Assembly (NCBI GenBank): GCA_963809485.1
Contig: CAWEJX010000007.1
Coordinates: 704,001-768,000 of the forward strand
DNA length: 64,000 nucleotides
Origin: an uncultured Acidobacteriota bacterium
GTDB taxonomy: Bacteria; Acidobacteriota; UBA6911
Direction: 5' to 3'
Of the stretch, positions 1 through 64,000 are shown piece after piece (position 1 is the stretch's first letter; each line of letters begins with the position of its first letter). The notes beneath the pieces were generated by a model. The model made no database searches. It was not told where the DNA came from and saw only the letters and a list, made by a program, of their open reading frames with translations. Both the position numbers and the translations under genes were made by a program.

Positions 1-101
1 TCGTCTGCGGCCTGTGCATAAACGTGCTTTGCTTCCCGCAGGCAATCGCATATAGCGGAAGCGTGCGCGTAGCATGGAATCGGGGAAGTTGCCGGGGTGG
101 T

Positions 102-338
102 TCAACCAGGACGCGATACAGATCCTGAAGCAACAGGGACGTTTGACCCGGAGGGGATATTCCTTGGGGAGATGTGAGGCTGCCCCACCAAATCCTGCAT
201 CCCCCACCGTGCCTTATAAAGACAATCTTCGAGCGAATGGCCCACGCCTGTGAATCCCTCCAAATCCGGAGAATAAAACGCGAAGAATTCAGGATCCTGC
301 GTAGCTTCAATAACCAGGGAATACGGAATGTCGATCAT
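102..338 (-). CDS. HicB-like antitoxin fragment / small protein, C-terminus possibly degenerate
   Basis: From internal ATG at 338 (GGAGAG upstream): MIDIPYSLVIEATQDPEFFAFYSPDLEGFTGVGHSLEDCLYKARWGM resembles the HicB N-terminal pattern (Y/F..PDL.G....G.S.EE). The tail looks unrelated. Confidence 0.55.
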   Translation of the reverse strand: MIDIPYSLVIEATQDPEFFAFYSPDLEGFTGVGHSLEDCLYKARWGMQDLVGQPHISPRNIPSGSNVPVASGSVSRPG

Positions 339-544
339 CTTTACTCTCCATCTCCCAATCCGGCGGCTTTCAAGATCGCATGGCAAGTTCCGGTTGGAAC
401 TTCTTTGGCGCCGTGAAAATCGACTCGAATCAAGCGCTGATGTCCAGGCTTGGCATAATAGCAAATCGACCCCTACTCCTTTATAAGCCGAGATCCGTTC
501 TGTTCGAGAAACCTTACCAAATCGCTGCATGATGAAGGCTGAGC

Positions 545-572
545 TTGACGGTATCGGCGAAATCGGTATAGT
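545..572 (+). promoter_or_regulatory. Putative sigma70 promoter of pckG
   Basis: TTGACG (545-550), 16-bp spacer, TATAGT (567-572), about 40 bp upstream of the start. Confidence 0.45.
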
Positions 573-614
573 TGAGTTTACGACCCAATCCTAATTTTTA
601 TGAGGAATGCATCG

Positions 615-2429
615 ATGACCGCCCCAACCAAACATGCCGGGCTTCTGGCCTGGATCGATGAAATCGCCCGCATGACTCAACCGGATTCGCTCGTCTGGTG
701 CAACGGCACCAAAGCGGAATATGACTCTCTGACCGGCATCATGGTGGAGAGCGGATTGGCCACTCCCCTCCCCAAGCGCCCCAACTCATTCCTGTTCCGG
801 TCGGATGCTTCCGACGTGGCCCGTGTGGAGAACCGCACCTATATCGCTTCCAGATCGAAAGAAGATGCGGGCCCGACCAACAACTGGATCGATCCTTCCG
901 AGCTGCAGGCCACGATGACGAAACTCTATACCGGCTGCATGAGGGGCCGTACGATGTACGTGATCCCTTTCTCGATGGGCCCGGTGGGATCGCCGATCGC
1001 CAAAATCGGCGTCCAGGTCACGGATTCTCCCTATGTCGTGGCCAACATGCACATCGTGACCCGTGTCGGGAACCGTGTGCTCGATGTTTTGGGGGATTCG
1101 GGAGAGTTTGTTCCCTGTCTTCACAGCATCGGCAAACCCCTGCTTTCCTGTCAGGATGATCTGGGCCTGTGGCCCTGCGCGCCCCTTGAAAAGAAATACA
1201 TCGCGCACTTTCCCGAAACCAAGACCATCTGGTCCTATGGCTCGGGTTACGGCGGGAACGCTCTGCTGGGGAAAAAATGCCTGGCCCTGCGCATCGCCTC
1301 GGTCATTGCCAGAGATGAAGGGTGGCTCGCCGAGCATATGCTGATCCTCAAGATCACGAACCCGGCAGGGAAGTCCAAATACATCGCGGCAGCGTTTCCT
1401 TCCGCCTGCGGCAAGACCAACCTCGCCATGCTGGTGCCCACCGTCCCGGGCTGGAAAGTTGAAACCGTCGGCGATGACATCGCCTGGATGAAACCCGGTA
1501 AGGACGGCAGGCTTTATGCCATCAATCCGGAAGCAGGATTTTTCGGGGTAGCGCCGGGCACCTCCATGAGTTCCAACCCGAACGCCATGCGGACAATCGA
1601 GAAGAACTCGATCTTTACCAATGTCGCGCTGACCGAAGACGGAGACGTCTGGTGGGAGGGCATCGGTTACGACGCCCCCGGAAGGCTTATCGACTGGACG
1701 GGCAAGCCGTGGGTCCGGGACAAAGCCGATAAGGCTCAGCCTCCGGCGGCCCACCCCAACTCGCGTTTCACCACGCCGGCCGCGCAGTGCCCCTCCATCG
1801 CTGAGGAATGGGAAGATCCCGCGGGAGTACCGATCGACGCCATCCTTTTCGGAGGCCGGCGCGCGTCCACGGTTCCCCTCGTGAGCCAGGCCTTTTCCTG
1901 GAACCAGGGCGTTTTCATGGGCTCCATCGTGGGTTCCGAAATCACCGCCGCCGCTCTGGACCTCAAAGTCGGCTCGGTGCGCCGCGACCCGTTTGCCATG
2001 CTGCCTTTCTGCGGCTACAACATGGGCGACTATTTCGGGCACTGGCTACGGATGGGTGAGAAGACGCCGCCTGCCGCACAGCCGAAATTTTTCTTCGTCA
2101 ACTGGTTCCGCAAAACCAGGGAGGGCCGGTGGCTCTGGCCGGGATATGGGGAGAACAGCCGCGTGCTGAAGTGGATATTCGAGCAATGCGACGGGCAAGG
2201 GAAAGCAGTCGAAACCCCCATCGGCATTATGCCCGCAGCCGATGCCATTGAGTTTCCGGATGGCGTCACGGCCGAGGATATGAAAGAGCTGCTTGAAGTG
2301 GATGCGGCCGGGTGGAAAGCCGAGCTTGACGACGTCAAGGCTTCGCTTTATCCCAAATTCGGATCGAGGCTTCCCGATGAGCTGAACCGCCAGCTCGATG
2401 CGCTCGCCGAGCGGCTGGAGGAACGGTAA
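615..2429 (+). CDS. pckG: Phosphoenolpyruvate carboxykinase (GTP)
   Basis: Motifs [64 protein letters not shown] at 602-606 favours ATG 615. Confidence 0.97.
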
Positions 2430-2513
2430 CGCTGTAACGCTGACGAACGCCGTAACGCTGACGAACGCTGACAAAGGCGCTGACGAACGCTGTAACGCCG
2501 ACAAAGGCACTGA
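2427..2513 (+). repeat. ACGCYGAC element, tandem left arms only
   Basis: TAACGCTGTAACGCTGACGAACGCCGTAACGCTGACGAACGCTGAC...; the first TAA is the pckG stop. Confidence 0.85.
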
Positions 2514-2531
2514 AAGTATGGAGAGAATAAT

Positions 2532-3851
2532 ATGACAGCCCTGAATCCGCTGGCCGAAGAGTCCAATCGAGACCTTCAAAACGGCGCTCCGCAGATCTTG
2601 AACGTGTTGTCCGCGCGGGGCAAAGCGATTTATTTCCCTTTCAAGGGTATCCTCGGGCAAAGCGCGGAAGCCAAAAGCGCGAAAATCAACGCGACCATAG
2701 GCACGGCGTTCGAAGACGACAATTCGCCGCTGACCCTCGAATGCCTGGAATCCATGGTCAACATACCCTCCGAGTCTTTTCTCTACGCGCCCAGCTTCGG
2801 CATGCCCAGGCTGCGGGAGGAATGGGGCAAGCTCCTTGCGGTCAAGAATCCCGGATTGAAGGGTAAGATTTACAGCCTGCCCGTGACGACGGCCGCCCTT
2901 ACCCACGGGCTGTCCGTCGCCGGATACCTGTTCGTCGACGCCGGGGATGAGGTCCTGATACCCGATCTCTATTGGGACAACTACGAGCTCGTGTTCAGCG
3001 AAGCCTACGGTGCAAAGCTGGTTTTATACAATACTTTTGTAAACGGCGGATTCGATGTGGCCGCATTCTCCAGAGCGCTCAATGCGGGCAAAAAAGGCAA
3101 GAAAATCGTTCTCCTGAATTTCCCCAACAATCCGGCCGGCTATACTCCGACTGAAACCGAGTACACGGCGCTGGTTGAGGAAATCCGCAAGTCCGCCGAG
3201 GCGGGGAACCAGATCGTCGTGGTGCTCGATGACGCCTACTTCGGGCTCGTTTATGAAGAGGGCGTCGCCAAAGAATCCCTTTTTGTATCGCTGACGGACC
3301 TTCACCCGAACGTCCTGGGAGTGAAGCTGGACGGCCCGACCAAGGAGGACTACGTGTGGGGTTTCCGCGTGGGTTTCATGACCTTCGGTTTCAAAGGGGC
3401 GACCGGCGCTCAACTCAAGGCCCTGGAGAACAAGGCGGCCGGCGCCGTGCGCGGCACCATCTCCAACGTTTCATGTCTCGGCCAGTCGCTCCTGCTCAAA
3501 GCGTATACCGACCCCAAATACGCCGGGCAGAAAAAGCAGAAATACGAAATCCTCGCACGGCGCGCCCGCAAGATCCGCGAAATTGCCCAAAGCCATCCCG
3601 AATACGCGCAGAGTTTTGAAATGATGCCGTTCAACTCCGGATATTTCATGTGCGTCAAACCCCTGGGGGTCGACCCGGAGGCGCTGCGCAAGGAGTTGCT
3701 GGCGAATTACAGCACCGGCGTAATCGTGTTGTCCGGATTGATACGCATCGCCTTTTCGTCCGTGCCTTTCGACCTGATCGAAACCCTCTTCGCCAACCTG
3801 CACGACGCGATCCGGAAGCTAAACGGGGACAGTCACCAGCGTCCCCGTTGA
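2532..3851 (+). CDS. PLP-dependent aminotransferase class I/II
   Basis: LLNFPNNPAGY, VLDDAYFGL, KLDGPTKEDYVWGFRVG (PLP lysine region). Confidence 0.9.
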   Translation: MTALNPLAEESNRDLQNGAPQILNVLSARGKAIYFPFKGILGQSAEAKSAKINATIGTAFEDDNSPLTLECLESMVNIPSESFLYAPSFGMPRLREEWGKLLAVKNPGLKGKIYSLPVTTAALTHGLSVAGYLFVDAGDEVLIPDLYWDNYELVFSEAYGAKLVLYNTFVNGGFDVAAFSRALNAGKKGKKIVLLNFPNNPAGYTPTETEYTALVEEIRKSAEAGNQIVVVLDDAYFGLVYEEGVAKESLFVSLTDLHPNVLGVKLDGPTKEDYVWGFRVGFMTFGFKGATGAQLKALENKAAGAVRGTISNVSCLGQSLLLKAYTDPKYAGQKKQKYEILARRARKIREIAQSHPEYAQSFEMMPFNSGYFMCVKPLGVDPEALRKELLANYSTGVIVLSGLIRIAFSSVPFDLIETLFANLHDAIRKLNGDSHQRPR

Positions 3852-3918
3852 GAGATACCGTTGAAGGCCTCCATCAGAATTGCTTGCCCAACGGGGACAC
3901 GGGTGATTGTCCCCGTTT
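3821..3918. repeat. REP-like inverted doublet (AAACGGGGACAGTCACC..GTCCCCGTTG)
   Basis: Two 30-bp hairpin units (3821-3850 and 3889-3918) in inverted orientation, 27/30 identical. The first encodes the aminotransferase C-terminus NGDSHQRPR*. Confidence 0.8.
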
Positions 3919-4135
3919 AAAAAATTAAGTTTCTTTTATTTATTCTCGCACCGTCTCTCCGTTACAATGTCGCGGAGCCCTGTAAACTGTGTTGTCAGCG
4001 CGCATTTTCAGCAAAGGTTGTGCAGCGAAACAGTCCGGCAGTGTCGCCGCAGAAAGCTCACAGGGGACGAGGATTTTTGGGCAGCCCCGCCTTTTCAAGA
4101 CACACACCTAGAACTTGTTCAGGAGACGCAAGACA

Positions 4136-5476
4136 ATGACTGCAAAAAGAGTCGCAAAAGCTGCCGCAAAAAAAGCCGCGGCGCCGGTCGCAAAATCGTA
4201 CAATCCTTTCCTTGTTGCCCAGGAACAGTTTGACCGCATCGCGGACATGCTGGATCTGGACCAGGCGACAAGGGATCTGCTTCGCAATCCGTTGAGAGAG
4301 TATCACTTCAGTATTCCCATCCGCATGGACCACGGCGGGATCCAGATTTTTCGCGGCTTCAGAGTTCAGCATAACGACGCCCGGGGCCCCTGCAAGGGCG
4401 GCATTCGATTTCATCCCATGGAAACCATCGATACCGATCCGGGCGCTCTCCATGTGGATGACGTGGAAGTGCTCCGTTGTGGACATACCGCTGGGCGGGA
4501 GCAAAGGCGGGATCATATGCGATCCGCACAATCTCAGCTAACACGAGATCGAGCAGCTCTGCCGCGGCTGGGTGCGGCAAATCGCCCGGGATGTCGGCCC
4601 CTACTCGACGTGCCTGCGCCGGACGTCATGACGAATCCGCAGGACATGCTTTGGATGCTGGATGAGTTTGAAAAAATCCATGGCGGCAAATTCCCCGGAT
4701 TCATTACCGGCAAGCCGATCAGCATCGGAGGATCGAAGGGACGCACCGAAGCGACCGGATACATGGTGGTCCTCACGGTTCGCGAAGCTCTCAAAGAACT
4801 GAATCTGAAGCCGGAAAATACCACGGCGAGCATCCAGGGATTCGGCAACGTTGCCCAATACTGCCGTCGAGCTCTACCACAAGATCGGCGGACATGGTGA
4901 TCTGCGTGTCAAGCTGGGATCCGACGGACAATAAAACATTCTGCTGCAGGAAAAAGTCCGGAATTCTGTTCGACGAGCTCAAGTCGATCAGCGATCCGTT
5001 CGGCACCATCGACCGCGTCAAGGCGCAGCAGATCTGGGATATGAAATTCTTCCCGGCGAGGCGTGGCTGGAACAGGATGTCGACATTCTGATTCCGGCGG
5101 CGGTTGAAAACCAGATCACGGCGGATAACGTGTCCAGAAGATCAATCCCAGGGTTAAACTGATCGCGGAAGGCGCCAACGGGCCCACGACACCCGAAGCG
5201 GATGTCATGCTCGAGAAACGCGGGACTTTCCTGATTCCGGACATTCTCTGCAACGCCGGCGGCGTCACCTGCAGCTACTTCGAACAGGTGCAGGGCAACA
5301 TGAATTATTATTGGGACGAGAAAGAGGTTTTCGACAAGCTGGATTCCAAAATGACCTCCGCGTTCCAGGCGGTCCGGGAAACAGCCAAGCGTCGCAGGCT
5401 CCGCAACAGAGACGCCGCCTATGTCCTCGCGGTGAATCGCGTGGCGCGGGCCTGCAAGGATCGGGGATGGGTTTAG
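4136..5476 (+). CDS. gdhA: Glu/Leu/Phe/Val dehydrogenase (glutamate dehydrogenase), several apparent frameshifts
   Basis: [69 protein letters not shown] occur in successive frames. RBS AGGAG at 4121. Confidence 0.88.
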
Positions 5477-5550
5477 CCGCCGCCATCCCTGATTTTGGTT
5501 TCGGCTGCAGATCGCATTATGTTTAATACATCGATAATCCAGCTTTTCGG

Positions 5551-5628
5551 GGGGGACTCACAGGATTGGACAGCTCCAGCATCAAATAACGCCGAAATAC
5601 GCTGACAAAAACGCTGATGAACGCTGAT
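5551..5628 (+). repeat. Relic IS200-like MITE left end followed by an ACGCYGAC left arm
   Basis: GGGGGACTCACAGGATTGGACAGCTCC resembles GGGGGACTCATAGAGTTTGACAGCTCC near 21428. It is followed by TAACGCCGAAATACGCTGACAAAAACGCTGATGAACGCTGA at 5587. Confidence 0.65.
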
Positions 5629-5699
5629 CCTTTAGCCTGTTATGTTCCGCCTGAAGAGCTGGAAAGTCCGTAGTCCCGGCAGGAAGTCGCGAGGAATCG

Positions 5700-8600
5700 A
5701 TGGAAAACAAATCTGTCGACAAACTCATTGATCGATCTCAAAGAGCGCGCGAAGGAACTCAACTGTCTTTACGAAGTTGAGGAGATCATGAGCAAGCCGA
5801 ATCTTCCGCTGGAGGAGGTTTTCCGCAAGATCGTCGATACGCTTCCGGCCGGCTGGCAGTATCCCGATACCTGCCAGGCAAGGATCACCTATGGCGACTT
5901 TGACGCCCAGACGGAGGGCTTTCGGGAATCTCCCTGGGTGCAGCACGCGGATATCCTGGTTCAGGACGAGGTCGTGGGCCGGATCAGCGTTTGCTACACG
6001 GAGGAACGCCCCGCCGCCGACGAAGGGCCCTTTCTCAAAGAAGAGCGGAAGCTGATCAACACCATTGCGGACCGACTCAAGCACCGAATCCTGCACGACG
6101 AATCTCAAGACGGTTTTTGAAAGGCAGAAGCTGAAGCGGGGAGGCTTCCGAGGAATGGGCCGTCATTCTGGACCTGCTGCGAAGAACCGATCCCAAGCTG
6201 CTCACCCGCATTCCAAGAAAGATGCTGAATCATCTCACCTGGGCCGGTTACGATCAAGGCGCATCAAATTCTTGAGCAGGGTCAGCCCGGTTCTGAAAGG
6301 CGATGGCGCCGACGCCGACCAGGACGAGAACCGGCCGCTGCGCATTCCGACGATCCCAGGATCTGCTCTCTGCCAGCGAGCGATATTTTCAAGCTCGCCG
6401 GAGAAGCATCTGCGGGAAAATGAGATCCTCGCTTTATCCAGAAATGGATCAGGAGGACCGTTCGGGATTTCTGATAAAGTCCTGGAAAATCCCAACTCCT
6501 CGCTGGTCGAAATCGCCGGCGCCATCGAGCGGTATCGCCATCTGATTCCGCAGGGCGTGGAGCTGTCGTCGCCCAGGGAGCGGGCGTTCCGCGTTTCGCT
6601 CATCCAGCGCCTCCTGAACGACGATCCGCAGTTCGTGCAGGTGGCCAAACAATTCATCAGCGTCAACGATTTCCACGATCTTCTCGAACAGACGATCTAT
6701 CCGCCGGGAAGCCACGGGAGGCTTGGCGGCAAGGGCGCCGGCCTGTTTGTCGCGTCGCAGATCCTGAAAAAAATGTCGGCGGACAACGAGCTCCTCGGCA
6801 GCGTCAAGACTCCGAAAACATGGCACTCACTTCGGACGGCCTTCTCAATTTCATCAACTACAACGACCTGGACGAGATCGTCGGAACACAAATACAAAGA
6901 TATCGGCCAGGTGCGGCAGGAGTATCCCTCCATCATTCAGGTATTCAAAAGCTCCTCTTTCCCGCCGGAGATCGTCAACGGGCTTGTCCATCGCGCTGGA
7001 TGATTTTGCGGAGGTCCCGTCTGATTGTGCGCAGTTCCAGCCTGCTCGAGGACAGCAAGGGGACCTCGTTTGCCGGCAAATACAAGAGCCTGTTCATCGC
7101 GAATCAGGGAAGCAAGCAAGAGCGCATCGCCGCCCTCATGGATGCCATTGCGGAAGTGTACGCCTCCACCTTCGGCCCGGATCCGATCGGGTATCGCATG
7201 GAGCGGGGATTGATCGATTTCCACGAGGAGATGGGAATCATGATCCAGGAAGTGGTGGGCACCAGGATCGGCCGCTATTACATGCCGGCTTTTGCGGGAG
7301 TTGCCTTCAGCCGCAACGAATTTCAATGGTCCCGCCGCATCCGCCGCGAAGACGGCCTGCTCCGCATGGTGCCCGGACTGGGCACGCGGGCGGTCGACCG
7401 CGTGCTGGATGACTACCCGATCCTCGATTTCGCCGGGCCAGCCGTCGCTGCGCGTCAATGTGACCGTCGAGGAGAAAGATCCGCTATTCTCCCAAGCGCA
7501 TCGATGTGATCAATCTTGGAATCCGGTTTGTTCGAGACGGTCGACCTGAAAGAGCTCCTGAGCGAATACGCCGACGACTATCCGATGATTCACCAAACTC
7601 GTCTCCATTCTGCAGGACGACAGGCTCATCCAGCCCTGGAACCTCGGCATCGACAGGGAAAGGGACTCGCTGGTCGTAACATTTGACGGCCTGCTCAGCC
7701 GCACGCCCTTCATCGAGCAGGCGTCGGCGATGCTGAAAACGCTCCAGTCCGAATTCCGGATGCCCATGGATATGGAGTTTGCGCACGACGGCACCGATCT
7801 GTACATCCTGCAATGCCGCCTCCAGAGCTACGGGGCCTGTCCGCAGCCGGCCGTCCTGCCTCGCGAAACGCCTGCGAAAGACCGAATCTTTTTTTCCGCC
7901 AACCGCTACGTCACCAACGGGACCATTCCCGGAATCACCCACATCGTTTACGTCGATCCGGATCAATATGCGGAGTTGCCAGCCGCACGGATCTTGTCGC
8001 GGTCGGCCAGGCCGTGAGCTGCGCTGAATCAGTTGCTGCCGAAGCGGCAGTTCATACTCATAGGGCCCGGACGCTGGGGCAGCCGCGGCGATATCAAACT
8101 CGGCGTGAGCGTCACCTACTCGGATATCAACAACACGGCGATGCTGATTGAAATCGCCGGAAAGCAAAAGATTACGTTCCCGAGCCATCCTTCGGCACCC
8201 ATTTCTTCCAGGACCTGGTCGAGGCGTCCATCCGGTATCTTCCCGCTCTATCCCGGCGATTGGGGAACCACTCTTCAATGAATCTTTTTTCAAGGATTCC
8301 CGCAACTGGCTGCCGGACCTTCTGCCCGATTTCGCCTACCTTGCCGGCACGGTGCGCGTCATCGATGTCGCGAACACGGCGCCGGGGATGGTGCTTCAGA
8401 TCCTGATGAACGGGGAACTGGACGAGGCGCTGGCAGTTTTGCCGGAACCGTCCCCGGAGCCGTCTGGAAACGCAGCCGATCGCAGCGGATACCCGCCCTG
8501 CCGGAATCCCGCCGCGAATACGCACTGGCGGTGGCGCCTGCAGAGCGTGGAACGCATGGCGGAGCTCATGGATCCGGCCCGCTTCGGAGTGAAGGCGATG

Positions 8601-8899
8601 TATCTGTTCGGAAGCACGAAGAATGCAACGGCCGGCCCCCAGAGCGACATCGATCTGCTGATCCACTTCAACGGGACCCAGGCTCAGGAGAAAGGAACTG
8701 CTGACCTGGCTCGAGGGCTGGAGCCTGTGCCTGAGCCCATCTGAATTATTTGAGGACCGGATACAAGTCCGACGGTCTGCTGGACGTCCACCTGGTCACG
8801 GATGAAGACATCAAAAAGCGCACGAGCTATGCGGTGAAGATCGGCGCCGCCACCGACGCCGCCCGCCCCATCCCCCTCGGCCGCCAGCCCCGGAAATAA
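5700..8899 (+). CDS. Large PEP/pyruvate-binding (PPDK/PEP synthase N-like) domain protein with N-terminal GAF-like and C-terminal nucleotidyltransferase domains, multiple apparent frameshifts
   Basis: Consecutive fragments: LKERAKELNCLY..LPAGWQYP; GRLGGKGAGL; LIVRSSSLLEDS.GTSFAGKYKS; EEMGIMIQEVVG; VPGLGTRAVDR; DMEFAHDG; LIGPGRWGSRGD; YLFGSTKNATAGPQSDIDLLI. Stop TAA at 8897-8899. Confidence 0.75.
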
Positions 8900-8900
8900 T

Positions 8901-9003
8901 TAACGCTGATACACGCTGACAAACACTGACCTACGCCGATTCCAAAATTTATATGAATTTTTTCAGCGTAAGTCAGCGCTTTTTTCGGCGTAAGTCAGCG
9001 TTA
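8901..9003. repeat. ACGCYGAC palindromic element (full)
   Basis: TAACGCTGATACACGCTGAC..., AT-rich loop, ...GTAAGTCAGCGTTA. Starts 1 bp after a stop codon. Confidence 0.9.
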
Positions 9004-9107
9004 CGCGAATTTCAGATCTCGAATCTCTTGCCGAGCACATCCGATTGTAGTAAAAGAAACCCCGGTTTTTAGTATTCGCGTAATCGTGAGGGAGGACACC
9101 TGCGAAC

Positions 9108-10442
9108 ATGACGGAAAAGACCTGGGAAAACTACAAGCAGAATAAGCCGCTCAAGCCATCGCCTCTGAAGGATATCAAGGTCCTCGAAGTCTGCACCATG
9201 CTGCTGGGCCCCATGGGCCCGGCGTTGCTGGCGCAGCTGGGCGCCGAGGTGATACGCTGTGAAATCCCCCCGATGGGCGATTCCACCCGCTCGCTGAACC
9301 CGTTCGGATGGTTCCTGAAGGATCAAAGCCCCCTGCTTCTGCATATCAACCAGAACAAGTATTGGCTGGGACTCGACCTGCACAAGCGGGAGGCGCGCCG
9401 GATCTTCTGCGAGCTTGCCGCCAAGTGCGATATCGTCGAAAACAATTTCCGGCCGGGAGTCATGGAAGAGTGGGAAATCGGCTACCGGCAGATCCGTGCC
9501 ATCAATCCGGGGATCATCTTCCTGTCCAAGAGCGGCTACGGCCAGTGGGGCCAGTATGCCAGGGAGAACCGCCCGTCGAATGACGGCGCTTCCCAGGCCC
9601 TTTCCGGATACTCGTGGATGTCCCGCTTCCCCGGCCAGACGCCCCTGAAGATGCGCGCATACATCGGCGACAATTACGGCGCCATGAGCGCCGAGGTCGC
9701 CGTACTGGCTGCTCTCCATTACCGGGACAGGACCGGAAAGGGACAGTTCATCGAATTCTCGCAGACGGAAAATATCTTGAGGACCATGTCCTGGACCTGG
9801 CCCTATATCCAGCTCTCCGGCAGAAAGGCGGAGCCGGCCGGCAACCGGGATGTCTCCGTATGCCCCGCGGACACCTTCCGCTGCATCGACGACACTTTTG
9901 TCGCCCTCGCAGCGGCTGCCCCCGAGGAGTTCAAAGGCTTGTGCAAAGCCATGGACAAGCCGCAGCTGGCGGAAGACCCGAGGTTCAGAGACCACATCAC
10001 ACGGCTTAAAGAGGAGAACGCGACCGCCGTGTTGAAGATCATCGCCGATTGGGCACGGACGAAGCGGCCGGAAGAAATCGAGGCTCTGGCCGAACAGCAC
10101 GGCTTTGCTGCGAGCCACCTCTTTACGGCCAGGGACCTGGTCGAGAACGAGCACTTTCGCGCGAGAGATTTCTGGACGGAAATCGATGATGCGCTGATCG
10201 GCAAGTACCACAATTACGAATTTCCGGTAAAAATGTCGGGCACGCCGCCTCAGACCAGGTGGTCCGTGAGGCCGGTCGGTTTCGACAACGAGTTCATTCT
10301 GAAGAGCCTGCTGGGCAAGAACGACGAGCAAATCCGGCAACTGTACGAGGCCGGAGCCCTGGGCAAGTGGGCGGACGCTCAGGGCCGCCGCCCGCCGCCG
10401 GATTGGGACGGCAAAGCGGGACTCAACGTGGCAAAAAGCTGA
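9108..10442 (+). CDS. CoA-transferase family III (CaiB/BaiF)
   Basis: PLKDIKVLE, LGAEVIRCEIPPMGD, DIVENNFRPG, SGYGQWG, GKGQFI. Confidence 0.9.
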   Translation: MTEKTWENYKQNKPLKPSPLKDIKVLEVCTMLLGPMGPALLAQLGAEVIRCEIPPMGDSTRSLNPFGWFLKDQSPLLLHINQNKYWLGLDLHKREARRIFCELAAKCDIVENNFRPGVMEEWEIGYRQIRAINPGIIFLSKSGYGQWGQYARENRPSNDGASQALSGYSWMSRFPGQTPLKMRAYIGDNYGAMSAEVAVLAALHYRDRTGKGQFIEFSQTENILRTMSWTWPYIQLSGRKAEPAGNRDVSVCPADTFRCIDDTFVALAAAAPEEFKGLCKAMDKPQLAEDPRFRDHITRLKEENATAVLKIIADWARTKRPEEIEALAEQHGFAASHLFTARDLVENEHFRARDFWTEIDDALIGKYHNYEFPVKMSGTPPQTRWSVRPVGFDNEFILKSLLGKNDEQIRQLYEAGALGKWADAQGRRPPPDWDGKAGLNVAKS

Positions 10443-10472
10443 TAACGGACCGGAAGCAACGAGGATATCAAA

Positions 10473-11822
10473 ATGGCCAGCAAGGCACGGCGCGATTGGT
10501 CGGAGTGGGCGGATTGGATCCGGGAAAGAGACGATCCCAAAATTGCACATACAAAACCTGAAGCACTGGACGACATCATAGTGCTGGACCTGAGTTCCAA
10601 AAACTTTGGCGGATGCGCCTGCTCCACGGCGCTGTCCGAATTCGGCGCAAAAGTTTTGAGGATTGAACCCCCGGAGGGCGATTTCATCCGGACCTGCACG
10701 CCCTACGGATTCCTGCACCAGGGCGAAGGATTGAATTACCTGACCGAGGGCAGGAACAAACTGCACATCACCCTGGACCTGGAAAAGCCGCAGGCAAGGG
10801 AGATGCTCAAGGAGCTTGTGTACAAGGCGGATGTCCTCATCGAAACCTACAAACCCGGAACGATGGAGGCATGGGGCCTGGGATATGAGCAGCTGAAAAC
10901 GGTCAACCCGGGGCTTATCTATGCCTCCCTTACCGGCTACGGAGTGTTCGGCCCCATGAGCCGGAGCCGCATGCCCGACTACGACAATGTCGCCCAGGCC
11001 AGGTCCGGATTCCAGTACGACACCGGTGAGCGGCTGCCGGCCGGCAAAACCATAGACGACTGCCCCTGGGCGATCCCCACAAAGTCCGGTCCCTGGATCG
11101 CCTGGTGCATGTCGGGAACATTCATGGCTATGGGGATCCTGGCTGCACTGCACTGGAAGTTCCGCACGGGCGAGGGACAAGCTCTGGAAATCGCCACCGC
11201 GGAAGCCTACGCCCGTATCGACGATTTCGTCGCGCTCTGGTACGAGCACGAAGGCCGCATCAACGAACGTTTCGGCAACCTGGACACCGCCATCTGGCTT
11301 TACTGCTTTGCGCCCACGCGGGACGGAGCCGTCTTTTTAGGCGGCCTGAGGCTGGAGATGTGGCAGGCTTTCGCGGATATGATCGGCAAGTGGGACGAAT
11401 GGGGAGCCGCCGGCTGGACCAGCATCGCGCCATTCACCCGCGAGGAAGAACAGCTCAAATGGTCCGCCATGATCTTCGAGGAAACGCGCAAGTACACCAG
11501 CGACGAGCTTCTGAACATGTCCCTGGAATATTCCAAACACGGACGCCTGGCGCCGATAACGTGCGTGGTGGCGGCCGTACTGCCTCCCGAAGAAGCCATC
11601 AAGGATCCCAACTGGCTCGACCGCGGCATCTTCACGCCCGTTCAGGATCCGGTCTACGGAGAGATCGTTGCCGCGCAGGCGCAATATAAATTGACCGAAA
11701 CCCCAATCCGGGTCCGTTGGGTGTGCCGCCCTGTCGGCTACGACAACGAGTCTGTCTACTCGCAATACCTGGGGCTCGATGCTTCCCGGATTATGGATTT
11801 AAAAAGGGAAGGTGTAATTTAG
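10473..11822 (+). CDS. CoA-transferase family III (CaiB/BaiF), second subunit
   Basis: FGAKVLRIEPPEGD, ADVLIETYKPG, ASLTGYGVFGP, GEGQALE. Confidence 0.9.
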   Translation: MASKARRDWSEWADWIRERDDPKIAHTKPEALDDIIVLDLSSKNFGGCACSTALSEFGAKVLRIEPPEGDFIRTCTPYGFLHQGEGLNYLTEGRNKLHITLDLEKPQAREMLKELVYKADVLIETYKPGTMEAWGLGYEQLKTVNPGLIYASLTGYGVFGPMSRSRMPDYDNVAQARSGFQYDTGERLPAGKTIDDCPWAIPTKSGPWIAWCMSGTFMAMGILAALHWKFRTGEGQALEIATAEAYARIDDFVALWYEHEGRINERFGNLDTAIWLYCFAPTRDGAVFLGGLRLEMWQAFADMIGKWDEWGAAGWTSIAPFTREEEQLKWSAMIFEETRKYTSDELLNMSLEYSKHGRLAPITCVVAAVLPPEEAIKDPNWLDRGIFTPVQDPVYGEIVAAQAQYKLTETPIRVRWVCRPVGYDNESVYSQYLGLDASRIMDLKREGVI

Positions 11823-11827
11823 AGCTA

Positions 11828-12423
11828 TAACGCTGACGGACGCTGAAAAAACGCTGACATACGCTGACACAAAAAAATTTATAGATATATTTTTTCAGCG
11901 TATGTCAGCGTTTCCGTCGGCGTAGGTCAGCGTATAATAGCGGAGCGGCCTTCATTAAAGCCTTGGATGTTGCCGAACTTCATGGCATTTCGCGCCCGTT
12001 GATGAATCACCCGTTTTCTTTGAAGTGCTTCCGGATAATTTTACCCACATCAGGCGGATATTCCGCTTTTCCGACACTGACGGACGCTGAGAGAAGCGCT
12101 GACAAACGCTGACTCAAAAAAATTTATAGATATATTTTTTCAGCGTATGTCAGCGTTCCGTCGGCGTAGGTCAGCGTATAATAGCGGAGCGGCCTTCATT
12201 AAAGCCTTGGATGTTGCCGAACTTCATGGCATTTCGCGCCCGTTGATGAATCACCCGTTTTCTTTGAAGTGCTTCCGGATAATTTTACCCACATCAGGCG
12301 GATATTCCGCTTTTCCGACACTGACGGACGCTGAGAGAAGCGCTGACAAACGCTGACTCAAAAAAATTTATAGATATATTTTTTCAGCGTATGTCAGCGT
12401 TTCTGTCGGCGTCCGTCAGCGTT
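11828..12423. repeat. Three ACGCYGAC elements separated by two ~140-bp diverged copies of the iorB 3' end (244-245 bp tandem unit)
   Basis: Elements at about 11828-11934, 12076-12178 and 12320-12423. Spacers 11936-12078 and 12180-12322 match iorB 12425-12461 joined to 12582-12692. Confidence 0.9.
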
Positions 12424-13015
12424 CAATAGCGGAGCGGCCTTCATTAAAGGCCTGGATGTTGATCTCGTGCAGCCGGGCGGGCAGCATCTCCCTGATGGCT
12501 TCGATCCACTGCCCGGCGTTCAGCTCGGGGAAGAATCCCGATACGGCGCCGAGGATGACAACGTTCGCTACCTGGATGTTGCCGAGCTTCCTGGCGATTT
12601 CCCGCCCGTTGACGACCCACACGTTTTCTTTGAAGTGCTTCCGGAAAATTTTCTCCACATCCGGCGGATACTCCGCTTTGCCGAGGCTGACGGTCGGGGG
12701 AAGGATCTTCTGGTTGTTGAGGATCACTTTGCCGTCGGGCTTCAGCCAGTTCAGGTAGCGCAAGGCCTCCAGAAGCTCGAAGGAGATGAGGTAATCCGCG
12801 TCCCCCTGCTTGATGAGGGGCGAGTGCACCTTCCGGCCGAAGCGGAAGTGCGTCGTGACGTCGCCGCCGCGCTGGGCCATGCCGTGGACTTCCGCCTTCT
12901 TCACGTCATAGCCGGCATTGAGCAAAACCTGGCCGAGGATATTGCTCGCGAGGATGGTGCCCTGTCCTCCCACGCCTGAAAGAAATATGTTTCTGGTCCT
13001 GCCGTCATTGGACAT
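12416..13015 (-). CDS. iorB: Indolepyruvate ferredoxin oxidoreductase subunit beta
   Basis: GVGGQGTILAS, EVHGMAQRGGDV, SPLIKQGDADYL, NVVILGA. RBS GAGGAG. The final ER* is encoded by a repeat arm. Confidence 0.93.
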   Translation of the reverse strand: MSNDGRTRNIFLSGVGGQGTILASNILGQVLLNAGYDVKKAEVHGMAQRGGDVTTHFRFGRKVHSPLIKQGDADYLISFELLEALRYLNWLKPDGKVILNNQKILPPTVSLGKAEYPPDVEKIFRKHFKENVWVVNGREIARKLGNIQVANVVILGAVSGFFPELNAGQWIEAIREMLPARLHEINIQAFNEGRSAIER

Positions 13016-13025
13016 AGTCTCCTCC

Positions 13026-14846
13026 TCACTCTTCACGCGGCATGATGCTTTCAAATTCGCAGACCTGCGTGCACACGCCGCAGCCGACGCACTGGTCCTC
13101 ATTGATGAAGGCCGTGCCCTTTCTCTTGCGGCCGCTGCGGGTAACCCCCTCACCCGCCTGGAAGCTTATGGACGGGCAGTTGATGTCCAGGCACAGTTTG
13201 CACCCCATGCAGTTATCCTCGTTGATCCTGTAGGACCGGTGGCTGAAGCGCTCGAGCGGCCGGGCCCTGCGCAGCAGCATGCAGGGGCTGTTTTGAGTGA
13301 TGATGACGGACGCGGCGTCCCGGTTCACTTCCTCGCGGATCACCTCCATGGTTTCCTTGATATTGTAAGGGTCCACCATCCTCACGTGCTGGACCCCGAC
13401 TGCCTTCGCCAGCTGCTCGTAGTCGACCGTCGTCGCCGGGTCGCCCTTGATGGTGTGCCCTGTACCCGGGTGCTCCTGCTGCCCCGTCATCGCCGTAATG
13501 CGGTTGTCCAGGATGATCGTAGTGGAGTAGCCGCCGTTATAAACGGCATCCATGAGCGGGCCGATGCCGCCGTGCAGGAAAGTCGAATCGCCCAGAACGG
13601 CGCACAGTTTGCCCAGTCCCTCGCTCCCCAGCGCCTTGCCCGCGCCATAGGCTCCGCCTATGCCGGCGCCCATGCAGGTGGAGGCGTGCATGGCGGAAAG
13701 CGGCGGCGCGACAGCCAGGCCGTAGCAGCCGATGTCGCCGAAGACGAAGAGGCGCAGTTTTTTCAGCGCGTAAAACAGCGGCCGGTGAGAGCACCCGGCA
13801 CACAGGTTCGGCGGCCTCTGAGGCAGGTCCTGAGTCTGTATGCGCGGTTTGGCGGGCTTGTAGCTTTTGCGCGTCACGGGCTTCGACAGCGATTTTTCCA
13901 GAATGCCCGGCGTCAGTTCGCCGATGGCCGGGATGAGATCCTTCCCGTGCCACACCTTGTATCCCATTGCGCGGATCTCTGTTTCAAAGAAAGTATCCAG
14001 CTCCTCGACTATAATCACTTTTTTGACTTTGCTGAAAAACTCCGCAATCAGCTTGCGCGGCATGGGCCACACCATGCCGAGCTTCAGGAAGGAATACCGG
14101 GGAAAGAGCTCTTTGGCATACAGGCAGGACACGCCCGCGGAAATGAACCCGATGGACGGATCGTTGATCTCCATCGTGTTGCAGGGGAACTCCTCGTCCG
14201 CGTAGGCTGCCAGCTTGCCGATGCGCTCCTCGACGAAAACCCGCCGGACCCTTGCGTACATGGGCACCATGACATTTTTGGGCGTAAGGCTTCGGTCGAG
14301 CCCCCTGGGCATGGCCGACTCCTTCCTCTCTTCCAGCTCGACCGGGGAGTCGCAGTGCGAGACCCGGGTCTCGGTCCGCACCAGTACCGGCGTGTCGAAC
14401 CGTTCGCTGATGTCAAAGGCGATCTTCGTGAACTCCTTGCACTCCTGCGAGTCGGCGGGTTCGAGCATGGGCACTTTGCCGAAGCGCGTCCAGTGCCTGC
14501 TGTCCTGCTCGTTCTGGGAGCTGTGCTGCCCGGGATCGTCCGCCACGACGATGACGAAGCCTCCCCGGACGCCGGTGTAGGAGATGGTCATGAGCGGATC
14601 GGCCGCAACATTCAGGCCGACATGTTTCATGCAGGCGATCGCGCGGCCCCCCGCGAGCGAAGCGCCGTGCGCCACTTCCACCGCTACTTTTTCGTTGGGA
14701 GACCATTCCGTATAAACTTCTTTGTATCCCGCCAGTTCGGCCATGATTTCGCTGCTGGGAGTCCCGGGATAGGCGCACCCGACGGCGGCGCCCGCCTCCC
14801 ACGCTCCCCTGGCAATAGCCGCATTGCCCTGAAGTATCTTCTTCAT
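13026..14846 (-). CDS. iorA: Indolepyruvate ferredoxin oxidoreductase subunit alpha
   Basis: GNAAIARGA, AYPGTPSSEI, MKHVGLNVAAD, HSSQNEQDSR, CAGCSHR, GDIGCY, GDSTFLHGG, C-terminal 2x[4Fe-4S] motifs. Confidence 0.95.
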   Translation of the reverse strand: MKKILQGNAAIARGAWEAGAAVGCAYPGTPSSEIMAELAGYKEVYTEWSPNEKVAVEVAHGASLAGGRAIACMKHVGLNVAADPLMTISYTGVRGGFVIVVADDPGQHSSQNEQDSRHWTRFGKVPMLEPADSQECKEFTKIAFDISERFDTPVLVRTETRVSHCDSPVELEERKESAMPRGLDRSLTPKNVMVPMYARVRRVFVEERIGKLAAYADEEFPCNTMEINDPSIGFISAGVSCLYAKELFPRYSFLKLGMVWPMPRKLIAEFFSKVKKVIIVEELDTFFETEIRAMGYKVWHGKDLIPAIGELTPGILEKSLSKPVTRKSYKPAKPRIQTQDLPQRPPNLCAGCSHRPLFYALKKLRLFVFGDIGCYGLAVAPPLSAMHASTCMGAGIGGAYGAGKALGSEGLGKLCAVLGDSTFLHGGIGPLMDAVYNGGYSTTIILDNRITAMTGQQEHPGTGHTIKGDPATTVDYEQLAKAVGVQHVRMVDPYNIKETMEVIREEVNRDAASVIITQNSPCMLLRRARPLERFSHRSYRINEDNCMGCKLCLDINCPSISFQAGEGVTRSGRKRKGTAFINEDQCVGCGVCTQVCEFESIMPREE

Positions 14847-14936
14847 GCTGCCTCCTGAATTCCTTCCTGACCCGCTCACAAAAAGCAGAAGTATATATCA
14901 TCTCCGCCCGCTGTTTGATGGGGAAACTTCGATTAC

Positions 14937-15332
14937 ATTGGTAAACCCCCGGCTCTGCCGGGAGACTCAAAGAGTTTGGCAGCTCCGTATTTTGAAACGC
15001 TGAGAAACGCTGATAAAAGCGCTGACAAACGCGGATTTATTCGGCGAGGGTCGGCGAGCAAAAGCCGATGAGGCGCTTCCGATGGAGTTTTCTGCGGCGG
15101 CACTGTGGCAAACGCCCGGTTTCTCATACCCTTCATCTCCTTGCCGCACGGCGCTTGCCACAGTGCCGCCGCAGAAAACTGTCCAGCGCGGAGCGCTGGC
15201 CTCTGCGGGAATCGGAAGCGCCTCATCGGCTTTTGCCCGCGTAAGTCAGCGTTCAAGACCGGCGTAACTAGTCCAACCGCTTTGAGCGGTTCAAATCTTT
15301 CAAGCCTCCGGCTTTGCCGGAGGTACCGGACT
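14937..15332. mobile_element. IS200/IS605-like MITE (no transposase) containing ACGCYGAC arms and a nested long hairpin
   Basis: Left hairpin CCCCGGCTCTGCCGGG. Right-end hairpins AACCGCTTTGAGCGGTT and CCTCCGGCTTTGCCGGAGG. Related copies at 21404, 51147 and 52482. Family assignment is by resemblance only. Confidence 0.6.
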
Positions 15333-15473
15333 CTTTGGGGCCGAATTGTTCAGGCGCGAACTTTCAAAGGAAAGCATTTCTGTGCTTGGAAGCGCGGGCT
15401 GCAGGGTAGTAAGCTAGGGCTCAAACGACCCTTACACAAAATGTCCGAAGAACGACTTGGGAAGGGAGGATGT

Positions 15474-16610
15474 ATGAAGCAGAATCCGTCAAGGAGGAAG
15501 TTTATACAGGCGGGACTGATGCTGCCTGCAACCAGCCTGATTTCCTCGCGCATCCCGGAACCATTCCTATCGCCGCCGCCTGGAGTGGTTTACCGGACCC
15601 TGGGAAAAACCGGAATAAAAGTGTCGGGCGTCGGCTGCGGCGCCGGCGGAGTCCCCGATCCGGATATCCTGGCGCGCGCCTACGACCTGGGCGTCAACTA
15701 CTTCGACACGGCGCGGATTTACGGGCAAGGGAAGAGCGAACAGATTTTGGGCAGGTTCCTCAAAGGGAAAAGAGACAAAGTCATACTGGCAAGCAAGACC
15801 TATTCGAACACCAAAGAGACAATTCTGGCGGACATCGAAACCAGCCTGACAACCCTCGGGACGGATTATCTGGATATCTATCACCAGCACTCCAGGCACA
15901 CGCCCAAGGAAATCACCGACGAAATGATCGAAACCATGGTGCTGGTCAAGAAGCAGGGCAAAGCACGCTTCATCGGTGTCAGCACCCACGATCCGAACGC
16001 CATGGTGGATTTTATCCTCAATACCGGCAAATTCGACGCGGTTCAGACCACCTACAGCTATGCCATTGGTGCGCCTTACAGGGACGCCGCGATTGCAAAA
16101 CTTCACGACGCCGGCCTCGGAGTCATAGCCATGAAGGTCGTGATAGCGACGGCCACACCCAAGGGAGACAAGGGCAACCACCTGACCAACGAGGGCGGCC
16201 TCGCAGCCATCAAGTGGGTCCTGCGCAATCCGGCAATTTCCACCACCGTGCCCTGGGCGGAAACTATCGAGGAAGTCGAGATGAACTTCCGGGCCATGTC
16301 GGAGACCTTCACCCCCGAGGATGAGAAGATACTGTTTACGCGCAGCGAACAGATACGCGAGCTTTACTGCCGCATGTGCTTTGAGTGCAAGGGGAAGTGC
16401 CCCAAGGGCGTGCCGGTCGCCGATGAGCTGCGCATGCTGGCTTACAACGACTTTGCCGGCCACTTCCACCAGGCCCGGGAGAGCTTCTGGGATCTGCCGA
16501 GGGAGGTACGCAACGTGCGCTGCAGCGACTGCGCCGAATGCGTTATTCAATGCCCGAACGGCGTCAAGGTCCGCGACCGGCTGATCCGCGCGCAGGAGCT
16601 TCTGGCCTAG
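15474..16610 (+). CDS. Aldo/keto reductase with Tat-like signal and C-terminal 4Fe-4S domain
   Basis: SRRKFIQAG, YRTLGKTG, GVNYFDTARIYG, GKARFIGVSTH, GVIAMK, YCRMCFECKGKCP and CSDCAECVIQCP. RBS GGAGG. Confidence 0.9.
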   Translation: MKQNPSRRKFIQAGLMLPATSLISSRIPEPFLSPPPGVVYRTLGKTGIKVSGVGCGAGGVPDPDILARAYDLGVNYFDTARIYGQGKSEQILGRFLKGKRDKVILASKTYSNTKETILADIETSLTTLGTDYLDIYHQHSRHTPKEITDEMIETMVLVKKQGKARFIGVSTHDPNAMVDFILNTGKFDAVQTTYSYAIGAPYRDAAIAKLHDAGLGVIAMKVVIATATPKGDKGNHLTNEGGLAAIKWVLRNPAISTTVPWAETIEEVEMNFRAMSETFTPEDEKILFTRSEQIRELYCRMCFECKGKCPKGVPVADELRMLAYNDFAGHFHQARESFWDLPREVRNVRCSDCAECVIQCPNGVKVRDRLIRAQELLA

Positions 16611-16613
16611 CAT

Positions 16614-16709
16614 TAACGCTGATAGACGCCGACAGAACGCTGACATACGCTGAAAAAAATATTGATTCTCAGCGTAAGTCAGCGCTTTTGTCGGCGTTCG
16701 TCAGCGTTA
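16614..16709. repeat. ACGCYGAC palindromic element (full)
   Basis: Lies between two convergent stops (16610, 16715). Four units per arm. Confidence 0.92.
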
Positions 16710-16714
16710 CAGGA

Positions 16715-18352
16715 TCATTGAGCCACTCCCAAGGTTTTTCTGGACGCCCGATGCAAGGCGATCACCAGCGCTCCCAGGCCGATGAGGATCAGCAGGAAAT
16801 TGAGAATACCTCCGATATAGGGCAGGTTTACGGCAACAAGAACGGCGGCGAGCCCCACCAGAAGGGCAAGCACCGTACCCCATTTCTCTCCTTCTTTGGT
16901 TCCCATAATCACGCTGCCAACGCATTTGGCGACTACAATCTTAGCAAGATACAGGCATAGCAGCCAGAGCACAAAGGCGACGACGGCAACGGGAATTCCG
17001 ATGACCGTAATCGCCAGTATGATCGCGGCTACGGGCACCGCGACCAGGGCCAGGAACCCGATGCCGCCGGAAACCGAGACATCGCGCACGGTGGAGAGCG
17101 GGACGCGGCCGAGGTTGGGGAACAGCAGGATCAGCACAATGCCCGTAACGAACATGGCGCCGAGCCGAAGCAGTTGCCTCATGTAGAAACGAAAAGTCCG
17201 GTACCGGCTCGGCTTTGGTTCGGCGATTTTTGTTGTCTTCTTGCCTCCGATGGTCACAGCCGGATCGATCTGGACATTCTTTTCGGCCTTTACCTCTACG
17301 TTCAGGTCGCGGCCTATGGCTGAAGGCGTGCGGACCAGAAGCCTTCCTCCACGGAAACTGAGGTCGCGCCCGATCCTGCTCCCGACATCCAAGCCTCCGG
17401 CGAAAACCAGGAGATCGCGGCCGATATCGCTGCTGACATCGGCTTCACTGCCGAAAAGCACGGCATCCTTATCCAGCCTGGCGCCGGAGCCGACGAGCAG
17501 GGTCTGGCCAAATCCCCACAGATTGCCGCCGACATGCCCGTTTGCCTGGACCGTCTGGCCGAAGGCGAAAATGTCTCCCTGCACGTTTCCGGTGACGTCG
17601 ACTCTGGTGCCGAAGCCGATAAGGTTTCCCTGCACGGTCCCCTGCACGTTGACCTGACGCGCGAACGCGATCACGTCACCGGTCACCGTTCCGCGGATGT
17701 TGACAAATTGGCCCGCAACCACCAGCGTATCGTCGACGACCTCGCCGGGTCCCACGGTGATGCTTCCCATGTCCTTTTTTGCATTGCGGATTTCGACGGC
17801 GTAGCCCGGCAGGGCGAGAACCAGCATCAGCGACACCAGGCTGAAAACACCGGTTGCGCCTATTTTCCGGCGGGCCAGAGCAATCATGCCGAAGACCGCA
17901 AGCAGGCCGAGGACCGCAGCCCCTGCCTGGTTCACGAGAGACGTAATCATGGAACCTCCTTCATCGATCAGATAAAACAAGCCGTTGCCAACCCAATTCA
18001 ACTGCGCCGGCATCGTCAGCGGATGCAGCCAGTCCAGTCCAAGCGGCAATTCCATGCCCTGCATCAGTCCGTACCCCGCGCGCAGCAGGACGGCTGCGCT
18101 CGCCAATGCGGCGGCCACTCGGCTCATGCCGCAAAGATCGCGCACCTCCGGCCGGATGGACTCCTGCGCCACCGGTTCGAGATCGAGCCCCTGCAGGCTC
18201 TCGACCAGCGCGCGATTCTCGGCCTTCAAAGCCGCCGCCAGTTCCCGGCAGCGGGCGCACGATTCCAGGTGCAGGACCACTTCCCGCGTCCCGGCTTCGG
18301 GCAGCTCGCCGTCGGCGTATTGGGCCAGGATGAATTCATCAGGGCACTTCAT
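16715..18352 (-). CDS. Zinc-finger anti-sigma factor fused to bactofilin-like (polymer-forming) repeats and a C-terminal multi-pass membrane domain
   Basis: N-terminal C...YADGEL..HLESCARC (ZAS/zf-HC2), TM segments, G.V.GD/G.V.GN repeats, hydrophobic C-terminus. Confidence 0.8.
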   Translation of the reverse strand: MKCPDEFILAQYADGELPEAGTREVVLHLESCARCRELAAALKAENRALVESLQGLDLEPVAQESIRPEVRDLCGMSRVAAALASAAVLLRAGYGLMQGMELPLGLDWLHPLTMPAQLNWVGNGLFYLIDEGGSMITSLVNQAGAAVLGLLAVFGMIALARRKIGATGVFSLVSLMLVLALPGYAVEIRNAKKDMGSITVGPGEVVDDTLVVAGQFVNIRGTVTGDVIAFARQVNVQGTVQGNLIGFGTRVDVTGNVQGDIFAFGQTVQANGHVGGNLWGFGQTLLVGSGARLDKDAVLFGSEADVSSDIGRDLLVFAGGLDVGSRIGRDLSFRGGRLLVRTPSAIGRDLNVEVKAEKNVQIDPAVTIGGKKTTKIAEPKPSRYRTFRFYMRQLLRLGAMFVTGIVLILLFPNLGRVPLSTVRDVSVSGGIGFLALVAVPVAAIILAITVIGIPVAVVAFVLWLLCLYLAKIVVAKCVGSVIMGTKEGEKWGTVLALLVGLAAVLVAVNLPYIGGILNFLLILIGLGALVIALHRASRKTLGVAQ

Positions 18353-18893
18353 GGTATTTCTCCTTGTGGAGTTTCTCTCTCATAAGCTGCTTGCCGCGGA
18401 ACAGCAGCGTGGCTACCGTATTTCTCGGGAGCTGCAGGGCGGCCGCAATTTCGTCGTAGCTGAACTCGTTGTAATAAGCCAGGACGAGAGGGATGCGGAA
18501 CTTGTCCGGCAGGGAAGCCAGGGCGCGCCGGACCGCTTCACCCTGTTCAAAGGAAAGGACTGCGCTCAGCGGGCCCGGCCGGTCGGACGAGGGCTCCGGC
18601 AGCGCCGGCCCATCCTCCCCGGGGCCGCCCTGGAGAGCCGTTGACACAAACAGCTGCCGCTCCTTCGCGCGCCGCCTCAACAGGTCCACACAGTGGTTGC
18701 TCGCGACCTTCAGGATCCAGTTCGAGAAGGGAAACGCCGGATCATAGGAATCCATTTTGCGGCGCACACGCAAAAACACTTCGTGGGCCGCATCCTGTGC
18801 GGCGTCGCGCGAATTCAACAGGTATGCGCAAAGGTTGTACACCCTGCGGTGATGCTCCCGGTAAATCGTCTCGAATTCAGGTTCCGCCGTCAT
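18339..18893 (-). CDS. ECF RNA polymerase sigma factor
   Basis: DAAQDAAHEVFLR, FSNWILKVASNHCVDLLRRR, region 4 LSYDEIA-like..TVATLLFRGK. Overlaps the anti-sigma start. Confidence 0.93.
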   Translation of the reverse strand: MTAEPEFETIYREHHRRVYNLCAYLLNSRDAAQDAAHEVFLRVRRKMDSYDPAFPFSNWILKVASNHCVDLLRRRAKERQLFVSTALQGGPGEDGPALPEPSSDRPGPLSAVLSFEQGEAVRRALASLPDKFRIPLVLAYYNEFSYDEIAAALQLPRNTVATLLFRGKQLMREKLHKEKYHEVP

Positions 18894-19006
18894 CAGCGTT
18901 TCCGCAATCCCTTACGTTCCTACGAACGGCCCTTGCATTGAGTTTCAGGAAATGTCGGTCGGCATGACCATAATAGAGGGAAGGGCAGACTAATGGTAGC
19001 GTGTCA

Positions 19007-19070
19007 GGTGGAAGGTGGAACGTGGAACGTTAGAACGTTGGAACGTTTTCACGTTGCACGTTCCACGTTT
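19007..19070. repeat. AACGTT-core heptamer array (GTGGAAC/GTTCCAC), inverted halves
   Basis: GGTGGAAGGTGGAACGTGGAACGTTAGAACGTTGGAACGTTTTCACGTTGCACGTTCCACGTTT. Abuts the stop of the 19071 ORF. Confidence 0.8.
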
Positions 19071-19343
19071 TCAGTTAGGGCGCTGCTTTTCGGGGCGGGC
19101 GGGCTCTTCGGTCTCCCTGCGGCGCTTCGGGCGGTCTTCCTTGCGCGGCGTTTTCAAGGCGGCTTTCTCTTCATTGCTGATCCCGTCCGCAAACGGGCGG
19201 ATGGCATCCGGACCGGCTTCCCGACTTATGTGCCGGTGCTGAGTTTTGGTTTTGGCCACCAGTTCGGCAAACAGCAAAAAAACCACCGCAAGCCCGAGAA
19301 GGATCATTCCTCCGCCCAGCAGAATATACGTGAGCCAGTTCAT
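19071..19343 (-). CDS. Small hypothetical membrane protein
   Basis: N-terminal hydrophobic helix, charged tail, GAAGGGGG RBS-like sequence upstream. Confidence 0.5.
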   Translation of the reverse strand: MNWLTYILLGGGMILLGLAVVFLLFAELVAKTKTQHRHISREAGPDAIRPFADGISNEEKAALKTPRKEDRPKRRRETEEPARPEKQRPN

Positions 19344-19565
19344 GCCGCTTCCCCCTTCGGATTTCTCAGGATCTGGAATAATGGAATTCGAGAAACCTAA
19401 TCAGCTATTCCAAAATTACCAAAGGGTTTGCGCGGCGGTTGTCAAATCTCTGTCAACAATTGTCAAACTCGATCCGGAGCCTTACGGCTCCTGCCATCTG
19501 CGATGCTGTCCATTGGGCCAAAAGGCATGAGACAGGGAACCGGCATCTGGTACTATATTGCCGCG

Positions 19566-20447
19566 ATGAAAATACCCAAGCCCATCCAGGCCGATCTTGC
19601 CCTGATACTGATCACATTTGTCTGGGGCAGCACCTTCACGGTTGTCAAAATAGGCATCGAGCAGGTTTCACCGGTACTTTTCGTGGCGCTGCGGTTCTGG
19701 ATAGCGGCGGCAATCGTTGCCGCCCTGATGCCGGGTCAAATAAAAAAGATCTCCCGCAGATCCTTCCGTCACGGGCTCGTGCTTTCATTGATGCTGGTCG
19801 GCGGTTTTGTTTTTCAGACCCTGGGCCTGCGCAGCACCGGCCCGTCTCAATCGGCCTTCATCACGAGCCTGAGCGTCGTTCTTGTCCCCCTGCTGGGATT
19901 TTTGATTTTTCGTCACCGGCCGAGGATGCAGACGCTGGCGGGCGTCATCCTGGCGACGGCAGGATTGTTCCTGCTGCTCGTCCACCTGGCCGACCTGGAT
20001 TTTCGTCCGGGGGACGTGCTGACATTGATCTGTGCTGTCATGTTTGGATTTCAAATACTGCTGCTCGGGCGCTTCCTGTCGGTGACGGACCACCGCCAGC
20101 TGATGCTGCTGCAGATGACATGCACGGCGGTGATCTGCACCCTGCTCGTGCCTGTGATCGAGAAGCCCTTTATCGCATGGAATTCAACCGTAGCCCTGTG
20201 TCTCTTTATCACAGGTGTTCTGGCCACGGCTTTTGCCTTGTACGTGCAAACCTGGGCGCAGAGATACACGACACCCAATCACGCGGCATTAATATTCAGC
20301 CTGGAACCTTTCTTCGCCGTGCTCTTCGCGTATTGGATCCTGGGCCACGTCCTGACCTCCAGGGAATGGCTCGGCGGCCTGCTGGTCCTGGCCGGCATAC
20401 TGGTATCAGAGTTGCGGATTAGGCCGGAAAATAATGCCTCTCAGTGA
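19566..20447 (+). CDS. DMT/EamA family transporter
   Basis: ITFVWGSTFTVVK, FVALRFWIA, SAFITSL, ALIFSLEPFFA. About 10 TM segments. Confidence 0.9.
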   Translation: MKIPKPIQADLALILITFVWGSTFTVVKIGIEQVSPVLFVALRFWIAAAIVAALMPGQIKKISRRSFRHGLVLSLMLVGGFVFQTLGLRSTGPSQSAFITSLSVVLVPLLGFLIFRHRPRMQTLAGVILATAGLFLLLVHLADLDFRPGDVLTLICAVMFGFQILLLGRFLSVTDHRQLMLLQMTCTAVICTLLVPVIEKPFIAWNSTVALCLFITGVLATAFALYVQTWAQRYTTPNHAALIFSLEPFFAVLFAYWILGHVLTSREWLGGLLVLAGILVSELRIRPENNASQ

Positions 20448-20449
20448 TG

Positions 20450-20546
20450 TAACGCTGATACACGCTGACAAAAGCGCTGACGCACGCGGATAAAACTAAA
20501 AATTTGTCCGCGTAGGTCAGCTTCCGTCAGCGTTTGTCAGCGTTCA
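20450..20546. repeat. ACGCYGAC palindromic element (full)
   Basis: Lies between convergent genes. The right end TTCA overlaps the TGA stop of the methyltransferase. Confidence 0.9.
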
Positions 20547-21383
20547 GGGAGTGGCAGTATGCCAGTAGACCAGTGCCGACCTTACTTCCGGCGGCCATAT
20601 ATACTGCTCGTCCTTCCAGACCAGCCTGCGGCGCAGCAGGTCCATCAGGTAGGCGTCCTGTTCGCCGGTTTCCTCGAGATCCATGAAACGTTTCATGTCG
20701 CGCAATGCGTCTTCGAGGCTCGGACTGGTGCGCGGTTTCCACAGGCCGGTGTTTTCCAGCTGCACGTTGGCGTAAATGCCGATCTGCAGCAGGACGTTGT
20801 AGGCGACGGTGAAATTCGGGCTGTCCATCGGCTGGCCCCAGATGTGGCGCGCCGCTTCGGCCCGTACCCCGTCGATCGAGGGCGCACGCAGGAGCAGAAA
20901 ACAGGTTCGCCGCGTGCGTGCATCCAACTGCCGCAGGAAAGACGCCAGATCCAGGCAGGCATACATCGCATGGGAGCATAGCGAAAAATCATGCGGCTCC
21001 ACCGACACCTCCGGCCAGGCGCCCTGGACAATCGCGACATTGGCAATAGACTGCGCGGCCAGGTCCCCGCGCATGACTTCAATCATCGCGGCGGAAGGCT
21101 CCACCGCGGTGACGCGCTTCGCCTTGCGCGCCAGCAAAGCGGACCACGCACCCGTGCCCGCGCCGATATCCAGTACGGTCGAATCCCCGTCCAACTGCGA
21201 GAGGATGAAATCCCGGCTGGAGTCGGGCCGTACCCAGCGCCGCTGAACGCCTTCCTTAAACTCCAACGCCCTGCCGGCCCAGATATCCGATCCCTTTTTC
21301 GAGTCCGATTTTCTTTGATGATTGCGTTCTTTTATTTCAACCAGTTCCCGCCAGAGAGCGTTCCAATCCGTGATCTTTTCCAT
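20544..21383 (-). CDS. Class I SAM-dependent methyltransferase
   Basis: VLDIGAGTGAW, VTAVEPSAAM motif I/II. Confidence 0.88.
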   Translation of the reverse strand: MEKITDWNALWRELVEIKERNHQRKSDSKKGSDIWAGRALEFKEGVQRRWVRPDSSRDFILSQLDGDSTVLDIGAGTGAWSALLARKAKRVTAVEPSAAMIEVMRGDLAAQSIANVAIVQGAWPEVSVEPHDFSLCSHAMYACLDLASFLRQLDARTRRTCFLLLRAPSIDGVRAEAARHIWGQPMDSPNFTVAYNVLLQIGIYANVQLENTGLWKPRTSPSLEDALRDMKRFMDLEETGEQDAYLMDLLRRRLVWKDEQYIWPPEVRSALVYWHTATP

Positions 21384-21403
21384 GCGCCTCACTCATTAAT
21401 TCT

Positions 21404-21525
21404 ATTGGTAAACCCACGGCTCTGCCGGGGGACTCATAGAGTTTGACAGCTCCGTATTTTGAAACGCTGAGATACGCTGACAAAAGCGCTGACAAACGCC
21501 GATTTGTTCGGCGAGGGTCGGCGGG
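21404..21525 (+). mobile_element. Partial copy of the IS200-like MITE (left end plus ACGCYGAC arm)
   Basis: About 120 bp similar to 14937-15059 (ATTGGTAAACCC..GGCTCTGCCGGG..GACTC..GAGTTTG.CAGCTCCGTATTTTGAAACGCTGAG..). Confidence 0.75.
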
Positions 21526-21637
21526 CGGCTTCCCCGCACTCCGGAATTATACTTGCCCGGCGCCGGGCAGGCCATGGAATACGCGGGTGGACAGCAGATT
21601 ACGGCCCCCATCGAGCGGACTGATGGGAAGAGAATGC

Positions 21638-22828
21638 CTAAAAAAGCCTGTGCGCGGCGGAAACCAGCCAGCCGGCAAGCGCGCCCCCCAGCACGAGCCA
21701 TGCGGAATTGATCCGATAGCGGATCAGAAGCACGGCGCTCGCGGCCAGCAATACAACCGCTGGGACGTCGACCAGGGCCGCCCTGGCGAGCTGCCAGGTC
21801 ACGACCGCCATGATGGAGAGCGACGTTACGACGACGCCGTCGAGAAAGGCTCCCGCAAGCGCGGACCGCCGGAGTCGGGGGACAAGCGGGCCGCTGACGG
21901 CCACGAAGACGAAGGCGGGGAGGAAAATCCCAAGCGTTGCGACCAGGGCGCCTGAAGGGCCGCCGAGCAAATATCCTATGAAAGTTGCGGTTGTGAAAAC
22001 CGGACCCGGCGTGACCTGCCCAACCGCAACGGCATCCAGCAGCTGTCCTTCGTTGAGCCAGTGCCAGTGTGTGACGAGATCGGCCCTGAGAAAAGCCAGG
22101 AGCACATATCCGCTGCCGAAAAGCACCGATCCGACCTTCAGGAAAAAAAGGAAAAGAGGCATCAAGCCGAACGGCACGGCCCGGGCGCCGGCGGCCGCGG
22201 CCAGTGGTGCTGCCGCGGCGAGCAGCGCCGCCTGAAACGCATGCATCGTCCCGCCTCTTTGCCGCGCATGCCTGCGCAGCCATGTGACGGATGCAACCGC
22301 CAATCCTCCCCCGAACAGAATGGCCAGTTCGTCGATTCCATAAAAACTCAGCAGGACTCCCGCGATCCCGGCAATTGCCAGAGTTTTGCTCTTGACGGCG
22401 GAACCCGCAAATCCCCAGAGCGCCTGCAGGACGACGGCCAGCACCACCGGCTTCACGCCGTAAAGAGCGGCATTCGCCTGCGGAAGGGATCCGTAGCGCA
22501 CGTAAGCCCAGGCGATGACGCCAACCATGAATGCCGCCGGCAGGATGAAGCAGAGCCCGGCCGCCACAAGCCCCGCCCCGCCCGCCCGGCGATGACCGAT
22601 ATGAATCGCTATCTCGGTGGAGTTCGGGCCGGGAATCAAATGGGTTGCCGCCAGCAGATCCAGGAACTCTTGACGCGAAAGCCAGCCTCTGCGCCGGACG
22701 ACCTCATCCTCCATCATGGCGATATGCGCAGCCGGCCCGCCGAAACCCAGCGTGCCCAGCTTCAGGAACAGCAAAACCAGATCCTTCACGGGCCGGTGCG
22801 ATGTGTCCTTCCGAATGAGGTCGCTCAT
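21638..22828 (-). CDS. chrA: Chromate efflux transporter
   Basis: FLKLGTLGFGGPAAH, LIPGPNSTE, FLKVGSVLFGSGYVL, GQVTPGPVFTTATFIGY. Confidence 0.93.
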   Translation of the reverse strand: MSDLIRKDTSHRPVKDLVLLFLKLGTLGFGGPAAHIAMMEDEVVRRRGWLSRQEFLDLLAATHLIPGPNSTEIAIHIGHRRAGGAGLVAAGLCFILPAAFMVGVIAWAYVRYGSLPQANAALYGVKPVVLAVVLQALWGFAGSAVKSKTLAIAGIAGVLLSFYGIDELAILFGGGLAVASVTWLRRHARQRGGTMHAFQAALLAAAAPLAAAAGARAVPFGLMPLFLFFLKVGSVLFGSGYVLLAFLRADLVTHWHWLNEGQLLDAVAVGQVTPGPVFTTATFIGYLLGGPSGALVATLGIFLPAFVFVAVSGPLVPRLRRSALAGAFLDGVVVTSLSIMAVVTWQLARAALVDVPAVVLLAASAVLLIRYRINSAWLVLGGALAGWLVSAAHRLF

Positions 22829-22921
22829 GGCGAATCCTTTGACTTGGGGGTATCGTCATTCTAGCATAATGGTAAGAGAGAGACCCGGAGCGGCGTTTAG
22901 CGCCGGGATAGACGGCTGTAT

Positions 22922-22990
22922 GTGGAAGGTGGAACGTGAAACGTGGAAAATTCGTTCAAACGTTCAACGTTCAAACGTTTCCACGTTCAC
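22922..22990. repeat. AACGTT-core heptamer array
   Basis: GTGGAAGGTGGAACGTGAAACGTGGAAA..TTCAAACGTTCAACGTTCAAACGTTTCCACGTTCAC. Confidence 0.8.
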
Positions 22991-23000
22991 GGATGCGATT

Positions 23001-24068
23001 ATGGCTACGCTGGGGGAAGTGCTTCAGCAATACACAGTCCTGGGGGACTTATTCGAAACGCTGGACGGCGGGCGGGTGCGGTGCTTTGCCTGCGCGCACC
23101 GCTGCACCATCGCGAACGGGGAGACGGGATTCTGCCGTCTGCGCGTCAACCGCGCAGGCAAGCTCTACGTGCCTTTCGGGTACGTGTCGGGCGCTCAATG
23201 CGACCCGGTGGAGAAAAAACCTTTCTTTCACGTGCGTCCCGGCGCTGCCGCTTACAGCTTCGGCATGCTGGGATGCAATTTCCACTGCAGTTTCTGCCAG
23301 AACTGGGTGACCTCGCAGGCGTTGCGCGAATCCATCGCGGTCTCCCCTCCCTTCCGGACGACGCCCGACGAGCTTGTCCGGTCGGCTCTCGATCACGGGG
23401 CGGAGATCGTCGTCAGCACCTATAACGAACCGCTGATCACCAGCGAGTGGGCTGTGGCGGTGTTCCGGAAAGCCCGGGCCGCCGGTCTGTTGACGGCTTA
23501 TGTTTCCAACGGATATGCAACCCGGGAATCGCTCGAATACCTGCGTCCCTGGCTGGACCTTTATAAAGTCGACCTGAAGAGTTTCGACGAAGGCCGTTAC
23601 CGGCGCCTGGGAGGACAGCTGCAGCCGATCCTCGAAACCATTCGCAGCCTTTACGAGATGGGATTATGGGTGGAGATCGTTACCCTGCTCATACCGGGAT
23701 TCAACGATTCCGAGGAAGAACTGATCCGCCTGACGGAGTTTATCGGCGGAGTCTCTCCCGATATCCCGTGGCACGTTACCGCCTTCCACAAGGACTACAA
23801 AATGACCGGTCCGGAAAACACCGTTCCCGGAGACCTTGCCCGAGCCGCCGCAATCGGACGGAAAAGCGGGCTGCGGTATATTTATGCTGGAAACCTGCCC
23901 GGAAGATCGGGGACCTCGGAGAACACCTACTGTCCCGGGTGCAGCCAACTGCTGGTGGAGCGCTACGGATACCGCATCCTCAAGAACCGGCTGACCCCCG
24001 AAGGCGTCTGTCCCTCGTGCAGCCTGGCTATCCCCGGCAGGTGGGCGGACCGCTCCGCTACTCGATGA
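23001..24068 (+). CDS. amrS: AmmeMemoRadiSAM-type radical SAM enzyme (PFL-activase-like)
   Basis: CFACAHRC..G..GFCRLR, DPVEKKPFFH, GCNFHCSFCQNW, TYNEP, PWHVTAFH, YIYAGNLPG, TYCPGC..CPSC. Confidence 0.85.
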   Translation: MATLGEVLQQYTVLGDLFETLDGGRVRCFACAHRCTIANGETGFCRLRVNRAGKLYVPFGYVSGAQCDPVEKKPFFHVRPGAAAYSFGMLGCNFHCSFCQNWVTSQALRESIAVSPPFRTTPDELVRSALDHGAEIVVSTYNEPLITSEWAVAVFRKARAAGLLTAYVSNGYATRESLEYLRPWLDLYKVDLKSFDEGRYRRLGGQLQPILETIRSLYEMGLWVEIVTLLIPGFNDSEEELIRLTEFIGGVSPDIPWHVTAFHKDYKMTGPENTVPGDLARAAAIGRKSGLRYIYAGNLPGRSGTSENTYCPGCSQLLVERYGYRILKNRLTPEGVCPSCSLAIPGRWADRSATR

Positions 24069-24315
24069 GATAAAAAATATCCACGCCGTCCCGGCATCCC
24101 TCGAGCGCACTGTTCAGCATGGAAATCAGGTCGCCGTCCGCGCCCTTTTCCTTCAGATGTTCCAGCGTGTCGGAGCTGAGAAAGTATTCCTCGTCCTCGT
24201 CAAACTCTTCCTCGAGGTTGTCGATCAGGAAGTCCAGTTGCTGTTCCGTTATCTTTCCCAGAACCTCACGCTCATAGGTGTCGCAGTCCTGCTTATAAAG
24301 CCGTATCGTGTCCAT
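24058..24315 (-). CDS. Small acidic hypothetical protein
   Basis: IRLY..LGKITEQQLDFLIDNLEEEFDEDEEYFL..TLEHL. Coherent composition, AGGA upstream. Confidence 0.65.
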   Translation of the reverse strand: MDTIRLYKQDCDTYEREVLGKITEQQLDFLIDNLEEEFDEDEEYFLSSDTLEHLKEKGADGDLISMLNSALEGCRDGVDIFYLIE

Positions 24316-24378
24316 CCTGTTTCCCCAAAAATGAATCCACAATATCTATATATTTCCCCATAGTAGAAATCAATGCTG

Positions 24379-24461
24379 TAACGCCGACGGACGCTGACAA
24401 AAAATAAATATATATGTTGTCGGCGTGCGTCGGCGTTTTTGTCGGCGTATGTCAGCGTTCA
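24379..24461. repeat. ACGCYGAC palindromic element
   Basis: Short left arm, full right arm whose TTCA is the TGA stop of the sulfatase maturase. Confidence 0.88.
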
Positions 24462-25742
24462 GACCGATTTGCCCATGCAGCATTTCTTATATTTGAGGCC
24501 GCTGCCGCAGGGGCAGGGATCGTTGCGGCCCGGTGTTGCCGCGCGCGCCGGGCTGCGGGCCCGCGCGAGCCCGGCGACTTTGTCGAAGAACGGGCGGCTG
24601 TAGGTGAAGAATCTCTTGTAGCCCCGGCAGAGGTAATTCAGTCCCGGTTCCCCGTCCGGTGTGAGCAGGAAACGGTCCTTGGGGCAGCCGCCATTGCACA
24701 TATCCAGGACCTCGCACTCTCGGCAAAAGCGCGGCAGCGCATCCCGTTTGGCCGCGCCGAAGGATTTCTGCTCCGGGCTCTCGAGCATTTCCGTCAACAG
24801 CTTCTCCCGTATATTGCCGAGGCGGTGCTTTTCGTCCACATAGTGATCGCAGGAATAGAAATCCCCGTTGCGCTCGACCACCGGGATGTCGCCGCAGGTT
24901 TCGCGGAAAATGCAAAGGGAATGATCCTGCCCCTGGGACGGCCGGGCCGCCTCCTCGAATATCTGAACGGCGACGCGGCCGATGTCGCGTTGAGTCCATT
25001 CGCCGAAAATCGCGCACAGGAACTCCCCGTAAGCATCCGCCGGCACATTATAATCGGGCGAGCCTGAGGTATTTCCCTGCGGCCGGTTGACAATGGGAAG
25101 GAAGCTCAAATACGTTGCGCCGGCCTCTTTGAAATATCGATAGACTTCGAGCGGATGTCCCACGTTCCTGTCATGCACGGCGCACAGGATGTCGCAGGGG
25201 ACGCCGCGCACTTTCAGGTTTTCAAACGCGCGCACAGCCGCCGCGTGTGTGGGCCCGCCGCCGCGTGTGACGCGGCAGCAGTCGTGCAGTTCCGGCGGGC
25301 CGTCCAGGCTCAGGCCCACGCTGAATTTTTCCGCGGCCAGGAAACGGCACCACTCGTCGTCGAGCAGGGTGCCGTTGGTCTGAATGCCGTTGAAAATGCG
25401 CTTGTTGCGCGGCAGGTGCCGGCGTTGCAGAGCCACGAGGCCGCGAAAATAATCCAGACCCGCGAGGGTTGGCTCGCCGCCATGCCAGGAGAAGGAGATT
25501 ACGGGGCCGGGCGACGCCTGGATATGCCGGATGACGTAATCCTCCAGGATCGCCTGGGGCATGCGGAATCCTTCATCCGCTCCTCCACCAGGCTGTTTGC
25601 CGATGTAGTAGCAGTAACGGCAGTCCAGGTTGCAGAGCGGGCCCACGGGTTTGGCGAAAACCTGGAATTCACGGGATGCCGAGAATTTCCCGGAGCTCGC
25701 CTTCGATCCCCGGGGCGCAGACGATGCAGTGCTTAGCGTCAA
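24459..25742 (-). CDS. Anaerobic sulfatase maturase-type radical SAM/SPASM protein with C-terminal SEC-C motif (start uncertain)
   Basis: AKPVGPLCNLDCRYCYY, SWHGGEPTL, QTNGTLLD, YSCDHYV, C..C.....CNGGCPKDR, GRNDPCPCGSGLKYKKCC. Confidence 0.9.
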   Translation of the reverse strand: MTLSTASSAPRGSKASSGKFSASREFQVFAKPVGPLCNLDCRYCYYIGKQPGGGADEGFRMPQAILEDYVIRHIQASPGPVISFSWHGGEPTLAGLDYFRGLVALQRRHLPRNKRIFNGIQTNGTLLDDEWCRFLAAEKFSVGLSLDGPPELHDCCRVTRGGGPTHAAAVRAFENLKVRGVPCDILCAVHDRNVGHPLEVYRYFKEAGATYLSFLPIVNRPQGNTSGSPDYNVPADAYGEFLCAIFGEWTQRDIGRVAVQIFEEAARPSQGQDHSLCIFRETCGDIPVVERNGDFYSCDHYVDEKHRLGNIREKLLTEMLESPEQKSFGAAKRDALPRFCRECEVLDMCNGGCPKDRFLLTPDGEPGLNYLCRGYKRFFTYSRPFFDKVAGLARARSPARAATPGRNDPCPCGSGLKYKKCCMGKSV

Positions 25743-26436
25743 TTCGGTTGTCTCCCCCTTTTGTCAGAAACCGCGCCCCGCATTCCTGCGCGACGACCTG
25801 GACGGGGGCGTAGTCCCACTCCATGCCGCGTCCGCTCAACCAGATATCCGCCTTGCCTCTCGCCAGCATGATGACGTCGTAACAGCCGCCGTAACAGCGG
25901 ACGGTCCAGCATTTTTGCGTGAGCAGGCGAACGGCTTCCGGCGGCCAGGAGTTCCATGCCTCTTTGAACCCGCTCACCATGAGGACGGATTTGTCCACTC
26001 TTGATATGCGGGACGCGCTCACACGCCCGCCATTCCAGAAACAGCCCTTGCCGTCGGCCGCGTGCAGCGTTTCATCCAGGCAGGGACAATGAATCACACC
26101 CAGGACGACCTGCGAACCGGCCTGCAGCGCCAGCTGCACCGACCAGAACGCGTTGCGGCGGACGAAATCCCGAGTGCCGTCAATCGGGTCGATGATCCAG
26201 CGGCGGCCGGACCGGGAAGGCACGCGCGCACCCTCTTCGCCCAGGATTCCGTCGTCGGGGAATTGTTCGTTCAGGGCGCCGCAGATGAGTTTTTCGCACT
26301 CACGGTCCGCCACGGTCACAGGCGAAGCGTCGGATTTTTCTTCAGCCGGCACCGACCGGTCAAAGTAATACATCGCCTTCTCGCCGGCTTTGCGCGCAAT
26401 TTGAATCGCCGTCTCAAGTTCGCCGTCGTATGTCAT
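25669..26436 (-). CDS. Inositol monophosphatase family protein (histidinol-phosphatase HisN-like)
   Basis: SPVTVADRECE, DDGILGEE, RWIIDPIDGTRDF, EWDYAP. Confidence 0.88.
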   Translation of the reverse strand: MTYDGELETAIQIARKAGEKAMYYFDRSVPAEEKSDASPVTVADRECEKLICGALNEQFPDDGILGEEGARVPSRSGRRWIIDPIDGTRDFVRRNAFWSVQLALQAGSQVVLGVIHCPCLDETLHAADGKGCFWNGGRVSASRISRVDKSVLMVSGFKEAWNSWPPEAVRLLTQKCWTVRCYGGCYDVIMLARGKADIWLSGRGMEWDYAPVQVVAQECGARFLTKGGDNRIDAKHCIVCAPGIEGELREILGIP

Positions 26437-26495
26437 AGAAGCCCCGACCAATATGCCACAACAGGCTGCAGGTGTCCAAGTCGACGCATCCTGGT

Positions 26496-26572
26496 CGACG
26501 CACGCTGACAAAAAAATTAAATATATAAATTGTCGGCGTGCGTCGGCGTTTTGTCAGCGTCTGTCAGCGTTT
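26496..26572. repeat. ACGCYGAC element (short left arm, full right arm)
   Basis: CGACGCACGCTGACAAAAAAATTAAATATATAAATTGTCGGCGTGCGTCGGCGTTTTGTCAGCGTCTGTCAGCGTT, just past the mutS2 stop. Confidence 0.85.
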
Positions 26573-26587
26573 AATTTTTATCCTGCG

Positions 26588-28966
26588 CTATTTTTTCATT
26601 TCGACAAGAGTGGAGCCGCCGCTGCCCTGGCCGGGCGGCGCGAGGCTGAAGCGCTCCACCTGGGGGTGGCCGGACAGGAACTGCGCAATCGCTTTGCGCA
26701 GGATGCCTTTGCCGTGCCCGTGAATAATGCGCACATTTTCAGTGCCGGCAAGAAAAGCCTGGTCCAAAAACTTGTCGACCCGCTCGATCGCTTCGTCCGC
26801 CGTCAGGCCGATCACTTTGAGTTCGGAAACAGCCGGCTCATTCAGGTCGTCGTCCGCCGGCAAAGGACGCGCCGGCGGGGAAGGCACGGCCGCTGCACCG
26901 CGGATTTTGGCCAGGTCGTCGCGGCCGGCACGGTAGCGCAAGGCGCCGACGATCACGACGTAGGTGCTGTCGCGGATGGTTTCCACCGTGCCATCCCGAT
27001 CCAGGGACCGTATCCGGACCCGGTCCCCTTCCAGGATCTCTTCCGTGCCCGTGTCGGCGGCAGCCTCTTCACGCCCGGAATCCGGAAAATTGGCAGTCCG
27101 GCGCAGTGCCGCGGATTTCCTGCGCAGCTCGGCTGCCTGGTTTTCGGCGCTCCTTTTGATCCTGGCGGCCTCGATCCTGTCTTTGACCGAACGCACCGCG
27201 CGTTCACTTTCGGTTTTGAACTCGGCGACCACGCGGGCAAGCGCCGCGTCGAACTCCGCACGGCGAGCCTGCTCGCGGTCGGCGAATTCGGCATCCAGCT
27301 TCGAATATTTTTCGGCGACGGCCGCACGCTCCTCTTCCAGCGAAGCCCGGAGGTTTTCCATCCCGTCCAGGGTCTCTTTCAGCCTGAGCAGGTATTCGCG
27401 CGCCTGGGCGTGGCTCGGCTCCACGAGCGCGGCCGCTGCCGCCAGAATCTCTTCGGTCACATTCATCCTTCTCGCGATTTCCAGCCCGGAGGAGGCCCCG
27501 GCGATTCCGAGTATCAGCCGGTAGGTGGGCCGGAGCGTCCGTTCGTCAAACTCGACGGAAGCGTTCCTTACCCCTTCCGTCTGCGAAGCCCACATCTTCA
27601 GCCCCGGGTAATGCGTGGAGGCGACGGTCATGGCGCCGGTCCGGCGGAAATAGTCCACGATCGCAACCGCCAGGGCGGCTCCCTCGTCGGGATCCGTTCC
27701 GGTCCCCACTTCGTCGAGCAGTATGAGCGCCGCGGGCCGCACGCTCTGCGCCATCCCGCCGATGTTGCGCATGTGCGCCGTGAAGGTGGAGAGGTTGGCG
27801 GCGATGGACTGCTGGTCGCCTATGTCGGCGAATACCTGGTCGAAGACCGGCAGGACCGCTTCACGGGCGGGCACGTGAAACCCCATCTGCGCCATGAGCG
27901 AAACGAGCCCGAGCGTTTTGAGCACGACCGTTTTCCCGCCTGCGTTGGGCCCGCTGATGACCAGCACCCTGCAGTTCCCGTCCAGCTCGAGCGAAATCGG
28001 CACCGCGCTCCCGCCCGAGGCGCGCAACGAGTGCTCGAGCAGGATGTGCCGGGCATCGCGCAGCATCAATTCCTTCCCGCCCGAAATCTGCGGCGCCGTG
28101 CACTGGAATTCCATTGCGAAGCCGGCCCTGGCCTGCACGACGTCCAGTTCCGTCAGGACCTCGATCGTCACGCGGATCGCGTCGAGGTGCTCCCTCAGGG
28201 ATTGCGTGATCGAAAGTAGAATCCGGGACACCTCGATCTCTTCCTGCTCCCGCAGCCGCACGAGATCGTTGTTCTGGTTGATGACCGTCATCGGTTCGAC
28301 AAAGGTTGTCTGGCCGCTCGACGAGAGTCCGTGCACGACGCCGGGCACCTGGCCGCGCGAATCGGTCCGCACCGGGATGACGAAACGGCCGTTGCGGAAC
28401 GTGATGAGGTCTTCCTGGACCGCCTGCGCCTGTGCCCGCAGGATGGATTCCAGCGCGCGGTGTATGCGCATCCTGCGGCTGGTGAGATCGCGGCGCAGAT
28501 CGCGGAGCTCGGGGCTGGCGTTGTCGTCGATTTCCCCGTTGGGAAGTATTTTGCCGTGGATGGCCGCCAGCAGGAGTTTCAGGTCCGGGATGCGGGAAGC
28601 CGCGCCCAGCAGATGCGCATAGAGCCCCCCGGATGCGGCGGCCCGGATCTGCTCGCGCACCTCCCTGCCGACGAAGAGAATGCGCTCGAGCGCAAGGATC
28701 TGTTTGGGTTCCAGCGCGGACCCTTCTATGTGCAGCTGGGCCAGGATCGGCGCCGGATCCTCGATGCCCGACAGGCCGAACCGCCCCTGCGTGGACAGGT
28801 AGGAGATGCATTCACCCGTTGTTTCAAGCTCGCGCAGAATGTCGGGGCGGGAGGCGGAAGGTCGCAGGTTCATCATCCGCATGCGCCCCGGCTCCGTCTG
28901 CACGTGCCGCGCCGCCAGCGCGATAAGGCCCTTAAGCTCCAGAGTGTCGAATGTGCGCTCATCCAT
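26588..28966 (-). CDS. mutS2: Endonuclease MutS2
   Basis: ISGPNAGGKTV, ADIGDQQSI..NLSTF, LLDEVGTGTDP, STHY, C-terminal Smr IIHGHGKGIL. Confidence 0.95.
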   Translation of the reverse strand: MDERTFDTLELKGLIALAARHVQTEPGRMRMMNLRPSASRPDILRELETTGECISYLSTQGRFGLSGIEDPAPILAQLHIEGSALEPKQILALERILFVGREVREQIRAAASGGLYAHLLGAASRIPDLKLLLAAIHGKILPNGEIDDNASPELRDLRRDLTSRRMRIHRALESILRAQAQAVQEDLITFRNGRFVIPVRTDSRGQVPGVVHGLSSSGQTTFVEPMTVINQNNDLVRLREQEEIEVSRILLSITQSLREHLDAIRVTIEVLTELDVVQARAGFAMEFQCTAPQISGGKELMLRDARHILLEHSLRASGGSAVPISLELDGNCRVLVISGPNAGGKTVVLKTLGLVSLMAQMGFHVPAREAVLPVFDQVFADIGDQQSIAANLSTFTAHMRNIGGMAQSVRPAALILLDEVGTGTDPDEGAALAVAIVDYFRRTGAMTVASTHYPGLKMWASQTEGVRNASVEFDERTLRPTYRLILGIAGASSGLEIARRMNVTEEILAAAAALVEPSHAQAREYLLRLKETLDGMENLRASLEEERAAVAEKYSKLDAEFADREQARRAEFDAALARVVAEFKTESERAVRSVKDRIEAARIKRSAENQAAELRRKSAALRRTANFPDSGREEAAADTGTEEILEGDRVRIRSLDRDGTVETIRDSTYVVIVGALRYRAGRDDLAKIRGAAAVPSPPARPLPADDDLNEPAVSELKVIGLTADEAIERVDKFLDQAFLAGTENVRIIHGHGKGILRKAIAQFLSGHPQVERFSLAPPGQGSGGSTLVEMKK

Positions 28967-28983
28967 AAAAAGCCCTTTTAAAG

Positions 28984-29012
28984 CCTGTAACCTGCAACCT
29001 GTAACCTTCAAC
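28984..29012. repeat. Short heptamer tandem (CCTGTAA/CCTGCAA)
   Basis: CCTGTAACCTGCAACCTGTAACCTTCAACC between the argF stop and the mutS2 start. Confidence 0.55.
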
Positions 29013-29017
29013 CGGAA

Positions 29018-29935
29018 TTATTGCATGAGCGCGAGGAGGATGGCTTTCTGGGCGTGGAGACGGTTCTCCGCCTGCCGGAAAACGACCGAATGCTCCGAGT
29101 CCATGACGGACGCCGAGACTTCCTCGCCCCGATGTGCGGGGAGACAGTGCATGAAGACGTAGTCGGGCTTGGCGCGCCGGGCAACGGCGTCGTTCACCTG
29201 GAAGGAACGGAAAATTTTCTTCCTTTTGGCCGCCTCGGATTCCAGGCCCATGCTTGCCCAGACATCCGTGTAAAGCACGTCCGCCCCGTCCGCCGCGGCC
29301 AAAGGATCGTGCAGAATTTCGAGTTTGCACCCGCTATCGGATGCGTTGTTCCGGGCCCATTCCACCACCCCGGCGTCGGGTTCGTACCCTCTGGGAGTGG
29401 CGACGGCCAGGCGCGATCCGAAGCGGGCGGCCGCATAAATCAGCGAGTGGGCAACATTGTTCCCGTCGCCGATGTAGGCAATCTTCACTTTCCGCAGATT
29501 CCCCTTTTCTTCGAAGATCGTCATATAGTCGGCCATCGCCTGGCAGGGATGGCTGAAATCGGTGAGCCCGTTGATGACCGGAATCCCGGCGGCTTCGGCC
29601 ATCTCTTTCACATTATCGTGGCTGAAAGTGCGGATCATGATCCCCTGGACCATGCGCTCGAGGTTTTTCGCCACGTCGCTCACGGCTTCCCGCTTGCCGA
29701 GGCTGATTTCGGCCTGGCCCAGGTGCACGCTGAATCCGCCCAGCTGATGGATCCCGACATCGAAGGAAACCCGCGTCCGCAGGGAAGGCTTTTCAAAAAT
29801 CATGGCGAGAGCCTTGCCGGCGAGCTTTTTGGCGTATTTGGCCGGATCGGCCTTGACCGCAAGCGCCGTGGAGAGCAGTTTGTTCAAATCATGGGCCGGC
29901 CAGTCCCGGATGGAAATAAAATCTTTGTTCTTCAT
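29018..29935 (-). CDS. argF: Ornithine carbamoyltransferase
   Basis: FEKPSLRTRVSF, INGLTDFSHPCQAMAD, GDGNNVAHS, LYTDVWASMG, FMHCLPAHRGEEV, QAENRLHAQKA. Confidence 0.96.
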   Translation of the reverse strand: MKNKDFISIRDWPAHDLNKLLSTALAVKADPAKYAKKLAGKALAMIFEKPSLRTRVSFDVGIHQLGGFSVHLGQAEISLGKREAVSDVAKNLERMVQGIMIRTFSHDNVKEMAEAAGIPVINGLTDFSHPCQAMADYMTIFEEKGNLRKVKIAYIGDGNNVAHSLIYAAARFGSRLAVATPRGYEPDAGVVEWARNNASDSGCKLEILHDPLAAADGADVLYTDVWASMGLESEAAKRKKIFRSFQVNDAVARRAKPDYVFMHCLPAHRGEEVSASVMDSEHSVVFRQAENRLHAQKAILLALMQ

Positions 29936-30015
29936 GTGTTTCACCTGTCAAAGGTCGAAACCACATAGTTTATCGAAAAACCTGTGCCCAAGCCACATTT
30001 ACCGTCCGTCAAATT

Positions 30016-30114
30016 TAACGCTGACGCACGCCGATAGACGCTGACGCACGCTGAAAAACTATCAAATAAGTCTGTCAGCGTCTGTCGGCGTTTGGTCCTC
30101 GTATGTCGGCGTTA
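30016..30114. repeat. ACGCYGAC palindromic element (full)
   Basis: The right terminus TTA (30112-30114) is the TAA stop of the quinone oxidoreductase. Confidence 0.88.
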
Positions 30115-31083
30115 CATCGTTTCAAGCAGGACCTTGCCGGCGGTCTTCCTGGACTCCAGGGCTTCCTGGGCCTGCGCGGCTTTGCTGAGGGGATAAACGT
30201 GGTGGATGCGGATCTTCAGGCTTCCCTCGGCAATCCATCTCAGCACGTCGCCGGCACGCCACAACAGCTCTTCGCGCGTGGCAGTGTAGTGGCCCATGCT
30301 GGGGCGGGTCAGGTACAACGACCCCCTGGGATTCAGGATATTCGGATCCAGGGGCGGGACGGGGCCGCTGGACTGCCCGAAAAGGACCATCATCCCCCTC
30401 CGCCTCAGGCAGTTCAGGCTCCTGTCGAACGTGGCCCTGGCGACCGAGTCATAAACCACATCGACGCCCGCGCCGGCGGTGATCCTCTTCACCTCCTGCT
30501 CAAAATCGATCTGGCTGTAAAGAATCACGTGATGGGCCCCGGCGTTGCGCGCAAGCTCGGCTTTTTCCTCCGTGGACACCGTGCCGATGACGGTGGCGCC
30601 GATATTGCGGGCCATCTGCGTCAGCAGAAGGCCGACTCCCCCGGCCGCCGCGTGCAGCAGCACCGTTTCGCCGGCCTTCAGCGGATAGGTCGAGTGTGTC
30701 AGATAATGAGCCGTCATGCCCTGCAGCATCGCGGCTGCCGCCTTCTGAAAACTGATCCCGTCGGGCAATTTCACCAGCTGCCCGGCGTCGACCAGGGAGT
30801 ATTGGGCGTAGGATCCCATTACGCCGGCATACGCGACCCTGTCGCCCGGCTTGAGTTCCGTCACGTCCGGGCCCACGGACTCGACGATGCCGGCCGCCTC
30901 GTTCCCGGGAGTGAAGGGCAGAGCGGTTTTATACAGTCCCGTCCGGAAATAGATGTCGATGAAATTGAGCCCGGCGGCATGGACCTTTACCAGCGCCTGG
31001 CCCGGTCCCGGCCTGGGGAGCGAAATCTCCTCATAGACCAGCTTTTCAAGACCCCCGGTTTCATGGATTCGAATGGCCTTCAT
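30112..31083 (-). CDS. qor: NADPH:quinone oxidoreductase (zeta-crystallin type)
   Basis: [61 protein letters not shown]. Confidence 0.92.
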
Positions 31084-31283
31084 AGGATTTGCCCCTCTCC
31101 TGTTTTTATTCACCTCTGTAATGTAGATTAACCCGCATCGGTGCGAAGAGTAAAGCGACGGCCTCGCGGATTCGGGGCAAAGCGGTGTCATTTGCTGCAT
31201 CCTCTTCACACGGGCGGTATCGCAGGCGTAGAATGCCGGAAGTCGGAAACAGGCCAAAACAGTTCACAGCGGGAGGAAAAGAC

Positions 31284-32288
31284 ATGAAGCGGCGATCGAT
31301 TAGGGGATTGTTGATGGCGGCCTTGCTGGCGGCCGCGATCCCGGTTTTGCGGGCGGAGGTAAAAACCGAGGAGAAAAGCCAGATGAAGATGGAAGGGATG
31401 ATGGGCAGCATGATGGGCATGTTTGGCGGCAAGGCAGCCAAGGAAGGCCTGGTAAACACGGTCGCCGTCAAGGGCAACCGCAAAATGACGGTCAGTGAAG
31501 AAAACGGCGAGATCATCGACCTTGACGAGCAGAAGGTCTACAGCCTGAACATGAAAAAGAAAAACTACGAGGTGGTCACGTTCGACGAAATGCGCCGGCG
31601 CCTCGAGGAAGCGCGGAAAAAGGCTGCTGAGTCCTCCGGGAAGGATGCCGGGGAGGAATCCGAGCAGCAGATGGAATTCGATTTTTCCCTGAAAGAATCC
31701 GGCCAGACCCGATCGATCAACGGCTACGATTGCCGCGAGGTAATCATGGCAATCACGGGTCACCAGAAGGGGAAGACGCTGGAAGAGGCCGGCGGCATGG
31801 TAATCACGTCCCACATGTGGCTCGGGCCGGAGATCCACGCAATGAAGGAAATCGCCGATTTCGATCAGCGCTATGCAAGGGCCCTGAACATGATCGGCGG
31901 CATGGTGGGAGGGGCGGACCAGATGGCGATGGCCATGGCGCTGTACCCCGGGATGAAAAGCATGATCGGCAAGATGGAGGCGGAAAACGTCAATTTGAAG
32001 GGCGCCCAGATTCTTACGGAAATGGTCATGGAGGCGGTGCAGAACCCGTCTCAGGCGTCGGAGAAGCCCAAGGAGGAATCCGGGGGCTCGGGCGGGATGT
32101 CATCCATCGGGGGACTGGGAGGCATGCTGGGCCGCAGGATGTCTGGCAAGAAAGATAAGCAGGGGGAGGCAGCCCAGGCGACCGGGCGCGCGACCATCAT
32201 GACCGTCAATCATGAACTGCTGAAAATCTACGAGAGCGTCTCGCCCTCGGACCTTGAAATCCCCGCCGGCTTTAAAGAGAAGAAGTAG
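31284..32288 (+). CDS. Secreted hypothetical protein (DUF4412-like)
   Basis: Signal peptide, IIDLDEQKVY, G..RSINGYDCRE, C-terminal EIPAGFK. RBS GGAGG. Confidence 0.7.
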   Translation: MKRRSIRGLLMAALLAAAIPVLRAEVKTEEKSQMKMEGMMGSMMGMFGGKAAKEGLVNTVAVKGNRKMTVSEENGEIIDLDEQKVYSLNMKKKNYEVVTFDEMRRRLEEARKKAAESSGKDAGEESEQQMEFDFSLKESGQTRSINGYDCREVIMAITGHQKGKTLEEAGGMVITSHMWLGPEIHAMKEIADFDQRYARALNMIGGMVGGADQMAMAMALYPGMKSMIGKMEAENVNLKGAQILTEMVMEAVQNPSQASEKPKEESGGSGGMSSIGGLGGMLGRRMSGKKDKQGEAAQATGRATIMTVNHELLKIYESVSPSDLEIPAGFKEKK

Positions 32289-32301
32289 CTTCACGGCTCG
32301 G

Positions 32302-32398
32302 AAACGCTGACATACGCTGAAAGGACGCCGATGAAGGCCGACAAAAAATATAAAAAATCAGCGTAGGTCGGCGTTTTGTCGGCGTATGTCAGCGTTCA
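32302..32398. repeat. ACGCYGAC palindromic element (full)
   Basis: Lies between convergent stops 32288 and 32405. Confidence 0.88.
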
Positions 32399-32404
32399 TA
32401 CGCT

Positions 32405-33518
32405 TCAGGATAACCCGCTGCCGTAGACTTCCAGGGTTTTCTGCGCCGCAAGATCCCACGTCATCCGGGCGGCGCGCTCCAGGCCGCGTATGCGCAGTCC
32501 GGCGCGCAGTCCTTCGTCCTCGAGGACGCTCTCCAAAACCGCAGAAATGGACGCCGTGCTGGACGCGTCGAAAAACAGCGCGGCGTCCCCGGCAACCTCG
32601 CGCAGGCTCGGGATGTCGGAACACGCCACGGGTGTGCGGCACGCCATCGCTTCCAGCGGCGGCAGGCCGAAGCCTTCGTAAGCGCTGGGAAAAACAAATG
32701 CGCGCGCGTTGCCGTAAAGGAAGGGCAGGTCGGCTTCCGGGATGGTCCCCAGGAAGCGCACGCGGCCGCGCAAGGCCGAGCATCTCGACGCGGTGGCGCG
32801 CCTCCGGGTAGCGCGGATCCTTCGCTCCCGCCAGCAATAGCGACGGCGCGCCGCGCAGGCGGGCGTAAGCGTCGATGAGCGCGGGAAGGTTTTTGTGCGG
32901 CTTGTTGCTGCCCACATAGAGAAGATAGTTTTTCGGCAACGCATACTTTGCGCGCACATATGCGGACTCTTCCTCCGTGCATGGCCGGAAGGTCCTCCCG
33001 ACGCCTTCGTGGATGACGGAAACACGGGCGCGCATGCCCGGGAAGGCGGCTTTCAGGTCGGATTGGGTCGCTTCCGACACGCAGATCACGCAGGCTGCGG
33101 CGCGCAATGCAAACGCGAGCGAAATGCGGTACCAGGCTCGCTGCCAGGGTGTGAAATATTGGGGAAGGCGCAGGGGAATGATGTCGTGGACCGTCAGCAC
33201 GAAGGGGCGCGGCGACGCATAGGGCACGTTCCAGTGAAGGAAATGTGTCCGCTCAGGCGCCAGCCGCCGCAGGCTGCGGGGCAGGTGCACCTGCTCGCGC
33301 ACCGAGAAGGGAGTCGCAGACGTGTGCACCAGCCGGACATTTTCTTCCGACGCAATCGCGGCGAGATTGTAGCGCGTGTTCGCCAGTCCCGGATTGTGCA
33401 CCAGCACCAGTTCGCCCCGGTTTTTCTGGCGCGCCAGCGCGCTCACCAGGTGATAGGCATAGCGCCCGATGCCCGGGAAATGGTCGCTGATGGTGCGCAC
33501 ATCAATGACGGTCCGCAT
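32405..33518 (-). CDS. Glycosyltransferase family 4, one apparent frameshift near 32770
   Basis: GIGRYA, LTVHDIIP, VSEATQSD, LYVGSNKPHKN in one frame; FVFPSAYEGFGLPPLEAMAC in the next. Confidence 0.85.
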
Positions 33519-33524
33519 GTCTCG

Positions 33525-33650
33525 CCTTCAACGATTGAAGGTTGAACGTTAGCACGTTTACACGTTGAACGTTTGAACGTTGAACGTTAAAACGATTAGA
33601 GATTCCAACGTTCCAACGTTGAAACGTTCAAACGTTCAACGTTCAGCGTT
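33525..33650. repeat. AACGTT-core heptamer array joined to one ACGCTGA unit
   Basis: (GTTGAAC)n..(GTTCAAC)n ending in TTCAGCGTT. Encodes the flippase C-terminus NAER*. Confidence 0.8.
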
Positions 33651-35090
33651 CTTCCAATACTGTACCAGATCCCGCACCGTAATGGACCGGCATGCCAGCA
33701 GGGCGGTGCCGTAGAGAATCAGCAGAAGGGCTTTCAGCCCGAGGTCCCGCATCAGGGATCCCGTATGCACATGGGGCGCCAGGATCACCACGGCGGCGGC
33801 GATCAGCACCGTTGCTGTCAGCTTCATGCGCTCGTAGGGAATCGGCAGAATGCGCTGCGAAAGCGCATACAGTCCCAGAAGGGCCGCCAGGTGCCCGAGG
33901 CCCGTGGCCACCGCCGCTCCCACGATTCCGTAAGGGGGAATCAGCAGGAAATTGAGCAACGTGTTCAGGGCGGCCGCCGCGCACATCGTGAAGGCAATCA
34001 CCCCCGTCCGCCGGGCAATGTATATGCCTGTCTGCACCACGAAATACATCGAGCTGAACAGCGTGCCCATCGCCAGCGGGCCTATGCAGGGCGCGGCCCC
34101 GGACCAGTTCTTGTGCGTATAGGCATTGATAACCAGAAGCGCCTCGGGCGCAAACAGCGTCCCGGCAACCGCGATGGCGGCGGCAACGGCTGTGAACAAC
34201 GTCAGCGTGCGTCCGTAAATTTTTTCCGATCCCTCCCTCCCGATGATGGAAAAGGCGAACGGCTGCCAGGCGTTCCGGAACGCCCCGATGAGAAGAGCCA
34301 TCATGCCGACCGCGCCACTCGCGATTGCATACAGGCCGATGTCGTCCGCCGAAACCCAGTGCACGAGAATCGGCCGGTTGACAAAGCCGATCAGCCACAG
34401 GGCCGAACCGGAAACGACCAGCGGCAGCCCTATGCCCAGCAGTTCCCGCAGCCTGGCCCAGTCGGGAAGGGCGAATGTCTCCCTCCGGTTCAGGACCATG
34501 CCCGCAACGGCCGTGGCCAGGTTTCCCGCGATGAACCCGGTCAGCATGCCCGCGGCCCCCAACCTGAATACCAGGATCGCGGCGATGCCTATAAGCGATG
34601 CCGCCACCAGGTTGCCGATCATGAGCAGGTTGAAGGCGTGCACGCGCCGCTCCAGGCGCAGCACCACCATCTGCACCCCGTTGGCCATCATGCAGGGCAT
34701 CGCGACCAGCGCCAGCCGCAGGTAGAGGACGTAGCGGGGATCCTGGTAGAGCCACAGGGCCAGGGGGCTCGAAACGGCCAGCAGGATGGCGACCGCGGCC
34801 AGCGTGAAAATCATTATCGCGGCAAAAACCGTCGCCACCAGGCGCCTGCGCTGCGCCGCGTTTTCATGTTCGTAGTAGAAGCGCGCTAAGGCCGTGTCGA
34901 GGCCGATGAAGAACACGACCGCAAGCAGGCTGGTTACGCTGAAGATGACGTCGAGCCGGCCGTACTCATCCTTGCTGAGAAGAATCGGATAGATCAGGGC
35001 AACGATGATGCCGAGGACACGGTTCACCGCGGCGCCTACGCCGTAGCCGACCACCTCGTTCACAAGGGTCCTCAGGCTGATCTGCGACAT
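33636..35090 (-). CDS. Polysaccharide/O-antigen flippase (Wzx-like)
   Basis: 12+ TM segments, LSKDEYG, GLDTALARFY, DIGLYAIA, LNFLLIPPYGIVGAAVAT. Confidence 0.88.
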   Translation of the reverse strand: MSQISLRTLVNEVVGYGVGAAVNRVLGIIVALIYPILLSKDEYGRLDVIFSVTSLLAVVFFIGLDTALARFYYEHENAAQRRRLVATVFAAIMIFTLAAVAILLAVSSPLALWLYQDPRYVLYLRLALVAMPCMMANGVQMVVLRLERRVHAFNLLMIGNLVAASLIGIAAILVFRLGAAGMLTGFIAGNLATAVAGMVLNRRETFALPDWARLRELLGIGLPLVVSGSALWLIGFVNRPILVHWVSADDIGLYAIASGAVGMMALLIGAFRNAWQPFAFSIIGREGSEKIYGRTLTLFTAVAAAIAVAGTLFAPEALLVINAYTHKNWSGAAPCIGPLAMGTLFSSMYFVVQTGIYIARRTGVIAFTMCAAAALNTLLNFLLIPPYGIVGAAVATGLGHLAALLGLYALSQRILPIPYERMKLTATVLIAAAVVILAPHVHTGSLMRDLGLKALLLILYGTALLACRSITVRDLVQYWKNAER

Positions 35091-35147
35091 CCATCCCCCG
35101 TCGATCCGCCGGCAATTGTACCCGATCCCATGCGCTGCCCAAAGCTG

Positions 35148-35230
35148 TAACGCTGACGGACGCTGACAAAACCGCTGACGGACGCTGATAATTTTTATAT
35201 TTATTTTTCAGGTCAGCGTAGTCAGCGTTA
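35148..35230. repeat. ACGCYGAC element
   Basis: TAACGCTGACGGACGCTGACAAAACCGCTGACGGACGCTGA, AT loop, GTCAGCGTAGTCAGCGTTA. Lies in a divergent intergenic region. Confidence 0.85.
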
Positions 35231-35280
35231 CCAAAAGGGTTGATCTGATTTGAGCGAACCTTTATTCTCAAGGCTCGCTT

Positions 35281-36393
35281 ATGAGAGTGGTGCACGTTTT
35301 TAAAGACTGTTATCCGCCGACTACGGGGGGGATTGAGCAGCACATGAGCCTGCTGTGCCGCAGGCTTGCGCGGACCGTGGACGCGAGGATCCTGGCGCCC
35401 AGCCGCTCCCGGCGCCGGGTGGAAGAGGATATCGACGGCGTCCGCATCGTCCGCATCCCCGAGTTCGGGCGTTACGCTTCCGTGCCGCTCTGTCCCACGG
35501 CGCCCCTGGAATTGCGCCGCCTGCACCCGGACATCGTCCACCTGCATTTCCCGAACCCGATGGGGGATCTGTCCTACCTTGCCTCCGCACCGGGGAAACC
35601 TCTGGTTGTGACCTATCACGCAGACATCATCAAGCAGAAAGCCTTCCTCCCGCTCTATCGCCCGGTGTTGAACCTGATCTTTAAGAAAGCTCGCAAAATT
35701 ATCTTCAGCGCAGAGGAAAATATTCCGCTTTCCTCCGTACCGCCCGCGTGCCGGCACAAGTGCGCGGTGATTCCGTTCGGCATCGAGCCGGAAGCTTTTT
35801 TGCTGCGCGGCGGGGAAGGTGCCGAAGCCGAGGCGCTGCGCCAACAATGCGCCGGGCCGATTGTGCTCTTTGTCGGCGCCGCAAGGTATTACAAGGGACT
35901 CGATGTTCTGCTGAGGGCGATGGTCCCGTTGAAGGGCCGCCTGATCCTGGCGGGGCGCGACACCCAGAGCGGGTCTCTCGCCAGCCTGGCAGCCGGGCTG
36001 GGCGTTCAGGACAAGGTCGTTGCCTGCGGGGAAGTGTCCGAATCGCGCCTGCGCGTCCTGCTCAATGCGGCGGATATTTTTGTATTGCCTTCAATTGACC
36101 GCTGTGAGACATTCGGAATCGGTCAGCTCGAGGCTATGGCTTGCGCCAAGCCGGTGGTTTCCACGGACCTGCCCACCGGAGTCCGATCCGTGAACCGGCA
36201 TGGAGTGACCGGCCTGGTGGTGCCTCCTGCTGATGCCGATGCGCTGTCGGGCGCCCTGAACCTGCTGCTGTCCGATCCCGGCCTCCGTGCCGAATTCGGC
36301 CGGAACGCACGCAGCCGGGTTGAGCTCGAGTTCAGCGCCGGGCGCATGGTGTCGAAAACGCTTGAGGTTTATGGTGAAGTCCTCCACAGATAG
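35281..36393 (+). CDS. Glycosyltransferase family 4
   Basis: YPPTTGGIE, HLHFPNP, TYHADI, YYKGL, ETFGIGQLEAMACAKPVV. Confidence 0.9.
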   Translation: MRVVHVFKDCYPPTTGGIEQHMSLLCRRLARTVDARILAPSRSRRRVEEDIDGVRIVRIPEFGRYASVPLCPTAPLELRRLHPDIVHLHFPNPMGDLSYLASAPGKPLVVTYHADIIKQKAFLPLYRPVLNLIFKKARKIIFSAEENIPLSSVPPACRHKCAVIPFGIEPEAFLLRGGEGAEAEALRQQCAGPIVLFVGAARYYKGLDVLLRAMVPLKGRLILAGRDTQSGSLASLAAGLGVQDKVVACGEVSESRLRVLLNAADIFVLPSIDRCETFGIGQLEAMACAKPVVSTDLPTGVRSVNRHGVTGLVVPPADADALSGALNLLLSDPGLRAEFGRNARSRVELEFSAGRMVSKTLEVYGEVLHR

Positions 36394-37027
36394 CCAGAAA
36401 TTCCGGCCGGACGGCGGGGAATTTCTCAAACGCTGCTTCGACGTTCTCCTATCCGGGTTCGGTCTGATTGCGTCCTCCCCCCTCTGGGCGCTGATAAGCG
36501 CCGCCATCGTCCTCGAGGACGGGCTGCCGGTCTTTTTCCGTCAGAGCCGCTGGGGAAAAGGCGGGAGCCATTTCCCCGCGCTCAAGTTCCGCACCATGTG
36601 GAAGGGCTCCGAAAAGGAGCGCTCGGTGCAGGCGGGACATTCCGATCCCCGCATAACCCGCGTCGGGCGAGTGCTGCGCGCGTGCGCCATGGATGAGCTT
36701 CCCCAGCTGTGGAACATCTTCCGGGGCGACATGAGTTTCGTCGGGCCGCGCGCCCTGCCGATCAACGAAATACAGTCCGCCGAAGCAGGCGGCGATTTGC
36801 CGGACGAGGCGATTGCGGGTTTCAAGGAACGTCTCGCAGTCCGTCCCGGTTTGACGGGGATTGCGCAGATTTATGCGGACCGCGACACGACGCGCGCCCG
36901 CAAGTTCCGTTACGACCTGTTTTACATAAGCCGCCGCAATTTCTGGCTGGACCTCCGGCTCATCCTCCTCTCCTTTTATATAAGTTTCAGGGGCAGGTGG
37001 GAGGTGAGGGGGGAGAAACTGAAATAA
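36371..37027 (+). CDS. Bacterial sugar transferase (polyprenyl-phosphate phosphoglycosyl transferase)
   Basis: LKRCFD, KFRTM, DPRITRVGR.LR..MDELPQLWN..GDMSFVGPR, RPGLTGIAQ, D..Y.....WLDL. Confidence 0.92.
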   Translation: MVKSSTDSQKFRPDGGEFLKRCFDVLLSGFGLIASSPLWALISAAIVLEDGLPVFFRQSRWGKGGSHFPALKFRTMWKGSEKERSVQAGHSDPRITRVGRVLRACAMDELPQLWNIFRGDMSFVGPRALPINEIQSAEAGGDLPDEAIAGFKERLAVRPGLTGIAQIYADRDTTRARKFRYDLFYISRRNFWLDLRLILLSFYISFRGRWEVRGEKLK

Positions 37028-37359
37028 ACGTTGAACGTTGAACGTGGAACGTTGAACGTTGAACGTTGAACGTTGAAAAACACGGCCGGGTTGGCGGGGA
37101 TGTTCGGGTTGGGTGTCAATGGAAGTGGAACGTTGAACGTTTGAACGTTGAACGTTGAACGTTGAAAAACAGGGCCGGGTTGACGGGGATGTTCGGGTTG
37201 GGTGTCAATGGAAGTGGAACGTTGAACGTTTGAACGTTGAACGTTGAAAAACACGGCCGGGTTGGCGGGGATGTGCGGATTGGGTGTCAATGGACGTGAA
37301 ACGTTGAACGTGTAAACGTGTAAACGTTCCAACGTGTAAACGTGCAAACGTTCAACGTC
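37025..37359. repeat. AACGTTG heptamer arrays interleaved with three copies of a ~48-bp block
   Basis: Block AAAAACACGGCCGGGTTGGCGGGGATGTTCGGGTTGGGTGTCAATGGA at about 37076, 37165 and 37247 (periods 89 and 82 bp). Confidence 0.9.
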
Positions 37360-37360
37360 T

Positions 37361-38518
37361 TTGGAGAGTGATTTGAGAGACGTAATCGTTATCGGGGGCG
37401 GACCGGCGGGGCTGCACGCAGCCCGTTGCCTCGCAGCCAACGGCTATGATGTCGAAGTGCTCGAGGAGCACATGTCGGCCGGTGTGCCCGTGCATTGCAC
37501 CGGCATCATCGCTCCGGAAGTCTTCGATGAATTTGCCGTCCCCCGGTCTTCCATCCTCAACGATCTGCGCCGGGTGCGCATCCACTCGCCCGGAGGGCAG
37601 GTCGTTCAGTATCTCACCGAGCGGGTGGAAGCCGTCGTCGTCGACCGCCGCCTGTTTGACCGCAGCCTCCGCGACCTGGCCGCAGCGTCGGGCGCACAGA
37701 TTTCCATGGGCAGCAGGGTGACGGGAGTCGAAACCGGGGAAAAGTTCGCGGCCGTGCGCTGCGCCGGGGGAGAGGAGCGTAAGGCCCGCGTCTGCGTGCT
37801 TGCCACAGGGGCTGCCTACGCGCTGCACCGCGACCTGGGCCTGGGATTCCCGCCGCTGTTTCTCAATTGCGCGCAGGCCGAATTGCCCGCCGATCTCACA
37901 CCGGATGTCGAAATCCACACCGGCCAGGCGATCGCGCCCAAAGGCTTCGCCTGGCTTGTTCCTGTGCGGAGAAACGCGGGACAGCACTCCCGCGTGGGAT
38001 TGATGTGCGAAGGGAATGCCGGCGCATATTTCGAACAGCTCCTGCTCCGCTTGAAGCGTCTCGATCCCCAAGCAGCCCGCGACGTAAAGCCGCGCTTGGG
38101 CATGCTTCCCCTGGCTCCCATACGCAAAACCTACGGAAACCGCTTTCTGGTCGCCGGCGACGCTGCCGGACTGGTGAAGCCCACCACCGGTGGAGGCATT
38201 TTCTACGGCATGATCAGCGCCGATATCGCCGCCGCAGTCCTGTCCGAGGCGCTGCGCCTCGACCGTCTCGACGACAACCGGCTCTCGCGCTACCAGGACC
38301 TGTGGAAAAGCCGCCTCATGGAAGAGATCGAAGCGCAACTGACGCTGCGCCTGCTCATGCAGAAATTGACCGACAGCGAAATGGAGGACATCTTCGACCT
38401 GTGGGCGACCGACGGTCTGATGCCCCTCATCCGCAAAACCGTCACCTTCAACCATTACCGCAAAGTCATCGCTGCGGTGACCAGGTATCCGGCGATGCGG
38501 AAGATACTATTTCATTAA
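37361..38518 (+). CDS. Geranylgeranyl reductase family FAD-dependent oxidoreductase
   Basis: DVIVIGGGPAG, PVHCTG, DRRLFD, PKGFAWLVP, AGDAAGLVKPTTGGGI. Confidence 0.88.
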   Translation: MESDLRDVIVIGGGPAGLHAARCLAANGYDVEVLEEHMSAGVPVHCTGIIAPEVFDEFAVPRSSILNDLRRVRIHSPGGQVVQYLTERVEAVVVDRRLFDRSLRDLAAASGAQISMGSRVTGVETGEKFAAVRCAGGEERKARVCVLATGAAYALHRDLGLGFPPLFLNCAQAELPADLTPDVEIHTGQAIAPKGFAWLVPVRRNAGQHSRVGLMCEGNAGAYFEQLLLRLKRLDPQAARDVKPRLGMLPLAPIRKTYGNRFLVAGDAAGLVKPTTGGGIFYGMISADIAAAVLSEALRLDRLDDNRLSRYQDLWKSRLMEEIEAQLTLRLLMQKLTDSEMEDIFDLWATDGLMPLIRKTVTFNHYRKVIAAVTRYPAMRKILFH

Positions 38519-38520
38519 CG

Positions 38521-38603
38521 TAACGCGGACATACGCTGACAGGACGCCGACGAACGCCGAAAAAACATATATAAAAATTTTGTTCAGCGTGGGTCGGCGT
38601 TCA
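38521..38603. repeat. ACGCYGAC element
   Basis: TAACG duplicated around the preceding stop (TAACG|TAACGCGGAC). Full left arm, short right arm. Confidence 0.85.
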
Positions 38604-38611
38604 ACCTACAT

Positions 38612-41600
38612 ATGCACTCGAAACTGGGGATGTGGTGCGGGGCGTTGATGGAGGCGGCGTGGCTCGCTGCGGCTGCCGCCACACCCCTGTTTTTCAATAT
38701 CTCCTCAAGCCAGGTCTTTGAGCCGGACAAAATGCTCGTGCTCAAGTTCTTCGCCATCCTCTCCGGCGCCGCCTGCGTTGTGAAAATAGCGGACTCGGCC
38801 CGGCAGCGCCGCGTCGAGGAAGAAATGCCCCACGGCCGGATTTTATCCAATCCCATCGCGATCGCCGTGATCTGCCTCGCCGCAGTCTGGACCCTGAGCT
38901 CAATCTTCTCCATCCTGCCGGCGCGCAGCTGGCAGGGTTCTTTTGAGCGCGCCCAGGGGACTTTCGCCCTCTATGCCTACGTCATTCTATTTCTTGTCGT
39001 GCTGTTCGAACTGCGGTCCGCGGCGCAGCTGAGACGTCTGCAATTTGCTTTTATTTTACCTGCTTTCCCTATCAGTGCTTATGCAATACTTCAATATTTA
39101 GGATCCGATCCGATGCCCTGGAGCAATCCGGTCGCAGGCCGGTCTTCGGCAAGCATGGGGAATCCGATTTTCCTCGGCGCGTACCTGATCCTGGTGATTC
39201 CCCTGACCGTCAGCGCAATCGCGGATGCGGCCGGCATGATACGGTCAGGCGGCAAAAAGCCCGGGAAAATCTTTACGCTTTGCTGCAGCGCGGGCCTGGC
39301 GCTCCAGCTCATTGCGCTTCTGTGCACCCAGAGCCGGGGACCGGTGATGGGTCTGGCGGCCGCCGCTTATCTGTGCCTTTTCGTTCTCCTTGCCATGAAA
39401 CGCAATGCACGCAAGGCGCCTTCGCTGAAATGGACCGGAGCCGCCGCCCTGGCAACCGCCGCGCCTGTGCTCGTGTTGGCCGCAGCATGGTTTATGGGAG
39501 GAACGAAGGCGATTTCCTCTCTCGGCCGCGAGGCCCAGGAGGCCGAGGCGACGGTCAGCGTGCGCGTTTGCCTGTGGCAGACGGCGGTCAGCGCGCTGCG
39601 CTCCCCTTTTTCATCCTCCTCTCCGTCCGGCGTCGCGCCGCCTCCATTTCACTCCCTGCGGCCCGTAATCGGTTACGGTCCCGAATGCATCGTATATCCG
39701 GCCAGCCTGAATGCTGTGCCCGGGCTGGTGAAACTTCACGCGGGCCAAACCGTTGACCGCTTGCACAATGAAATATTCGACAGCCTGATATCAACCGGGC
39801 TCTTGGGCGCAATTGCGATCCTCTTCCTGTTCGCGGCTGCTTTTTACTGTGCGCTTCGGTACCTGGGTTTTCCCTGCAGCGGCGCCCGCAGGTTTTTATT
39901 TCCGGTTTTCGCCGTTGCCGGCATTGTCGCCGGGGTTGTGTTGCCCTGGGCGTTGGGCGCGCCTCATTTTGCGGGCATAGGAACCCAGGTGGGGCTGCTG
40001 GCCGGTGTGTTTGCGTTTGCAGCCTGGAGCTCATTCCGCAACCTGATCACGGGTTCAGCCGGCAGCCGCAGGACTCTGGTGCTCTGCCTGCTGGCCGCCC
40101 TCACGGCTCATTTCGTTGAAACCGGCGTGGGCATCGCGGTCACTCCGACCCGCACCTGCCTTTTCCTGGCGCTCGCCGTTCTGGCTGTCCTGACGTCCCG
40201 CGAGCTTAAGGGCGATGAGGCGGTGAAACGCCGGGCTTCCAGGGCGGCGCGCTGGTCCCGGAATCCTTTGCTGCCGATGGCGGCCGCGGCCTGCATTGTC
40301 CTTCTGCTCGAAGCCTGGTGCTTCGTCATAAACACCGGGGACGAGCAGAGCGCCCTGTCGCTGTTTCTGCAGACGTGGTTCAGCCGTCCTCCCGGGAGCA
40401 GATTCCTTCTTCCCGGCACTCTGACTCTGCTGGTGCTTACGGTCTTCGGCAGTCTCGGCCTGATGGCCGGTGAAAACCCGCGCCTCGAAGCGCTGCGCCT
40501 CAAATTCCGGCAGGCTGCGGTCGCGCCCACACTCTCCATGATTTTCACCTGGCTGGCCGGCGGCCTGCTTGCGGCAGTCTTCTGGACGGCTCTGGATGCG
40601 GACGCCGCCACGCCGCTGCACGTGTCCGCGCGCGCGGAAGCGCGCATGACCTATTTGCTCTGCGCCCTTCTGCTGCTGTGGATTGGGGCCGCGCTCAGCC
40701 TGATCGCCGCAGCTGCGGACGACTCGCGCAATCCCGCGTCCTCCGCCGGCGGCATGCGCAGGCTGTGGCCCGCACTGCTGCTGGCCATTTGCGCCCTGGC
40801 TGCAATCTCCGAACTGATCCTCCGGCCCGCCCGGTCGGACATCGCGCGGCGCATCGCCTCGATTTGTGAAGCTTCCGGAAATTACCCCGGCGCGGCTCAG
40901 GTCTACGAAAGAGCGGTTGAATTGTCGCCGCGCACGGTTGCGAATCACCTGTCGCTCGGGCTCGCCCGGAGCCGGGCTGCAATGGCCGAAACAGGCCGGG
41001 GCAGGGATGCGCATTATGATGCCGCCGCGCAATCCTACGCCCGGGCGCTGGAGCTCAATCCGCTGGATCCGGCTGCGCATAGGGCCGCGGGATCTTTTTA
41101 CGCCCAGACGGGCGAAAGCCTGCCCGACCCATCGGAAAGGGCCGCGCGGATTCGCAGAGCCCTGCCGTACTTTGAACAGGCCACGCGCCTGGCGCCCGGT
41201 TATCCCGACGCCTATGCAGAATTGGGCCGCTGCCATTTTCTGCTCGGGGAAGAGGCTAAGGCCGGGGAGCTATACAACAAGGCCCTCCAGCTGAACCCGC
41301 TGTTTTCACGCACCCACATGTTCATTGGGGAGATGCATTACCGGCGCAAAAACTACCGGCAGGCCCTGGATAGTTTCCTGCAGGCATCGCAGAATGACTT
41401 GCAGAATCTCGATGCGAGCAAGAGTGCCGCAGCCATGCTGGTGCTGCTCGGCCGCAGGCAGGAAGCGGTTGAGATTTATCTGAAAGCGCTGGCAATATGG
41501 CCGAAGGACCCGGACCTCCTGAGGCGGCTGGCTTCGCTTTACTTCAGCCTGGACGACTACAGCTCCGGCGTCACCTATGCCCGCCGCGCCCACGCCGCCC

Positions 41601-41668
41601 TCCCGCCCAACGCCGCCGGCAGCTTCGACTCTTTTATCGAGCAGCTTCGTAACGCGGACCTACGCTGA
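38612..41668 (+). CDS. O-antigen ligase/Wzy_C-like membrane protein with C-terminal TPR repeats
   Basis: FEPDK, SASMGNPIFLGAYL, TQSRG, R..LWQ, IGYGPE, DRLHNEIFD, about 7 TPR-like units. Ends NADLR*, encoded by a repeat arm. Confidence 0.82.
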   Translation: MHSKLGMWCGALMEAAWLAAAAATPLFFNISSSQVFEPDKMLVLKFFAILSGAACVVKIADSARQRRVEEEMPHGRILSNPIAIAVICLAAVWTLSSIFSILPARSWQGSFERAQGTFALYAYVILFLVVLFELRSAAQLRRLQFAFILPAFPISAYAILQYLGSDPMPWSNPVAGRSSASMGNPIFLGAYLILVIPLTVSAIADAAGMIRSGGKKPGKIFTLCCSAGLALQLIALLCTQSRGPVMGLAAAAYLCLFVLLAMKRNARKAPSLKWTGAAALATAAPVLVLAAAWFMGGTKAISSLGREAQEAEATVSVRVCLWQTAVSALRSPFSSSSPSGVAPPPFHSLRPVIGYGPECIVYPASLNAVPGLVKLHAGQTVDRLHNEIFDSLISTGLLGAIAILFLFAAAFYCALRYLGFPCSGARRFLFPVFAVAGIVAGVVLPWALGAPHFAGIGTQVGLLAGVFAFAAWSSFRNLITGSAGSRRTLVLCLLAALTAHFVETGVGIAVTPTRTCLFLALAVLAVLTSRELKGDEAVKRRASRAARWSRNPLLPMAAAACIVLLLEAWCFVINTGDEQSALSLFLQTWFSRPPGSRFLLPGTLTLLVLTVFGSLGLMAGENPRLEALRLKFRQAAVAPTLSMIFTWLAGGLLAAVFWTALDADAATPLHVSARAEARMTYLLCALLLLWIGAALSLIAAAADDSRNPASSAGGMRRLWPALLLAICALAAISELILRPARSDIARRIASICEASGNYPGAAQVYERAVELSPRTVANHLSLGLARSRAAMAETGRGRDAHYDAAAQSYARALELNPLDPAAHRAAGSFYAQTGESLPDPSERAARIRRALPYFEQATRLAPGYPDAYAELGRCHFLLGEEAKAGELYNKALQLNPLFSRTHMFIGEMHYRRKNYRQALDSFLQASQNDLQNLDASKSAAAMLVLLGRRQEAVEIYLKALAIWPKDPDLLRRLASLYFSLDDYSSGVTYARRAHAALPPNAAGSFDSFIEQLRNADLR

Positions 41669-41726
41669 AAAAATATAAATAAATGATCAGCGTGCGTCGG
41701 CGTTTTATCAGCGTAAGTCAGCGTTA
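41650..41726. repeat. ACGCYGAC element
   Basis: The left arm supplies the last codons and stop of the ligase gene. The right arm ends 4 bp from the convergent stop. Confidence 0.88.
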
Positions 41727-41730
41727 AAGT

Positions 41731-42297
41731 CTATTTAGCTTCTTTCGGGGCCTGCACATTGTCGGGAGGGATGTCGGCGTGGACGACGCGGCGCAGGAAT
41801 TTCCAGCGGCCGTTTTCCTTCACGAAAGTATCCTCGTAGTGCCCGAGGTAGACGGGTTGCGGGCGCCCGCCTTCGCCCTGCACCACGAACATCCACTTCG
41901 TCGTCCCCGAAGCCCGGTCCCCGTCAAGGTCGAAAATCTGGTTGGTGAATACGTGGAAGTTGGGCGGCCCGGGTTTCCCCGTGTCCCTGCCGATCGAATC
42001 TTCCATCAGCTTGCGTATGGCCTGCGGGCCTTTGGCGCTGCCCATGCCCCCGACCCATTCGCCATCCTTCTCGGCGTAAAGCGCGGAAAAGGCCACCCAG
42101 TCCCTCTTGTCCAGATAGCGTCCGTAATCCATCGTCAACTGCCGTATCTCCTCGCGGTCCTCCAGGGCCTGGATGCGCTTGCCGGCGGCGTCCTGCGCTT
42201 CTGTGGAAGGGGCCCGGTTGCAGCCCGAGACCATAGTGAACGCGAGGGCTGCGGCGATGCAGCCTGCCAATGCTCTCAGTAGCATACGTTTTTGCAT
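41731..42297 (-). CDS. SnoaL-like/NTF2-family lipoprotein
   Basis: Lipobox-like VSGC, LEDREEIRQL..YGRYLD, GHYEDTFVKENGRWKFLRR. Confidence 0.8.
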   Translation of the reverse strand: MQKRMLLRALAGCIAAALAFTMVSGCNRAPSTEAQDAAGKRIQALEDREEIRQLTMDYGRYLDKRDWVAFSALYAEKDGEWVGGMGSAKGPQAIRKLMEDSIGRDTGKPGPPNFHVFTNQIFDLDGDRASGTTKWMFVVQGEGGRPQPVYLGHYEDTFVKENGRWKFLRRVVHADIPPDNVQAPKEAK

Positions 42298-42335
42298 ATG
42301 GGTCAACCTCGCTATGGATGCCCGAGTATACCACT

Positions 42336-42442
42336 TCACGCTGACGTACGCGGGCAAAACGCTGACTTACGCTGACAAAAAAATATATATATATTTTTTT
42401 AGTCGGCGTGAGTCGGCGTCCTGTCAGCGTACGTCAGCGTTA
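42336..42442. repeat. ACGCYGAC palindromic element (full)
   Basis: The right arm encodes the HAD C-terminus [14 protein letters not shown]. Confidence 0.9.
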
Positions 42443-43016
42443 ATCTTATGTCGGTGGCGAGCATGCCGGCTTTGCGGGCGGCTTCGAGGCCGAGGTCGCC
42501 GTCTTCGAACACCTGGCATAATTCCGGGGCGACGCCGATTTGCCGGGCGGCTTCCAGGAAAATTTCGGGCGAGGGCTTGGGCTGAATGTCGTCGTCGGCC
42601 GTCACGATAGCCTGGAAGCAGTCCTGAATGCCCAGGGCCCGTAGCTCGAGATCGACGTTGTCCCGTACGCCTCCCGATGCGACGGCCATGGGGAGGATGC
42701 CGCGGTACCTCCTCACGACATCTATTACGTGCGGGATGGGTTCGAATCCGCCGGGGTGCGCGCGAAAAAAGGCGTGCTTGGCCCTCACGACTTCAGCAGG
42801 ATCGAGCGAAACTCCGTAGTGCCTGTTGTAATGGCCGACGATCACCTCCTCCGGCATCCCTTTTTTGGGAATAAAAAATTCCGGATCCCACTTTCCCCCG
42901 TGCGACGTAATGGTGTGTTCCCACGCGCTCATGTGAAGCGGCATGGAATCCACCAGCGTCCCGTCGCAGTCGAAGATGAGCCCCCTAATGTATTCCGGCA
43001 CTGCAATTCTGCACAT
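42399..43016 (-). CDS. HAD-superfamily phosphatase (beta-PGM/YqaB-like)
   Basis: LIFDCDGTLVDSM, AVASGG, PKPSPEIFL, VFEDGDLGLEAA. Confidence 0.9.
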   Translation of the reverse strand: MCRIAVPEYIRGLIFDCDGTLVDSMPLHMSAWEHTITSHGGKWDPEFFIPKKGMPEEVIVGHYNRHYGVSLDPAEVVRAKHAFFRAHPGGFEPIPHVIDVVRRYRGILPMAVASGGVRDNVDLELRALGIQDCFQAIVTADDDIQPKPSPEIFLEAARQIGVAPELCQVFEDGDLGLEAARKAGMLATDIRLTLTYADRTPTHAD

Positions 43017-43031
43017 GATTTTTGTTCTCTC

Positions 43032-43063
43032 AACTGGAAACTGGGAACTGGAAACTGGGAACT
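43032..43063. repeat. Heptamer tandem (AACTGGA/AACTGGG)
   Basis: AACTGGAAACTGGGAACTGGAAACTGGGAACT next to a stop codon. Confidence 0.65.
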
Positions 43064-43067
43064 CTAT

Positions 43068-44548
43068 TCAAAACGGATTCTCGCTCGGGTATAACATTTT
43101 CCTCGAACGATTATGATGAACGTCGTCCACGCCGAGCATTCTGCAGGCGGCGAAAAGCGTTTTGCCGGCATGCTTGAATGCTATGGCCGTATGATGCGGA
43201 AAGCGTTTCTCGATCAGGACGTGCCGATAAAAACGCCCCATTTCCTTCACGGCGAAAACGCCGATGGATCCGAAGGACCTTGGATTGATTTCGAGCACCT
43301 CCCCGTTCGCCACGTAGGCCTGGATGCGCGCTTCGGGCGTCGACTGGATGCGGAAGATGGAGATCGGCCCGGACTTGATCCGTCCTTCCAGCGTTCCTCG
43401 CGTGATATCGGGATCGCGGCCCGGTTCCTGCAGGCGGTGCATGATCAGCTGATACTGCATGGACGGATTCATCAGGCAGGCGGACGATGTGTTGCCGCAA
43501 TGAAAGCCCATCCACAGGTCGCTGAGCGCGTAGTCGCCCACCTGCCTTTTTGCATTCTTCGTACATGTCCTTGGGAACGGAGTTGTTGATGTCCAGGATG
43601 GCGGGCGGCAATTCCGTCGCGCAGACGGACATGTATTCGCTCAGCGCTCCGTAGATATCGGCTTCGCAGGCCACGGGGATGCCTTTCGCCGCCAGCCGCG
43701 AGTTCATGTAGCAGGGAACATGGCCGAAATATTTCTCGAATGCCGGCCAGCACTTATTGGCAAACGCCACGTACCGGGAAGCTCCCAGGTTCGCCTGCAT
43801 GAACTTCTCGAGGGCGCATTCGTACTGGGCCATTTTCTCCAGCAGATCCGGATAGGTATTGCCCTTGCCCAGTTCCTGCGCTATCTTCCGGCGGCGCGTT
43901 TCACTTCGGGCTCGCCCTTTTCGGCCTGCACCAGGTCCAGAAAGATCCAGTTCGCTGTTTTCCATGATCTCGACACCCAGGTCGAACAGCGGCTGAATCG
44001 GCGCGTGGCAGGTCAAAAAATCAAACGGCCGCGGACCGAAGGAAATGATCTTCAGATTGCGGACGCCGAGGACAGTGCGCGCCACCGGCAAAAACTCCGC
44101 CAGCATCGCGGCGATATCTTCCGGATCTCCGATGGGGTATTCCGGAATGTACGGCCGGAGGCGCCGCAGTCCGATGTTGTAGGATGCGCTGAGCAGTCCG
44201 CAATAGGCGTCGCCGCGGCCATTGATCAGGTCTTTGCCGCTATCTTCCGCGGCCGCCACGAACATGACCGGGCCGGCAAATCTCTGGGCCAGCAGCGTCG
44301 TGGGCCCTTCCGGGCCGAAATTGCCCAGGTAGATCGCCAGCGCGTTGATGCCTTTCTGCTTCATCTCGTCCAGGGCTTTGAGCACATCCTGCTCATTCTC
44401 GATGATCGTTTCGATCTCGATGACCGGCACGTGGAGCTCCCTGCAGGCGGCAACCACGTTGCTCCGGCGCTTGCGGCGAAAGCTCGATCGGGAAACAGTC
44501 CCGGCTGACGGCAACGATACCAAGTTTGACATCAGGTATGTTTTGCAT
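43068..44548 (-). CDS. L-fucose/L-arabinose isomerase family protein, apparent frameshifts
   Basis: MQNIPDVKLGIVAVSRDCFP, YLGNFGPEGP, RGDAYCG, ANKCWPAF, VACEADIYGA, FHCGNT, GTLEG, FPHHTA. Confidence 0.8.
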
Positions 44549-44554
44549 GAATGT

Positions 44555-45254
44555 TCATCCTTGTTTTTTCTGGCCGTAATAGGCATTCGGCCCGTGTTTT
44601 CGTTGATAATGCTTCTCCTGAATATGCGCGGGCAGCGCGGAAATCGCGGGATTCAGCTGGAGGGATCCGAGAGCCATCTGGGCGATCTTCTCCAGGATAA
44701 GCCGTTTCTGTACGGCATCCGCGCAATTCTTCCCCCAGACAAAGGGAGCATGTCCGGCCACCAGCACGCCCGGGGTGGCCAGCGGATCCAGGCCGGCAAA
44801 ACGCTCGATGATGACGGTCCCCGTCGCGCGCTCATACCCTTCGCGACTTCCTCTGCGGTAAGGAAGCGTGTCACGGCACGGGCCCGTTGAAGTGATCGGC
44901 GTGGGTCGTTCCGAGGCACGGAATCTCACGGCACGCCTGCGCAAACATGGTCGCATACTCGCTGTGCGTGTGGACGATGCCGCCGATGGCGGGGAAAGCC
45001 TTGTAAAGCTCGAGGTGCGTCGGCGTATCCGAAGAGGGACGAAGATGTCCGTCAACGACATTGCCCTCCAGGTCCACGACGATCATGTCTCCAGCAGTCA
45101 TGGATTCGTATTCGACGCCGCTGGGCTTGATTACGACGCGCCGGTCCGAGCGGCTGATGCCGCTGACATTTCCCCACGTCAGCGTCACCAGGCCCATAGC
45201 GCACCAGGTCCATATTGGCCTGAAAAACCTCTTCCTTAAGCTGGTCTCGAACAT
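44555..45254 (-). CDS. araD: L-ribulose-5-phosphate 4-epimerase, apparent frameshifts
   Basis: [63 protein letters not shown]. Confidence 0.9.
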
Positions 45255-46975
45255 CAGTCAGTGCTCTCCGCACCTCGTCCCGGATATCCAGCAGGTCTTT
45301 CATGACGTTGAACATGCGTCCCGACCACTGCCGGGTGCCAAAAGCATCATGCAACTGGCGGTAGAGCGCGTACAGCTTTCGATAAATCACGATGGTGTTC
45401 GCGGCGGGCCGGTATTCCCTGCCGATTCCGACCATGGCCTTCTGCGCGTCCGCAGCCGAGTCGTATCCTCCCGCTGCCGCGCCCGCAGCGACGGCCGCAA
45501 AAACGGCGGCCCCCAGGGCCGGCGTCTGTTCGCTGCGCGAGATCTTCATGGGACGGCCGGTGATGTCGGCGTAGATCTGCATCATCAGCGGGCATTTTCG
45601 CAGGCCAGGCCGCCGCAGTTGACCACATCTTGATCGGCACGCCGTATTCCTCGATCCGATCGATGATGACCAGTGCTCCGAATCCGGTCGCTTCGAGCAG
45701 CGCCCGGTAAATCTCATGCGGCTGCGTGTGCAGCGTCTGGCCGATCAGCAGGCCCGAAAGCCGCACATCGACCAGGATGGTGCGGTTCCCGTTGTTCCAG
45801 TCGAGCGCGAGCAGCCCGCTCTCGCCGGGCTCGAGCGCCGCCGCGGCCTTCTCGAGATTCGCAAACTGTTCGTCCTGGGTCCTGCCGTACTTCGCCGGGA
45901 CCAGCGTGTTCACGAACCAGAGAAAAATGTCGCCGACGGCCGACTGTCCCGCTTCGATGCCGTAGTACCCGGCCATGACGGATCCGTCCACGATGCCGCA
46001 GACGCCCGGGAATATCCTGCAGCGGCTCATCGTTCGGGTGGATCATGATATCGCACGTGCTCGTCCCGATGATTTTCACCAGCGTTCCCGGGGAAATCCC
46101 GGCGCCCACCGCGCCCATGTGCGCGTCGAAGGCACCCACGGCGATCGCGACGGAAGGAGAGAGCCCGAGCTGCCGCGGCCCATTCGGCGCGAAAGCGTGC
46201 CGGCGCGATGATCGGCAGTATATGCCGTGTCGTACAGTCGCGGGCGCGAGCGATCCGAGTCCCGGGGAGAAGCTGGTCGAGAAATTCGCTGTCCGGCAAG
46301 TCCGTGCCAGTGCCGGATTGAAGATGCGCCTTGTGCCCGGCCGCGCAGACGCTGCGCTTCATGCGTTCTGCGGCGACAAGCTCGCCGGTCAGGACGGCGG
46401 GAATCCAGTCGCAGATTTCAACCCAGCTGGCGGCGGCATCGAATACATCCTTCGCGACGTTTTTGCAGTGCAGGATTTTGCTCCACCACCACTCGGACGA
46501 GTAGGTGCCGCCGATTTTCGAGAGGTACTGCGGGCGCATTTCCGACGCCAGTCTGCGTGAATCTGCGCGGCTTCTTTGTAGCTCGGTGTGATCCTTCCAG
46601 AGCCACACCATTGCGGCGGGATTGTCTTTGGAATCTCTCCTGGAAACAAAGAGCCTGCCCCTCTTCATCCACCGGCATCGGACTGCTTCCGGTGGTGTCG
46701 ACTCCGATGCCGATGATGTCGGCCGGACTGAAAATCCGGATCGGCTCCTTCCCTTTTTGAATGAGCGCCCTTGATCGTTGCCTCGATGCCGAGGAGATAA
46801 TCCGCCGGATTTTGCCTGGCCAGATTGGGATCCGAAGCATCGAGTAATGACGCCGTCGCTTCCCGAAGGGTACGGGAAGACATGGCTGGCCAGTCTTCCT
46901 GTGCCCGAAGTCACGTCCACCAGCAAGCGAACGGCAGGAATTCGTGCCGAAATCCGACGAACGCCAATGATCAGC
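45255..46975 (-). CDS. araB: Ribulokinase, many apparent frameshifts, start unclear
   Basis: [73 protein letters not shown] in successive frames. Confidence 0.82.
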
Positions 46976-47005
46976 GTAGTCGCGGACAGTGTGCGTCAGC
47001 GTTAA
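46970..47005. repeat. Degenerate or collapsed ACGCYGAC right arm
   Basis: TCAGCGTAGTCGCGG..GTGCGTCAGCGTTA immediately after the symporter stop. Confidence 0.6.
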
Positions 47006-47007
47006 TT

Positions 47008-48767
<1,760 letters not shown>

Positions 48768-48788
48768 GCAATGTTCTCCTCTTACAAG

Positions 48789-49947
48789 CTATTTGGTCGA
48801 AAATTGATAGATGGTAGTCTGACGATACATTTGTCCCGGCCTCAGCGTCACAGACGGGAATTGCGGCTTGTTCGGCGAATCGGGAAAAGCCTGGGTTTCC
48901 AGGCAGAGCCCGCTTCTGTGCTGATAGGCGACGCCGTTTTTCCCTTTCGCCGATCCGTCAAGGAAGTTGCCGGAGTAGAACTGAAGCCCCGGCTGATCGG
49001 TGAAGACGGTCATCATGCGCCCGCTGCCGACTTCATACAGCTCCGCGACCTTGCGCACACTGCCGGCGCTGCCTTTCAGGACCCAGTTGTGATCGTAGCC
49101 CTTGCCAAACGCCAGCTGCTCATTCGGCGTCGTTGATGTGCGCTCCGATCGCCATGGGAGTGCGGAAATCCATCGGCGTGTTCGCCACATTCATCAATCT
49201 GCCCGGTCGGAATGAGTCCCTTGTCCACCGGAGTGATAGCCGTCCGCCTCGATCATCAACAGGTGATCGAGAATCGTGTTGTCGAACGAGCCGGAGAGAT
49301 TGAAATAGGAATGCTGCGTCGGATTCAGTATCGTGGGCTGGTCCGTCGTTCCTTCGTAGTCGATGCGCAGTTCGTTTTTGTCCGTCAGCGTATAGGTGAC
49401 TTTCAGCGTCACCGTCCCGGGATATCCTTCTTCCCCGTCCCGGCTGACATATTGCAGCTCGAGCGACGGTTCGGCGGAATCGCTCAGAATCTTTGCATCC
49501 CATAGGACTTTGTTGAAACCGGTTTTCCCGCCGTGGAGGTGGTTCTCGCCGTCGTTGACCGTCAGCTGGTATTGCTTTCCCGTCCAGCTGGAACTGCCCT
49601 TTGCCGATGCGGTTGCCGTAGCGTCCCACGATGGCCCCGAAATAGGCGGTGCCTTCGACGTATCCCTCCAGGGAATCGTAGCCGAGGACCACGTCCTCCA
49701 TCTTGCCGTTCCGGTCGGGGACGATGAGCGACGTGACCGTCGCGCCATAGTTGATGATCCCTGCCGTGAGACCGGAGCGGTTTTTAAGCGTGTATTGGTG
49801 CACCTCGCGTCCGTCAGGGAGTTTGCCGAAGACCGATTGCGTCATGGAGGCCGGCTCCTTTCGCTCTGTTTTCGTGGTTTCTTTGCGGCACGATGCCGCG
49901 CAAAAAATCGGGATGATGGCAAGGCAGAGAAGCGGGATACTCTTCAT
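48789..49947 (-). CDS. galM: Aldose 1-epimerase (mutarotase), lipoprotein signal, apparent frameshifts
   Basis: NYGAT, DVVLGYD, FGAIVGRYGNRI, NHLHGG, EEGYPG, HSYFNL, GYDHNW, QFYSGNFL, LCLETQ.FPD. Confidence 0.9.
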
Positions 49948-50032
49948 AGTCCATGCTCCGCGAATGGCGTTTTTTCGTTATAGGGTGAATGCGCAGTTTC
50001 GCATAACATCCGGCAGAGGGCAAATCCTAAAA

Positions 50033-50098
50033 AACGTTGAACGTTTGAACGTTTGAACGTTCAACGTTCCAACGTTCCAACGTTCCACCTTCCACGTT
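50033..50098. repeat. AACGTT-core heptamer array, inverted halves
   Basis: AACGTTGAACGTTTGAACGTTTGAACGTTCAACGTTCCAACGTTCCAACGTTCCACCTTCCACGTT. Confidence 0.85.
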
Positions 50099-50176
50099 TT
50101 ATATGGTGGAAGCGAGGATTGAAGGATGGAATAATAGGAAAACGAAAATCGACATCTGATAAAGGAGGCAGCAGAA

Positions 50177-51112
50177 ATGGCAAGAACCAAAGAATTTGCT
50201 CATCTTATGAAACCGATCCTCATTCAAAATCCTCCTGCAGGACTTTACCCCGAACCGCGCATGTGGATGGAGGCGAAGGACCTCGAGGGATTCGACGCAC
50301 ACTTCAGTTACGGGTTTATCCAGAAACCGTCCGTGATGCACCCGCTGGAAGGCTCGCTCATTCATCCTTATGACGAACTATTGGTTTTCGTCGGCTACAA
50401 AGACGGCGATATCATGAAACTGGGTGCGGAAATATCGGTGGAGCTCGGCGAAGAGCGTGAAGAGCACGTGTTCGACAAGCCTTCGGTGATCCTGGTCCCG
50501 AAAGGCACCCCGCACGGACCGGTTACCGTCCGGAAACTCGATAATCCCATCGTTCATTACAGCATCGGCCTGGGCCCCGAATACAAGGCTTCCGCCTTGC
50601 CGAAAAAGGCCAAAACTTCCGGGACCAAACACGCCCATCTCATCAAGAGAATGCTGACCTACAAGGATCCCAACGACACATCGGGATTCGCAAGAGTTAC
50701 CGACGAAAAAGGCATCATGCACCCCGCCGAACTGGGAGTCGGGCCGGGCAACGGCGACCAGATCGTGTGGCTCTACGGCCGCGACCTCGAGGGGATGAAC
50801 GTAAACTTCACCTGGGGCCTTTACAGCAGGTGTGGCAAATGGCACCGCGGAGGCGAAGCCCATACCCATCCCGAAGCCGAGATCCTCTGCTTTGTCGGCC
50901 TCGACCCCAGCGACCTCAACTACCTTGGCGCCGAACTCGAGCTGGGCATGGGCCCGGATTACGAACGGCACGTTTTCAACAAGCCGACCGTAGCCATCTG
51001 CCCGCAGGCCTTCCCCCATCTGCCGCTCATTACGCGGTGGGTCGACAAGCCCTACGGCTTCATGGTGATCTGCCTCAGCGGCGAACACGATTCGCCCTGG
51101 GTCGAGGCGTAG
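50177..51112 (+). CDS. Hypothetical protein with two cupin-like internal repeats
   Basis: HPYDELLVFVG..GAEISVELGEE.E.HVFDKP..VPKG.PH versus HTHPEAEILCFVG..GAELELGMG...E.HVFNKP..CPQ..PH. RBS AAGGAGG. Confidence 0.75.
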   Translation: MARTKEFAHLMKPILIQNPPAGLYPEPRMWMEAKDLEGFDAHFSYGFIQKPSVMHPLEGSLIHPYDELLVFVGYKDGDIMKLGAEISVELGEEREEHVFDKPSVILVPKGTPHGPVTVRKLDNPIVHYSIGLGPEYKASALPKKAKTSGTKHAHLIKRMLTYKDPNDTSGFARVTDEKGIMHPAELGVGPGNGDQIVWLYGRDLEGMNVNFTWGLYSRCGKWHRGGEAHTHPEAEILCFVGLDPSDLNYLGAELELGMGPDYERHVFNKPTVAICPQAFPHLPLITRWVDKPYGFMVICLSGEHDSPWVEA

Positions 51113-51113
51113 C

Positions 51114-51135
51114 GTGGAAGGTGGAACGTGGAAGG
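51114..51135. repeat. Short GTGGAAC/G heptamer array at stop codon
   Basis: GTGGAAGGTGGAACGTGGAAGG directly after TAG. Confidence 0.6.
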
Positions 51136-51146
51136 CTGAATGCATT

Positions 51147-51381
51147 ATGGCCAACCACCGCCTCTGGCGCCGCGACTCAAAGAGTTTGACAGCTCCGTAT
51201 TTTGAAACGCTGACGTACGCTGACATGACGCTGACGTACGCTGAAAAAATATATAAATTTTTTTCGGCGTGGGTCGGCGTCCGTTCAGCGTAAGTCAGCG
51301 TTCAAGACCGGCGTAACTAGTCCAACCGTTTTGAGCGGTTCAAATCCTTCAAGCCTCCGGCTTTGCCGGAGGTACCTGACT
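51147..51381. mobile_element. IS200-like MITE copy containing a full ACGCYGAC element (about 51204-51304)
   Basis: Degenerate left end, GACTCAAAGAGTTTGACAGCTCCGTATTTTG, element, then a right end near-identical to 15253-15332. Confidence 0.7.
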
Positions 51382-51391
51382 GAGGCCAGTA

Positions 51392-52501
51392 TTGCAATAT
51401 CGTAAATTCGGCAGGCTTGATTGGGAAGCATCTGCGCTGGGTCTGGGCTGCGGGATGCTTCCCGATGATGCCGGCGAATCGATCGCGCTGATACGTTGCG
51501 CCATCGACAGTGGCGTGAATTACCTGGATCTGGGGCATCCCTATGATCTCGGACGCCACCAACGCGCAGCCGTGGCTGTCGGCGCCGCGCTTGCGGACGG
51601 GTACCGCAAAAAAGTCAAAGTCGCCCTGACGCTGCCCGTCCATCTCATCCATTCGAAAGCGGACCTGGAGGCGGAATTCTCCCGGCAGCTCAGCCTGATG
51701 GGCGCCGAGCGGGTGGACTTCTGCCTGTTCGGGAGTCTGAACCGCGAGAACTGGCCCGTCCTGCGTGGGCTGGGCGCGCTGGAATGGATGGAAGCCGCCC
51801 TGAAGGACGGCAGGGCCGGCTATGCCGGCTTCGCCTTCCATGACCATTATCAGCCGCTCAAGAGCATCGTGGAATCCTGGGACCGATGGTCGCTTTGCCG
51901 GTTTCAGTTCAGCTACATGGATGTCGCCCACGATCCCGGCATCACCGGCATACGGTACGCGGCCCGGAAGGGACTCGCCGCGGTCGTGACGGAGCCCATG
52001 AAAGGGAGCCGGCTGGAACACCTGCCCGGGCCGGCTGCCGGCATGCTGGCCGGCGTGGAGAACCGCAGCCCCGCAGAATGGGCTCTGCGCTTTGTCTGGA
52101 ATTTCGGGGAAATATCGACCGTCGTCCTCGACGCGAATTCCGTTGCGGGGCTGAAGAAGGCTGTGGAGCTTGCCGGCCGTTGCGGGCCGGACAGCCTGAC
52201 GGTTCAGGAAGAGGTGCTGATCGGCAAAGTAAGGGATGCGCTCATGGCCCTGCGCGACATCCCGTGCCCCTCATGCCGGGCCTGCATGCCCTGTCCCGTG
52301 GAAATCGACGTGCCGCGCATATTCGAGCTGTACAACGACGCATTCATGTACGGCGACGTGGAGAGCGCGCGTCTTATTTACCAGGATGAAGGGCACCAGC
52401 CCGGCCTGTGCACGGAATGCGGCTACTGCGAAAAAAACTGCGCCAAACGCCTCCCCGTCCTCGACCTCCTCAAGAAAGCCGTCCGTATTTTGAAACGCTG
52501 A
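51392..52501 (+). CDS. Aldo/keto reductase family protein with C-terminal 4Fe-4S domain (divergent)
   Basis: YRKFGRLDWEASALGLGC, GVNYLD, GF.FHD, EPMKG, CPSCRACMPCP, CTECGYCEKNC. Ends VRILKR*, encoded by the repeat. Confidence 0.85.
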   Translation: MQYRKFGRLDWEASALGLGCGMLPDDAGESIALIRCAIDSGVNYLDLGHPYDLGRHQRAAVAVGAALADGYRKKVKVALTLPVHLIHSKADLEAEFSRQLSLMGAERVDFCLFGSLNRENWPVLRGLGALEWMEAALKDGRAGYAGFAFHDHYQPLKSIVESWDRWSLCRFQFSYMDVAHDPGITGIRYAARKGLAAVVTEPMKGSRLEHLPGPAAGMLAGVENRSPAEWALRFVWNFGEISTVVLDANSVAGLKKAVELAGRCGPDSLTVQEEVLIGKVRDALMALRDIPCPSCRACMPCPVEIDVPRIFELYNDAFMYGDVESARLIYQDEGHQPGLCTECGYCEKNCAKRLPVLDLLKKAVRILKR

Positions 52502-52622
52502 CGTACGCTGACATGACGCTGACGTACGCTGAAAAAATATATAAATTTTTTTCGGCGTGGGTCGGCGTCCGTTCAGCGTAAGTCAGCGTTCAAGACCGGC
52601 GTAACCCCTCCAACCGCTTTGA
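52482..52622. repeat. ~140-bp direct repeat of 51194-51334 (ACGCYGAC element plus MITE flanks)
   Basis: Near-identical to 51194-51334. Encodes the C-termini of both convergent genes. Confidence 0.92.
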
Positions 52623-54764
52623 CTTTCCACCAAATAGCGGTTCAGCCAGTCGAGGACTGTGCGGTAAAACAACTCCGCGTTGAGCGGCTTCAGCACCCAG
52701 TGCCCTTCGTCGGGGAAGGATAGGAGTTTTGATTCGACTCCGCGCCTCTGCAGGGCGGTGAACATGGCCAGGCCTTCCGAGATCGGGACCCTGTAATCGA
52801 GCTCGCCGTGCGTCACCAGCTGCGGTGTTTTGAAATTTTTGACGTATCGGCTGGGGGAGAGGGCATCGTGCAGCGGCTGGTTTTCGTAGGGCGGGCCGCC
52901 CATTTCCCACTCGGGGAACCACAGTTCTTCGGTGACGTAGTAGCTGCTGGACTGGTCGAAATCACCCGCATGCCCGACCAGCGCTTTGAACCGGTCCGTG
53001 TGCCCCTGGAACCAGTTGATCATGAAGCCGCCGAAGGAGGCTCCCGCGGCGCCCATCCTATTGCCGTCGACATAGGGAAGCTTCGCAACGTAATCCGCGG
53101 CCAGCATCAGGTCGCGGAAGCAGCGGCCGCCCCAGTCGCGGTTGATTTCGTCGATGAACTGCTGCCCGTAGCCCGTGGACCCGCGCGGATCGGGCATGAA
53201 GACGACGTAGCCCGCGGCGGCGTACATCTGCGGATTCCAGCGATAGCCCCAGTTGTCCCCCCACGAGCCCTGCGGCCCGCCGTGAACGAGCATGAGCGCA
53301 GGATATTTTTTAGACGGATCAAAGCGCGGCGGTTTGAGAATCCACATGTGGGCTTTGGGGATGTCGAGAGCCTTTTGCGCCGGCATCGCGGCCTCCAGCT
53401 GGACGGGGTCGATGAATCCCGCCACCGCGGCCGGATCGGTCTTCGGCCCGCCCGACGAGGGAGACGCGTCGTGCCAGTATTCCTCCGCGCGGTTCATGTC
53501 GAGTCCGGCCAGCAGAGCGTCGTTGTGGTGCGTCAGCGCCGTTGCCTGGGATCCGTCCGTTCGGACGGAATAAACTTCCGCGGGCTGATGCATCGACGAC
53601 CGGGTGAAGACCAGCGTTCGCCCGTCCGGCGTCACTCCGATGTCGCCGGAGGAGTTTTCGGCGTAGATGCGCCGGATCGCGCCTCCCGCAACCGGGACCT
53701 CAAATATCGGGGTGCGGCCGCGGTCTTCGGCCAGAAAATATATCCTGCTCGAATCCGGCGCCCAGGCGAAAGAGTCGACCCAGCGGTCGAGTGCATCCGT
53801 CAGGCTGCGGCGCCTTCCCGTGGAGCGGTCGTAGATCATCAGCCGCAGGCGGTCGCTCTCGTATCCGGGGCGGGCCTGGGCGCGGTAGGCGATGTAGCGA
53901 GCGTCGGGCGAATACAGGGGAGACCCGTCGTAAGCGGGGTTTTCGGTGATTTTTTTTGTTTCACCCGTGGCGGTTGACCGTAAACAGGTCCGAGTTTGTC
54001 GACCGGGCTTCGTCGCGGTCGTGCTTCGAGGCGTAGCAGACTTCCTTGCCGTCGGGCGAGAAGGCGTAGTCGTCGGGGCCGCCCAGGGAAAACGGGGGGA
54101 CGTCGTAATCGCCGGGCGTCAGGTCGCGCGGCGGCTGCGAGCCGTCCTTAGGGACGAGGAAAAGGTGGGACCGCCGGCCGTCGCTCCAGCTGCTCCAGTG
54201 GCGGAACAGCAGGCGGGTGGCGACGTGCGCCTTGACCCTGGCGTTGTCGGCCGCACTCTTCCGGCCGGCGTTGCACTCCATCGCCTTTTGCCCATCGGCG
54301 TCCGAGCATTCCGGGTAAACGTCCGACGTGAAGAGCAGGTGCTTCCCGTCGGGGCTGTAGAGCACGCCGCCGGCTTCCGTCGCGACGGATGTGACCTGGA
54401 CCGCCTCGCCTCCCTCGAGAGGCAGGATGTAGACCTGGGCCCCGTCCCTCGCGGAGACAAATGCAATTTCCCTGCTGTCCGGCGACCAGCGCGGGCGCGC
54501 GTCGCTCTGTGCGGAGCGGGTGAGGCGGCGCGCCTCCCCGCCTGAAACGGGCAGGAGCCAGATGTCGGTGTTGCTGCGGTTCTTCTCTTTGTCGACCGCG
54601 GTGACCGTGTAGGCGATCCATTTGCCGTCCGGCGAGATCTGCGGGTCGCCGACGCGCTGCATCTTCATTAAATCATCGAACCCGAGCGGCCGCTTTTCCG
54701 CGGCATCCAGGCAGATGCCCATGCTCAGGACAGTGGCGAGCAGGGCGTGAACGAAATGACGCAT
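52583..54764 (-). CDS. S9 family peptidase (dipeptidyl/acylaminoacyl peptidase) with beta-propeller, one apparent frameshift near 53950-53975
   Basis: Signal peptide, PQISPDGK, PRWSPD, VHGGPQG, GASFGG (nucleophile), HGELDYRV, FPDEGHW. Confidence 0.9.
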
Positions 54765-54801
54765 GTTGCCTCCATAATTATGGGCGACTATTCTATCACT
54801 A

Positions 54802-54899
54802 TAACGCTGACGTACGCCGAAGGACGCTGATGAACGCTGAAAAAATATATATATAAATTGTTTCGGCGTGTGTCAGCGTTTTGTCAGCGTAAGTCAGCG
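54802..54899. repeat. ACGCYGAC palindromic element (full)
   Basis: Four units per arm, in a divergent intergenic region. Confidence 0.9.
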
Positions 54900-54983
54900 G
54901 ATAAATTCATGAATGGGCTTTCGCCGGGATTGGTGTAATAATGCTTCGTTTTTGCGCGTTCTGTTGATGCCGAAGGTTGAACG

Positions 54984-57900
54984 ATGAATATATCTGCGAT
55001 TTTTATCAAACGCCCCGTCATGACCACGCTGGTGATGCTCGGGATTGTAATTTTCGGGATTGTCGGCTACCGCACTCTTCCGGTCAGCGATCTTCCCAAC
55101 GTGGATTTTCCGACCATACAGGTGAGCGCCGGCCTCCCCGGCGCCAGCCCCGAGCTGATGGCGGCCTCGGTGGCGACCCCGCTCGAGAAGCAGTTCTCCA
55201 CTATTTCGGGCGTCGATTCCATGACCTCCTCCAGCTCTCTCGGCCAGACCAGCATCACCCTTCAATTTTCGCTGGACCGCGATCTCGACGCGGCCGCCCA
55301 GGACGTTCAGATCGCAATTGCCTCTGCGCAGCGTCTGCTGCCGCCGGGCATGCCGACTCCGCCCAACTTCCGCAAGGTCAACCCGGCCGACCAGCCCATC
55401 CTGATTTTGTCGCTGAATTCGCCGACCCTGCCGCTGTCCACGCTCGACAGCTACGCCGAAAACATGATCGCGCAGCGCATCTCGATGATATCCGGCGTGG
55501 CGCTGGTCAATGTCTGGGGCTCGACCAAATATGCCGTGCGGGCTCAGGTCGATCCGAACCTCCTGGCCGCCCGGGGAATTGCCCTGAGCGAAATCGAGGC
55601 GGCCATCGATCAGCACAACGTCAACATGCCGAGCGGCACGCTCTGGGGGGCGCGGCAGGCCTACACGGTCAAGTCGACGGGGCAACTCACGGACGCGGAG
55701 CAGTACGGCAACATTGTGGTTACCTATCGCAACGGCTCGCCTGTTCGCCTGCGCGAGCTGGGGCGCGTCATCGACAGCATACAGAACGACAAGACCGCGG
55801 CGTGGTTCAACAACGGCGGGTCGGATATCCGCTCCATCATTCTTGCGGTCCAGAAACAGCCGGGCACCAACACGGTGCAGGTCGTCGACTCCATCAAGGA
55901 CCAGCTGCGCACTCTCCGCGAGCTGCTTCCGCCCTCGGTGAACCTGGGCCTCCTGATCGACCGCTCCCAAACCATCCGCGAATCGGTGAATGACGTGAAA
56001 TTCACCCTGTTGCTGACGGTCATGCTGGTGGTCCTGGTCATCTTCATTTTTCTGCGCAATGTCTCGGCCACCATCATTCCCAGCCTGGCGTTGCCCATGT
56101 CGATCGTCGGCACGTTTGCGGCCATGTCTCTGCTCGGCTACACGATGGATAACCTCTCGCTCATGGCGCTCACGCTTTCCGTGGCCTTCGTCGTGGACGA
56201 CGCCATCGTCATGCTCGAAAACATCGTCCGCCACATGGAAATGGGGCAGTCGCGCATGGAGGCGGCGTTCACCGGCGCGAAGGAAATCGGTTTTACCATT
56301 CTGTCCATGACCATCTCGCTGACCGCAGTGTTCATTCCCGTGCTGTTCATGGGCGGGATCATGGGCCGGCTGTTTCACGAATTCGCCGTGGTGATCATGG
56401 TCGCCATCCTGATATCGGGCGTGGTGGCCCTGAGCCTCACGCCGATGCTCTCGAGCCGCATGCTGAATCCGCAGACGGAGGATCCGCACACTTTCTACCG
56501 CGTGACGGAAAAAGGCTTCCAGGCGGCGCGCAATTTCTACGGCTGGACTTTGAGGGGAGTGCTGCGTCACCGGTTTATCACGCTCCTGTTCGCCTTCGGC
56601 ACCCTGGCCGCCACGGTCTATCTGTACGGCTTTGTGCCCAAGGGCTTCGTCCCCAGCCAGGATCAGGGCATGCTCTCAGGCTCAACGGAAGGGCCGCAGG
56701 ATGTTTCCTTCGAGGCGATGGCCCAAATGCAGCAGCAAATGAACAAGGTGCTCCGTTCCAGTCCCCACATCGACGCCTTTATGTCCTTTGCTCAGGGCGG
56801 CAATGCCGGCCGCTTCATGATCCGGCTGAAACCGCGGAGCGAGCGCAAACTGACTCCCGAAGAAATCATTGAGACCCTTCGGCCAAAACTGAACGCCCTC
56901 CCGTCGATCCGGACCTATCTGCAGAACCCTCCCCTGATACGGATTGGCGGCATGCAGACCCGGAGCCAGTATCAGTTCACGCTGCAAAGCCCCGATCTCG
57001 AGCAGCTGTACCGTGTGGGGGCGGATTTCCAAACTCGCATGCGGGACATCCCCGAGCTGGTGGATGTGACCAGCGATCTCCAGCTCAACAATCCCGAGGT
57101 AACGGTCAGGATCGACCGCGATATGGCCTCCTCTTTGAATGTCGCGCCGGACCTGATCGAAAGCACTCTTTTCGCCGCCTACGGGTCCAAACAGGTCTCC
57201 ATGATCTATACCTCCACCGACAACTATTACGTCATCCTGGAGGTGTTGCCCCAGTTTCAGCGCGACCCCAATGCGCTGAGCCTGCTTTACGTGAAATCGC
57301 GGGCAGGGAAGCTGGTGCCACTGAGCCAGCTCGCCAGCCTGGAAACCGGCATTGGGCCCCTGTCGGTGGCCCATTACGGCCAGTTCCCGGCTGTGACCCT
57401 GTCTTTCAACATGCAGCCCGGCGTTTCGCTCGGGCAGGCGGTCGAGTCCATTCAGGAAGTGGCGCGCACCAGCCTGCCGGCCGGAATCACGACCATGTTC
57501 CAGGGCATGGCCGCTGCCTACGAGGCGTCATTGAAAGGCATGGGCATGCTGCTGATCCTGGCGATTCTCGTGATTTACATGGTCCTGGGAATTCTCTACG
57601 AGAGCTTCATCCATCCCATCACGATTCTTTCCGGATTGCCCTCGGCCGGCCTCGGGGCTCTGGCTACGCTCCTCGTGTTCCGGCAGGAGCTGAATATTTA
57701 TTCCTTTGTGGGCATCATCATGCTGGTTGGGATCGTGAAAAAGAACGGGATCATGATGATCGATTTTGCGATCGAGGCCCAGCGGACGCAGGGCCTTTCT
57801 CCGGCGGACGCCATCCACCAGGCCTGCCTGGTGCGCTTCCGCCCCATCATGATGACGACGATGGCGGCGCTGGTGGGGACTCTGCCGATCGCCCTCGGGA

Positions 57901-58046
57901 TGGGAGCCGGGTCGGAGGCGCGCCGGCCGCTCGGCCTGGCGGTGGAAGGCGGGCTGCTGGTTTCCCAGCTGCTCACGTTATACATTACGCCGGTGATTTA
58001 TGTTTACCTGGAGAAAGCGCGCCATCTTGTGCATAGGGAACGCTGA
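54984..58046 (+). CDS. RND efflux transporter permease (MdtB/MdtC-like)
   Basis: FIKRPV, PNVDFPTIQV, VVDDAIVMLEN, VFIP, LTPML, GIVKKNGIMMIDFA, RFRPIMMTT. Ends HRER* in a GAACGCTGA unit. Confidence 0.95.
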   Translation: MNISAIFIKRPVMTTLVMLGIVIFGIVGYRTLPVSDLPNVDFPTIQVSAGLPGASPELMAASVATPLEKQFSTISGVDSMTSSSSLGQTSITLQFSLDRDLDAAAQDVQIAIASAQRLLPPGMPTPPNFRKVNPADQPILILSLNSPTLPLSTLDSYAENMIAQRISMISGVALVNVWGSTKYAVRAQVDPNLLAARGIALSEIEAAIDQHNVNMPSGTLWGARQAYTVKSTGQLTDAEQYGNIVVTYRNGSPVRLRELGRVIDSIQNDKTAAWFNNGGSDIRSIILAVQKQPGTNTVQVVDSIKDQLRTLRELLPPSVNLGLLIDRSQTIRESVNDVKFTLLLTVMLVVLVIFIFLRNVSATIIPSLALPMSIVGTFAAMSLLGYTMDNLSLMALTLSVAFVVDDAIVMLENIVRHMEMGQSRMEAAFTGAKEIGFTILSMTISLTAVFIPVLFMGGIMGRLFHEFAVVIMVAILISGVVALSLTPMLSSRMLNPQTEDPHTFYRVTEKGFQAARNFYGWTLRGVLRHRFITLLFAFGTLAATVYLYGFVPKGFVPSQDQGMLSGSTEGPQDVSFEAMAQMQQQMNKVLRSSPHIDAFMSFAQGGNAGRFMIRLKPRSERKLTPEEIIETLRPKLNALPSIRTYLQNPPLIRIGGMQTRSQYQFTLQSPDLEQLYRVGADFQTRMRDIPELVDVTSDLQLNNPEVTVRIDRDMASSLNVAPDLIESTLFAAYGSKQVSMIYTSTDNYYVILEVLPQFQRDPNALSLLYVKSRAGKLVPLSQLASLETGIGPLSVAHYGQFPAVTLSFNMQPGVSLGQAVESIQEVARTSLPAGITTMFQGMAAAYEASLKGMGMLLILAILVIYMVLGILYESFIHPITILSGLPSAGLGALATLLVFRQELNIYSFVGIIMLVGIVKKNGIMMIDFAIEAQRTQGLSPADAIHQACLVRFRPIMMTTMAALVGTLPIALGMGAGSEARRPLGLAVEGGLLVSQLLTLYITPVIYVYLEKARHLVHRER

Positions 58047-58053
58047 CGTACGA

Positions 58054-58180
58054 GTGAGGGACGGCTCCCCGGAGACCGTCCTGTAAGAAGAAGAATCGTG
58101 AGGACGGCTCTCCAGAGCCGTCCGATGGGGGAATATCAAGCAATAGCTTAATCGGACGGGTCTGGAGACCCGTCCTCACG
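58054..58180. repeat. REP-like cluster (GTGAGGACGG.TCTCCAGA.CCGTCC), three units including one inverted doublet
   Basis: Units at 58054-58082, 58097-58126 and inverted 58151-58180. The last two differ by a compensatory C-G/G-C swap in the stem. Confidence 0.85.
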
Positions 58181-58187
58181 AAAATAG

Positions 58188-59450
58188 ATGGATGCTGGGA
58201 GGGGAATTATGTTGAGGGCCGGCAATAAGTGCGGATTGGCCCGTCATTTTACCTGGGCTATTTTGCTGTGTATCTCATTCTCTCTGGCGGCGCAGGGATG
58301 CAGGGGCCGTTCTGAATCGCAGGAGACTCCGTCCAAAGGAGGGATGCGCGGCGGTGCGGTTACGGTTGTTGCCGCCATAGCCGTCCAGAAAGACGTGCCG
58401 ATCAACATCCAGGCTGTCGGCCGCATCGAGAGCTCTGCCACGGTCACCCTGAAATCCCAGATGAGCGGGGAACTGATGCAGGTGCTTTTCCGCGAAGGAG
58501 ATTTTGTCAAACAGGGGCAGGAGCTTTTCAGGGTCGATTCGCGCACCTACGAGGCGCAACTGACCCAGGCGCAGGCCAACCTGTCGAAGGATGAAGCCGC
58601 ACTCGCCCAGATGGAGGCGAACCTGGCGCGCGATCTTGCCCAGCAGAAATACGCGGAATCGCAGGCCGCACGCGACCGCAGCCTCCTGGGGAAAAATCTC
58701 GTTTCGAAGGAGCAGGCGGAGCAGTCGGCCGCCAGCGCGGAAGCGGCTGCCGCGACGGTCCGGGCCGACCAGGCGGCGGTCCTGAGCGCCCGCGCCTCGA
58801 TCGAAGCCACTAAAGCCGAGATCGCCAACGCCCGCATCCTGCTCGGCTACGCCAGCATCCGCTCGCCCATCAGCGGCCGGACCGGGAGCCTCCTCATCCA
58901 GCAGGGCAACCTGGTCGGCCCCAACACGGAGCTCATGACCATAAACCAGATCGAGCCGGTTTACGCCGCCTTCTCCGTGCCCGAAAATCAGCTGCCTTCC
59001 GTGAAGAAGGGGCAGGCCGTATCGATTTCGAAAGACGCGGGCCCGTCAACGTTTGAGGACGGCAAGCTTTTCTTTATCGATAACGCCGTGGATGAATCGA
59101 CGGGAACCATCCTCGTCAAAGCCGCCTTTGCAAACCGCAGCCACCAGCTTTGGCCGGGCGAGTTTGTCCGCGTGGTCCTGAGGCTTGGAACCCGGGCGGG
59201 CGCTCTGGTAGTGCCCGGCCAGGCCGTGCAGGCGGGCCAGGAAGGATCGTTCGTGTTCGTCGTGAAGCCGGACCAGACCGTCGAATCGCGCCCCGTCGTC
59301 CCCGGGATGCACGTCGATGGGCAAATTGTGATAGAAAAAGGCCTGGAACCCGGCGAAACGGTTGTCACCGAAGGCCAGCTCCGTCTCACGGCCGGCAGCA
59401 AGGTTCAGGTAACGCTGACAAACGCCGACAAAAACGCTGACGTACGCTGA
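58188..59450 (+). CDS. RND efflux periplasmic adaptor subunit (MdtA-like)
   Basis: F.EGDFVKQGQELF, IRSPISGRTG, IDNAVDESTGTI, LWPGEFV, GLEPGETVVTEGQ. Tail TLTNADKNADVR* comes from a repeat arm. Confidence 0.93.
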   Translation: MDAGRGIMLRAGNKCGLARHFTWAILLCISFSLAAQGCRGRSESQETPSKGGMRGGAVTVVAAIAVQKDVPINIQAVGRIESSATVTLKSQMSGELMQVLFREGDFVKQGQELFRVDSRTYEAQLTQAQANLSKDEAALAQMEANLARDLAQQKYAESQAARDRSLLGKNLVSKEQAEQSAASAEAAAATVRADQAAVLSARASIEATKAEIANARILLGYASIRSPISGRTGSLLIQQGNLVGPNTELMTINQIEPVYAAFSVPENQLPSVKKGQAVSISKDAGPSTFEDGKLFFIDNAVDESTGTILVKAAFANRSHQLWPGEFVRVVLRLGTRAGALVVPGQAVQAGQEGSFVFVVKPDQTVESRPVVPGMHVDGQIVIEKGLEPGETVVTEGQLRLTAGSKVQVTLTNADKNADVR

Positions 59451-59532
59451 TATTTTTAGTAACGCCGACTTACGCTGACAAAACCGCGGACGAACGCCGA
59501 CAGATAGGATACGGGTCAGCGTATATCGGCGG
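59410..59532. repeat. ACGCYGAC element (two tandem left arms plus degenerate right arm)
   Basis: TAACGCTGACAAACGCCGAC.. at 59410, TAACGCCGACTTACGCTGAC.. at 59460, GTCAGCGTATATCGGCG at about 59515. Confidence 0.85.
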
Positions 59533-59570
59533 CTAAGATTGCTGGAGCTTAAAAAAGCACTGTGGATGTT

Positions 59571-59807
59571 TCATAATTGATGGGTGCGGCCAAGGTCGGC
59601 TTCATCCCATTCCCGCAGCAAGGACTGTTCTTCCGGATTCGCTGCCAGGAATTCCTCATAGGATACCGCCGCCCGTGAGAGCCTTCGCCGGGCCAGGTCC
59701 TTTCGCAGGACATCCCGGATATACGCGGAAATACTCATAGCTTCCGGCTTCACCGCCTCCAACTCATTGAGCAGTTCCCCTTCTATCTTTACAGTAGTAG
59801 CCTTCAT
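59571..59807 (-). CDS. Ribbon-helix-helix antitoxin-like small protein
   Basis: MKATTVKIEGELL.EL....MSISAYIRDVLR (RHH pattern), acidic tail with EW. No toxin follows. Confidence 0.6.
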   Translation of the reverse strand: MKATTVKIEGELLNELEAVKPEAMSISAYIRDVLRKDLARRRLSRAAVSYEEFLAANPEEQSLLREWDEADLGRTHQL

Positions 59808-59840
59808 TCCAATATTCTACTTTATCCGCAGTATGAACTC

Positions 59841-59930
59841 AACCTTCCACGTTCCACGTTCCACGTTCAAACGTTCAAACGTTCAAAACGTTCAACGTTC
59901 AAACGTTCGAACGTTCCAGGTTCCACGTTT
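59841..59930. repeat. AACGTT-core heptamer array
   Basis: (GTTCCAC/GTTCAAAC)n, about 12 units. Confidence 0.85.
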
Positions 59931-59965
59931 CAGTTTGAACAGGTATAATCAGTCCGGGGTAACTG

Positions 59966-61069
59966 GTGAAACGGAAACTGCTGCTTGCGCTCTGTGTGCT
60001 GATCGTCATAGGATATTTGATTGTCGGCCTGTGGCCCTTCGAGTTCAATCCCGACAACCGGGTGGCGTGGTCCTTAGACGGCCAGGGGATCGCCCTGAGC
60101 CATCCGTCGATCCTGTACAGTGAGAAGCCTGTCGATTTGAGAAACAGCGGGGGAAACGTCAGCGTCGAAGTGTGTCTGCAGCCGGCAGAGGAGCCCGCCT
60201 GGGGATTCACCAAAATCCTGTCCCTGTCCGAAGAAAGTGTGCGCAGGAACCTGTTTGTGGCGCAGCGGGAAAAAAATCTTTGGCTGCAGCTTCCGATATG
60301 GGACAAAGGCAGATGGAATGCCTACGACCAGGTATGGGTCAAGGGAGTGCTGCAGCGGGGCGTGCGGCGCTTTGTGGCGGTGACTGCCGGAACCGAGGGA
60401 ACGGATTTTTACGTGGATGGAGTGCTGGCGCGGAGCTATCCGAAACTGAAGCCGAGGCCCAATGTGCTGCGCGGCTATGTGGTGCTGGGGGGAATCGGGA
60501 GCGGGAACCGAAACTGGGAAGGGCGGCTGTACGGCGCCGCGATATTCGACCGGACGCTTTCGGCGTCGGACATCGCGCGCCACTACAGCCTGTGGAGCGG
60601 CGCTGAACGGCGGAAAATTGCGGAAGAGGACGGACTATCGGCGCTTTATTTTTTTGATGAAAAAGGCGGGAGCGTCGTCCGGGACCACGGACCGGCGGGT
60701 GCGACGATGCGGATCGGCGCCAAGTACCAACTGCGGGACCGCAGCGTGTTTCCGGCGTTTTGGAGGGGCGGGTACAGCCGCGTCGACATCGCCATCAACC
60801 TGCTCGGTTTCGTCCCGTTCGGCTTGTGCTATTTCCTATACAGGAAGCGGACACATCCGGGGCGGCTTTGGGGCAATATTTTCGTAACGCTCATTATTGC
60901 CGCGGCCGTCAGCGCCACGATCGAAACGCTCCAAATCTGGCTTCCGGTCCGATCCCCGTCCTACCTGGATCTCATCTGCAACATTTCGGGGGCTGCGGCA
61001 GGGTTGATTTTAACGCTGACGTACGCTGACAGAACGCCGACCCACGCTGAAAAACAAAAAATATACTGA
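59966..61069 (+). CDS. Membrane protein with LamG/ConA-like domain and C-terminal VanZ-like domain
   Basis: GLWPFEF; FVAVT..FYVDG..W.G.L..AIFDRTLS (LamG-like); DIAINLLGFVPFG..IETLQ.WLP.R..S..D...N..G (VanZ). Tail [19 protein letters not shown] comes from a repeat arm. Confidence 0.75.
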   Translation: MKRKLLLALCVLIVIGYLIVGLWPFEFNPDNRVAWSLDGQGIALSHPSILYSEKPVDLRNSGGNVSVEVCLQPAEEPAWGFTKILSLSEESVRRNLFVAQREKNLWLQLPIWDKGRWNAYDQVWVKGVLQRGVRRFVAVTAGTEGTDFYVDGVLARSYPKLKPRPNVLRGYVVLGGIGSGNRNWEGRLYGAAIFDRTLSASDIARHYSLWSGAERRKIAEEDGLSALYFFDEKGGSVVRDHGPAGATMRIGAKYQLRDRSVFPAFWRGGYSRVDIAINLLGFVPFGLCYFLYRKRTHPGRLWGNIFVTLIIAAAVSATIETLQIWLPVRSPSYLDLICNISGAAAGLILTLTYADRTPTHAEKQKIY

Positions 61070-61584
61070 AATATTTGAGCCGGTAGCGAAACAATTCCGG
61101 TATGGAACTGAAATATTCCGAAACTACCGGGCCATTGATCGACCTTTTTTTCGACGTATACAAAACGCTAGGATATGGATTTCTGGAACGGGTTTATGGA
61201 AAAGCCATGACGGTAGCGGGACCGAAGTATGGGCTCATAATCAAGCCGGAAGTCAAAATTAGGGTGTTTTTTGAAGGCATAGAGGTTGGCAAATACGAGC
61301 CGGATCTGATTGTGAATGATGCCGTGATTGTGGAGCTGAAAACATGCCAGGCGATCCTCAAAGAACATGAGGCTCAGCTGTTGAACTACCTCAAGGCCAC
61401 GAAGTACGAAGTCGGCTTTCTGTTTAACTTTGGCCCCATCGCGCGATATAAGCGCATGGTTTTTGAAAACGCGCGCAAGGGCACTCTTTCATGGATCCAG
61501 CCGCAGCCCGATCCGGCAACATTGCCATAGCAGGCTGGATTTTTTCAGCGTGTGTCGGCGTCCGGTCAGCGTGCGTCAGCGTTA
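61011..61584. mobile_element. Putative autonomous element: 44-bp ACGCYGAC inverted arms enclosing a GxxExxY nuclease gene
   Basis: Left arm 61011-61054 and right arm 61541-61584 are reverse complements at 40/44 positions. They are of the same family as the ~25 empty copies. Confidence 0.7.
61102..61530 (+). CDS. GxxExxY protein (PD-(D/E)XK nuclease-like)
   Basis: LGYGFLERVY signature, PDLIVNDAVIVELK catalytic-type motif, HEAQLLNYLKAT..G.L.NFG. Visibly more AT-rich than neighbouring genes. Confidence 0.93.
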   Translation: MELKYSETTGPLIDLFFDVYKTLGYGFLERVYGKAMTVAGPKYGLIIKPEVKIRVFFEGIEVGKYEPDLIVNDAVIVELKTCQAILKEHEAQLLNYLKATKYEVGFLFNFGPIARYKRMVFENARKGTLSWIQPQPDPATLP

Positions 61585-62504
61585 TTCAGATACCACCGGT
61601 AAGTGGCCTCTATGCCCTGGCGCAACGGGATTTTGGGTTGCCAGCCGAGATAGCGGAGGCGCGAGACGTCCATGAGCTTGCGCGGCGTGCCGTCGGGCAT
61701 CGCCGGATCGAACTCGATGTCACCCTCATACCCCACCACCTCGCGCACCATCTCGCACAGCTCGCGTATCGTCAGGTCCTCGCCCGTCCCCACGTTGATG
61801 ATCTCTTCCTGATCGTAGCGCTCCATCAGGAATACCAACGCGTCGGCGAGGTCGTCGACGTGCAGGAACTCCCGCCTCGGCGTCCCCGTCCCCCACACCT
61901 TGACGCTCGGCGTGCCCGCCGCTTTGGCGTCGTGGAATTTCCGCAGCAGCGCAGGAAGCACGTGCGACGTCTGCAAATCGAAGTTGTCCCCCGGCCCGTA
62001 CAGGTTGGTCGGCATGGCGCTGATGGCGGCAAACCCGTACTGGCGGCGGTAGGCCTGGCAAAGCTTGATGCCGGCGATCTTGGCGATGGCGTACCACTCG
62101 TTGGTCGGCTCGAGCGGCCCGGTCAGCAGGTGCTCTTCGCGCAGCGGCTGCGGCGCCAGTTTCGGGTAAATGCACGACGAGCCCGTAAAGAGCAGCTTCT
62201 TGACTCCGCAGCGCCACGCTGCGTGGATGACGTTCGCCTCGATCATCAGGTTCTGGTAAATGAATTCCGCCGGGTAAGCATTGTTGGCCTGTATCCCGCC
62301 GACGCGCGCCGCGACCAGGTACACCTGCTCCGGCCGCTCTTTTTCGAAGAAAGCGTTTGCAGCCCGCTGGTCCATCAGGTCCAGTTCATCGATCGTCCGG
62401 ACCAGCAGCCCCTCAGGTCCGCCCAGCCGCCGCACAATCGCGGAACCTACGAGACCCGTGTGGCCCGCAACATAGATCTTCGTCATAGATTCGCCTTTCT
62501 TCAA
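61566..62504 (-). CDS. fcl: GDP-L-fucose synthase
   Basis: [62 protein letters not shown]. Ends NADAR* in a repeat arm. Confidence 0.96.
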
Positions 62505-63541
62505 ACTCCTCGCCTCACCGAAACCTTATGCCCGGCATTGCGCAGCGTGCATTCCTGTTTGGCCAGTTCCATGTCATGGTCGACCATCATGCGCACGAGC
62601 TCCTTGAAGCTCACCTTGGGCTTCCAGCCGAGTCTGGCCCGCGCTTTGGAGCTGTCGCCTTCCAGATGATCGACTTCCGTCGGACGGAAGTAGCGCGTAT
62701 CCTTTTCGACCAACACTTTCCAGTCGACGCCGGCATAGCCGGCGGCTTCATCCAGAAATTCCCGCACCGTGTGCGTCTCGCCCGTGGCGATGACGTAGTC
62801 GTCGGGGGCGGGCTGCTGCAGCATGAGCCACATGGCCTCGACGTAGTCGCCGGCGAATCCCCAGTCGCGCTTCGCCTCGAGGTTGCCGAGGTAGAGCTTC
62901 GTCTGCAGGCCTTGCTTGATGCGCCCGAGTGCGCGGGTGATCTTGCGCGTGACGAAAGTCTCGCCGCGCTGCGGCGATTCGTGGTTGAAGAGGATGCCGT
63001 TGCAGATGAAAAGCCCGTAAGCTTCGCGGTAGTTCACGGCGTACCAGTGGGCGGCCACTTTGCTCACTCCGTAGGGGCTGCGCGGATAGAAGGGCGTCGT
63101 CTCGCTCTGCGGCGGCGCGGCCTTGCCGAACATTTCCGAGGAGCCGGCCTGATAGAAGCGTATGGGTTCGTGCGAGCCGGCGCCGTAATCGTGTATGGCT
63201 TCGAGCATGCGCAGAGTGCCGGTCGCCACGGCGTCGGCGGTGTATTCCGGCTGGTCGAACGACACGCGCACGTGCGACTGCGCCCCGAGGTTGTAGACTT
63301 CGTCCGGGGCCGTCTTTTCCAGGATGCGCCTCAGGCTGGTCGCGTCCGTCAGGTCGCCGTAATGCAGAAAAATGCGGCTGCCCGATTCATGCGGGTCGAG
63401 GTAAATGTCGTCGATGCGGTCGGTGTTGAAGGTGCTCGTCCTGCGCATGATGCCGTGGACTTCGTAACCCTTCGACAGCAATAGCCGGGCCAGGTAGGAT
63501 CCGTCCTGGCCCGTCACCCCCGTAATCAACGCTTTCTTCAT
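62501..63541 (-). CDS. gmd: GDP-mannose 4,6-dehydratase
   Basis: [63 protein letters not shown]. Confidence 0.97.
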
Positions 63542-63564
63542 GGTTCGTCCTTCCTGAAAATCAT

Positions 63565-63662
63565 TGAACGCTGACACACGCTGACAAAACGCTGACGCAC
63601 GCCGAAATTTTATATATTTTTTTCAGCGTGTGTCGGCGTTTTGTCAGCGTACGTCAGCGTTA
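63565..63662. repeat. ACGCYGAC palindromic element (full)
   Basis: The right arm encodes the ABC protein tail [17 protein letters not shown]. Confidence 0.92.
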
Positions 63663-64000
63663 TGCTTTGCCATGCTTTCGCGTACTTGCCGTTTTTTGCG
63701 ACTAGCTCTGCGTGCGTACCCGTTTCGACAATTCTACCCTGGTCCATAACATATATTACATCCGCATGACGCGCCGTGGTGAATCTGTGAGTTATGAGGA
63801 TCGTCGTTCTGCCGGAGACGGCGGAACGGAAGCGGGTCAGCCAGGCGGCTTCAGCCCACGGGTCCATGGCGCTGGTCGGCTCGTCGAGTATGATGACGGG
63901 CGCGGGCCGCAGGAACGCACGGGCCAGGCCCAGGCGCTGCCACTCGCCGGCGCTGAGATCGGTCCCGTCTTCGAACCAGGTGCCGAGGATGGAGTCGTAT
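63610..64000 (-). CDS. ABC transporter ATP-binding protein, 3' part (runs off window)
   Basis: [44 protein letters not shown]. Confidence 0.9.

Follow-up and report, generated by a model that had tools for sequence, protein, structure and literature searches.

The window analysed here, which is the whole 64-kb stretch of DNA, is dotted with a short repeated unit. Exact matches to ACGCYGAC on both strands number 111, whereas 100 dinucleotide-preserving shuffles averaged 5.72 and never exceeded 11. With the core slightly relaxed, the matches fall into 28 clusters, two of which (49385-49439 and 61877-61914) were left out as probable chance clusters within genes. We recognize 26 elements in the window: 18 full palindromes, two interrupted ones, four one-armed arrays, one remnant and one single unit (Table 1). 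A preliminary description of this DNA had listed 26 coordinates for a palindrome, and at least one unit is present at every one of them (26/26). The repeat that it reported is real, but the elements are not plain palindromes: each arm is made up of three to four units in tandem, 10-12 bp long and with ACGC(T/C)GA as their core, and an A/T-rich loop links the two arms. Unit spacing within arms is 10 bp in 68 cases, 11 bp in 16 and 12 bp in 13. The full palindromes (n = 18) span 70-105 bp, are bounded by terminal inverted repeats and are non-coding.

One element is of a different kind. At 61011, where the preliminary description placed a copy, there is indeed a unit array, but it makes up just the left arm of the second interrupted palindrome, a copy of 571 bp (61013-61583) whose arms (++++ and ----), 494 bp apart, enclose an ORF for a 142-aa nuclease absent from that description. 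This gene-carrying copy and the tandem-unit arms, both overlooked earlier, change what the element is. The copy starts 32 nt past a VanZ-like ORF, and an epimerase ORF on the opposite strand (61566-62504) stops inside its right arm. Judged by sequence profiles, the product is a PD-(D/E)XK nuclease of the PDDEXK_3 / GxxExxY family (Pfam PF13366, E = 9.4e-34, 116.7 bits, cutoff 22; NCBIfam TIGR04256, 109 bits, cutoff 35), and residues G24/E29/Y32 and D68/E78/K80 are invariant across 49 sequences. The window holds one copy of the GxxExxY gene. A Pfam scan of 74 window ORFs (in two partly overlapping sets) showed no Y1 or any other transposase domain, and cas, recombination and helicase genes were likewise absent from the window ORFs scanned.

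Table 1. Repeat elements of the window and the nuclease ORF (strand as given for units or ORF; a point marks elements with both orientations).
Feature	Position	Strand	Remarks
One-armed array, ~7 units	2428..2502	+	First TAA = pckG stop codon (2427-2429)
One-armed array, 4 units	5589..5628	+	112 nt downstream of gdh fragment
Full palindrome	8903..9002	.	Tandem + gap; one of two with the - strand hairpin more stable
Three full palindromes (11830-11934, 12084-12178, 12328-12423)	11830..12423	.	Between convergent genes
Interrupted palindrome	14997..15252	.	Divergent gap; split by unrelated 175-bp inverted repeat 15060-15234
Full palindrome	16616..16708	.	Fills convergent gap; stops 5 and 7 nt off its edges
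Full palindrome	20452..20544	.	Convergent gap; terminal TCA = methyltransferase stop codon (20544-20546)
Left arm and two degenerate inverted units, without outer right arm	21464..21513	+	
Full palindrome, short left arm	24381..24459	.	Terminal TCA = radical-SAM/SPASM maturase stop (24459-24461)
Palindrome, 1-unit left arm and 4-unit right arm	26502..26571	.	16-17 nt from MutS2 stop
Full palindrome	30018..30113	.	Terminal TTA = qor stop codon (30112-30114)
Full palindrome	32304..32396	.	Convergent gap
Full palindrome	35150..35229	.	Divergent gap; exception to 3'-end rule
Full palindrome	38523..38601	.	Tandem + gap; stop 4 nt before, next start 11 nt after
Full palindrome	41652..41725	.	Convergent gap; TPR/Wzy ORF stops 17 nt inside
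Full palindrome	42338..42441	.	HAD hydrolase ORF stops 42 nt inside right arm
Right-arm remnant	46971..47003	-	
Full palindrome, extended-end subfamily (CCGTATTTTGAA...TTCAAGACCGG)	51207..51302	.	
Full palindrome	52495..52590	.	Identical to 51207-51302; convergent gap; both neighbour ORFs stop in outermost units
Full palindrome	54804..54891	.	Divergent gap; exception to 3'-end rule
Single unit	58040..58047	+	Its TGA = AcrB-family stop codon
Array, 7 + units and 1 - unit	59412..59523	+	HlyD-like ORF stops 39 nt inside
Left arm of gene-carrying copy, 4 units	61013..61051	+	TTA precedes; matches gene-less left arms unit-for-unit
142-aa PD-(D/E)XK nuclease ORF, PDDEXK_3 / GxxExxY family (by sequence profile)	61102..61530	+	Cargo between arms
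Right arm of gene-carrying copy, 4 inverted units	61545..61583	-	Then TA
Full palindrome	63568..63661	.	ABC-transporter ORF stops 51 nt inside

The three palindromes at 11830..12423 sit within 2.6 copies of a tandemly repeated 244-bp stretch. At element ends we read the outer consensus given before, nTA-ACGC...GCGT-TAn or TGA-ACGC...GCGT-TCA, and the flanks hold no direct repeats longer than this end motif, in keeping with the earlier remark that no consistent target-site duplication is visible. Flanks are TA or T-N, with TA on both sides of most copies; because TA is self-complementary, it could be part of the inverted repeat and not a target-site duplication. When left arms were compared with the reverse complement of right arms, identity was 0.94 in the cores and 0.61 in the spacers, and as spacer identity between elements is 0.64, spacers are no more alike inside one element than between elements. 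The conserved feature of the window palindromes is thus the core, not the stem. Their predicted hairpins range from -26 to -73 kcal/mol, and the hairpin of the + strand is the more stable in 16/18 palindromes irrespective of the direction of neighbouring genes (13/15 in a manual tally with duplicated copies counted once).

Placement of the elements at gene ends

The association with gene 3' ends reported previously is pronounced. Twenty-two of 44 gene 3' ends lie -57 to +15 nt from an element edge, as against one of 43 gene starts; when elements were placed uniformly at random, such ends averaged 1.36 and never exceeded 6 in 2000 trials. The terminal TAA or TGA is, as had been stated, the stop codon itself in pckG, the methyltransferase, the radical-SAM/SPASM maturase and qor. 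By manual tally, elements occupy all eight convergent gaps (8/8), which bears out and extends the earlier statement that most convergent pairs have one, together with 3/7 divergent and 13/20 tandem gaps (gaps of at least 60 bp).

Such a distribution is what one would look for if the palindromes were host-function structures and not mobile DNA, that is, RNA hairpins at 3' ends or protein-binding arrays that serve in termination, in mRNA protection or as sites for a nucleoid or regulatory protein, with the GxxExxY gene a chance passenger in one loop. The long stable hairpins would also suit this reading, but several properties of the elements do not. The stems are without a U-tract, whereas a Rho-independent terminator has a G+C-rich stem followed directly by one, and the sequence does not support the bidirectional-terminator role suggested in the preliminary description, in the sense of a canonical intrinsic terminator: canonical features are missing, only one of 19 right flanks is T-rich (that at 26571), and a scan limited to the 20 kb of positions 10001-30000 gave 25 terminator-like sites versus 21.6 expected, none of them a whole element. 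Moreover, hairpin stability tracks the absolute + strand and not gene direction, the spacers show no element-specific compensation, and identical copies at unrelated sites, interruption by foreign sequence and one-armed arrays are all unexpected of such structures. Together with the comparative evidence presented below, these properties lead us to regard a purely host-function origin as unlikely.

The make-up of the units offers another explanation for the placement. Every ACGCTGA unit contains TGA, the 10-12-bp spacing puts stops in three frames and in both directions, and a TAA or TGA is read on entering an element from either end. Accordingly, 11 ORFs extend for 1-57 nt into elements and end there. 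An element landing on a stop, or immediately in front of one, would thus do little or no harm to the host protein. These features, as read from the sequence, favour tolerance at stops over the targeted insertion that had also been considered; insertions in coding sequence or promoters would be purged by selection.

The same pairing in other genomes

To place the gene-carrying copy in context we used 80 loci from at least nine phyla, Chloroflexota, Acidobacteriota, Bacteroidota and Ignavibacteriota among them; these are the best of at least 594 tblastn-confirmed GxxExxY relatives. Among the matches listed, which do not include the window's own genome, the best relative is 55% identical. In 70 of the 75 testable loci (those with 150 bp or more of sequence on each side of the gene) the gene lies between an inverted repeat scoring above all 40 shuffles, as against 5/121 positional controls at +-3 kb; the other five loci are without a flanking inverted repeat. 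The arm unit is of the same kind as in the window, a ~10-bp AC(G/A)CNGAT. With the strict core AC[GA]CNGA, at least one + unit upstream and one - unit downstream occur in 64/75 loci (10 in reverse-orientation controls), and at least two of each in 40/75 (two in controls). Unit totals are correspondingly lopsided (upstream 158 + and 18 -; downstream 147 - and 56 +), and 18 of the 22 arm pairs (at least three units each, 120-4000 bp apart) enclose a GxxExxY gene. Elsewhere in these loci the units are at background density (0.58 and 0.53 per kb; 1.05 Mb). That one unit type brackets the same gene in at least nine phyla and is otherwise at background level would not be expected of a host-specific site, and we conclude with considerable confidence that arms and gene belong together as a single functional module, conserved across phyla.

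Other observations on these loci are less one-sided. The gene occurs in syntenic groups in Anaerolineae, Ignavibacteria and Terriglobia, and at syntenic loci with saturated dS the arm cores are kept while spacers vary, a conservation that the host-function reading would accommodate. All units of locus L077 read CGCGGAT, whereas those of the syntenic L028 and L057 read CACGGAT. Of 13 pairs compared, seven allowed an estimate of dS, and in these dN/dS is 0.02-0.19. Conserved synteny and strong purifying selection in several clades would suit a gene kept for a host function just as they would suit a mobile element. Mapped on the protein tree, arm class requires 19 changes versus 25.2+-2.3 when shuffled (0.014 of shuffles are as low, or 0.016 with shuffling confined to phyla), a modest link that co-inheritance alone may explain. 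Three additional paralogues were found in flanks of the loci, and fused two-domain relatives of 250-277 aa occur. In a plasmid-borne distant member (41.5% identity) a complete palindrome and an extra - run lie upstream and - units lie downstream, which is not simple bracketing by inverted arms.

The tightness of the bracketing raises the possibility of a module that acts through RNA. Around the genes of other phyla, where the association with gene 3' ends recurs, 47/98 arm ends have an ORF of at least 100 codons stopping within +-30 nt, as against 50/488 control positions, and the window copy similarly follows closely on the VanZ-like ORF. A read-through transcript could fold the arms with the nuclease ORF in the loop, its stem being processed like that of ORF-bearing rRNA intervening sequences, and the protein would then use the core as its RNA site, for instance in autoregulation. 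The pairing of the arms gives no sign of this, however: at 48 gene-carrying loci there is no G.U asymmetry favouring the sense strand (Wilcoxon p = 0.48), the more stable strand being sense in 21, antisense in 19 and neither in eight, and the hairpin asymmetry in the window is independent of transcription direction. No Rfam family reached its gathering score in the window or in 20 other loci (116,727 bases). An RNA-level module would also leave unexplained the spread of gene-less copies to 25 other sites, and we think it improbable.

Gene-less palindromes are found outside the window as well. Ten of them, in eight loci, have the arm variant of that genome's own gene copy, and in one (L048) the loop is the sequence found just inside the arm of the gene copy. 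In a single pair of loci from a phylum other than the window's (L055 and L065), whose flanks are 80-89% identical, one intergenic site holds a gene-carrying element in L065 and a ~80-bp gene-less palindrome in L055, while the site of the L055 gene copy is without an element in L065. With only 10 gene-less copies in ~1.05 Mb of flanks, proliferation is not general to the module.

Proposed origin of the palindromes and comparison with known systems

Within the window, the arms of the gene copy align unit-for-unit with the gene-less palindromes, several spacers included, and the A-run and T-run just inside these arms match the palindrome loops. The window palindromes thus very likely derive from a gene-carrying element whose complete form is that at 61013-61583. 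This form consists of two inverted arms of four units each, with about one helical turn per unit, and a gene for a 142-aa minimal Cas4/RecB-like PD-(D/E)XK nuclease as cargo; interior deletion would join the arms via the A/T-rich stubs just inside them, to give a ~100-bp palindrome. The nuclease, probably a dimer or higher oligomer, would recognize the repeated core, displayed on one duplex face or in an extruded hairpin, and would cut at the T-N / TA junction of the outer ends. PD-(D/E)XK enzymes hydrolyse DNA and do not rejoin it. Because such an enzyme cannot ligate, the proposed mechanism is incomplete by itself, and host repair or replication would have to finish copying or re-insertion. 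That the nuclease mobilizes or amplifies the arms is offered tentatively, as a possibility to be taken seriously. The account as a whole, in which the palindromes are MITE/REPIN-like gene-less derivatives of a GxxExxY hairpin element and move as just outlined, seems to us a reasonably probable one. We found no published description of such an element in the literature searched.

With MITEs the palindromes share shortness, terminal inverted repeats, the lack of coding capacity and ends common to a longer gene-carrying copy; as in MITEs, too, one copy is split by foreign sequence and some are truncated. They could be ordinary MITEs of a TA-targeting IS630/mariner-type DDE transposon elsewhere in the genome, with GxxExxY as cargo, and the TA on both sides of most copies would be in line with this. 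Yet the window ORFs scanned include no DDE transposase, flanks are only TA or T-N, arms accompany GxxExxY genes in nearly all testable loci, and the gene paired with the arms is no known transposase. Furthermore, the whole arm is an array of internal decamers, which is not known to be typical of IS630-type terminal inverted repeats. We consider such a parentage very unlikely.

Phased subterminal motif arrays, inverted at the two ends and providing multiple transposase-binding sites, are a feature of Tn7, Mu and CACTA-type ends. The phased inverted motifs described here would likewise be binding sites for the element's own protein; the transposases of those systems are large and multi-domain, whereas here there is a lone single-domain nuclease of ~140 aa. 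As for this nuclease, an AF2 model (pLDDT 90.6) has as its top Foldseek match Cas4 SSO0001 (4ic1; E = 2.4e-4) and also matches lambda exonuclease and the nuclease domain of AdnA, with TM-scores of only ~0.4-0.5. A weak Cas4 profile match (E = 0.007) points the same way, and neither sequence nor profile searches of PDB chains gave a sequence-level match. The predicted fold and the D...ExK and QxxxY-like motifs match those of Cas4/RecB-family nucleases, but the 142-aa protein is shorter than the matched chains (~200-225 residues).

The closest parallel is with REP/REPIN-RAYT systems (10.1101/2022.05.22.493013; PMC3337134). In both, inverted copies of a dispersed repeat lie on either side of a nuclease gene (here 61013-61051 and 61545-61583, and the bracketed loci of other phyla), the repeat also occurs as many gene-less extragenic hairpin doublets, mostly at gene ends, and the gene sits at a conserved locus under purifying selection in several clades. 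A REP repeat consists of a single unit of 20-40 bp, whereas the arms described here are three to four tandem decamers. The REP unit is a short imperfect palindrome whose conserved head reads GTAG or CGTC (PMC3733652). The partners differ too, being an HUH/Y1 (IS200/IS605 TnpA-like) transposase in the one case and a Cas4/RecB-like PD-(D/E)XK nuclease in the other, a class to which chemistry with a covalent intermediate is unavailable, and the GxxExxY module, unlike REP/RAYT, is spread over many phyla. By analogy, then, the GxxExxY element appears to resemble REP/RAYT in its logic, with a nuclease of a different superfamily.

The repeat unit and its placement at gene ends

The 64-kb window contains 111 exact matches to ACGCYGAC, whereas 100 dinucleotide-preserving shuffles averaged 5.72 and never exceeded 11. 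The repeat claimed in the preliminary description is thus real, and at least one unit is present at every position where a copy had been reported. Clustering with a looser core, doubtful clusters being inspected by sequence, gave 28 clusters. Two (49385-49439 and 61877-61914) were excluded as probable intragenic chance clusters, leaving 26 elements: 18 full palindromes, two interrupted ones, four one-armed arrays, one right-arm remnant and one single unit. At about one per 2.5 kb in the window, they are a dominant intergenic feature of the source genome. Their ends had been correctly read as T(A/GA)ACGC...GCGT(TA/TCA). Longer direct repeats are absent around the copies, and no target-site duplication was detected beyond TA. 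Rfam yielded no match at gathering score, either in the window or in 20 of the loci from other genomes.

The term 'palindrome' alone, however, describes these elements incompletely. Each arm is a tandem array of three to four units with the core ACGC(T/C)GA, and neighbouring units stand about one helical turn apart (10 bp in 68 cases, 11 bp in 16 and 12 bp in 13). The loop between the arms is 15–25 nt long and A/T-rich, with an A-run at its start and a T-run at its end, and every one of the 18 full copies folds as a long hairpin (-26 to -73 kcal/mol). Comparing the left arm with the reverse-complemented right arm gives an identity of 0.94 over the cores and of 0.61 over the spacers; this within-element spacer complementarity does not exceed the 0.64 found between different elements, a negative result for stem compensation. 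The conserved feature of the element is the core, not the stem.

Gene-less copies are extremely dense in the window and lie at gene ends. Our own gene map, codon-usage-scored and Pfam-checked and including several fragmented genes, has 44 gene 3' ends and 43 starts. An element edge falls within -57 to +15 nt of 22 of the 3' ends versus one of the starts, while uniform random placement reached 3' ends 1.36 times on average and six times at most in 2000 trials, which bears out the 3'-end concentration proposed earlier. At least one 3' end is touched by 16 of the 26 elements. By manual tally, elements sit in all eight convergent gaps (the preliminary description had given most), in three of the seven divergent ones and in 13 of 20 tandem gaps of at least 60 bp. 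The terminal TAA/TGA is indeed the host stop codon in pckG, the methyltransferase, the radical-SAM/SPASM maturase and qor, and 11 ORFs, including pckG and qor, read 1–57 nt into an element and stop there.

Each ACGCTGA unit contains a TGA, and with 10–12-bp spacing the array offers stops in all three frames and, via the palindrome, in both directions; for this reason insertion at gene ends would be tolerated. Placement at stop regions thus probably reflects tolerance of an element that supplies stops, perhaps combined with a T/A-rich target. It generalizes beyond the window, since in loci from other genomes a long ORF stops within 30 nt at 47 of 98 arm ends compared with 50 of 488 controls. 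The outer-end consensus in those loci is T-N-G-G/A ahead of the first core. Half of all gene 3' ends in the window are touched, and at least 15 ORFs take their final codons or their stop codon from an element. For annotation, the arrays mark both ORF ends set by a repeat and spots where assemblies tend to break. Many GxxExxY homologues (relatives of the nuclease described below) lie on contigs of about 1–2 kb. In the family alignment A1, short C-terminal tails (e.g. NADGR, TDPRRSAEIRV) end homologues P0002, P0004, P0010, P0028 and P0095; these resemble translated arm units, and the ORFs may enter the arm.

A role as bidirectional terminators, also suggested earlier, has no sequence support, because the elements lack a U-tract after the stem and a terminator scan of 10001-30000 (25 sites versus 21.6 expected) did not call them. 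Sigma-70-like promoter matches occur inside elements (see table), where the innermost unit provides the -35 (CTGACA) and the A/T loop the -10; over the whole of 10001-30000 there were 12 promoter matches versus 6.3 expected.

The hairpins have a strand polarity. In 16 of the 18 full palindromes the + strand hairpin is the more stable, regardless of neighbouring gene direction, owing to T.G wobbles on that strand; with the tandem triplet and the identical pair each reduced to one copy, the figure is 13 of 15 (manual tally; two-sided binomial about 0.007). Since the wobble positions form two subfamily patterns, at least part of the polarity derives from master copies. The polarity may indicate action on one DNA strand. 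A rival explanation of the elements, a module working at the RNA level, is weakened because 48 gene-carrying loci show no sense-strand G.U bias (21 versus 19, with 8 equal); the bias in the window follows the + strand rather than gene direction.

Several other features of the window deserve record. In a 244-bp tandem repeat, every copy includes one palindrome and a further stretch of about 150 bp whose first ~35 nt duplicate the 3' end of the adjacent POR-gamma gene. One palindrome has an unrelated 175-bp inverted repeat inserted in its right arm, and the inner inverted units just before this insert (TTCGGCGAGGGTCGGCG) are found again at about 21512-21528. Three members of one palindrome subfamily are immediately preceded by a conserved stretch of about 70 bp, which contains a small CCGGC..GCCGG hairpin and terminates in CCGTATTTTGAA, whose right-side counterpart, TTCAAGACCGG, extends the stem. 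A second repeat family consists of arrays of 7–8-bp units (GGAACGT / AACGTTG), often as inverted half-arrays. These lie mostly just upstream of gene starts, including three divergent gaps without an ACGCYGAC element, so their distribution is roughly complementary to that of the 3'-end palindromes. Other short tandem repeats occupy tandem gaps without a palindrome. Finally, several genes are split across frames and are either pseudogenes or assembly indel errors.

Positions of the gene-carrying copy and of other features in the window
Feature	Position	Remarks
Left arm, gene-carrying copy	61013-61051	four units, normal
Nuclease ORF, 142 aa	61102-61530	between arms; PF13366 and TIGR04256
Right arm, gene-carrying copy	61545-61583	494 bp from left arm
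244-bp tandem repeat	11833-12461	2.6 copies, 96% identity
Palindrome with insert in right arm	14997-15252
175-bp inverted repeat (insert)	15060-15234
Conserved ~70-bp upstream stretch	14925-14996, 21395-21463, 51135-51206	one subfamily
Sigma-70-like promoter matches in elements	11864-11893, 12109-12136, 12353-12380, 26529-26557
Second-family arrays	19008-19069, 22922-22989, 33530-33651, 37027-37358, 50033-50098, 51114-51135, 59839-59929	7–8-bp units
Other short tandem repeats	28984-29013 and 43032-43063	CCTGTAA x4 and AACTGGA x4.6
Genes split across frames	4115-5476, 5728-8017, 32405-33518, 43111-46926, 48789-49947, 52583-54764	glutamate dehydrogenase, PPDK-like, GT4 glycosyltransferase, sugar kinase/aldolase region, aldose epimerase, S9 peptidase

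A nuclease gene between the same arms

The palindromes have arms in common with a copy that carries a nuclease gene. Every unit in the arms of this copy can be aligned with a unit of the gene-less palindromes, and the A-run and T-run just inside its arms correspond to the palindrome loops; judged from this alignment, internal deletion of the gene-carrying copy would leave a palindrome of about 100 bp. Its ORF matches Pfam PDDEXK_3 (E 9.4e-34) and the NCBIfam model 'GxxExxY protein' (109 bits versus a cutoff of 35). All 49 aligned family members share the G..E..Y motif and residues D68, E78 and K80 without change. AlphaFold gives a confident model (pLDDT 90.6), and the structures nearest to it are the Cas4 protein SSO0001, lambda exonuclease and AdnA nuclease domains, with Hjc resolvases as weaker matches (TM about 0.4–0.5); the PDB gave no sequence match, either for the single protein or for a profile at E<=10. 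A defence-system reading was rejected, as PADLOC gave weak Cas4 matches only (E 0.007) and PHROGs a weak endonuclease match (E 0.005).

The family is very large, with 9365 representatives of 50%-identity clusters at E<=1e-3 and 1915 at E<=1e-10. Some members (P0121, P0122, P0125, P0126, P0128, P0139, P0233 and P0255) are proteins of 250–277 aa with two tandem GxxExxY domains, and these fused forms suggest that the single-domain protein may act as a dimer.

Arms, conversion and selection in other genomes

A family-alignment search of genome contigs returned at least 594 confirmed relatives, the best 80 of which (45–55% identical) come from Chloroflexota, Bacteroidota, Acidobacteriota, Ignavibacteriota, Planctomycetota, Nitrospirota and others. 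Among these 80, 75 loci had enough flank on both sides, and in 70 of them an inverted repeat around the gene beat all 40 shuffles, compared with five of 121 control positions 3 kb away. Here too the arms consist of ~10-bp units in tandem (consensus AC(G/A)C(G)GAT, spacing 9–10 bp). Under the strict core, + (direct) units stand upstream and - (inverted) units downstream in 64 of the 75 loci (at least two of each in 40), the reversed arrangement occurring in 10 and two, respectively. Upstream there are 158 + versus 18 - units and downstream 147 - versus 56 +, the background over 1.05 Mb being about 0.55 units per kb. Arms like those in the window thus bracket the GxxExxY family in many phyla. 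Conversely, 18 of 22 well-separated arm pairs with at least three units each enclose a GxxExxY gene. The four gene-lacking pairs were considered as carriers of other cargo and set aside, being neighbouring separate elements (window) or host rhamnose-utilization genes between reversed junctions. The latter lie in a Saprospiraceae MAG (locus L071), where reversed junctions (- units followed by + units) at 4960-6180 and 9585-9880 separate rhamnose-utilization genes, so that host genes, besides the GxxExxY gene, are bracketed by + units ahead and - units behind.

One could argue that the hairpins serve a host function and that GxxExxY is a passenger gene. The cross-phylum co-occurrence of arm and gene and the missing terminator features both weaken this explanation. 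In eight of the loci from other genomes, the gene is accompanied by gene-less palindromes with the local arm variant (10 copies in all), and in one locus (L048) the gene-less copy's loop is the sequence just inside the gene copy's arm. Carriage on plasmids is rare (eight of 72,556 records). On a plasmid of a cultured Fusobacteriota isolate (CP102406.1; L081 1203-1460 and 1875-1925), a GxxExxY gene with 41.5% identity is preceded by a complete palindrome and has right-arm-type units on both sides, a variant arrangement.

Two related Ignavibacteriaceae genomes (loci L055 and L065), with flanks 80–89% identical, document change at orthologous sites. At one intergenic site L065 has a gene-carrying element and L055 a gene-less palindrome of ~80 bp. 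L055 has its own gene copy immediately behind a stop codon, at a position where L065 lacks an element. The pair is therefore one example of conversion from gene-carrying to gene-less and one of presence versus absence; gene-less derivatives do arise.

In several clades, on the other hand, the gene occupies a syntenic locus under strong purifying selection (dN/dS 0.02–0.19 in seven of 13 pairs, those with estimable dS), which counts against a simple 'active transposon' picture. Arm cores are kept at syntenic loci despite saturated synonymous sites, and all units can switch variant together (CGCGGAT in L077, CACGGAT in the syntenic L028 and L057). Selection acts on the gene and on the arm cores alike. 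The arm variant follows the protein tree to a modest degree (19 changes versus 25.2+-2.3 for shuffles): in Chloroflexota, a clade of 11 is all CGC and another of 14 has 13 CAC. This match between arm variant and tree points to co-inheritance, without proving co-evolution.

A proposed class of element and its relation to known systems

Tentatively, we propose that GxxExxY / PDDEXK_3 proteins may be the enzymes of an unrecognized class of bacterial hairpin-armed element, mobile or self-maintaining. A Cas4-like nuclease of ~140 aa would recognize helically phased decamer arrays in the inverted arms of its own element. Arm pairs that lack the gene, as REPIN analogues, could expand to thousands of copies per genome, and the one-strand bias in the window (16/18) would result from activity on single-stranded DNA at replication forks. 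The nuclease would recognize the phased core repeats and amplify or mobilize the arms, with host repair completing the reaction that it begins. If this is true, a very large protein family, from Chloroflexota to Bacteroidota, gains a testable function, and long-lived repeat-nuclease associations of the REP/RAYT type gain a second, unrelated enzyme class. The proposal would likewise account for the density of elements between the genes of this genome. The core AC(G/A)CNGA(T/C) and its phased arrays also define a protein-DNA recognition problem for a minimal nuclease domain.

The 2012 survey of the PD-(D/E)XK superfamily gives the function of PDDEXK_3 / GxxExxY as 'Unknown'. In the literature covered, which takes in few subscription journals, GxxExxY, PDDEXK_3 or PF13366 appear in that survey and in incidental annotation with no link to repeats, and neither TIGR04256 nor the two arm sequence strings are mentioned. 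In the REP/RAYT papers covered, titles and abstract openings name no PD-(D/E)XK partner, and the term 'restriction endonuclease-like' does not occur. The arm/GxxExxY pairing is thus undescribed in the sources covered, and a prior description may exist elsewhere.

The gene-less palindromes resemble MITEs in their terminal inverted repeats, their lack of coding capacity and ends shared with a longer, gene-carrying copy, but they have no demonstrable target-site duplication and no known transposase. TA-targeting MITEs of a DDE transposase are a rival to the nuclease-driven element proposed here, but the window ORFs scanned contain no transposase domain. The proposed single-strand action at the fork would be convergent with IS200/IS605 and REP/RAYT, though the chemistry would be hydrolytic. 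The association of repeat and nuclease follows the same logic as REP/REPIN-RAYT. However, the window element has neither the defining HUH transposase nor a GTAG/CGTC-headed REP, and it is therefore not a member of that system.

Follow-up and report, generated by a model that had tools for sequence, protein, structure and literature searches.

Small genes that lie between inverted arrays of short DNA units recur across many bacterial phyla, a layout that points to small selfish DNA elements of a family not previously described. The copy described here is a 574-bp unit that lies between a VanZ-like gene and fcl, and not in a 23S rRNA gene, within a 64,000-nucleotide stretch of an uncultured Acidobacteriota genome (hereafter the window, and the genome G000). 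Our preferred reading, in which we place somewhat less than even confidence, is that this unit belongs to a family of small, palindromic, selfish elements, of which it is the copy that bears the gene, and that it is moved via its own unit-specific PD-(D/E)XK nuclease. We computed the anatomy of the unit, the linkage of gene and arms, the co-variation of motif and protein, a series of deletion derivatives, regional clustering, and differences at orthologous sites. All genomes used were metagenome-assembled, G000 with an estimated contamination of 7.3%.

Anatomy of the gene-bearing copy

The element comprises two arms of 44 nt each, 486 nt apart, that enclose a single small ORF between two convergent genes (window coordinates):

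59966 to 61069, plus strand: VanZ + Laminin_G_3 gene, the last 59 nt of which, including the stop codon, come from the left arm and its inner flank
61011 to 61054, plus strand: left arm, four oriented ACGC(T/C)GA units at 10-11-bp spacing, with TAA at the outer end and an inner end that leads into an A tract
61055 to 61101, plus strand: AT-rich leader (36% GC) from left arm to start codon, without a sigma-70-type promoter by scan
61102 to 61530, plus strand: GxxExxY / PDDEXK_3 ORF of 142 aa, E..D..ExK motif intact
61541 to 61584, minus strand: right arm, reverse-complementary to the left arm at 40/44 positions, its units directed at the gene
61566 to 62504, minus strand: fcl, GDP-L-fucose synthase gene (NF047922, 3.4e-156), with its last codons and stop (..NNADAR*) within the right arm

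The complementarity reported in an earlier note on this DNA was reproduced when 61011-61054 was recomputed against 61541-61584 (40 of 44 positions, or 91%), and all four mismatches fall in the 2-3-nt spacers that separate the ACGCYGA units. The same note had described the enclosed gene as AT-richer and the element as supplying the C-termini of both convergent genes; the ORF indeed has 48.3% GC against 59.7% and 62.9% in its neighbours, and the VanZ gene and fcl both end within the element. When the window was searched with the left arm, allowing up to three mismatches, the arm itself and 63619-63662 on the minus strand were returned, with 0.00 matches expected from 100 shuffles. The unit ACGCTGAC has 76 occurrences in the window, where 2.05 are expected and no shuffle gave more than 7.

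Folded as RNA, 61005-61590 pairs its arms at -214 kcal/mol (z = -6.0), and terminal inverted repeats that close a stem around a small ORF, which is one criterion for an intervening sequence (IVS), are present in the window element. A scan of 60900-61700 found neither promoter nor terminator, an Rfam search of 60800-61800 gave no match, and no intron or intein was found at the GxxExxY gene. No RNA run is listed among the sequencing runs that contain the stretch, and the best share of it in any run is 0.19. One metagenome contig joins the fcl side to the 5' part of the GxxExxY gene in inverted orientation; this may be an assembly artefact at the inverted repeat and is not counted as evidence.

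The enclosed protein is a predicted PD-(D/E)XK nuclease

The 142-aa ORF matches PF13366 (9.4e-34, 116.7 bits against a cut-off of 22) and TIGR04256 (1.6e-31, 109 bits against a cut-off of 35), and is the only PF13366 gene in the 6.0 Mb of G000, within which the case rests on this one gene. PF13366 is also its sole Pfam match, and no known transposase domain of the DDE, serine, tyrosine or HUH classes was found in the ORF. An AlphaFold2 model (pLDDT 89.8) has the PD-(D/E)XK fold; the best Foldseek matches were 4ic1, 3ijm, lambda exonuclease and Hjc, with Cas4-like SSO0001 among the nearest solved structures, a likeness of fold that is generic. A sequence search of the PDB with the window protein returned no match, PADLOC gave weak Cas4 matches only (E about 0.007), and a single-sequence search with the protein gave 9365 representatives of clusters with E no higher than 0.001.

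Across 27 relatives there is no variation at E29, Y32, E78, K80 or Q92, and conservation of D68 is 90% or higher, so that the catalytic motif, which had been called intact, is kept; given how far these relatives have diverged, this invariance argues for selection on nuclease activity. By its modelled fold and its acidic, acidic-x-Lys motif the window protein belongs to the PD-(D/E)XK nuclease superfamily, with catalysis predicted. A hint that a GxxExxY gene also adjoins fcl in a distant Acidobacteriota genome found no support in the ORFs or Pfam matches there.

Inverted arms accompany related genes in many phyla

Arms were called by seed chaining and local alignment, a gene being counted as flanked when its upstream/downstream inverted repeat scored at least 18, and the same procedure was applied to mock genes shifted by 1 kb. 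Inverted arms flank 45 of 73 testable related genes, drawn from many phyla, and none of 135 mock genes; the corresponding count for ordinary ORFs of at least 200 aa in repeat-rich G000 is 21 of 1156. Enclosure is thus strongly enriched for these genes over random ones, the reverse of what the earlier note had named as grounds for abandoning the idea. Inverted arms are also present in 18 of 32 loci of relatives, where shuffled sequences score at most 12, and in gene-bearing copies the likeness between the two arms is often 85-97%.

The units have a consistent polarity, since 52 of the 56 loci with class-A units (ACRCNGA) on both flanks have at least two per flank that point as they do in G000. 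In a tree of 100 proteins, class A (56 rows) is confined to a clade of 82 rows and class B (CNCVAAG, 9 rows) to one of 18. This distribution takes a single change, and the split concerned has an SH-aLRT support of 99; sub-motifs track subclades. The units are kept while the proteins, found for the cross-phylum sample with a 6-row clade alignment, diverge to 44-67% identity (to the window protein, the only range that this sample covers), and the spacers vary freely. Motif and protein phylogeny therefore co-vary, a point that the earlier note had proposed to check, with the proviso that related sequences share labels by descent, so that co-variation alone is no proof of recognition.

In motif-poor relatives, with 1-13 matches per genome, matches adjoin the orthologous gene (G002, G007, G015 and G024). 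Two observations on such genomes count against our preferred reading. Gene and arms are present in G002, G007, G012, G015 and G024 with at most 13 motif matches, and hence with no population of gene-less copies, and in G015, G002 and G012 the units are directed away from the gene at one common locus. The G002 copy of the gene has an in-frame stop. An Anaerolineae genome (G050) has six such genes and 211 class-A unit pairs, versus 1 in the control; there, palindromes with one motif sit inside the loops of palindromes with a second motif, which suggests the palindrome centre as the target. In the cultured Gemmatirosa kalamazoonensis KBS708 a class-A palindrome follows immediately on the GxxExxY gene.

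Gene-less palindromes and the closest relative

Gene-less palindromes with AT-rich loops occur throughout the window, and four of them can be compared with the orthologous sites in G006, the closest relative of G000 (98% completeness):

35150 to 35228: gene-less palindrome; GTGGAAC and AACGTT arrays at the orthologous G006 site instead
42338 to 42440: gene-less palindrome, also at the orthologous G006 site
54804 to 54890: gene-less palindrome, also at the orthologous G006 site
63568 to 63660: gene-less palindrome whose right arm differs from the left arm of the gene-bearing copy by 2 mismatches; absent from the orthologous G006 site

Given that the palindrome at 54804-54890 is common to both genomes at an orthologous site, it is ancestral. 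The same arms had been said to enclose only a short AT-rich loop elsewhere, and in 25 well-formed four-plus-four-unit copies of G000 the loop measures 17-27 nt in 24 and 40 nt in one. ORFs of 127 aa between arms at C7:784600-785134 and of 78 aa at 59571-59807 gave no Pfam match. Gene-less palindromes were also seen elsewhere, in four metagenome contig sets.

Of the 73 strict palindromes in G000, 51 are stand-alone by a flank-motif test, and 37 of these are concentrated in two of the 70 bins of 100 kb: C7 700-790 kb, with the window and the gene, and C8 600-673 kb, each at the end of a contig. Palindromes linked to a larger repeat are, by contrast, dispersed. This larger repeat carries ACGCTGAGAWACGCTGA, is represented by 191 copies of its diagnostic motif, and contains an X/Y subfamily of the palindrome, while the flanks of the window's palindromes mostly differ from one another. 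The earlier description of the repeat as dispersed thus applies to the larger repeat, with its many motif matches; the stand-alone palindromes are not evenly dispersed.

In gene-less copies of G000 the arm spacers pair at 117 of 227 positions (0.52; shuffled partners give 0.58), and the unit sequence is identical between arms in 48 of 100 cases. That spacers pair no better than shuffled ones fits recognition of the units on duplex DNA, not a hairpin of the REP type.

G006 has 221 motif matches and no PF13366 gene, which counts against our preferred reading. Over 33 kb of synteny four palindromes are common to the two genomes, while G000 has at least five of its own and G006 has none, and among sampled G006 copies six are common with G000 and two are private, both of them linked to the larger repeat. 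The G006 site orthologous to the gene-bearing copy is without the gene and has an AACGTT array, not an empty ACGCTGA palindrome. The AACGTT and GTGGAA array families are abundant in both genomes, and no arms of either family were found at the inspected PF13366 and PF05635 genes of G000 and G006, which likewise tells against our preferred reading.

Deletion derivatives and a second gene family

Three genomes, G000, G025 and G005, carry a full copy alongside gene-less or internally deleted ones. In G025 a single full copy is accompanied by six copies of a 216-nt form (four were inspected and have one junction in common) and by at least 18 copies of a form of about 120 nt, and G005 has a full copy together with four full-length matches to an internally deleted form, three of which were inspected and again have one junction in common. 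Inverted ends common to a coding copy and its deletion derivatives, a criterion for MITEs and their autonomous IS, are therefore present, with the caveat that likeness extends beyond the arms on both sides, in G025 for full and deleted copies and in G005 for those deleted copies that were inspected. This, together with the G000 subfamily inside the larger repeat, implies that amplification was partly passive. Since aligned copies of G000 and G025 are alike beyond the arms, they did not fix the ends, and no target-site duplication was definable from them.

The layout is shared by genes for the 23S rRNA IVS protein (PF05635), a four-helix bundle of an unrelated family: it was found at 17 of 23 such genes of relatives, versus none of 42 mock genes, and at all three in G000. 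Given that PF05635 genes lack a nuclease fold, a nuclease is not needed for the architecture. To our knowledge PF13366/TIGR04256 and PF05635 are large families without an established function. In the openly accessible literature that we searched on GxxExxY / PF13366 / TIGR04256 and PF05635, the arm architecture is not described outside the Coxiella IVS.

Proposed mechanism and alternatives

Each arm is an array of three to four oriented 7-8-nt units, here ACGC(T/C)GA(C), one helical turn apart, and under our preferred reading the enclosed GxxExxY protein would be the element's own unit-specific DNA-binding PD-(D/E)XK nuclease. We infer that this nuclease is the mobiliser, and its binding, cleavage and the route of movement are likewise putative: several protomers would bind to the phased units of both arms in duplex DNA, and breaks at the arms would let the arm-bounded unit be moved or copied, mostly over a short range and into intergenic sites at gene ends. 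Stop codons in the outer ends (TAA...TTA) would limit damage to flanking genes, and the short palindromes would have arisen by internal deletion, with the arms retained, and would depend on a full copy.

It is rather unlikely, though to be taken seriously, that the units are selfish, arm-bounded and related to the 23S IVS but are moved by host functions or a structure-specific enzyme, such as slipped replication or template switching where palindromes occur, recombination, or a transposase not linked to the element, the enclosed protein being an accessory nucleic-acid-binding factor for maintenance or expression and not the engine. A layout common to two unrelated small-protein families would be expected in that case, as would the Avd-like four-helix bundle described without a catalytic fold (PMC10053308), array families that have no gene-bearing copy, the retention of palindromes without a gene in G006, and the nesting of palindromes in the loops of others in G050. 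A mere accessory role is harder to reconcile with an E..D..ExK motif that is invariant across 27 diverged relatives, with the co-variation of motif and protein, and with gains that, in the regions examined, occur only in the gene-carrying lineage.

We consider it improbable that the arms act at the RNA level, by forming a stem in a read-through transcript, by RNase III release or stabilisation, or by insulation or termination, with the short palindromes terminator-like or REP-like and related by common ancestry only. The stable fold of the element, the lack of a promoter of its own in our scan and the close likeness of arms in gene-bearing copies suit such a role, as does the Coxiella IVS, for which a terminal stem of 28 bp, heptamers in tandem and excision by RNase III have been reported (PMC4990558). 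Gene-less copies, however, keep neither their spacers nor the variable unit position complementary, the conservation of unit sequence and polarity across phyla is not required by pairing alone, and multi-copy deletion derivatives and clustering would be left unexplained. Just as improbable is passive spread by larger MITE/IS-like repeats that contain the palindrome, the gene-bearing copy being a passenger or a nested insertion; the 191-copy repeat with its X/Y subfamily, the G025 copies, including the full one, that share flanks beyond the arms, and the linkage of both G006-private copies to the larger repeat are what this predicts, but most strict palindromes of G000 stand alone and are clustered where linked copies are dispersed, the window's flanks mostly differ, and the gene-arm linkage across phyla is independent of any single outer repeat. 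Coincidence, in which a small gene of no relation inserted into, or came to lie between, palindromes that were already there, could be argued from the 21 ordinary G000 genes with matching flanks and from an alcohol-dehydrogenase-like ORF between ATTCGT arrays in that genome; we regard it as very improbable indeed and already contradicted by the enrichment over mock genes, by a motif that adjoins orthologues in genomes otherwise nearly free of it, and by motif-protein co-variation.

A broader version of our preferred reading, which is possible but which we hold quite tentatively, is that GxxExxY proteins are a new class of element-encoded, sequence-specific PD-(D/E)XK mobility nucleases, each lineage with its own 7-8-nt unit, which is repeated in phase in the two inverted arms and lets the arm-bounded unit and its gene-less derivatives be moved or copied, that the four-helix-bundle elements are a sister class with arms of the same design, and that together they are the source of the 23S IVS and of a share of the intergenic palindromic and tandem-unit repeats in many phyla. 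Should palindromic unit-array elements have these genes as their coding cores, two families without an established function gain a testable role, the long-open origin of the 23S rRNA intervening sequences becomes approachable, and a source is provided for the short tandem-unit arrays and the palindromes found at gene ends in several phyla. Protein-to-unit pairing could also yield small proteins whose DNA specificities are readable and look programmable. In annotation, such elements would explain the repeat-encoded C-termini of neighbouring genes, as well as the presence of such small genes inside operons and cas loci, of which there are instances in two reports (PMC3936711, PMC8934634).

Comparison with known systems

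The earlier note had proposed a RAYT/REPIN-like pair. In REPIN/RAYT systems, REP doublets are mobilised by a single-copy HUH Y1 transposase. The resemblance lies in one coding copy flanked by a repeat that is found many times without it, the repeats being palindromic, intergenic and short, and to that extent the proposal stands. Against the simple analogy speak the layout of PF05635 genes, a G006 without the gene and spacers that pair no better than chance. The window element has a PD-(D/E)XK protein in place of an HUH one, and its arms are phased unit arrays. As a REPIN/RAYT system proper it was rejected, since the enclosed ORF matches PF13366, not Y1_Tnp, and there is no conserved hairpin stem. 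G000 has four Y1_Tnp matches, none with ACGCYGA units within 500 bp, and the C15 copy is flanked by a different REP family.

Tn7, Mu and Ac/Ds are autonomous transposons whose subterminal binding sites are repeated and which have deletion derivatives like MITEs. The window family likewise has inverted ends of oriented, binding-site-like units and deleted copies that are the more numerous, and the local clustering of its stand-alone palindromes resembles local hopping. It differs in having no DDE, serine, tyrosine or HUH transposase, a sole ORF of 142 aa, and no target-site duplication definable from its aligned copies. Among PD-(D/E)XK mobility nucleases are TnsA of Tn7 and the homing endonuclease I-Ssp6803I, which are small restriction-endonuclease-fold proteins, as the window protein is predicted to be, and which cut DNA for a mobile element; the window element, unlike these, has no partner transposase (TnsB), intron or intein, and the match of fold is generic.

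The IVS of Coxiella burnetii 23S rRNA has a small ORF in the loop of a long stem formed by terminal inverted repeats, with tandem heptamers (GACAGAT) of varying number adjoining the ORF, and is termed a selfish element of unknown origin (PMC4990558). We rejected the window element as a 23S rRNA IVS itself, since it is located between VanZ-like and fcl genes and not in a 23S helix, and has no Rfam match; it also differs in that its ORF is of the PD-(D/E)XK type and its gene-less copies are numerous. What the two have in common is a small ORF enclosed by a stem, and the PF05635 genes of G000 share the arm layout.

The gene-bearing unit and its product

The window (G000:C7:704001-768000, in an assembly of 6.04 Mb and 21 contigs) contains a unit that the earlier note had read as the autonomous copy in a RAYT/REPIN-like pair driven by a PD-(D/E)XK nuclease, and its structural description of this unit held. 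The arms are 44 nt each, reverse-complementary at 40 of 44 positions and 486 nt apart, and their outer ends (TAA...TTA) provide the final codons and the stop codons of both convergent neighbors. Each arm consists of four oriented ACGC(T/C)GA units, mostly followed by C, at a spacing of 10-11 bp, and all four mismatches between the arms fall within the 2-3-nt spacers that separate the units.

The gene-bearing unit and its neighbors
59966-61069, convergent with fcl: VanZ/Laminin_G_3 gene; C-terminal codons and stop from the outer end of the element
61011-61584: gene-bearing unit
61566-62504, minus strand: GDP-L-fucose synthase gene (fcl); C-terminal codons and stop from the outer end of the element

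Inside the arms lie a leader of 36% GC and then an ORF of 142 aa, which at 48.3% GC is indeed AT-richer than its neighbors (about 60%) and matches the profiles PF13366 (9.4e-34) and TIGR04256 (1.6e-31), the single PF13366 match in G000. No promoter of its own was found for the gene-bearing copy; if transcribed, this copy is predicted by RNA folding to form an IVS-like stem (z = -6.0). There are 76 copies of the unit ACGCTGAC in the window versus 2 expected, and gene-less palindromes with AT-rich loops are frequent there. A metagenome contig (run X4) joins window positions 61055-61336 to 61540-62084, with the gene inverted next to an fcl that is about 90% identical; either an inversion between the arms or an artefact of assembly may explain this join.

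Residues E29, Y32, E78, K80 and Q92 are invariant among 27 relatives of the protein, and D68 is at least 90% conserved. An AlphaFold2 model (pLDDT 89.8) has a restriction-endonuclease-like core, the best Foldseek matches of which, with modest scores, are Cas4-like SSO0001 (4ic1), 3ijm, lambda exonuclease and Hjc; a PDB sequence search with the window protein gave no match. The family is large, with 9365 cluster representatives (E of 0.001 or less), and it includes two-copy fused proteins of 250-277 aa (P0001, P0002, P0005, P0006, P0008 and C14:157920-158675 of genome G048), which hint at a dimeric unit. PDDEXK_3 is given as "unknown" in an extract of PMC3424549, and an excerpt of PMC8934634 records a GxxExxY gene adjoining a CRISPR-associated reverse transcriptase.

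Enclosure by arms is general

For each gene we took the highest-scoring local inverted repeat with one arm in the roughly 200 nt upstream and the other in the roughly 230 nt downstream. Among 40 relatives, 18 of 32 GxxExxY loci scored at least 18 (one of the 32, from the unpublished genome G034, being scored as a miss), and shuffles reached at most 12. A cross-phylum set of 80 loci spanned Acidobacteriota, Chloroflexota, Bacteroidota, Ignavibacteriota, Planctomycetota, KSB1, Poribacteria and others; with 7 left out for short flanks, 45 of the 73 testable loci scored at least 18 and 56 at least 15, whereas mock genes shifted by 1 kb at the same loci did so in 0 and 1 of 135 cases, respectively. 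On three G000 contigs, 21 of 1156 ordinary ORFs (200 aa or longer) scored at least 18. The earlier note would have fallen had enclosure been no commoner than for random genes; these counts therefore leave it standing, and the enclosure of GxxExxY genes by arms is real and general.

Unit arrays and protein phylogeny

Every arm found consists of short units in series. In relatives whose protein is 44-67% identical to that of the window, the units are ACRCNGA(Y), recurring about every 10 bp (class A), and a deeper GxxExxY clade has CNCVAAG units (class B) or others. A tree built from 100 proteins confines class A (56 rows) to a clade of 82 rows and class B (9 rows) to one of 18 rows, which amounts to a single change at a split whose SH-aLRT support is 99; the sub-motifs ACGCGGA, ACGCAGA, ACACGGA and ACGCTGA go with protein subclades. 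Same-genus genomes with few motif hits (1-13 each) include G002, G007, G015 and G024, in which hits adjoin the orthologous gene, and the clade's genes occupy at least six different contexts within Acidobacteriota. At 52 of the 56 class-A loci, each flank has two or more units pointing toward the gene, as in G000; the other four have opposite polarity only, three of them being one locus common to G015, G002 and G012, with an in-frame stop in the G002 copy. Labels are in part common to related sequences by descent; even so, that a non-coding 7-mer is kept while the protein falls to about 50% identity and the spacers are free argues for selection on the unit.

In 25 well-formed four-plus-four-unit palindromes of G000, spacer complementarity is 117/227 (0.52) versus 0.58 with shuffled partners, and the two arms have the same unit in only 48 of 100 cases; the symmetry is therefore that of arrays of oriented units, with no stem being maintained. 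Such a pattern fits a protein that reads phased sites on duplex DNA better than it fits recognition of a REP-type hairpin or an RNA stem.

Derivatives and passive amplification

Genome G025 has a full copy (C86, CACAGAG arms) alongside a 216-nt form made up of an arm, 32 codons, the last 10 codons and an arm, which occurs at six places with one junction common to all four inspected, and a form of about 120 nt at no fewer than 18 places. Likewise, G005 has a full copy (C185, CCGCGAAGA arms) alongside an internally deleted 375-nt form (four full-length matches and one partial copy), of which the copies inspected (three full and the partial) have one common junction; a second deletion type is also present. 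The Anaerolineae genome G050 carries 6 genes and 211 class-A unit pairs, versus 1 in a reversed control. In at least four genomes, therefore, full copies belong to one family with gene-less or deleted ones, and these genomes represent three unit classes. At L161-L163 of G050, the loops of gene-less class-A palindromes hold a nested second palindrome of CNCAGAG units.

In G025 the similarity between full and deleted copies extends past the arms on both sides, the inspected deleted copies of G005 have common flanks too, and in G000 one palindrome subfamily lies inside a larger dispersed repeat (TAATTACATTGGTAAACC...GACTCAAAGAGTTTGACAG CTCCGTATTTTGAA ...; diagnostic motif n=191). Part of the multiplication is therefore passive.

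Larger dispersed repeat in the window (191 places in G000), containing ACGCTGA units or a whole palindrome
14982-15029
21449-21496
51150-51317

A strict count (two or more units in each arm, loop of 5-80 nt) gives 73 palindromes in G000, of which 22 have the larger repeat's flank motif and 51 lack it. Of these 51 stand-alone copies, 18 surround the gene (765 kb) in C7 700-790 kb and 19 are in C8 600-673 kb; the two palindrome-rich bins (2 of 70) are both at contig ends. The description of the repeat as dispersed thus applies to the larger-repeat-linked copies, spread across 13 bins, but not to the stand-alone copies, which are regional (37 of 51 in two bins). Such clustering fits short-range spread from a source, and it also fits a repeat-prone region.

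Other arrangements in G000
Window 11815-12438: three tandem ACGCTGA palindromes, 244-bp period, near-identical sequence in between
C8:627633-628285: similar tandem set, 138-bp period
C8:639845-640559: similar tandem set, period about 154 bp
Window 51392-52501: 369-aa ORF between near-identical 126-nt palindrome-plus-flank copies (51192-51317 and 52480-52605), the second providing its C-terminus
Window 59571-59807, minus strand: 78-aa ORF without Pfam match, adjoining a palindrome-arm cluster (59397-59538)
C7:784600-785134: filled arm pair, gap 490 nt, 127-aa ORF without Pfam match
C6:408463-408971: filled arm pair (AGGATCAA units), gap 437 nt, no convincing ORF
C15:53786-55174: 1.2 kb between 86-nt inverted ends similar to the larger repeat

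The closest relative

G006, whose fcl DNA is 90% identical to that of G000, has 221 motif hits and, at 98% completeness, no PF13366 gene. At face value this is the repeat-rich genome lacking GxxExxY that the earlier note held would refute it, a verdict softened by orthologous sites. Over 33 kb of synteny four ACGCTGA palindromes are common to both genomes, none is private to G006, and at least five, the gene-bearing unit included, are private to G000; at the G000-private sites G006 has AACGTT or GTGGAAC arrays, that at the VanZ/fcl junction being an AACGTT array of about 50 nt. Further G006 copies with clear orthology comprise six shared and two private, both of the latter larger-repeat-linked. 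The sample is small and compatible with activity that may be limited to genomes with the gene. The outgroup G012 likewise has AACGTT units at the 3' end of fcl, where G007 has half an ACGCTGA arm. A 3.1-kb segment of the window between two palindromes (38560-41703) has no counterpart in the syntenic stretch of G006, where a single short palindrome is found.

Arrays of AACGTT (self-complementary) and GTGGAA(C) fill many intergenic sites (window 50030-50090, 37167-37214 and about 59820-59960; the G006 and G012 junctions), and no such arms were found on the inspected PF13366 and PF05635 genes of G000 and G006. The G006 four-helix-bundle (PF05635) genes have arms of their own and none of AACGTT or GTGGAAC; some abundant array families are therefore without a known coding copy.

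A second family with like arms

All three PF05635 genes of G000 (four-helix-bundle, "23S rRNA IVS protein", Avd-like) lie between inverted arrays, with units GGTTAG/GGATTAG, CCAGTTY and GACGATT, and these unit families also occur gene-less in G000. In relatives, 17 of 23 testable PF05635 loci are enclosed by inverted arrays versus 0 of 42 mocks.

PF05635 genes with arms in G000, outside the window
C1:517109-517616
C8:297190-297730, split into two ORFs
C20:906200-906560

Excerpts of the literature relate four-helix-bundle proteins to Avd (PMC10053308) and place four-helix-bundle genes in cas loci (PMC3936711).

What may mobilize the element

The best-supported reading takes 61011-61584 as the coding member of a family of palindromic unit-array elements, and the short palindromes as its gene-less relatives. 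None of the four Y1_Tnp matches in G000 has ACGCYGA units within 500 bp, which removes the obvious known mobilizer; the RAYT-like one at C15:225627 is set among several copies of a different three-hairpin REP family (C15:225447-226950).

That the nuclease is the mobilizer is a proposition to which we give slightly less than an even chance. For it count the conserved catalytic residues, the specificity between motif and protein, the clustering around the gene and the gains in the gene-bearing lineage, together with phased, oriented units that by analogy resemble transposon-end binding sites. Against it count PF05635, a non-nuclease sister family with like arms, genomes that have the gene but no gene-less copies, array families for which there is no gene, the passive part of the multiplication, and the fact that no target-site duplication could be defined. 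The main rival, which we consider rather unlikely, accepts the element as real and assigns catalysis to host or other functions.

Relation to known elements

In the openly accessible papers searched we found none on elements with a gene between unit-array arms outside rRNA for either family. Within rRNA, intervening sequences have an architecture akin to that of the window's palindromic unit-array element: an extract of PMC4990558 describes the Coxiella 23S IVS as having a 28-bp terminal stem, tandem GACAGAT heptamers adjoining the S23p ORF, and excision by RNase III, and terms it selfish and of unclear origin. Selfish elements that have both coding and non-coding members are an already known kind, of which this one would be a variant; should the nuclease prove to be the engine, this one would be categorically new.
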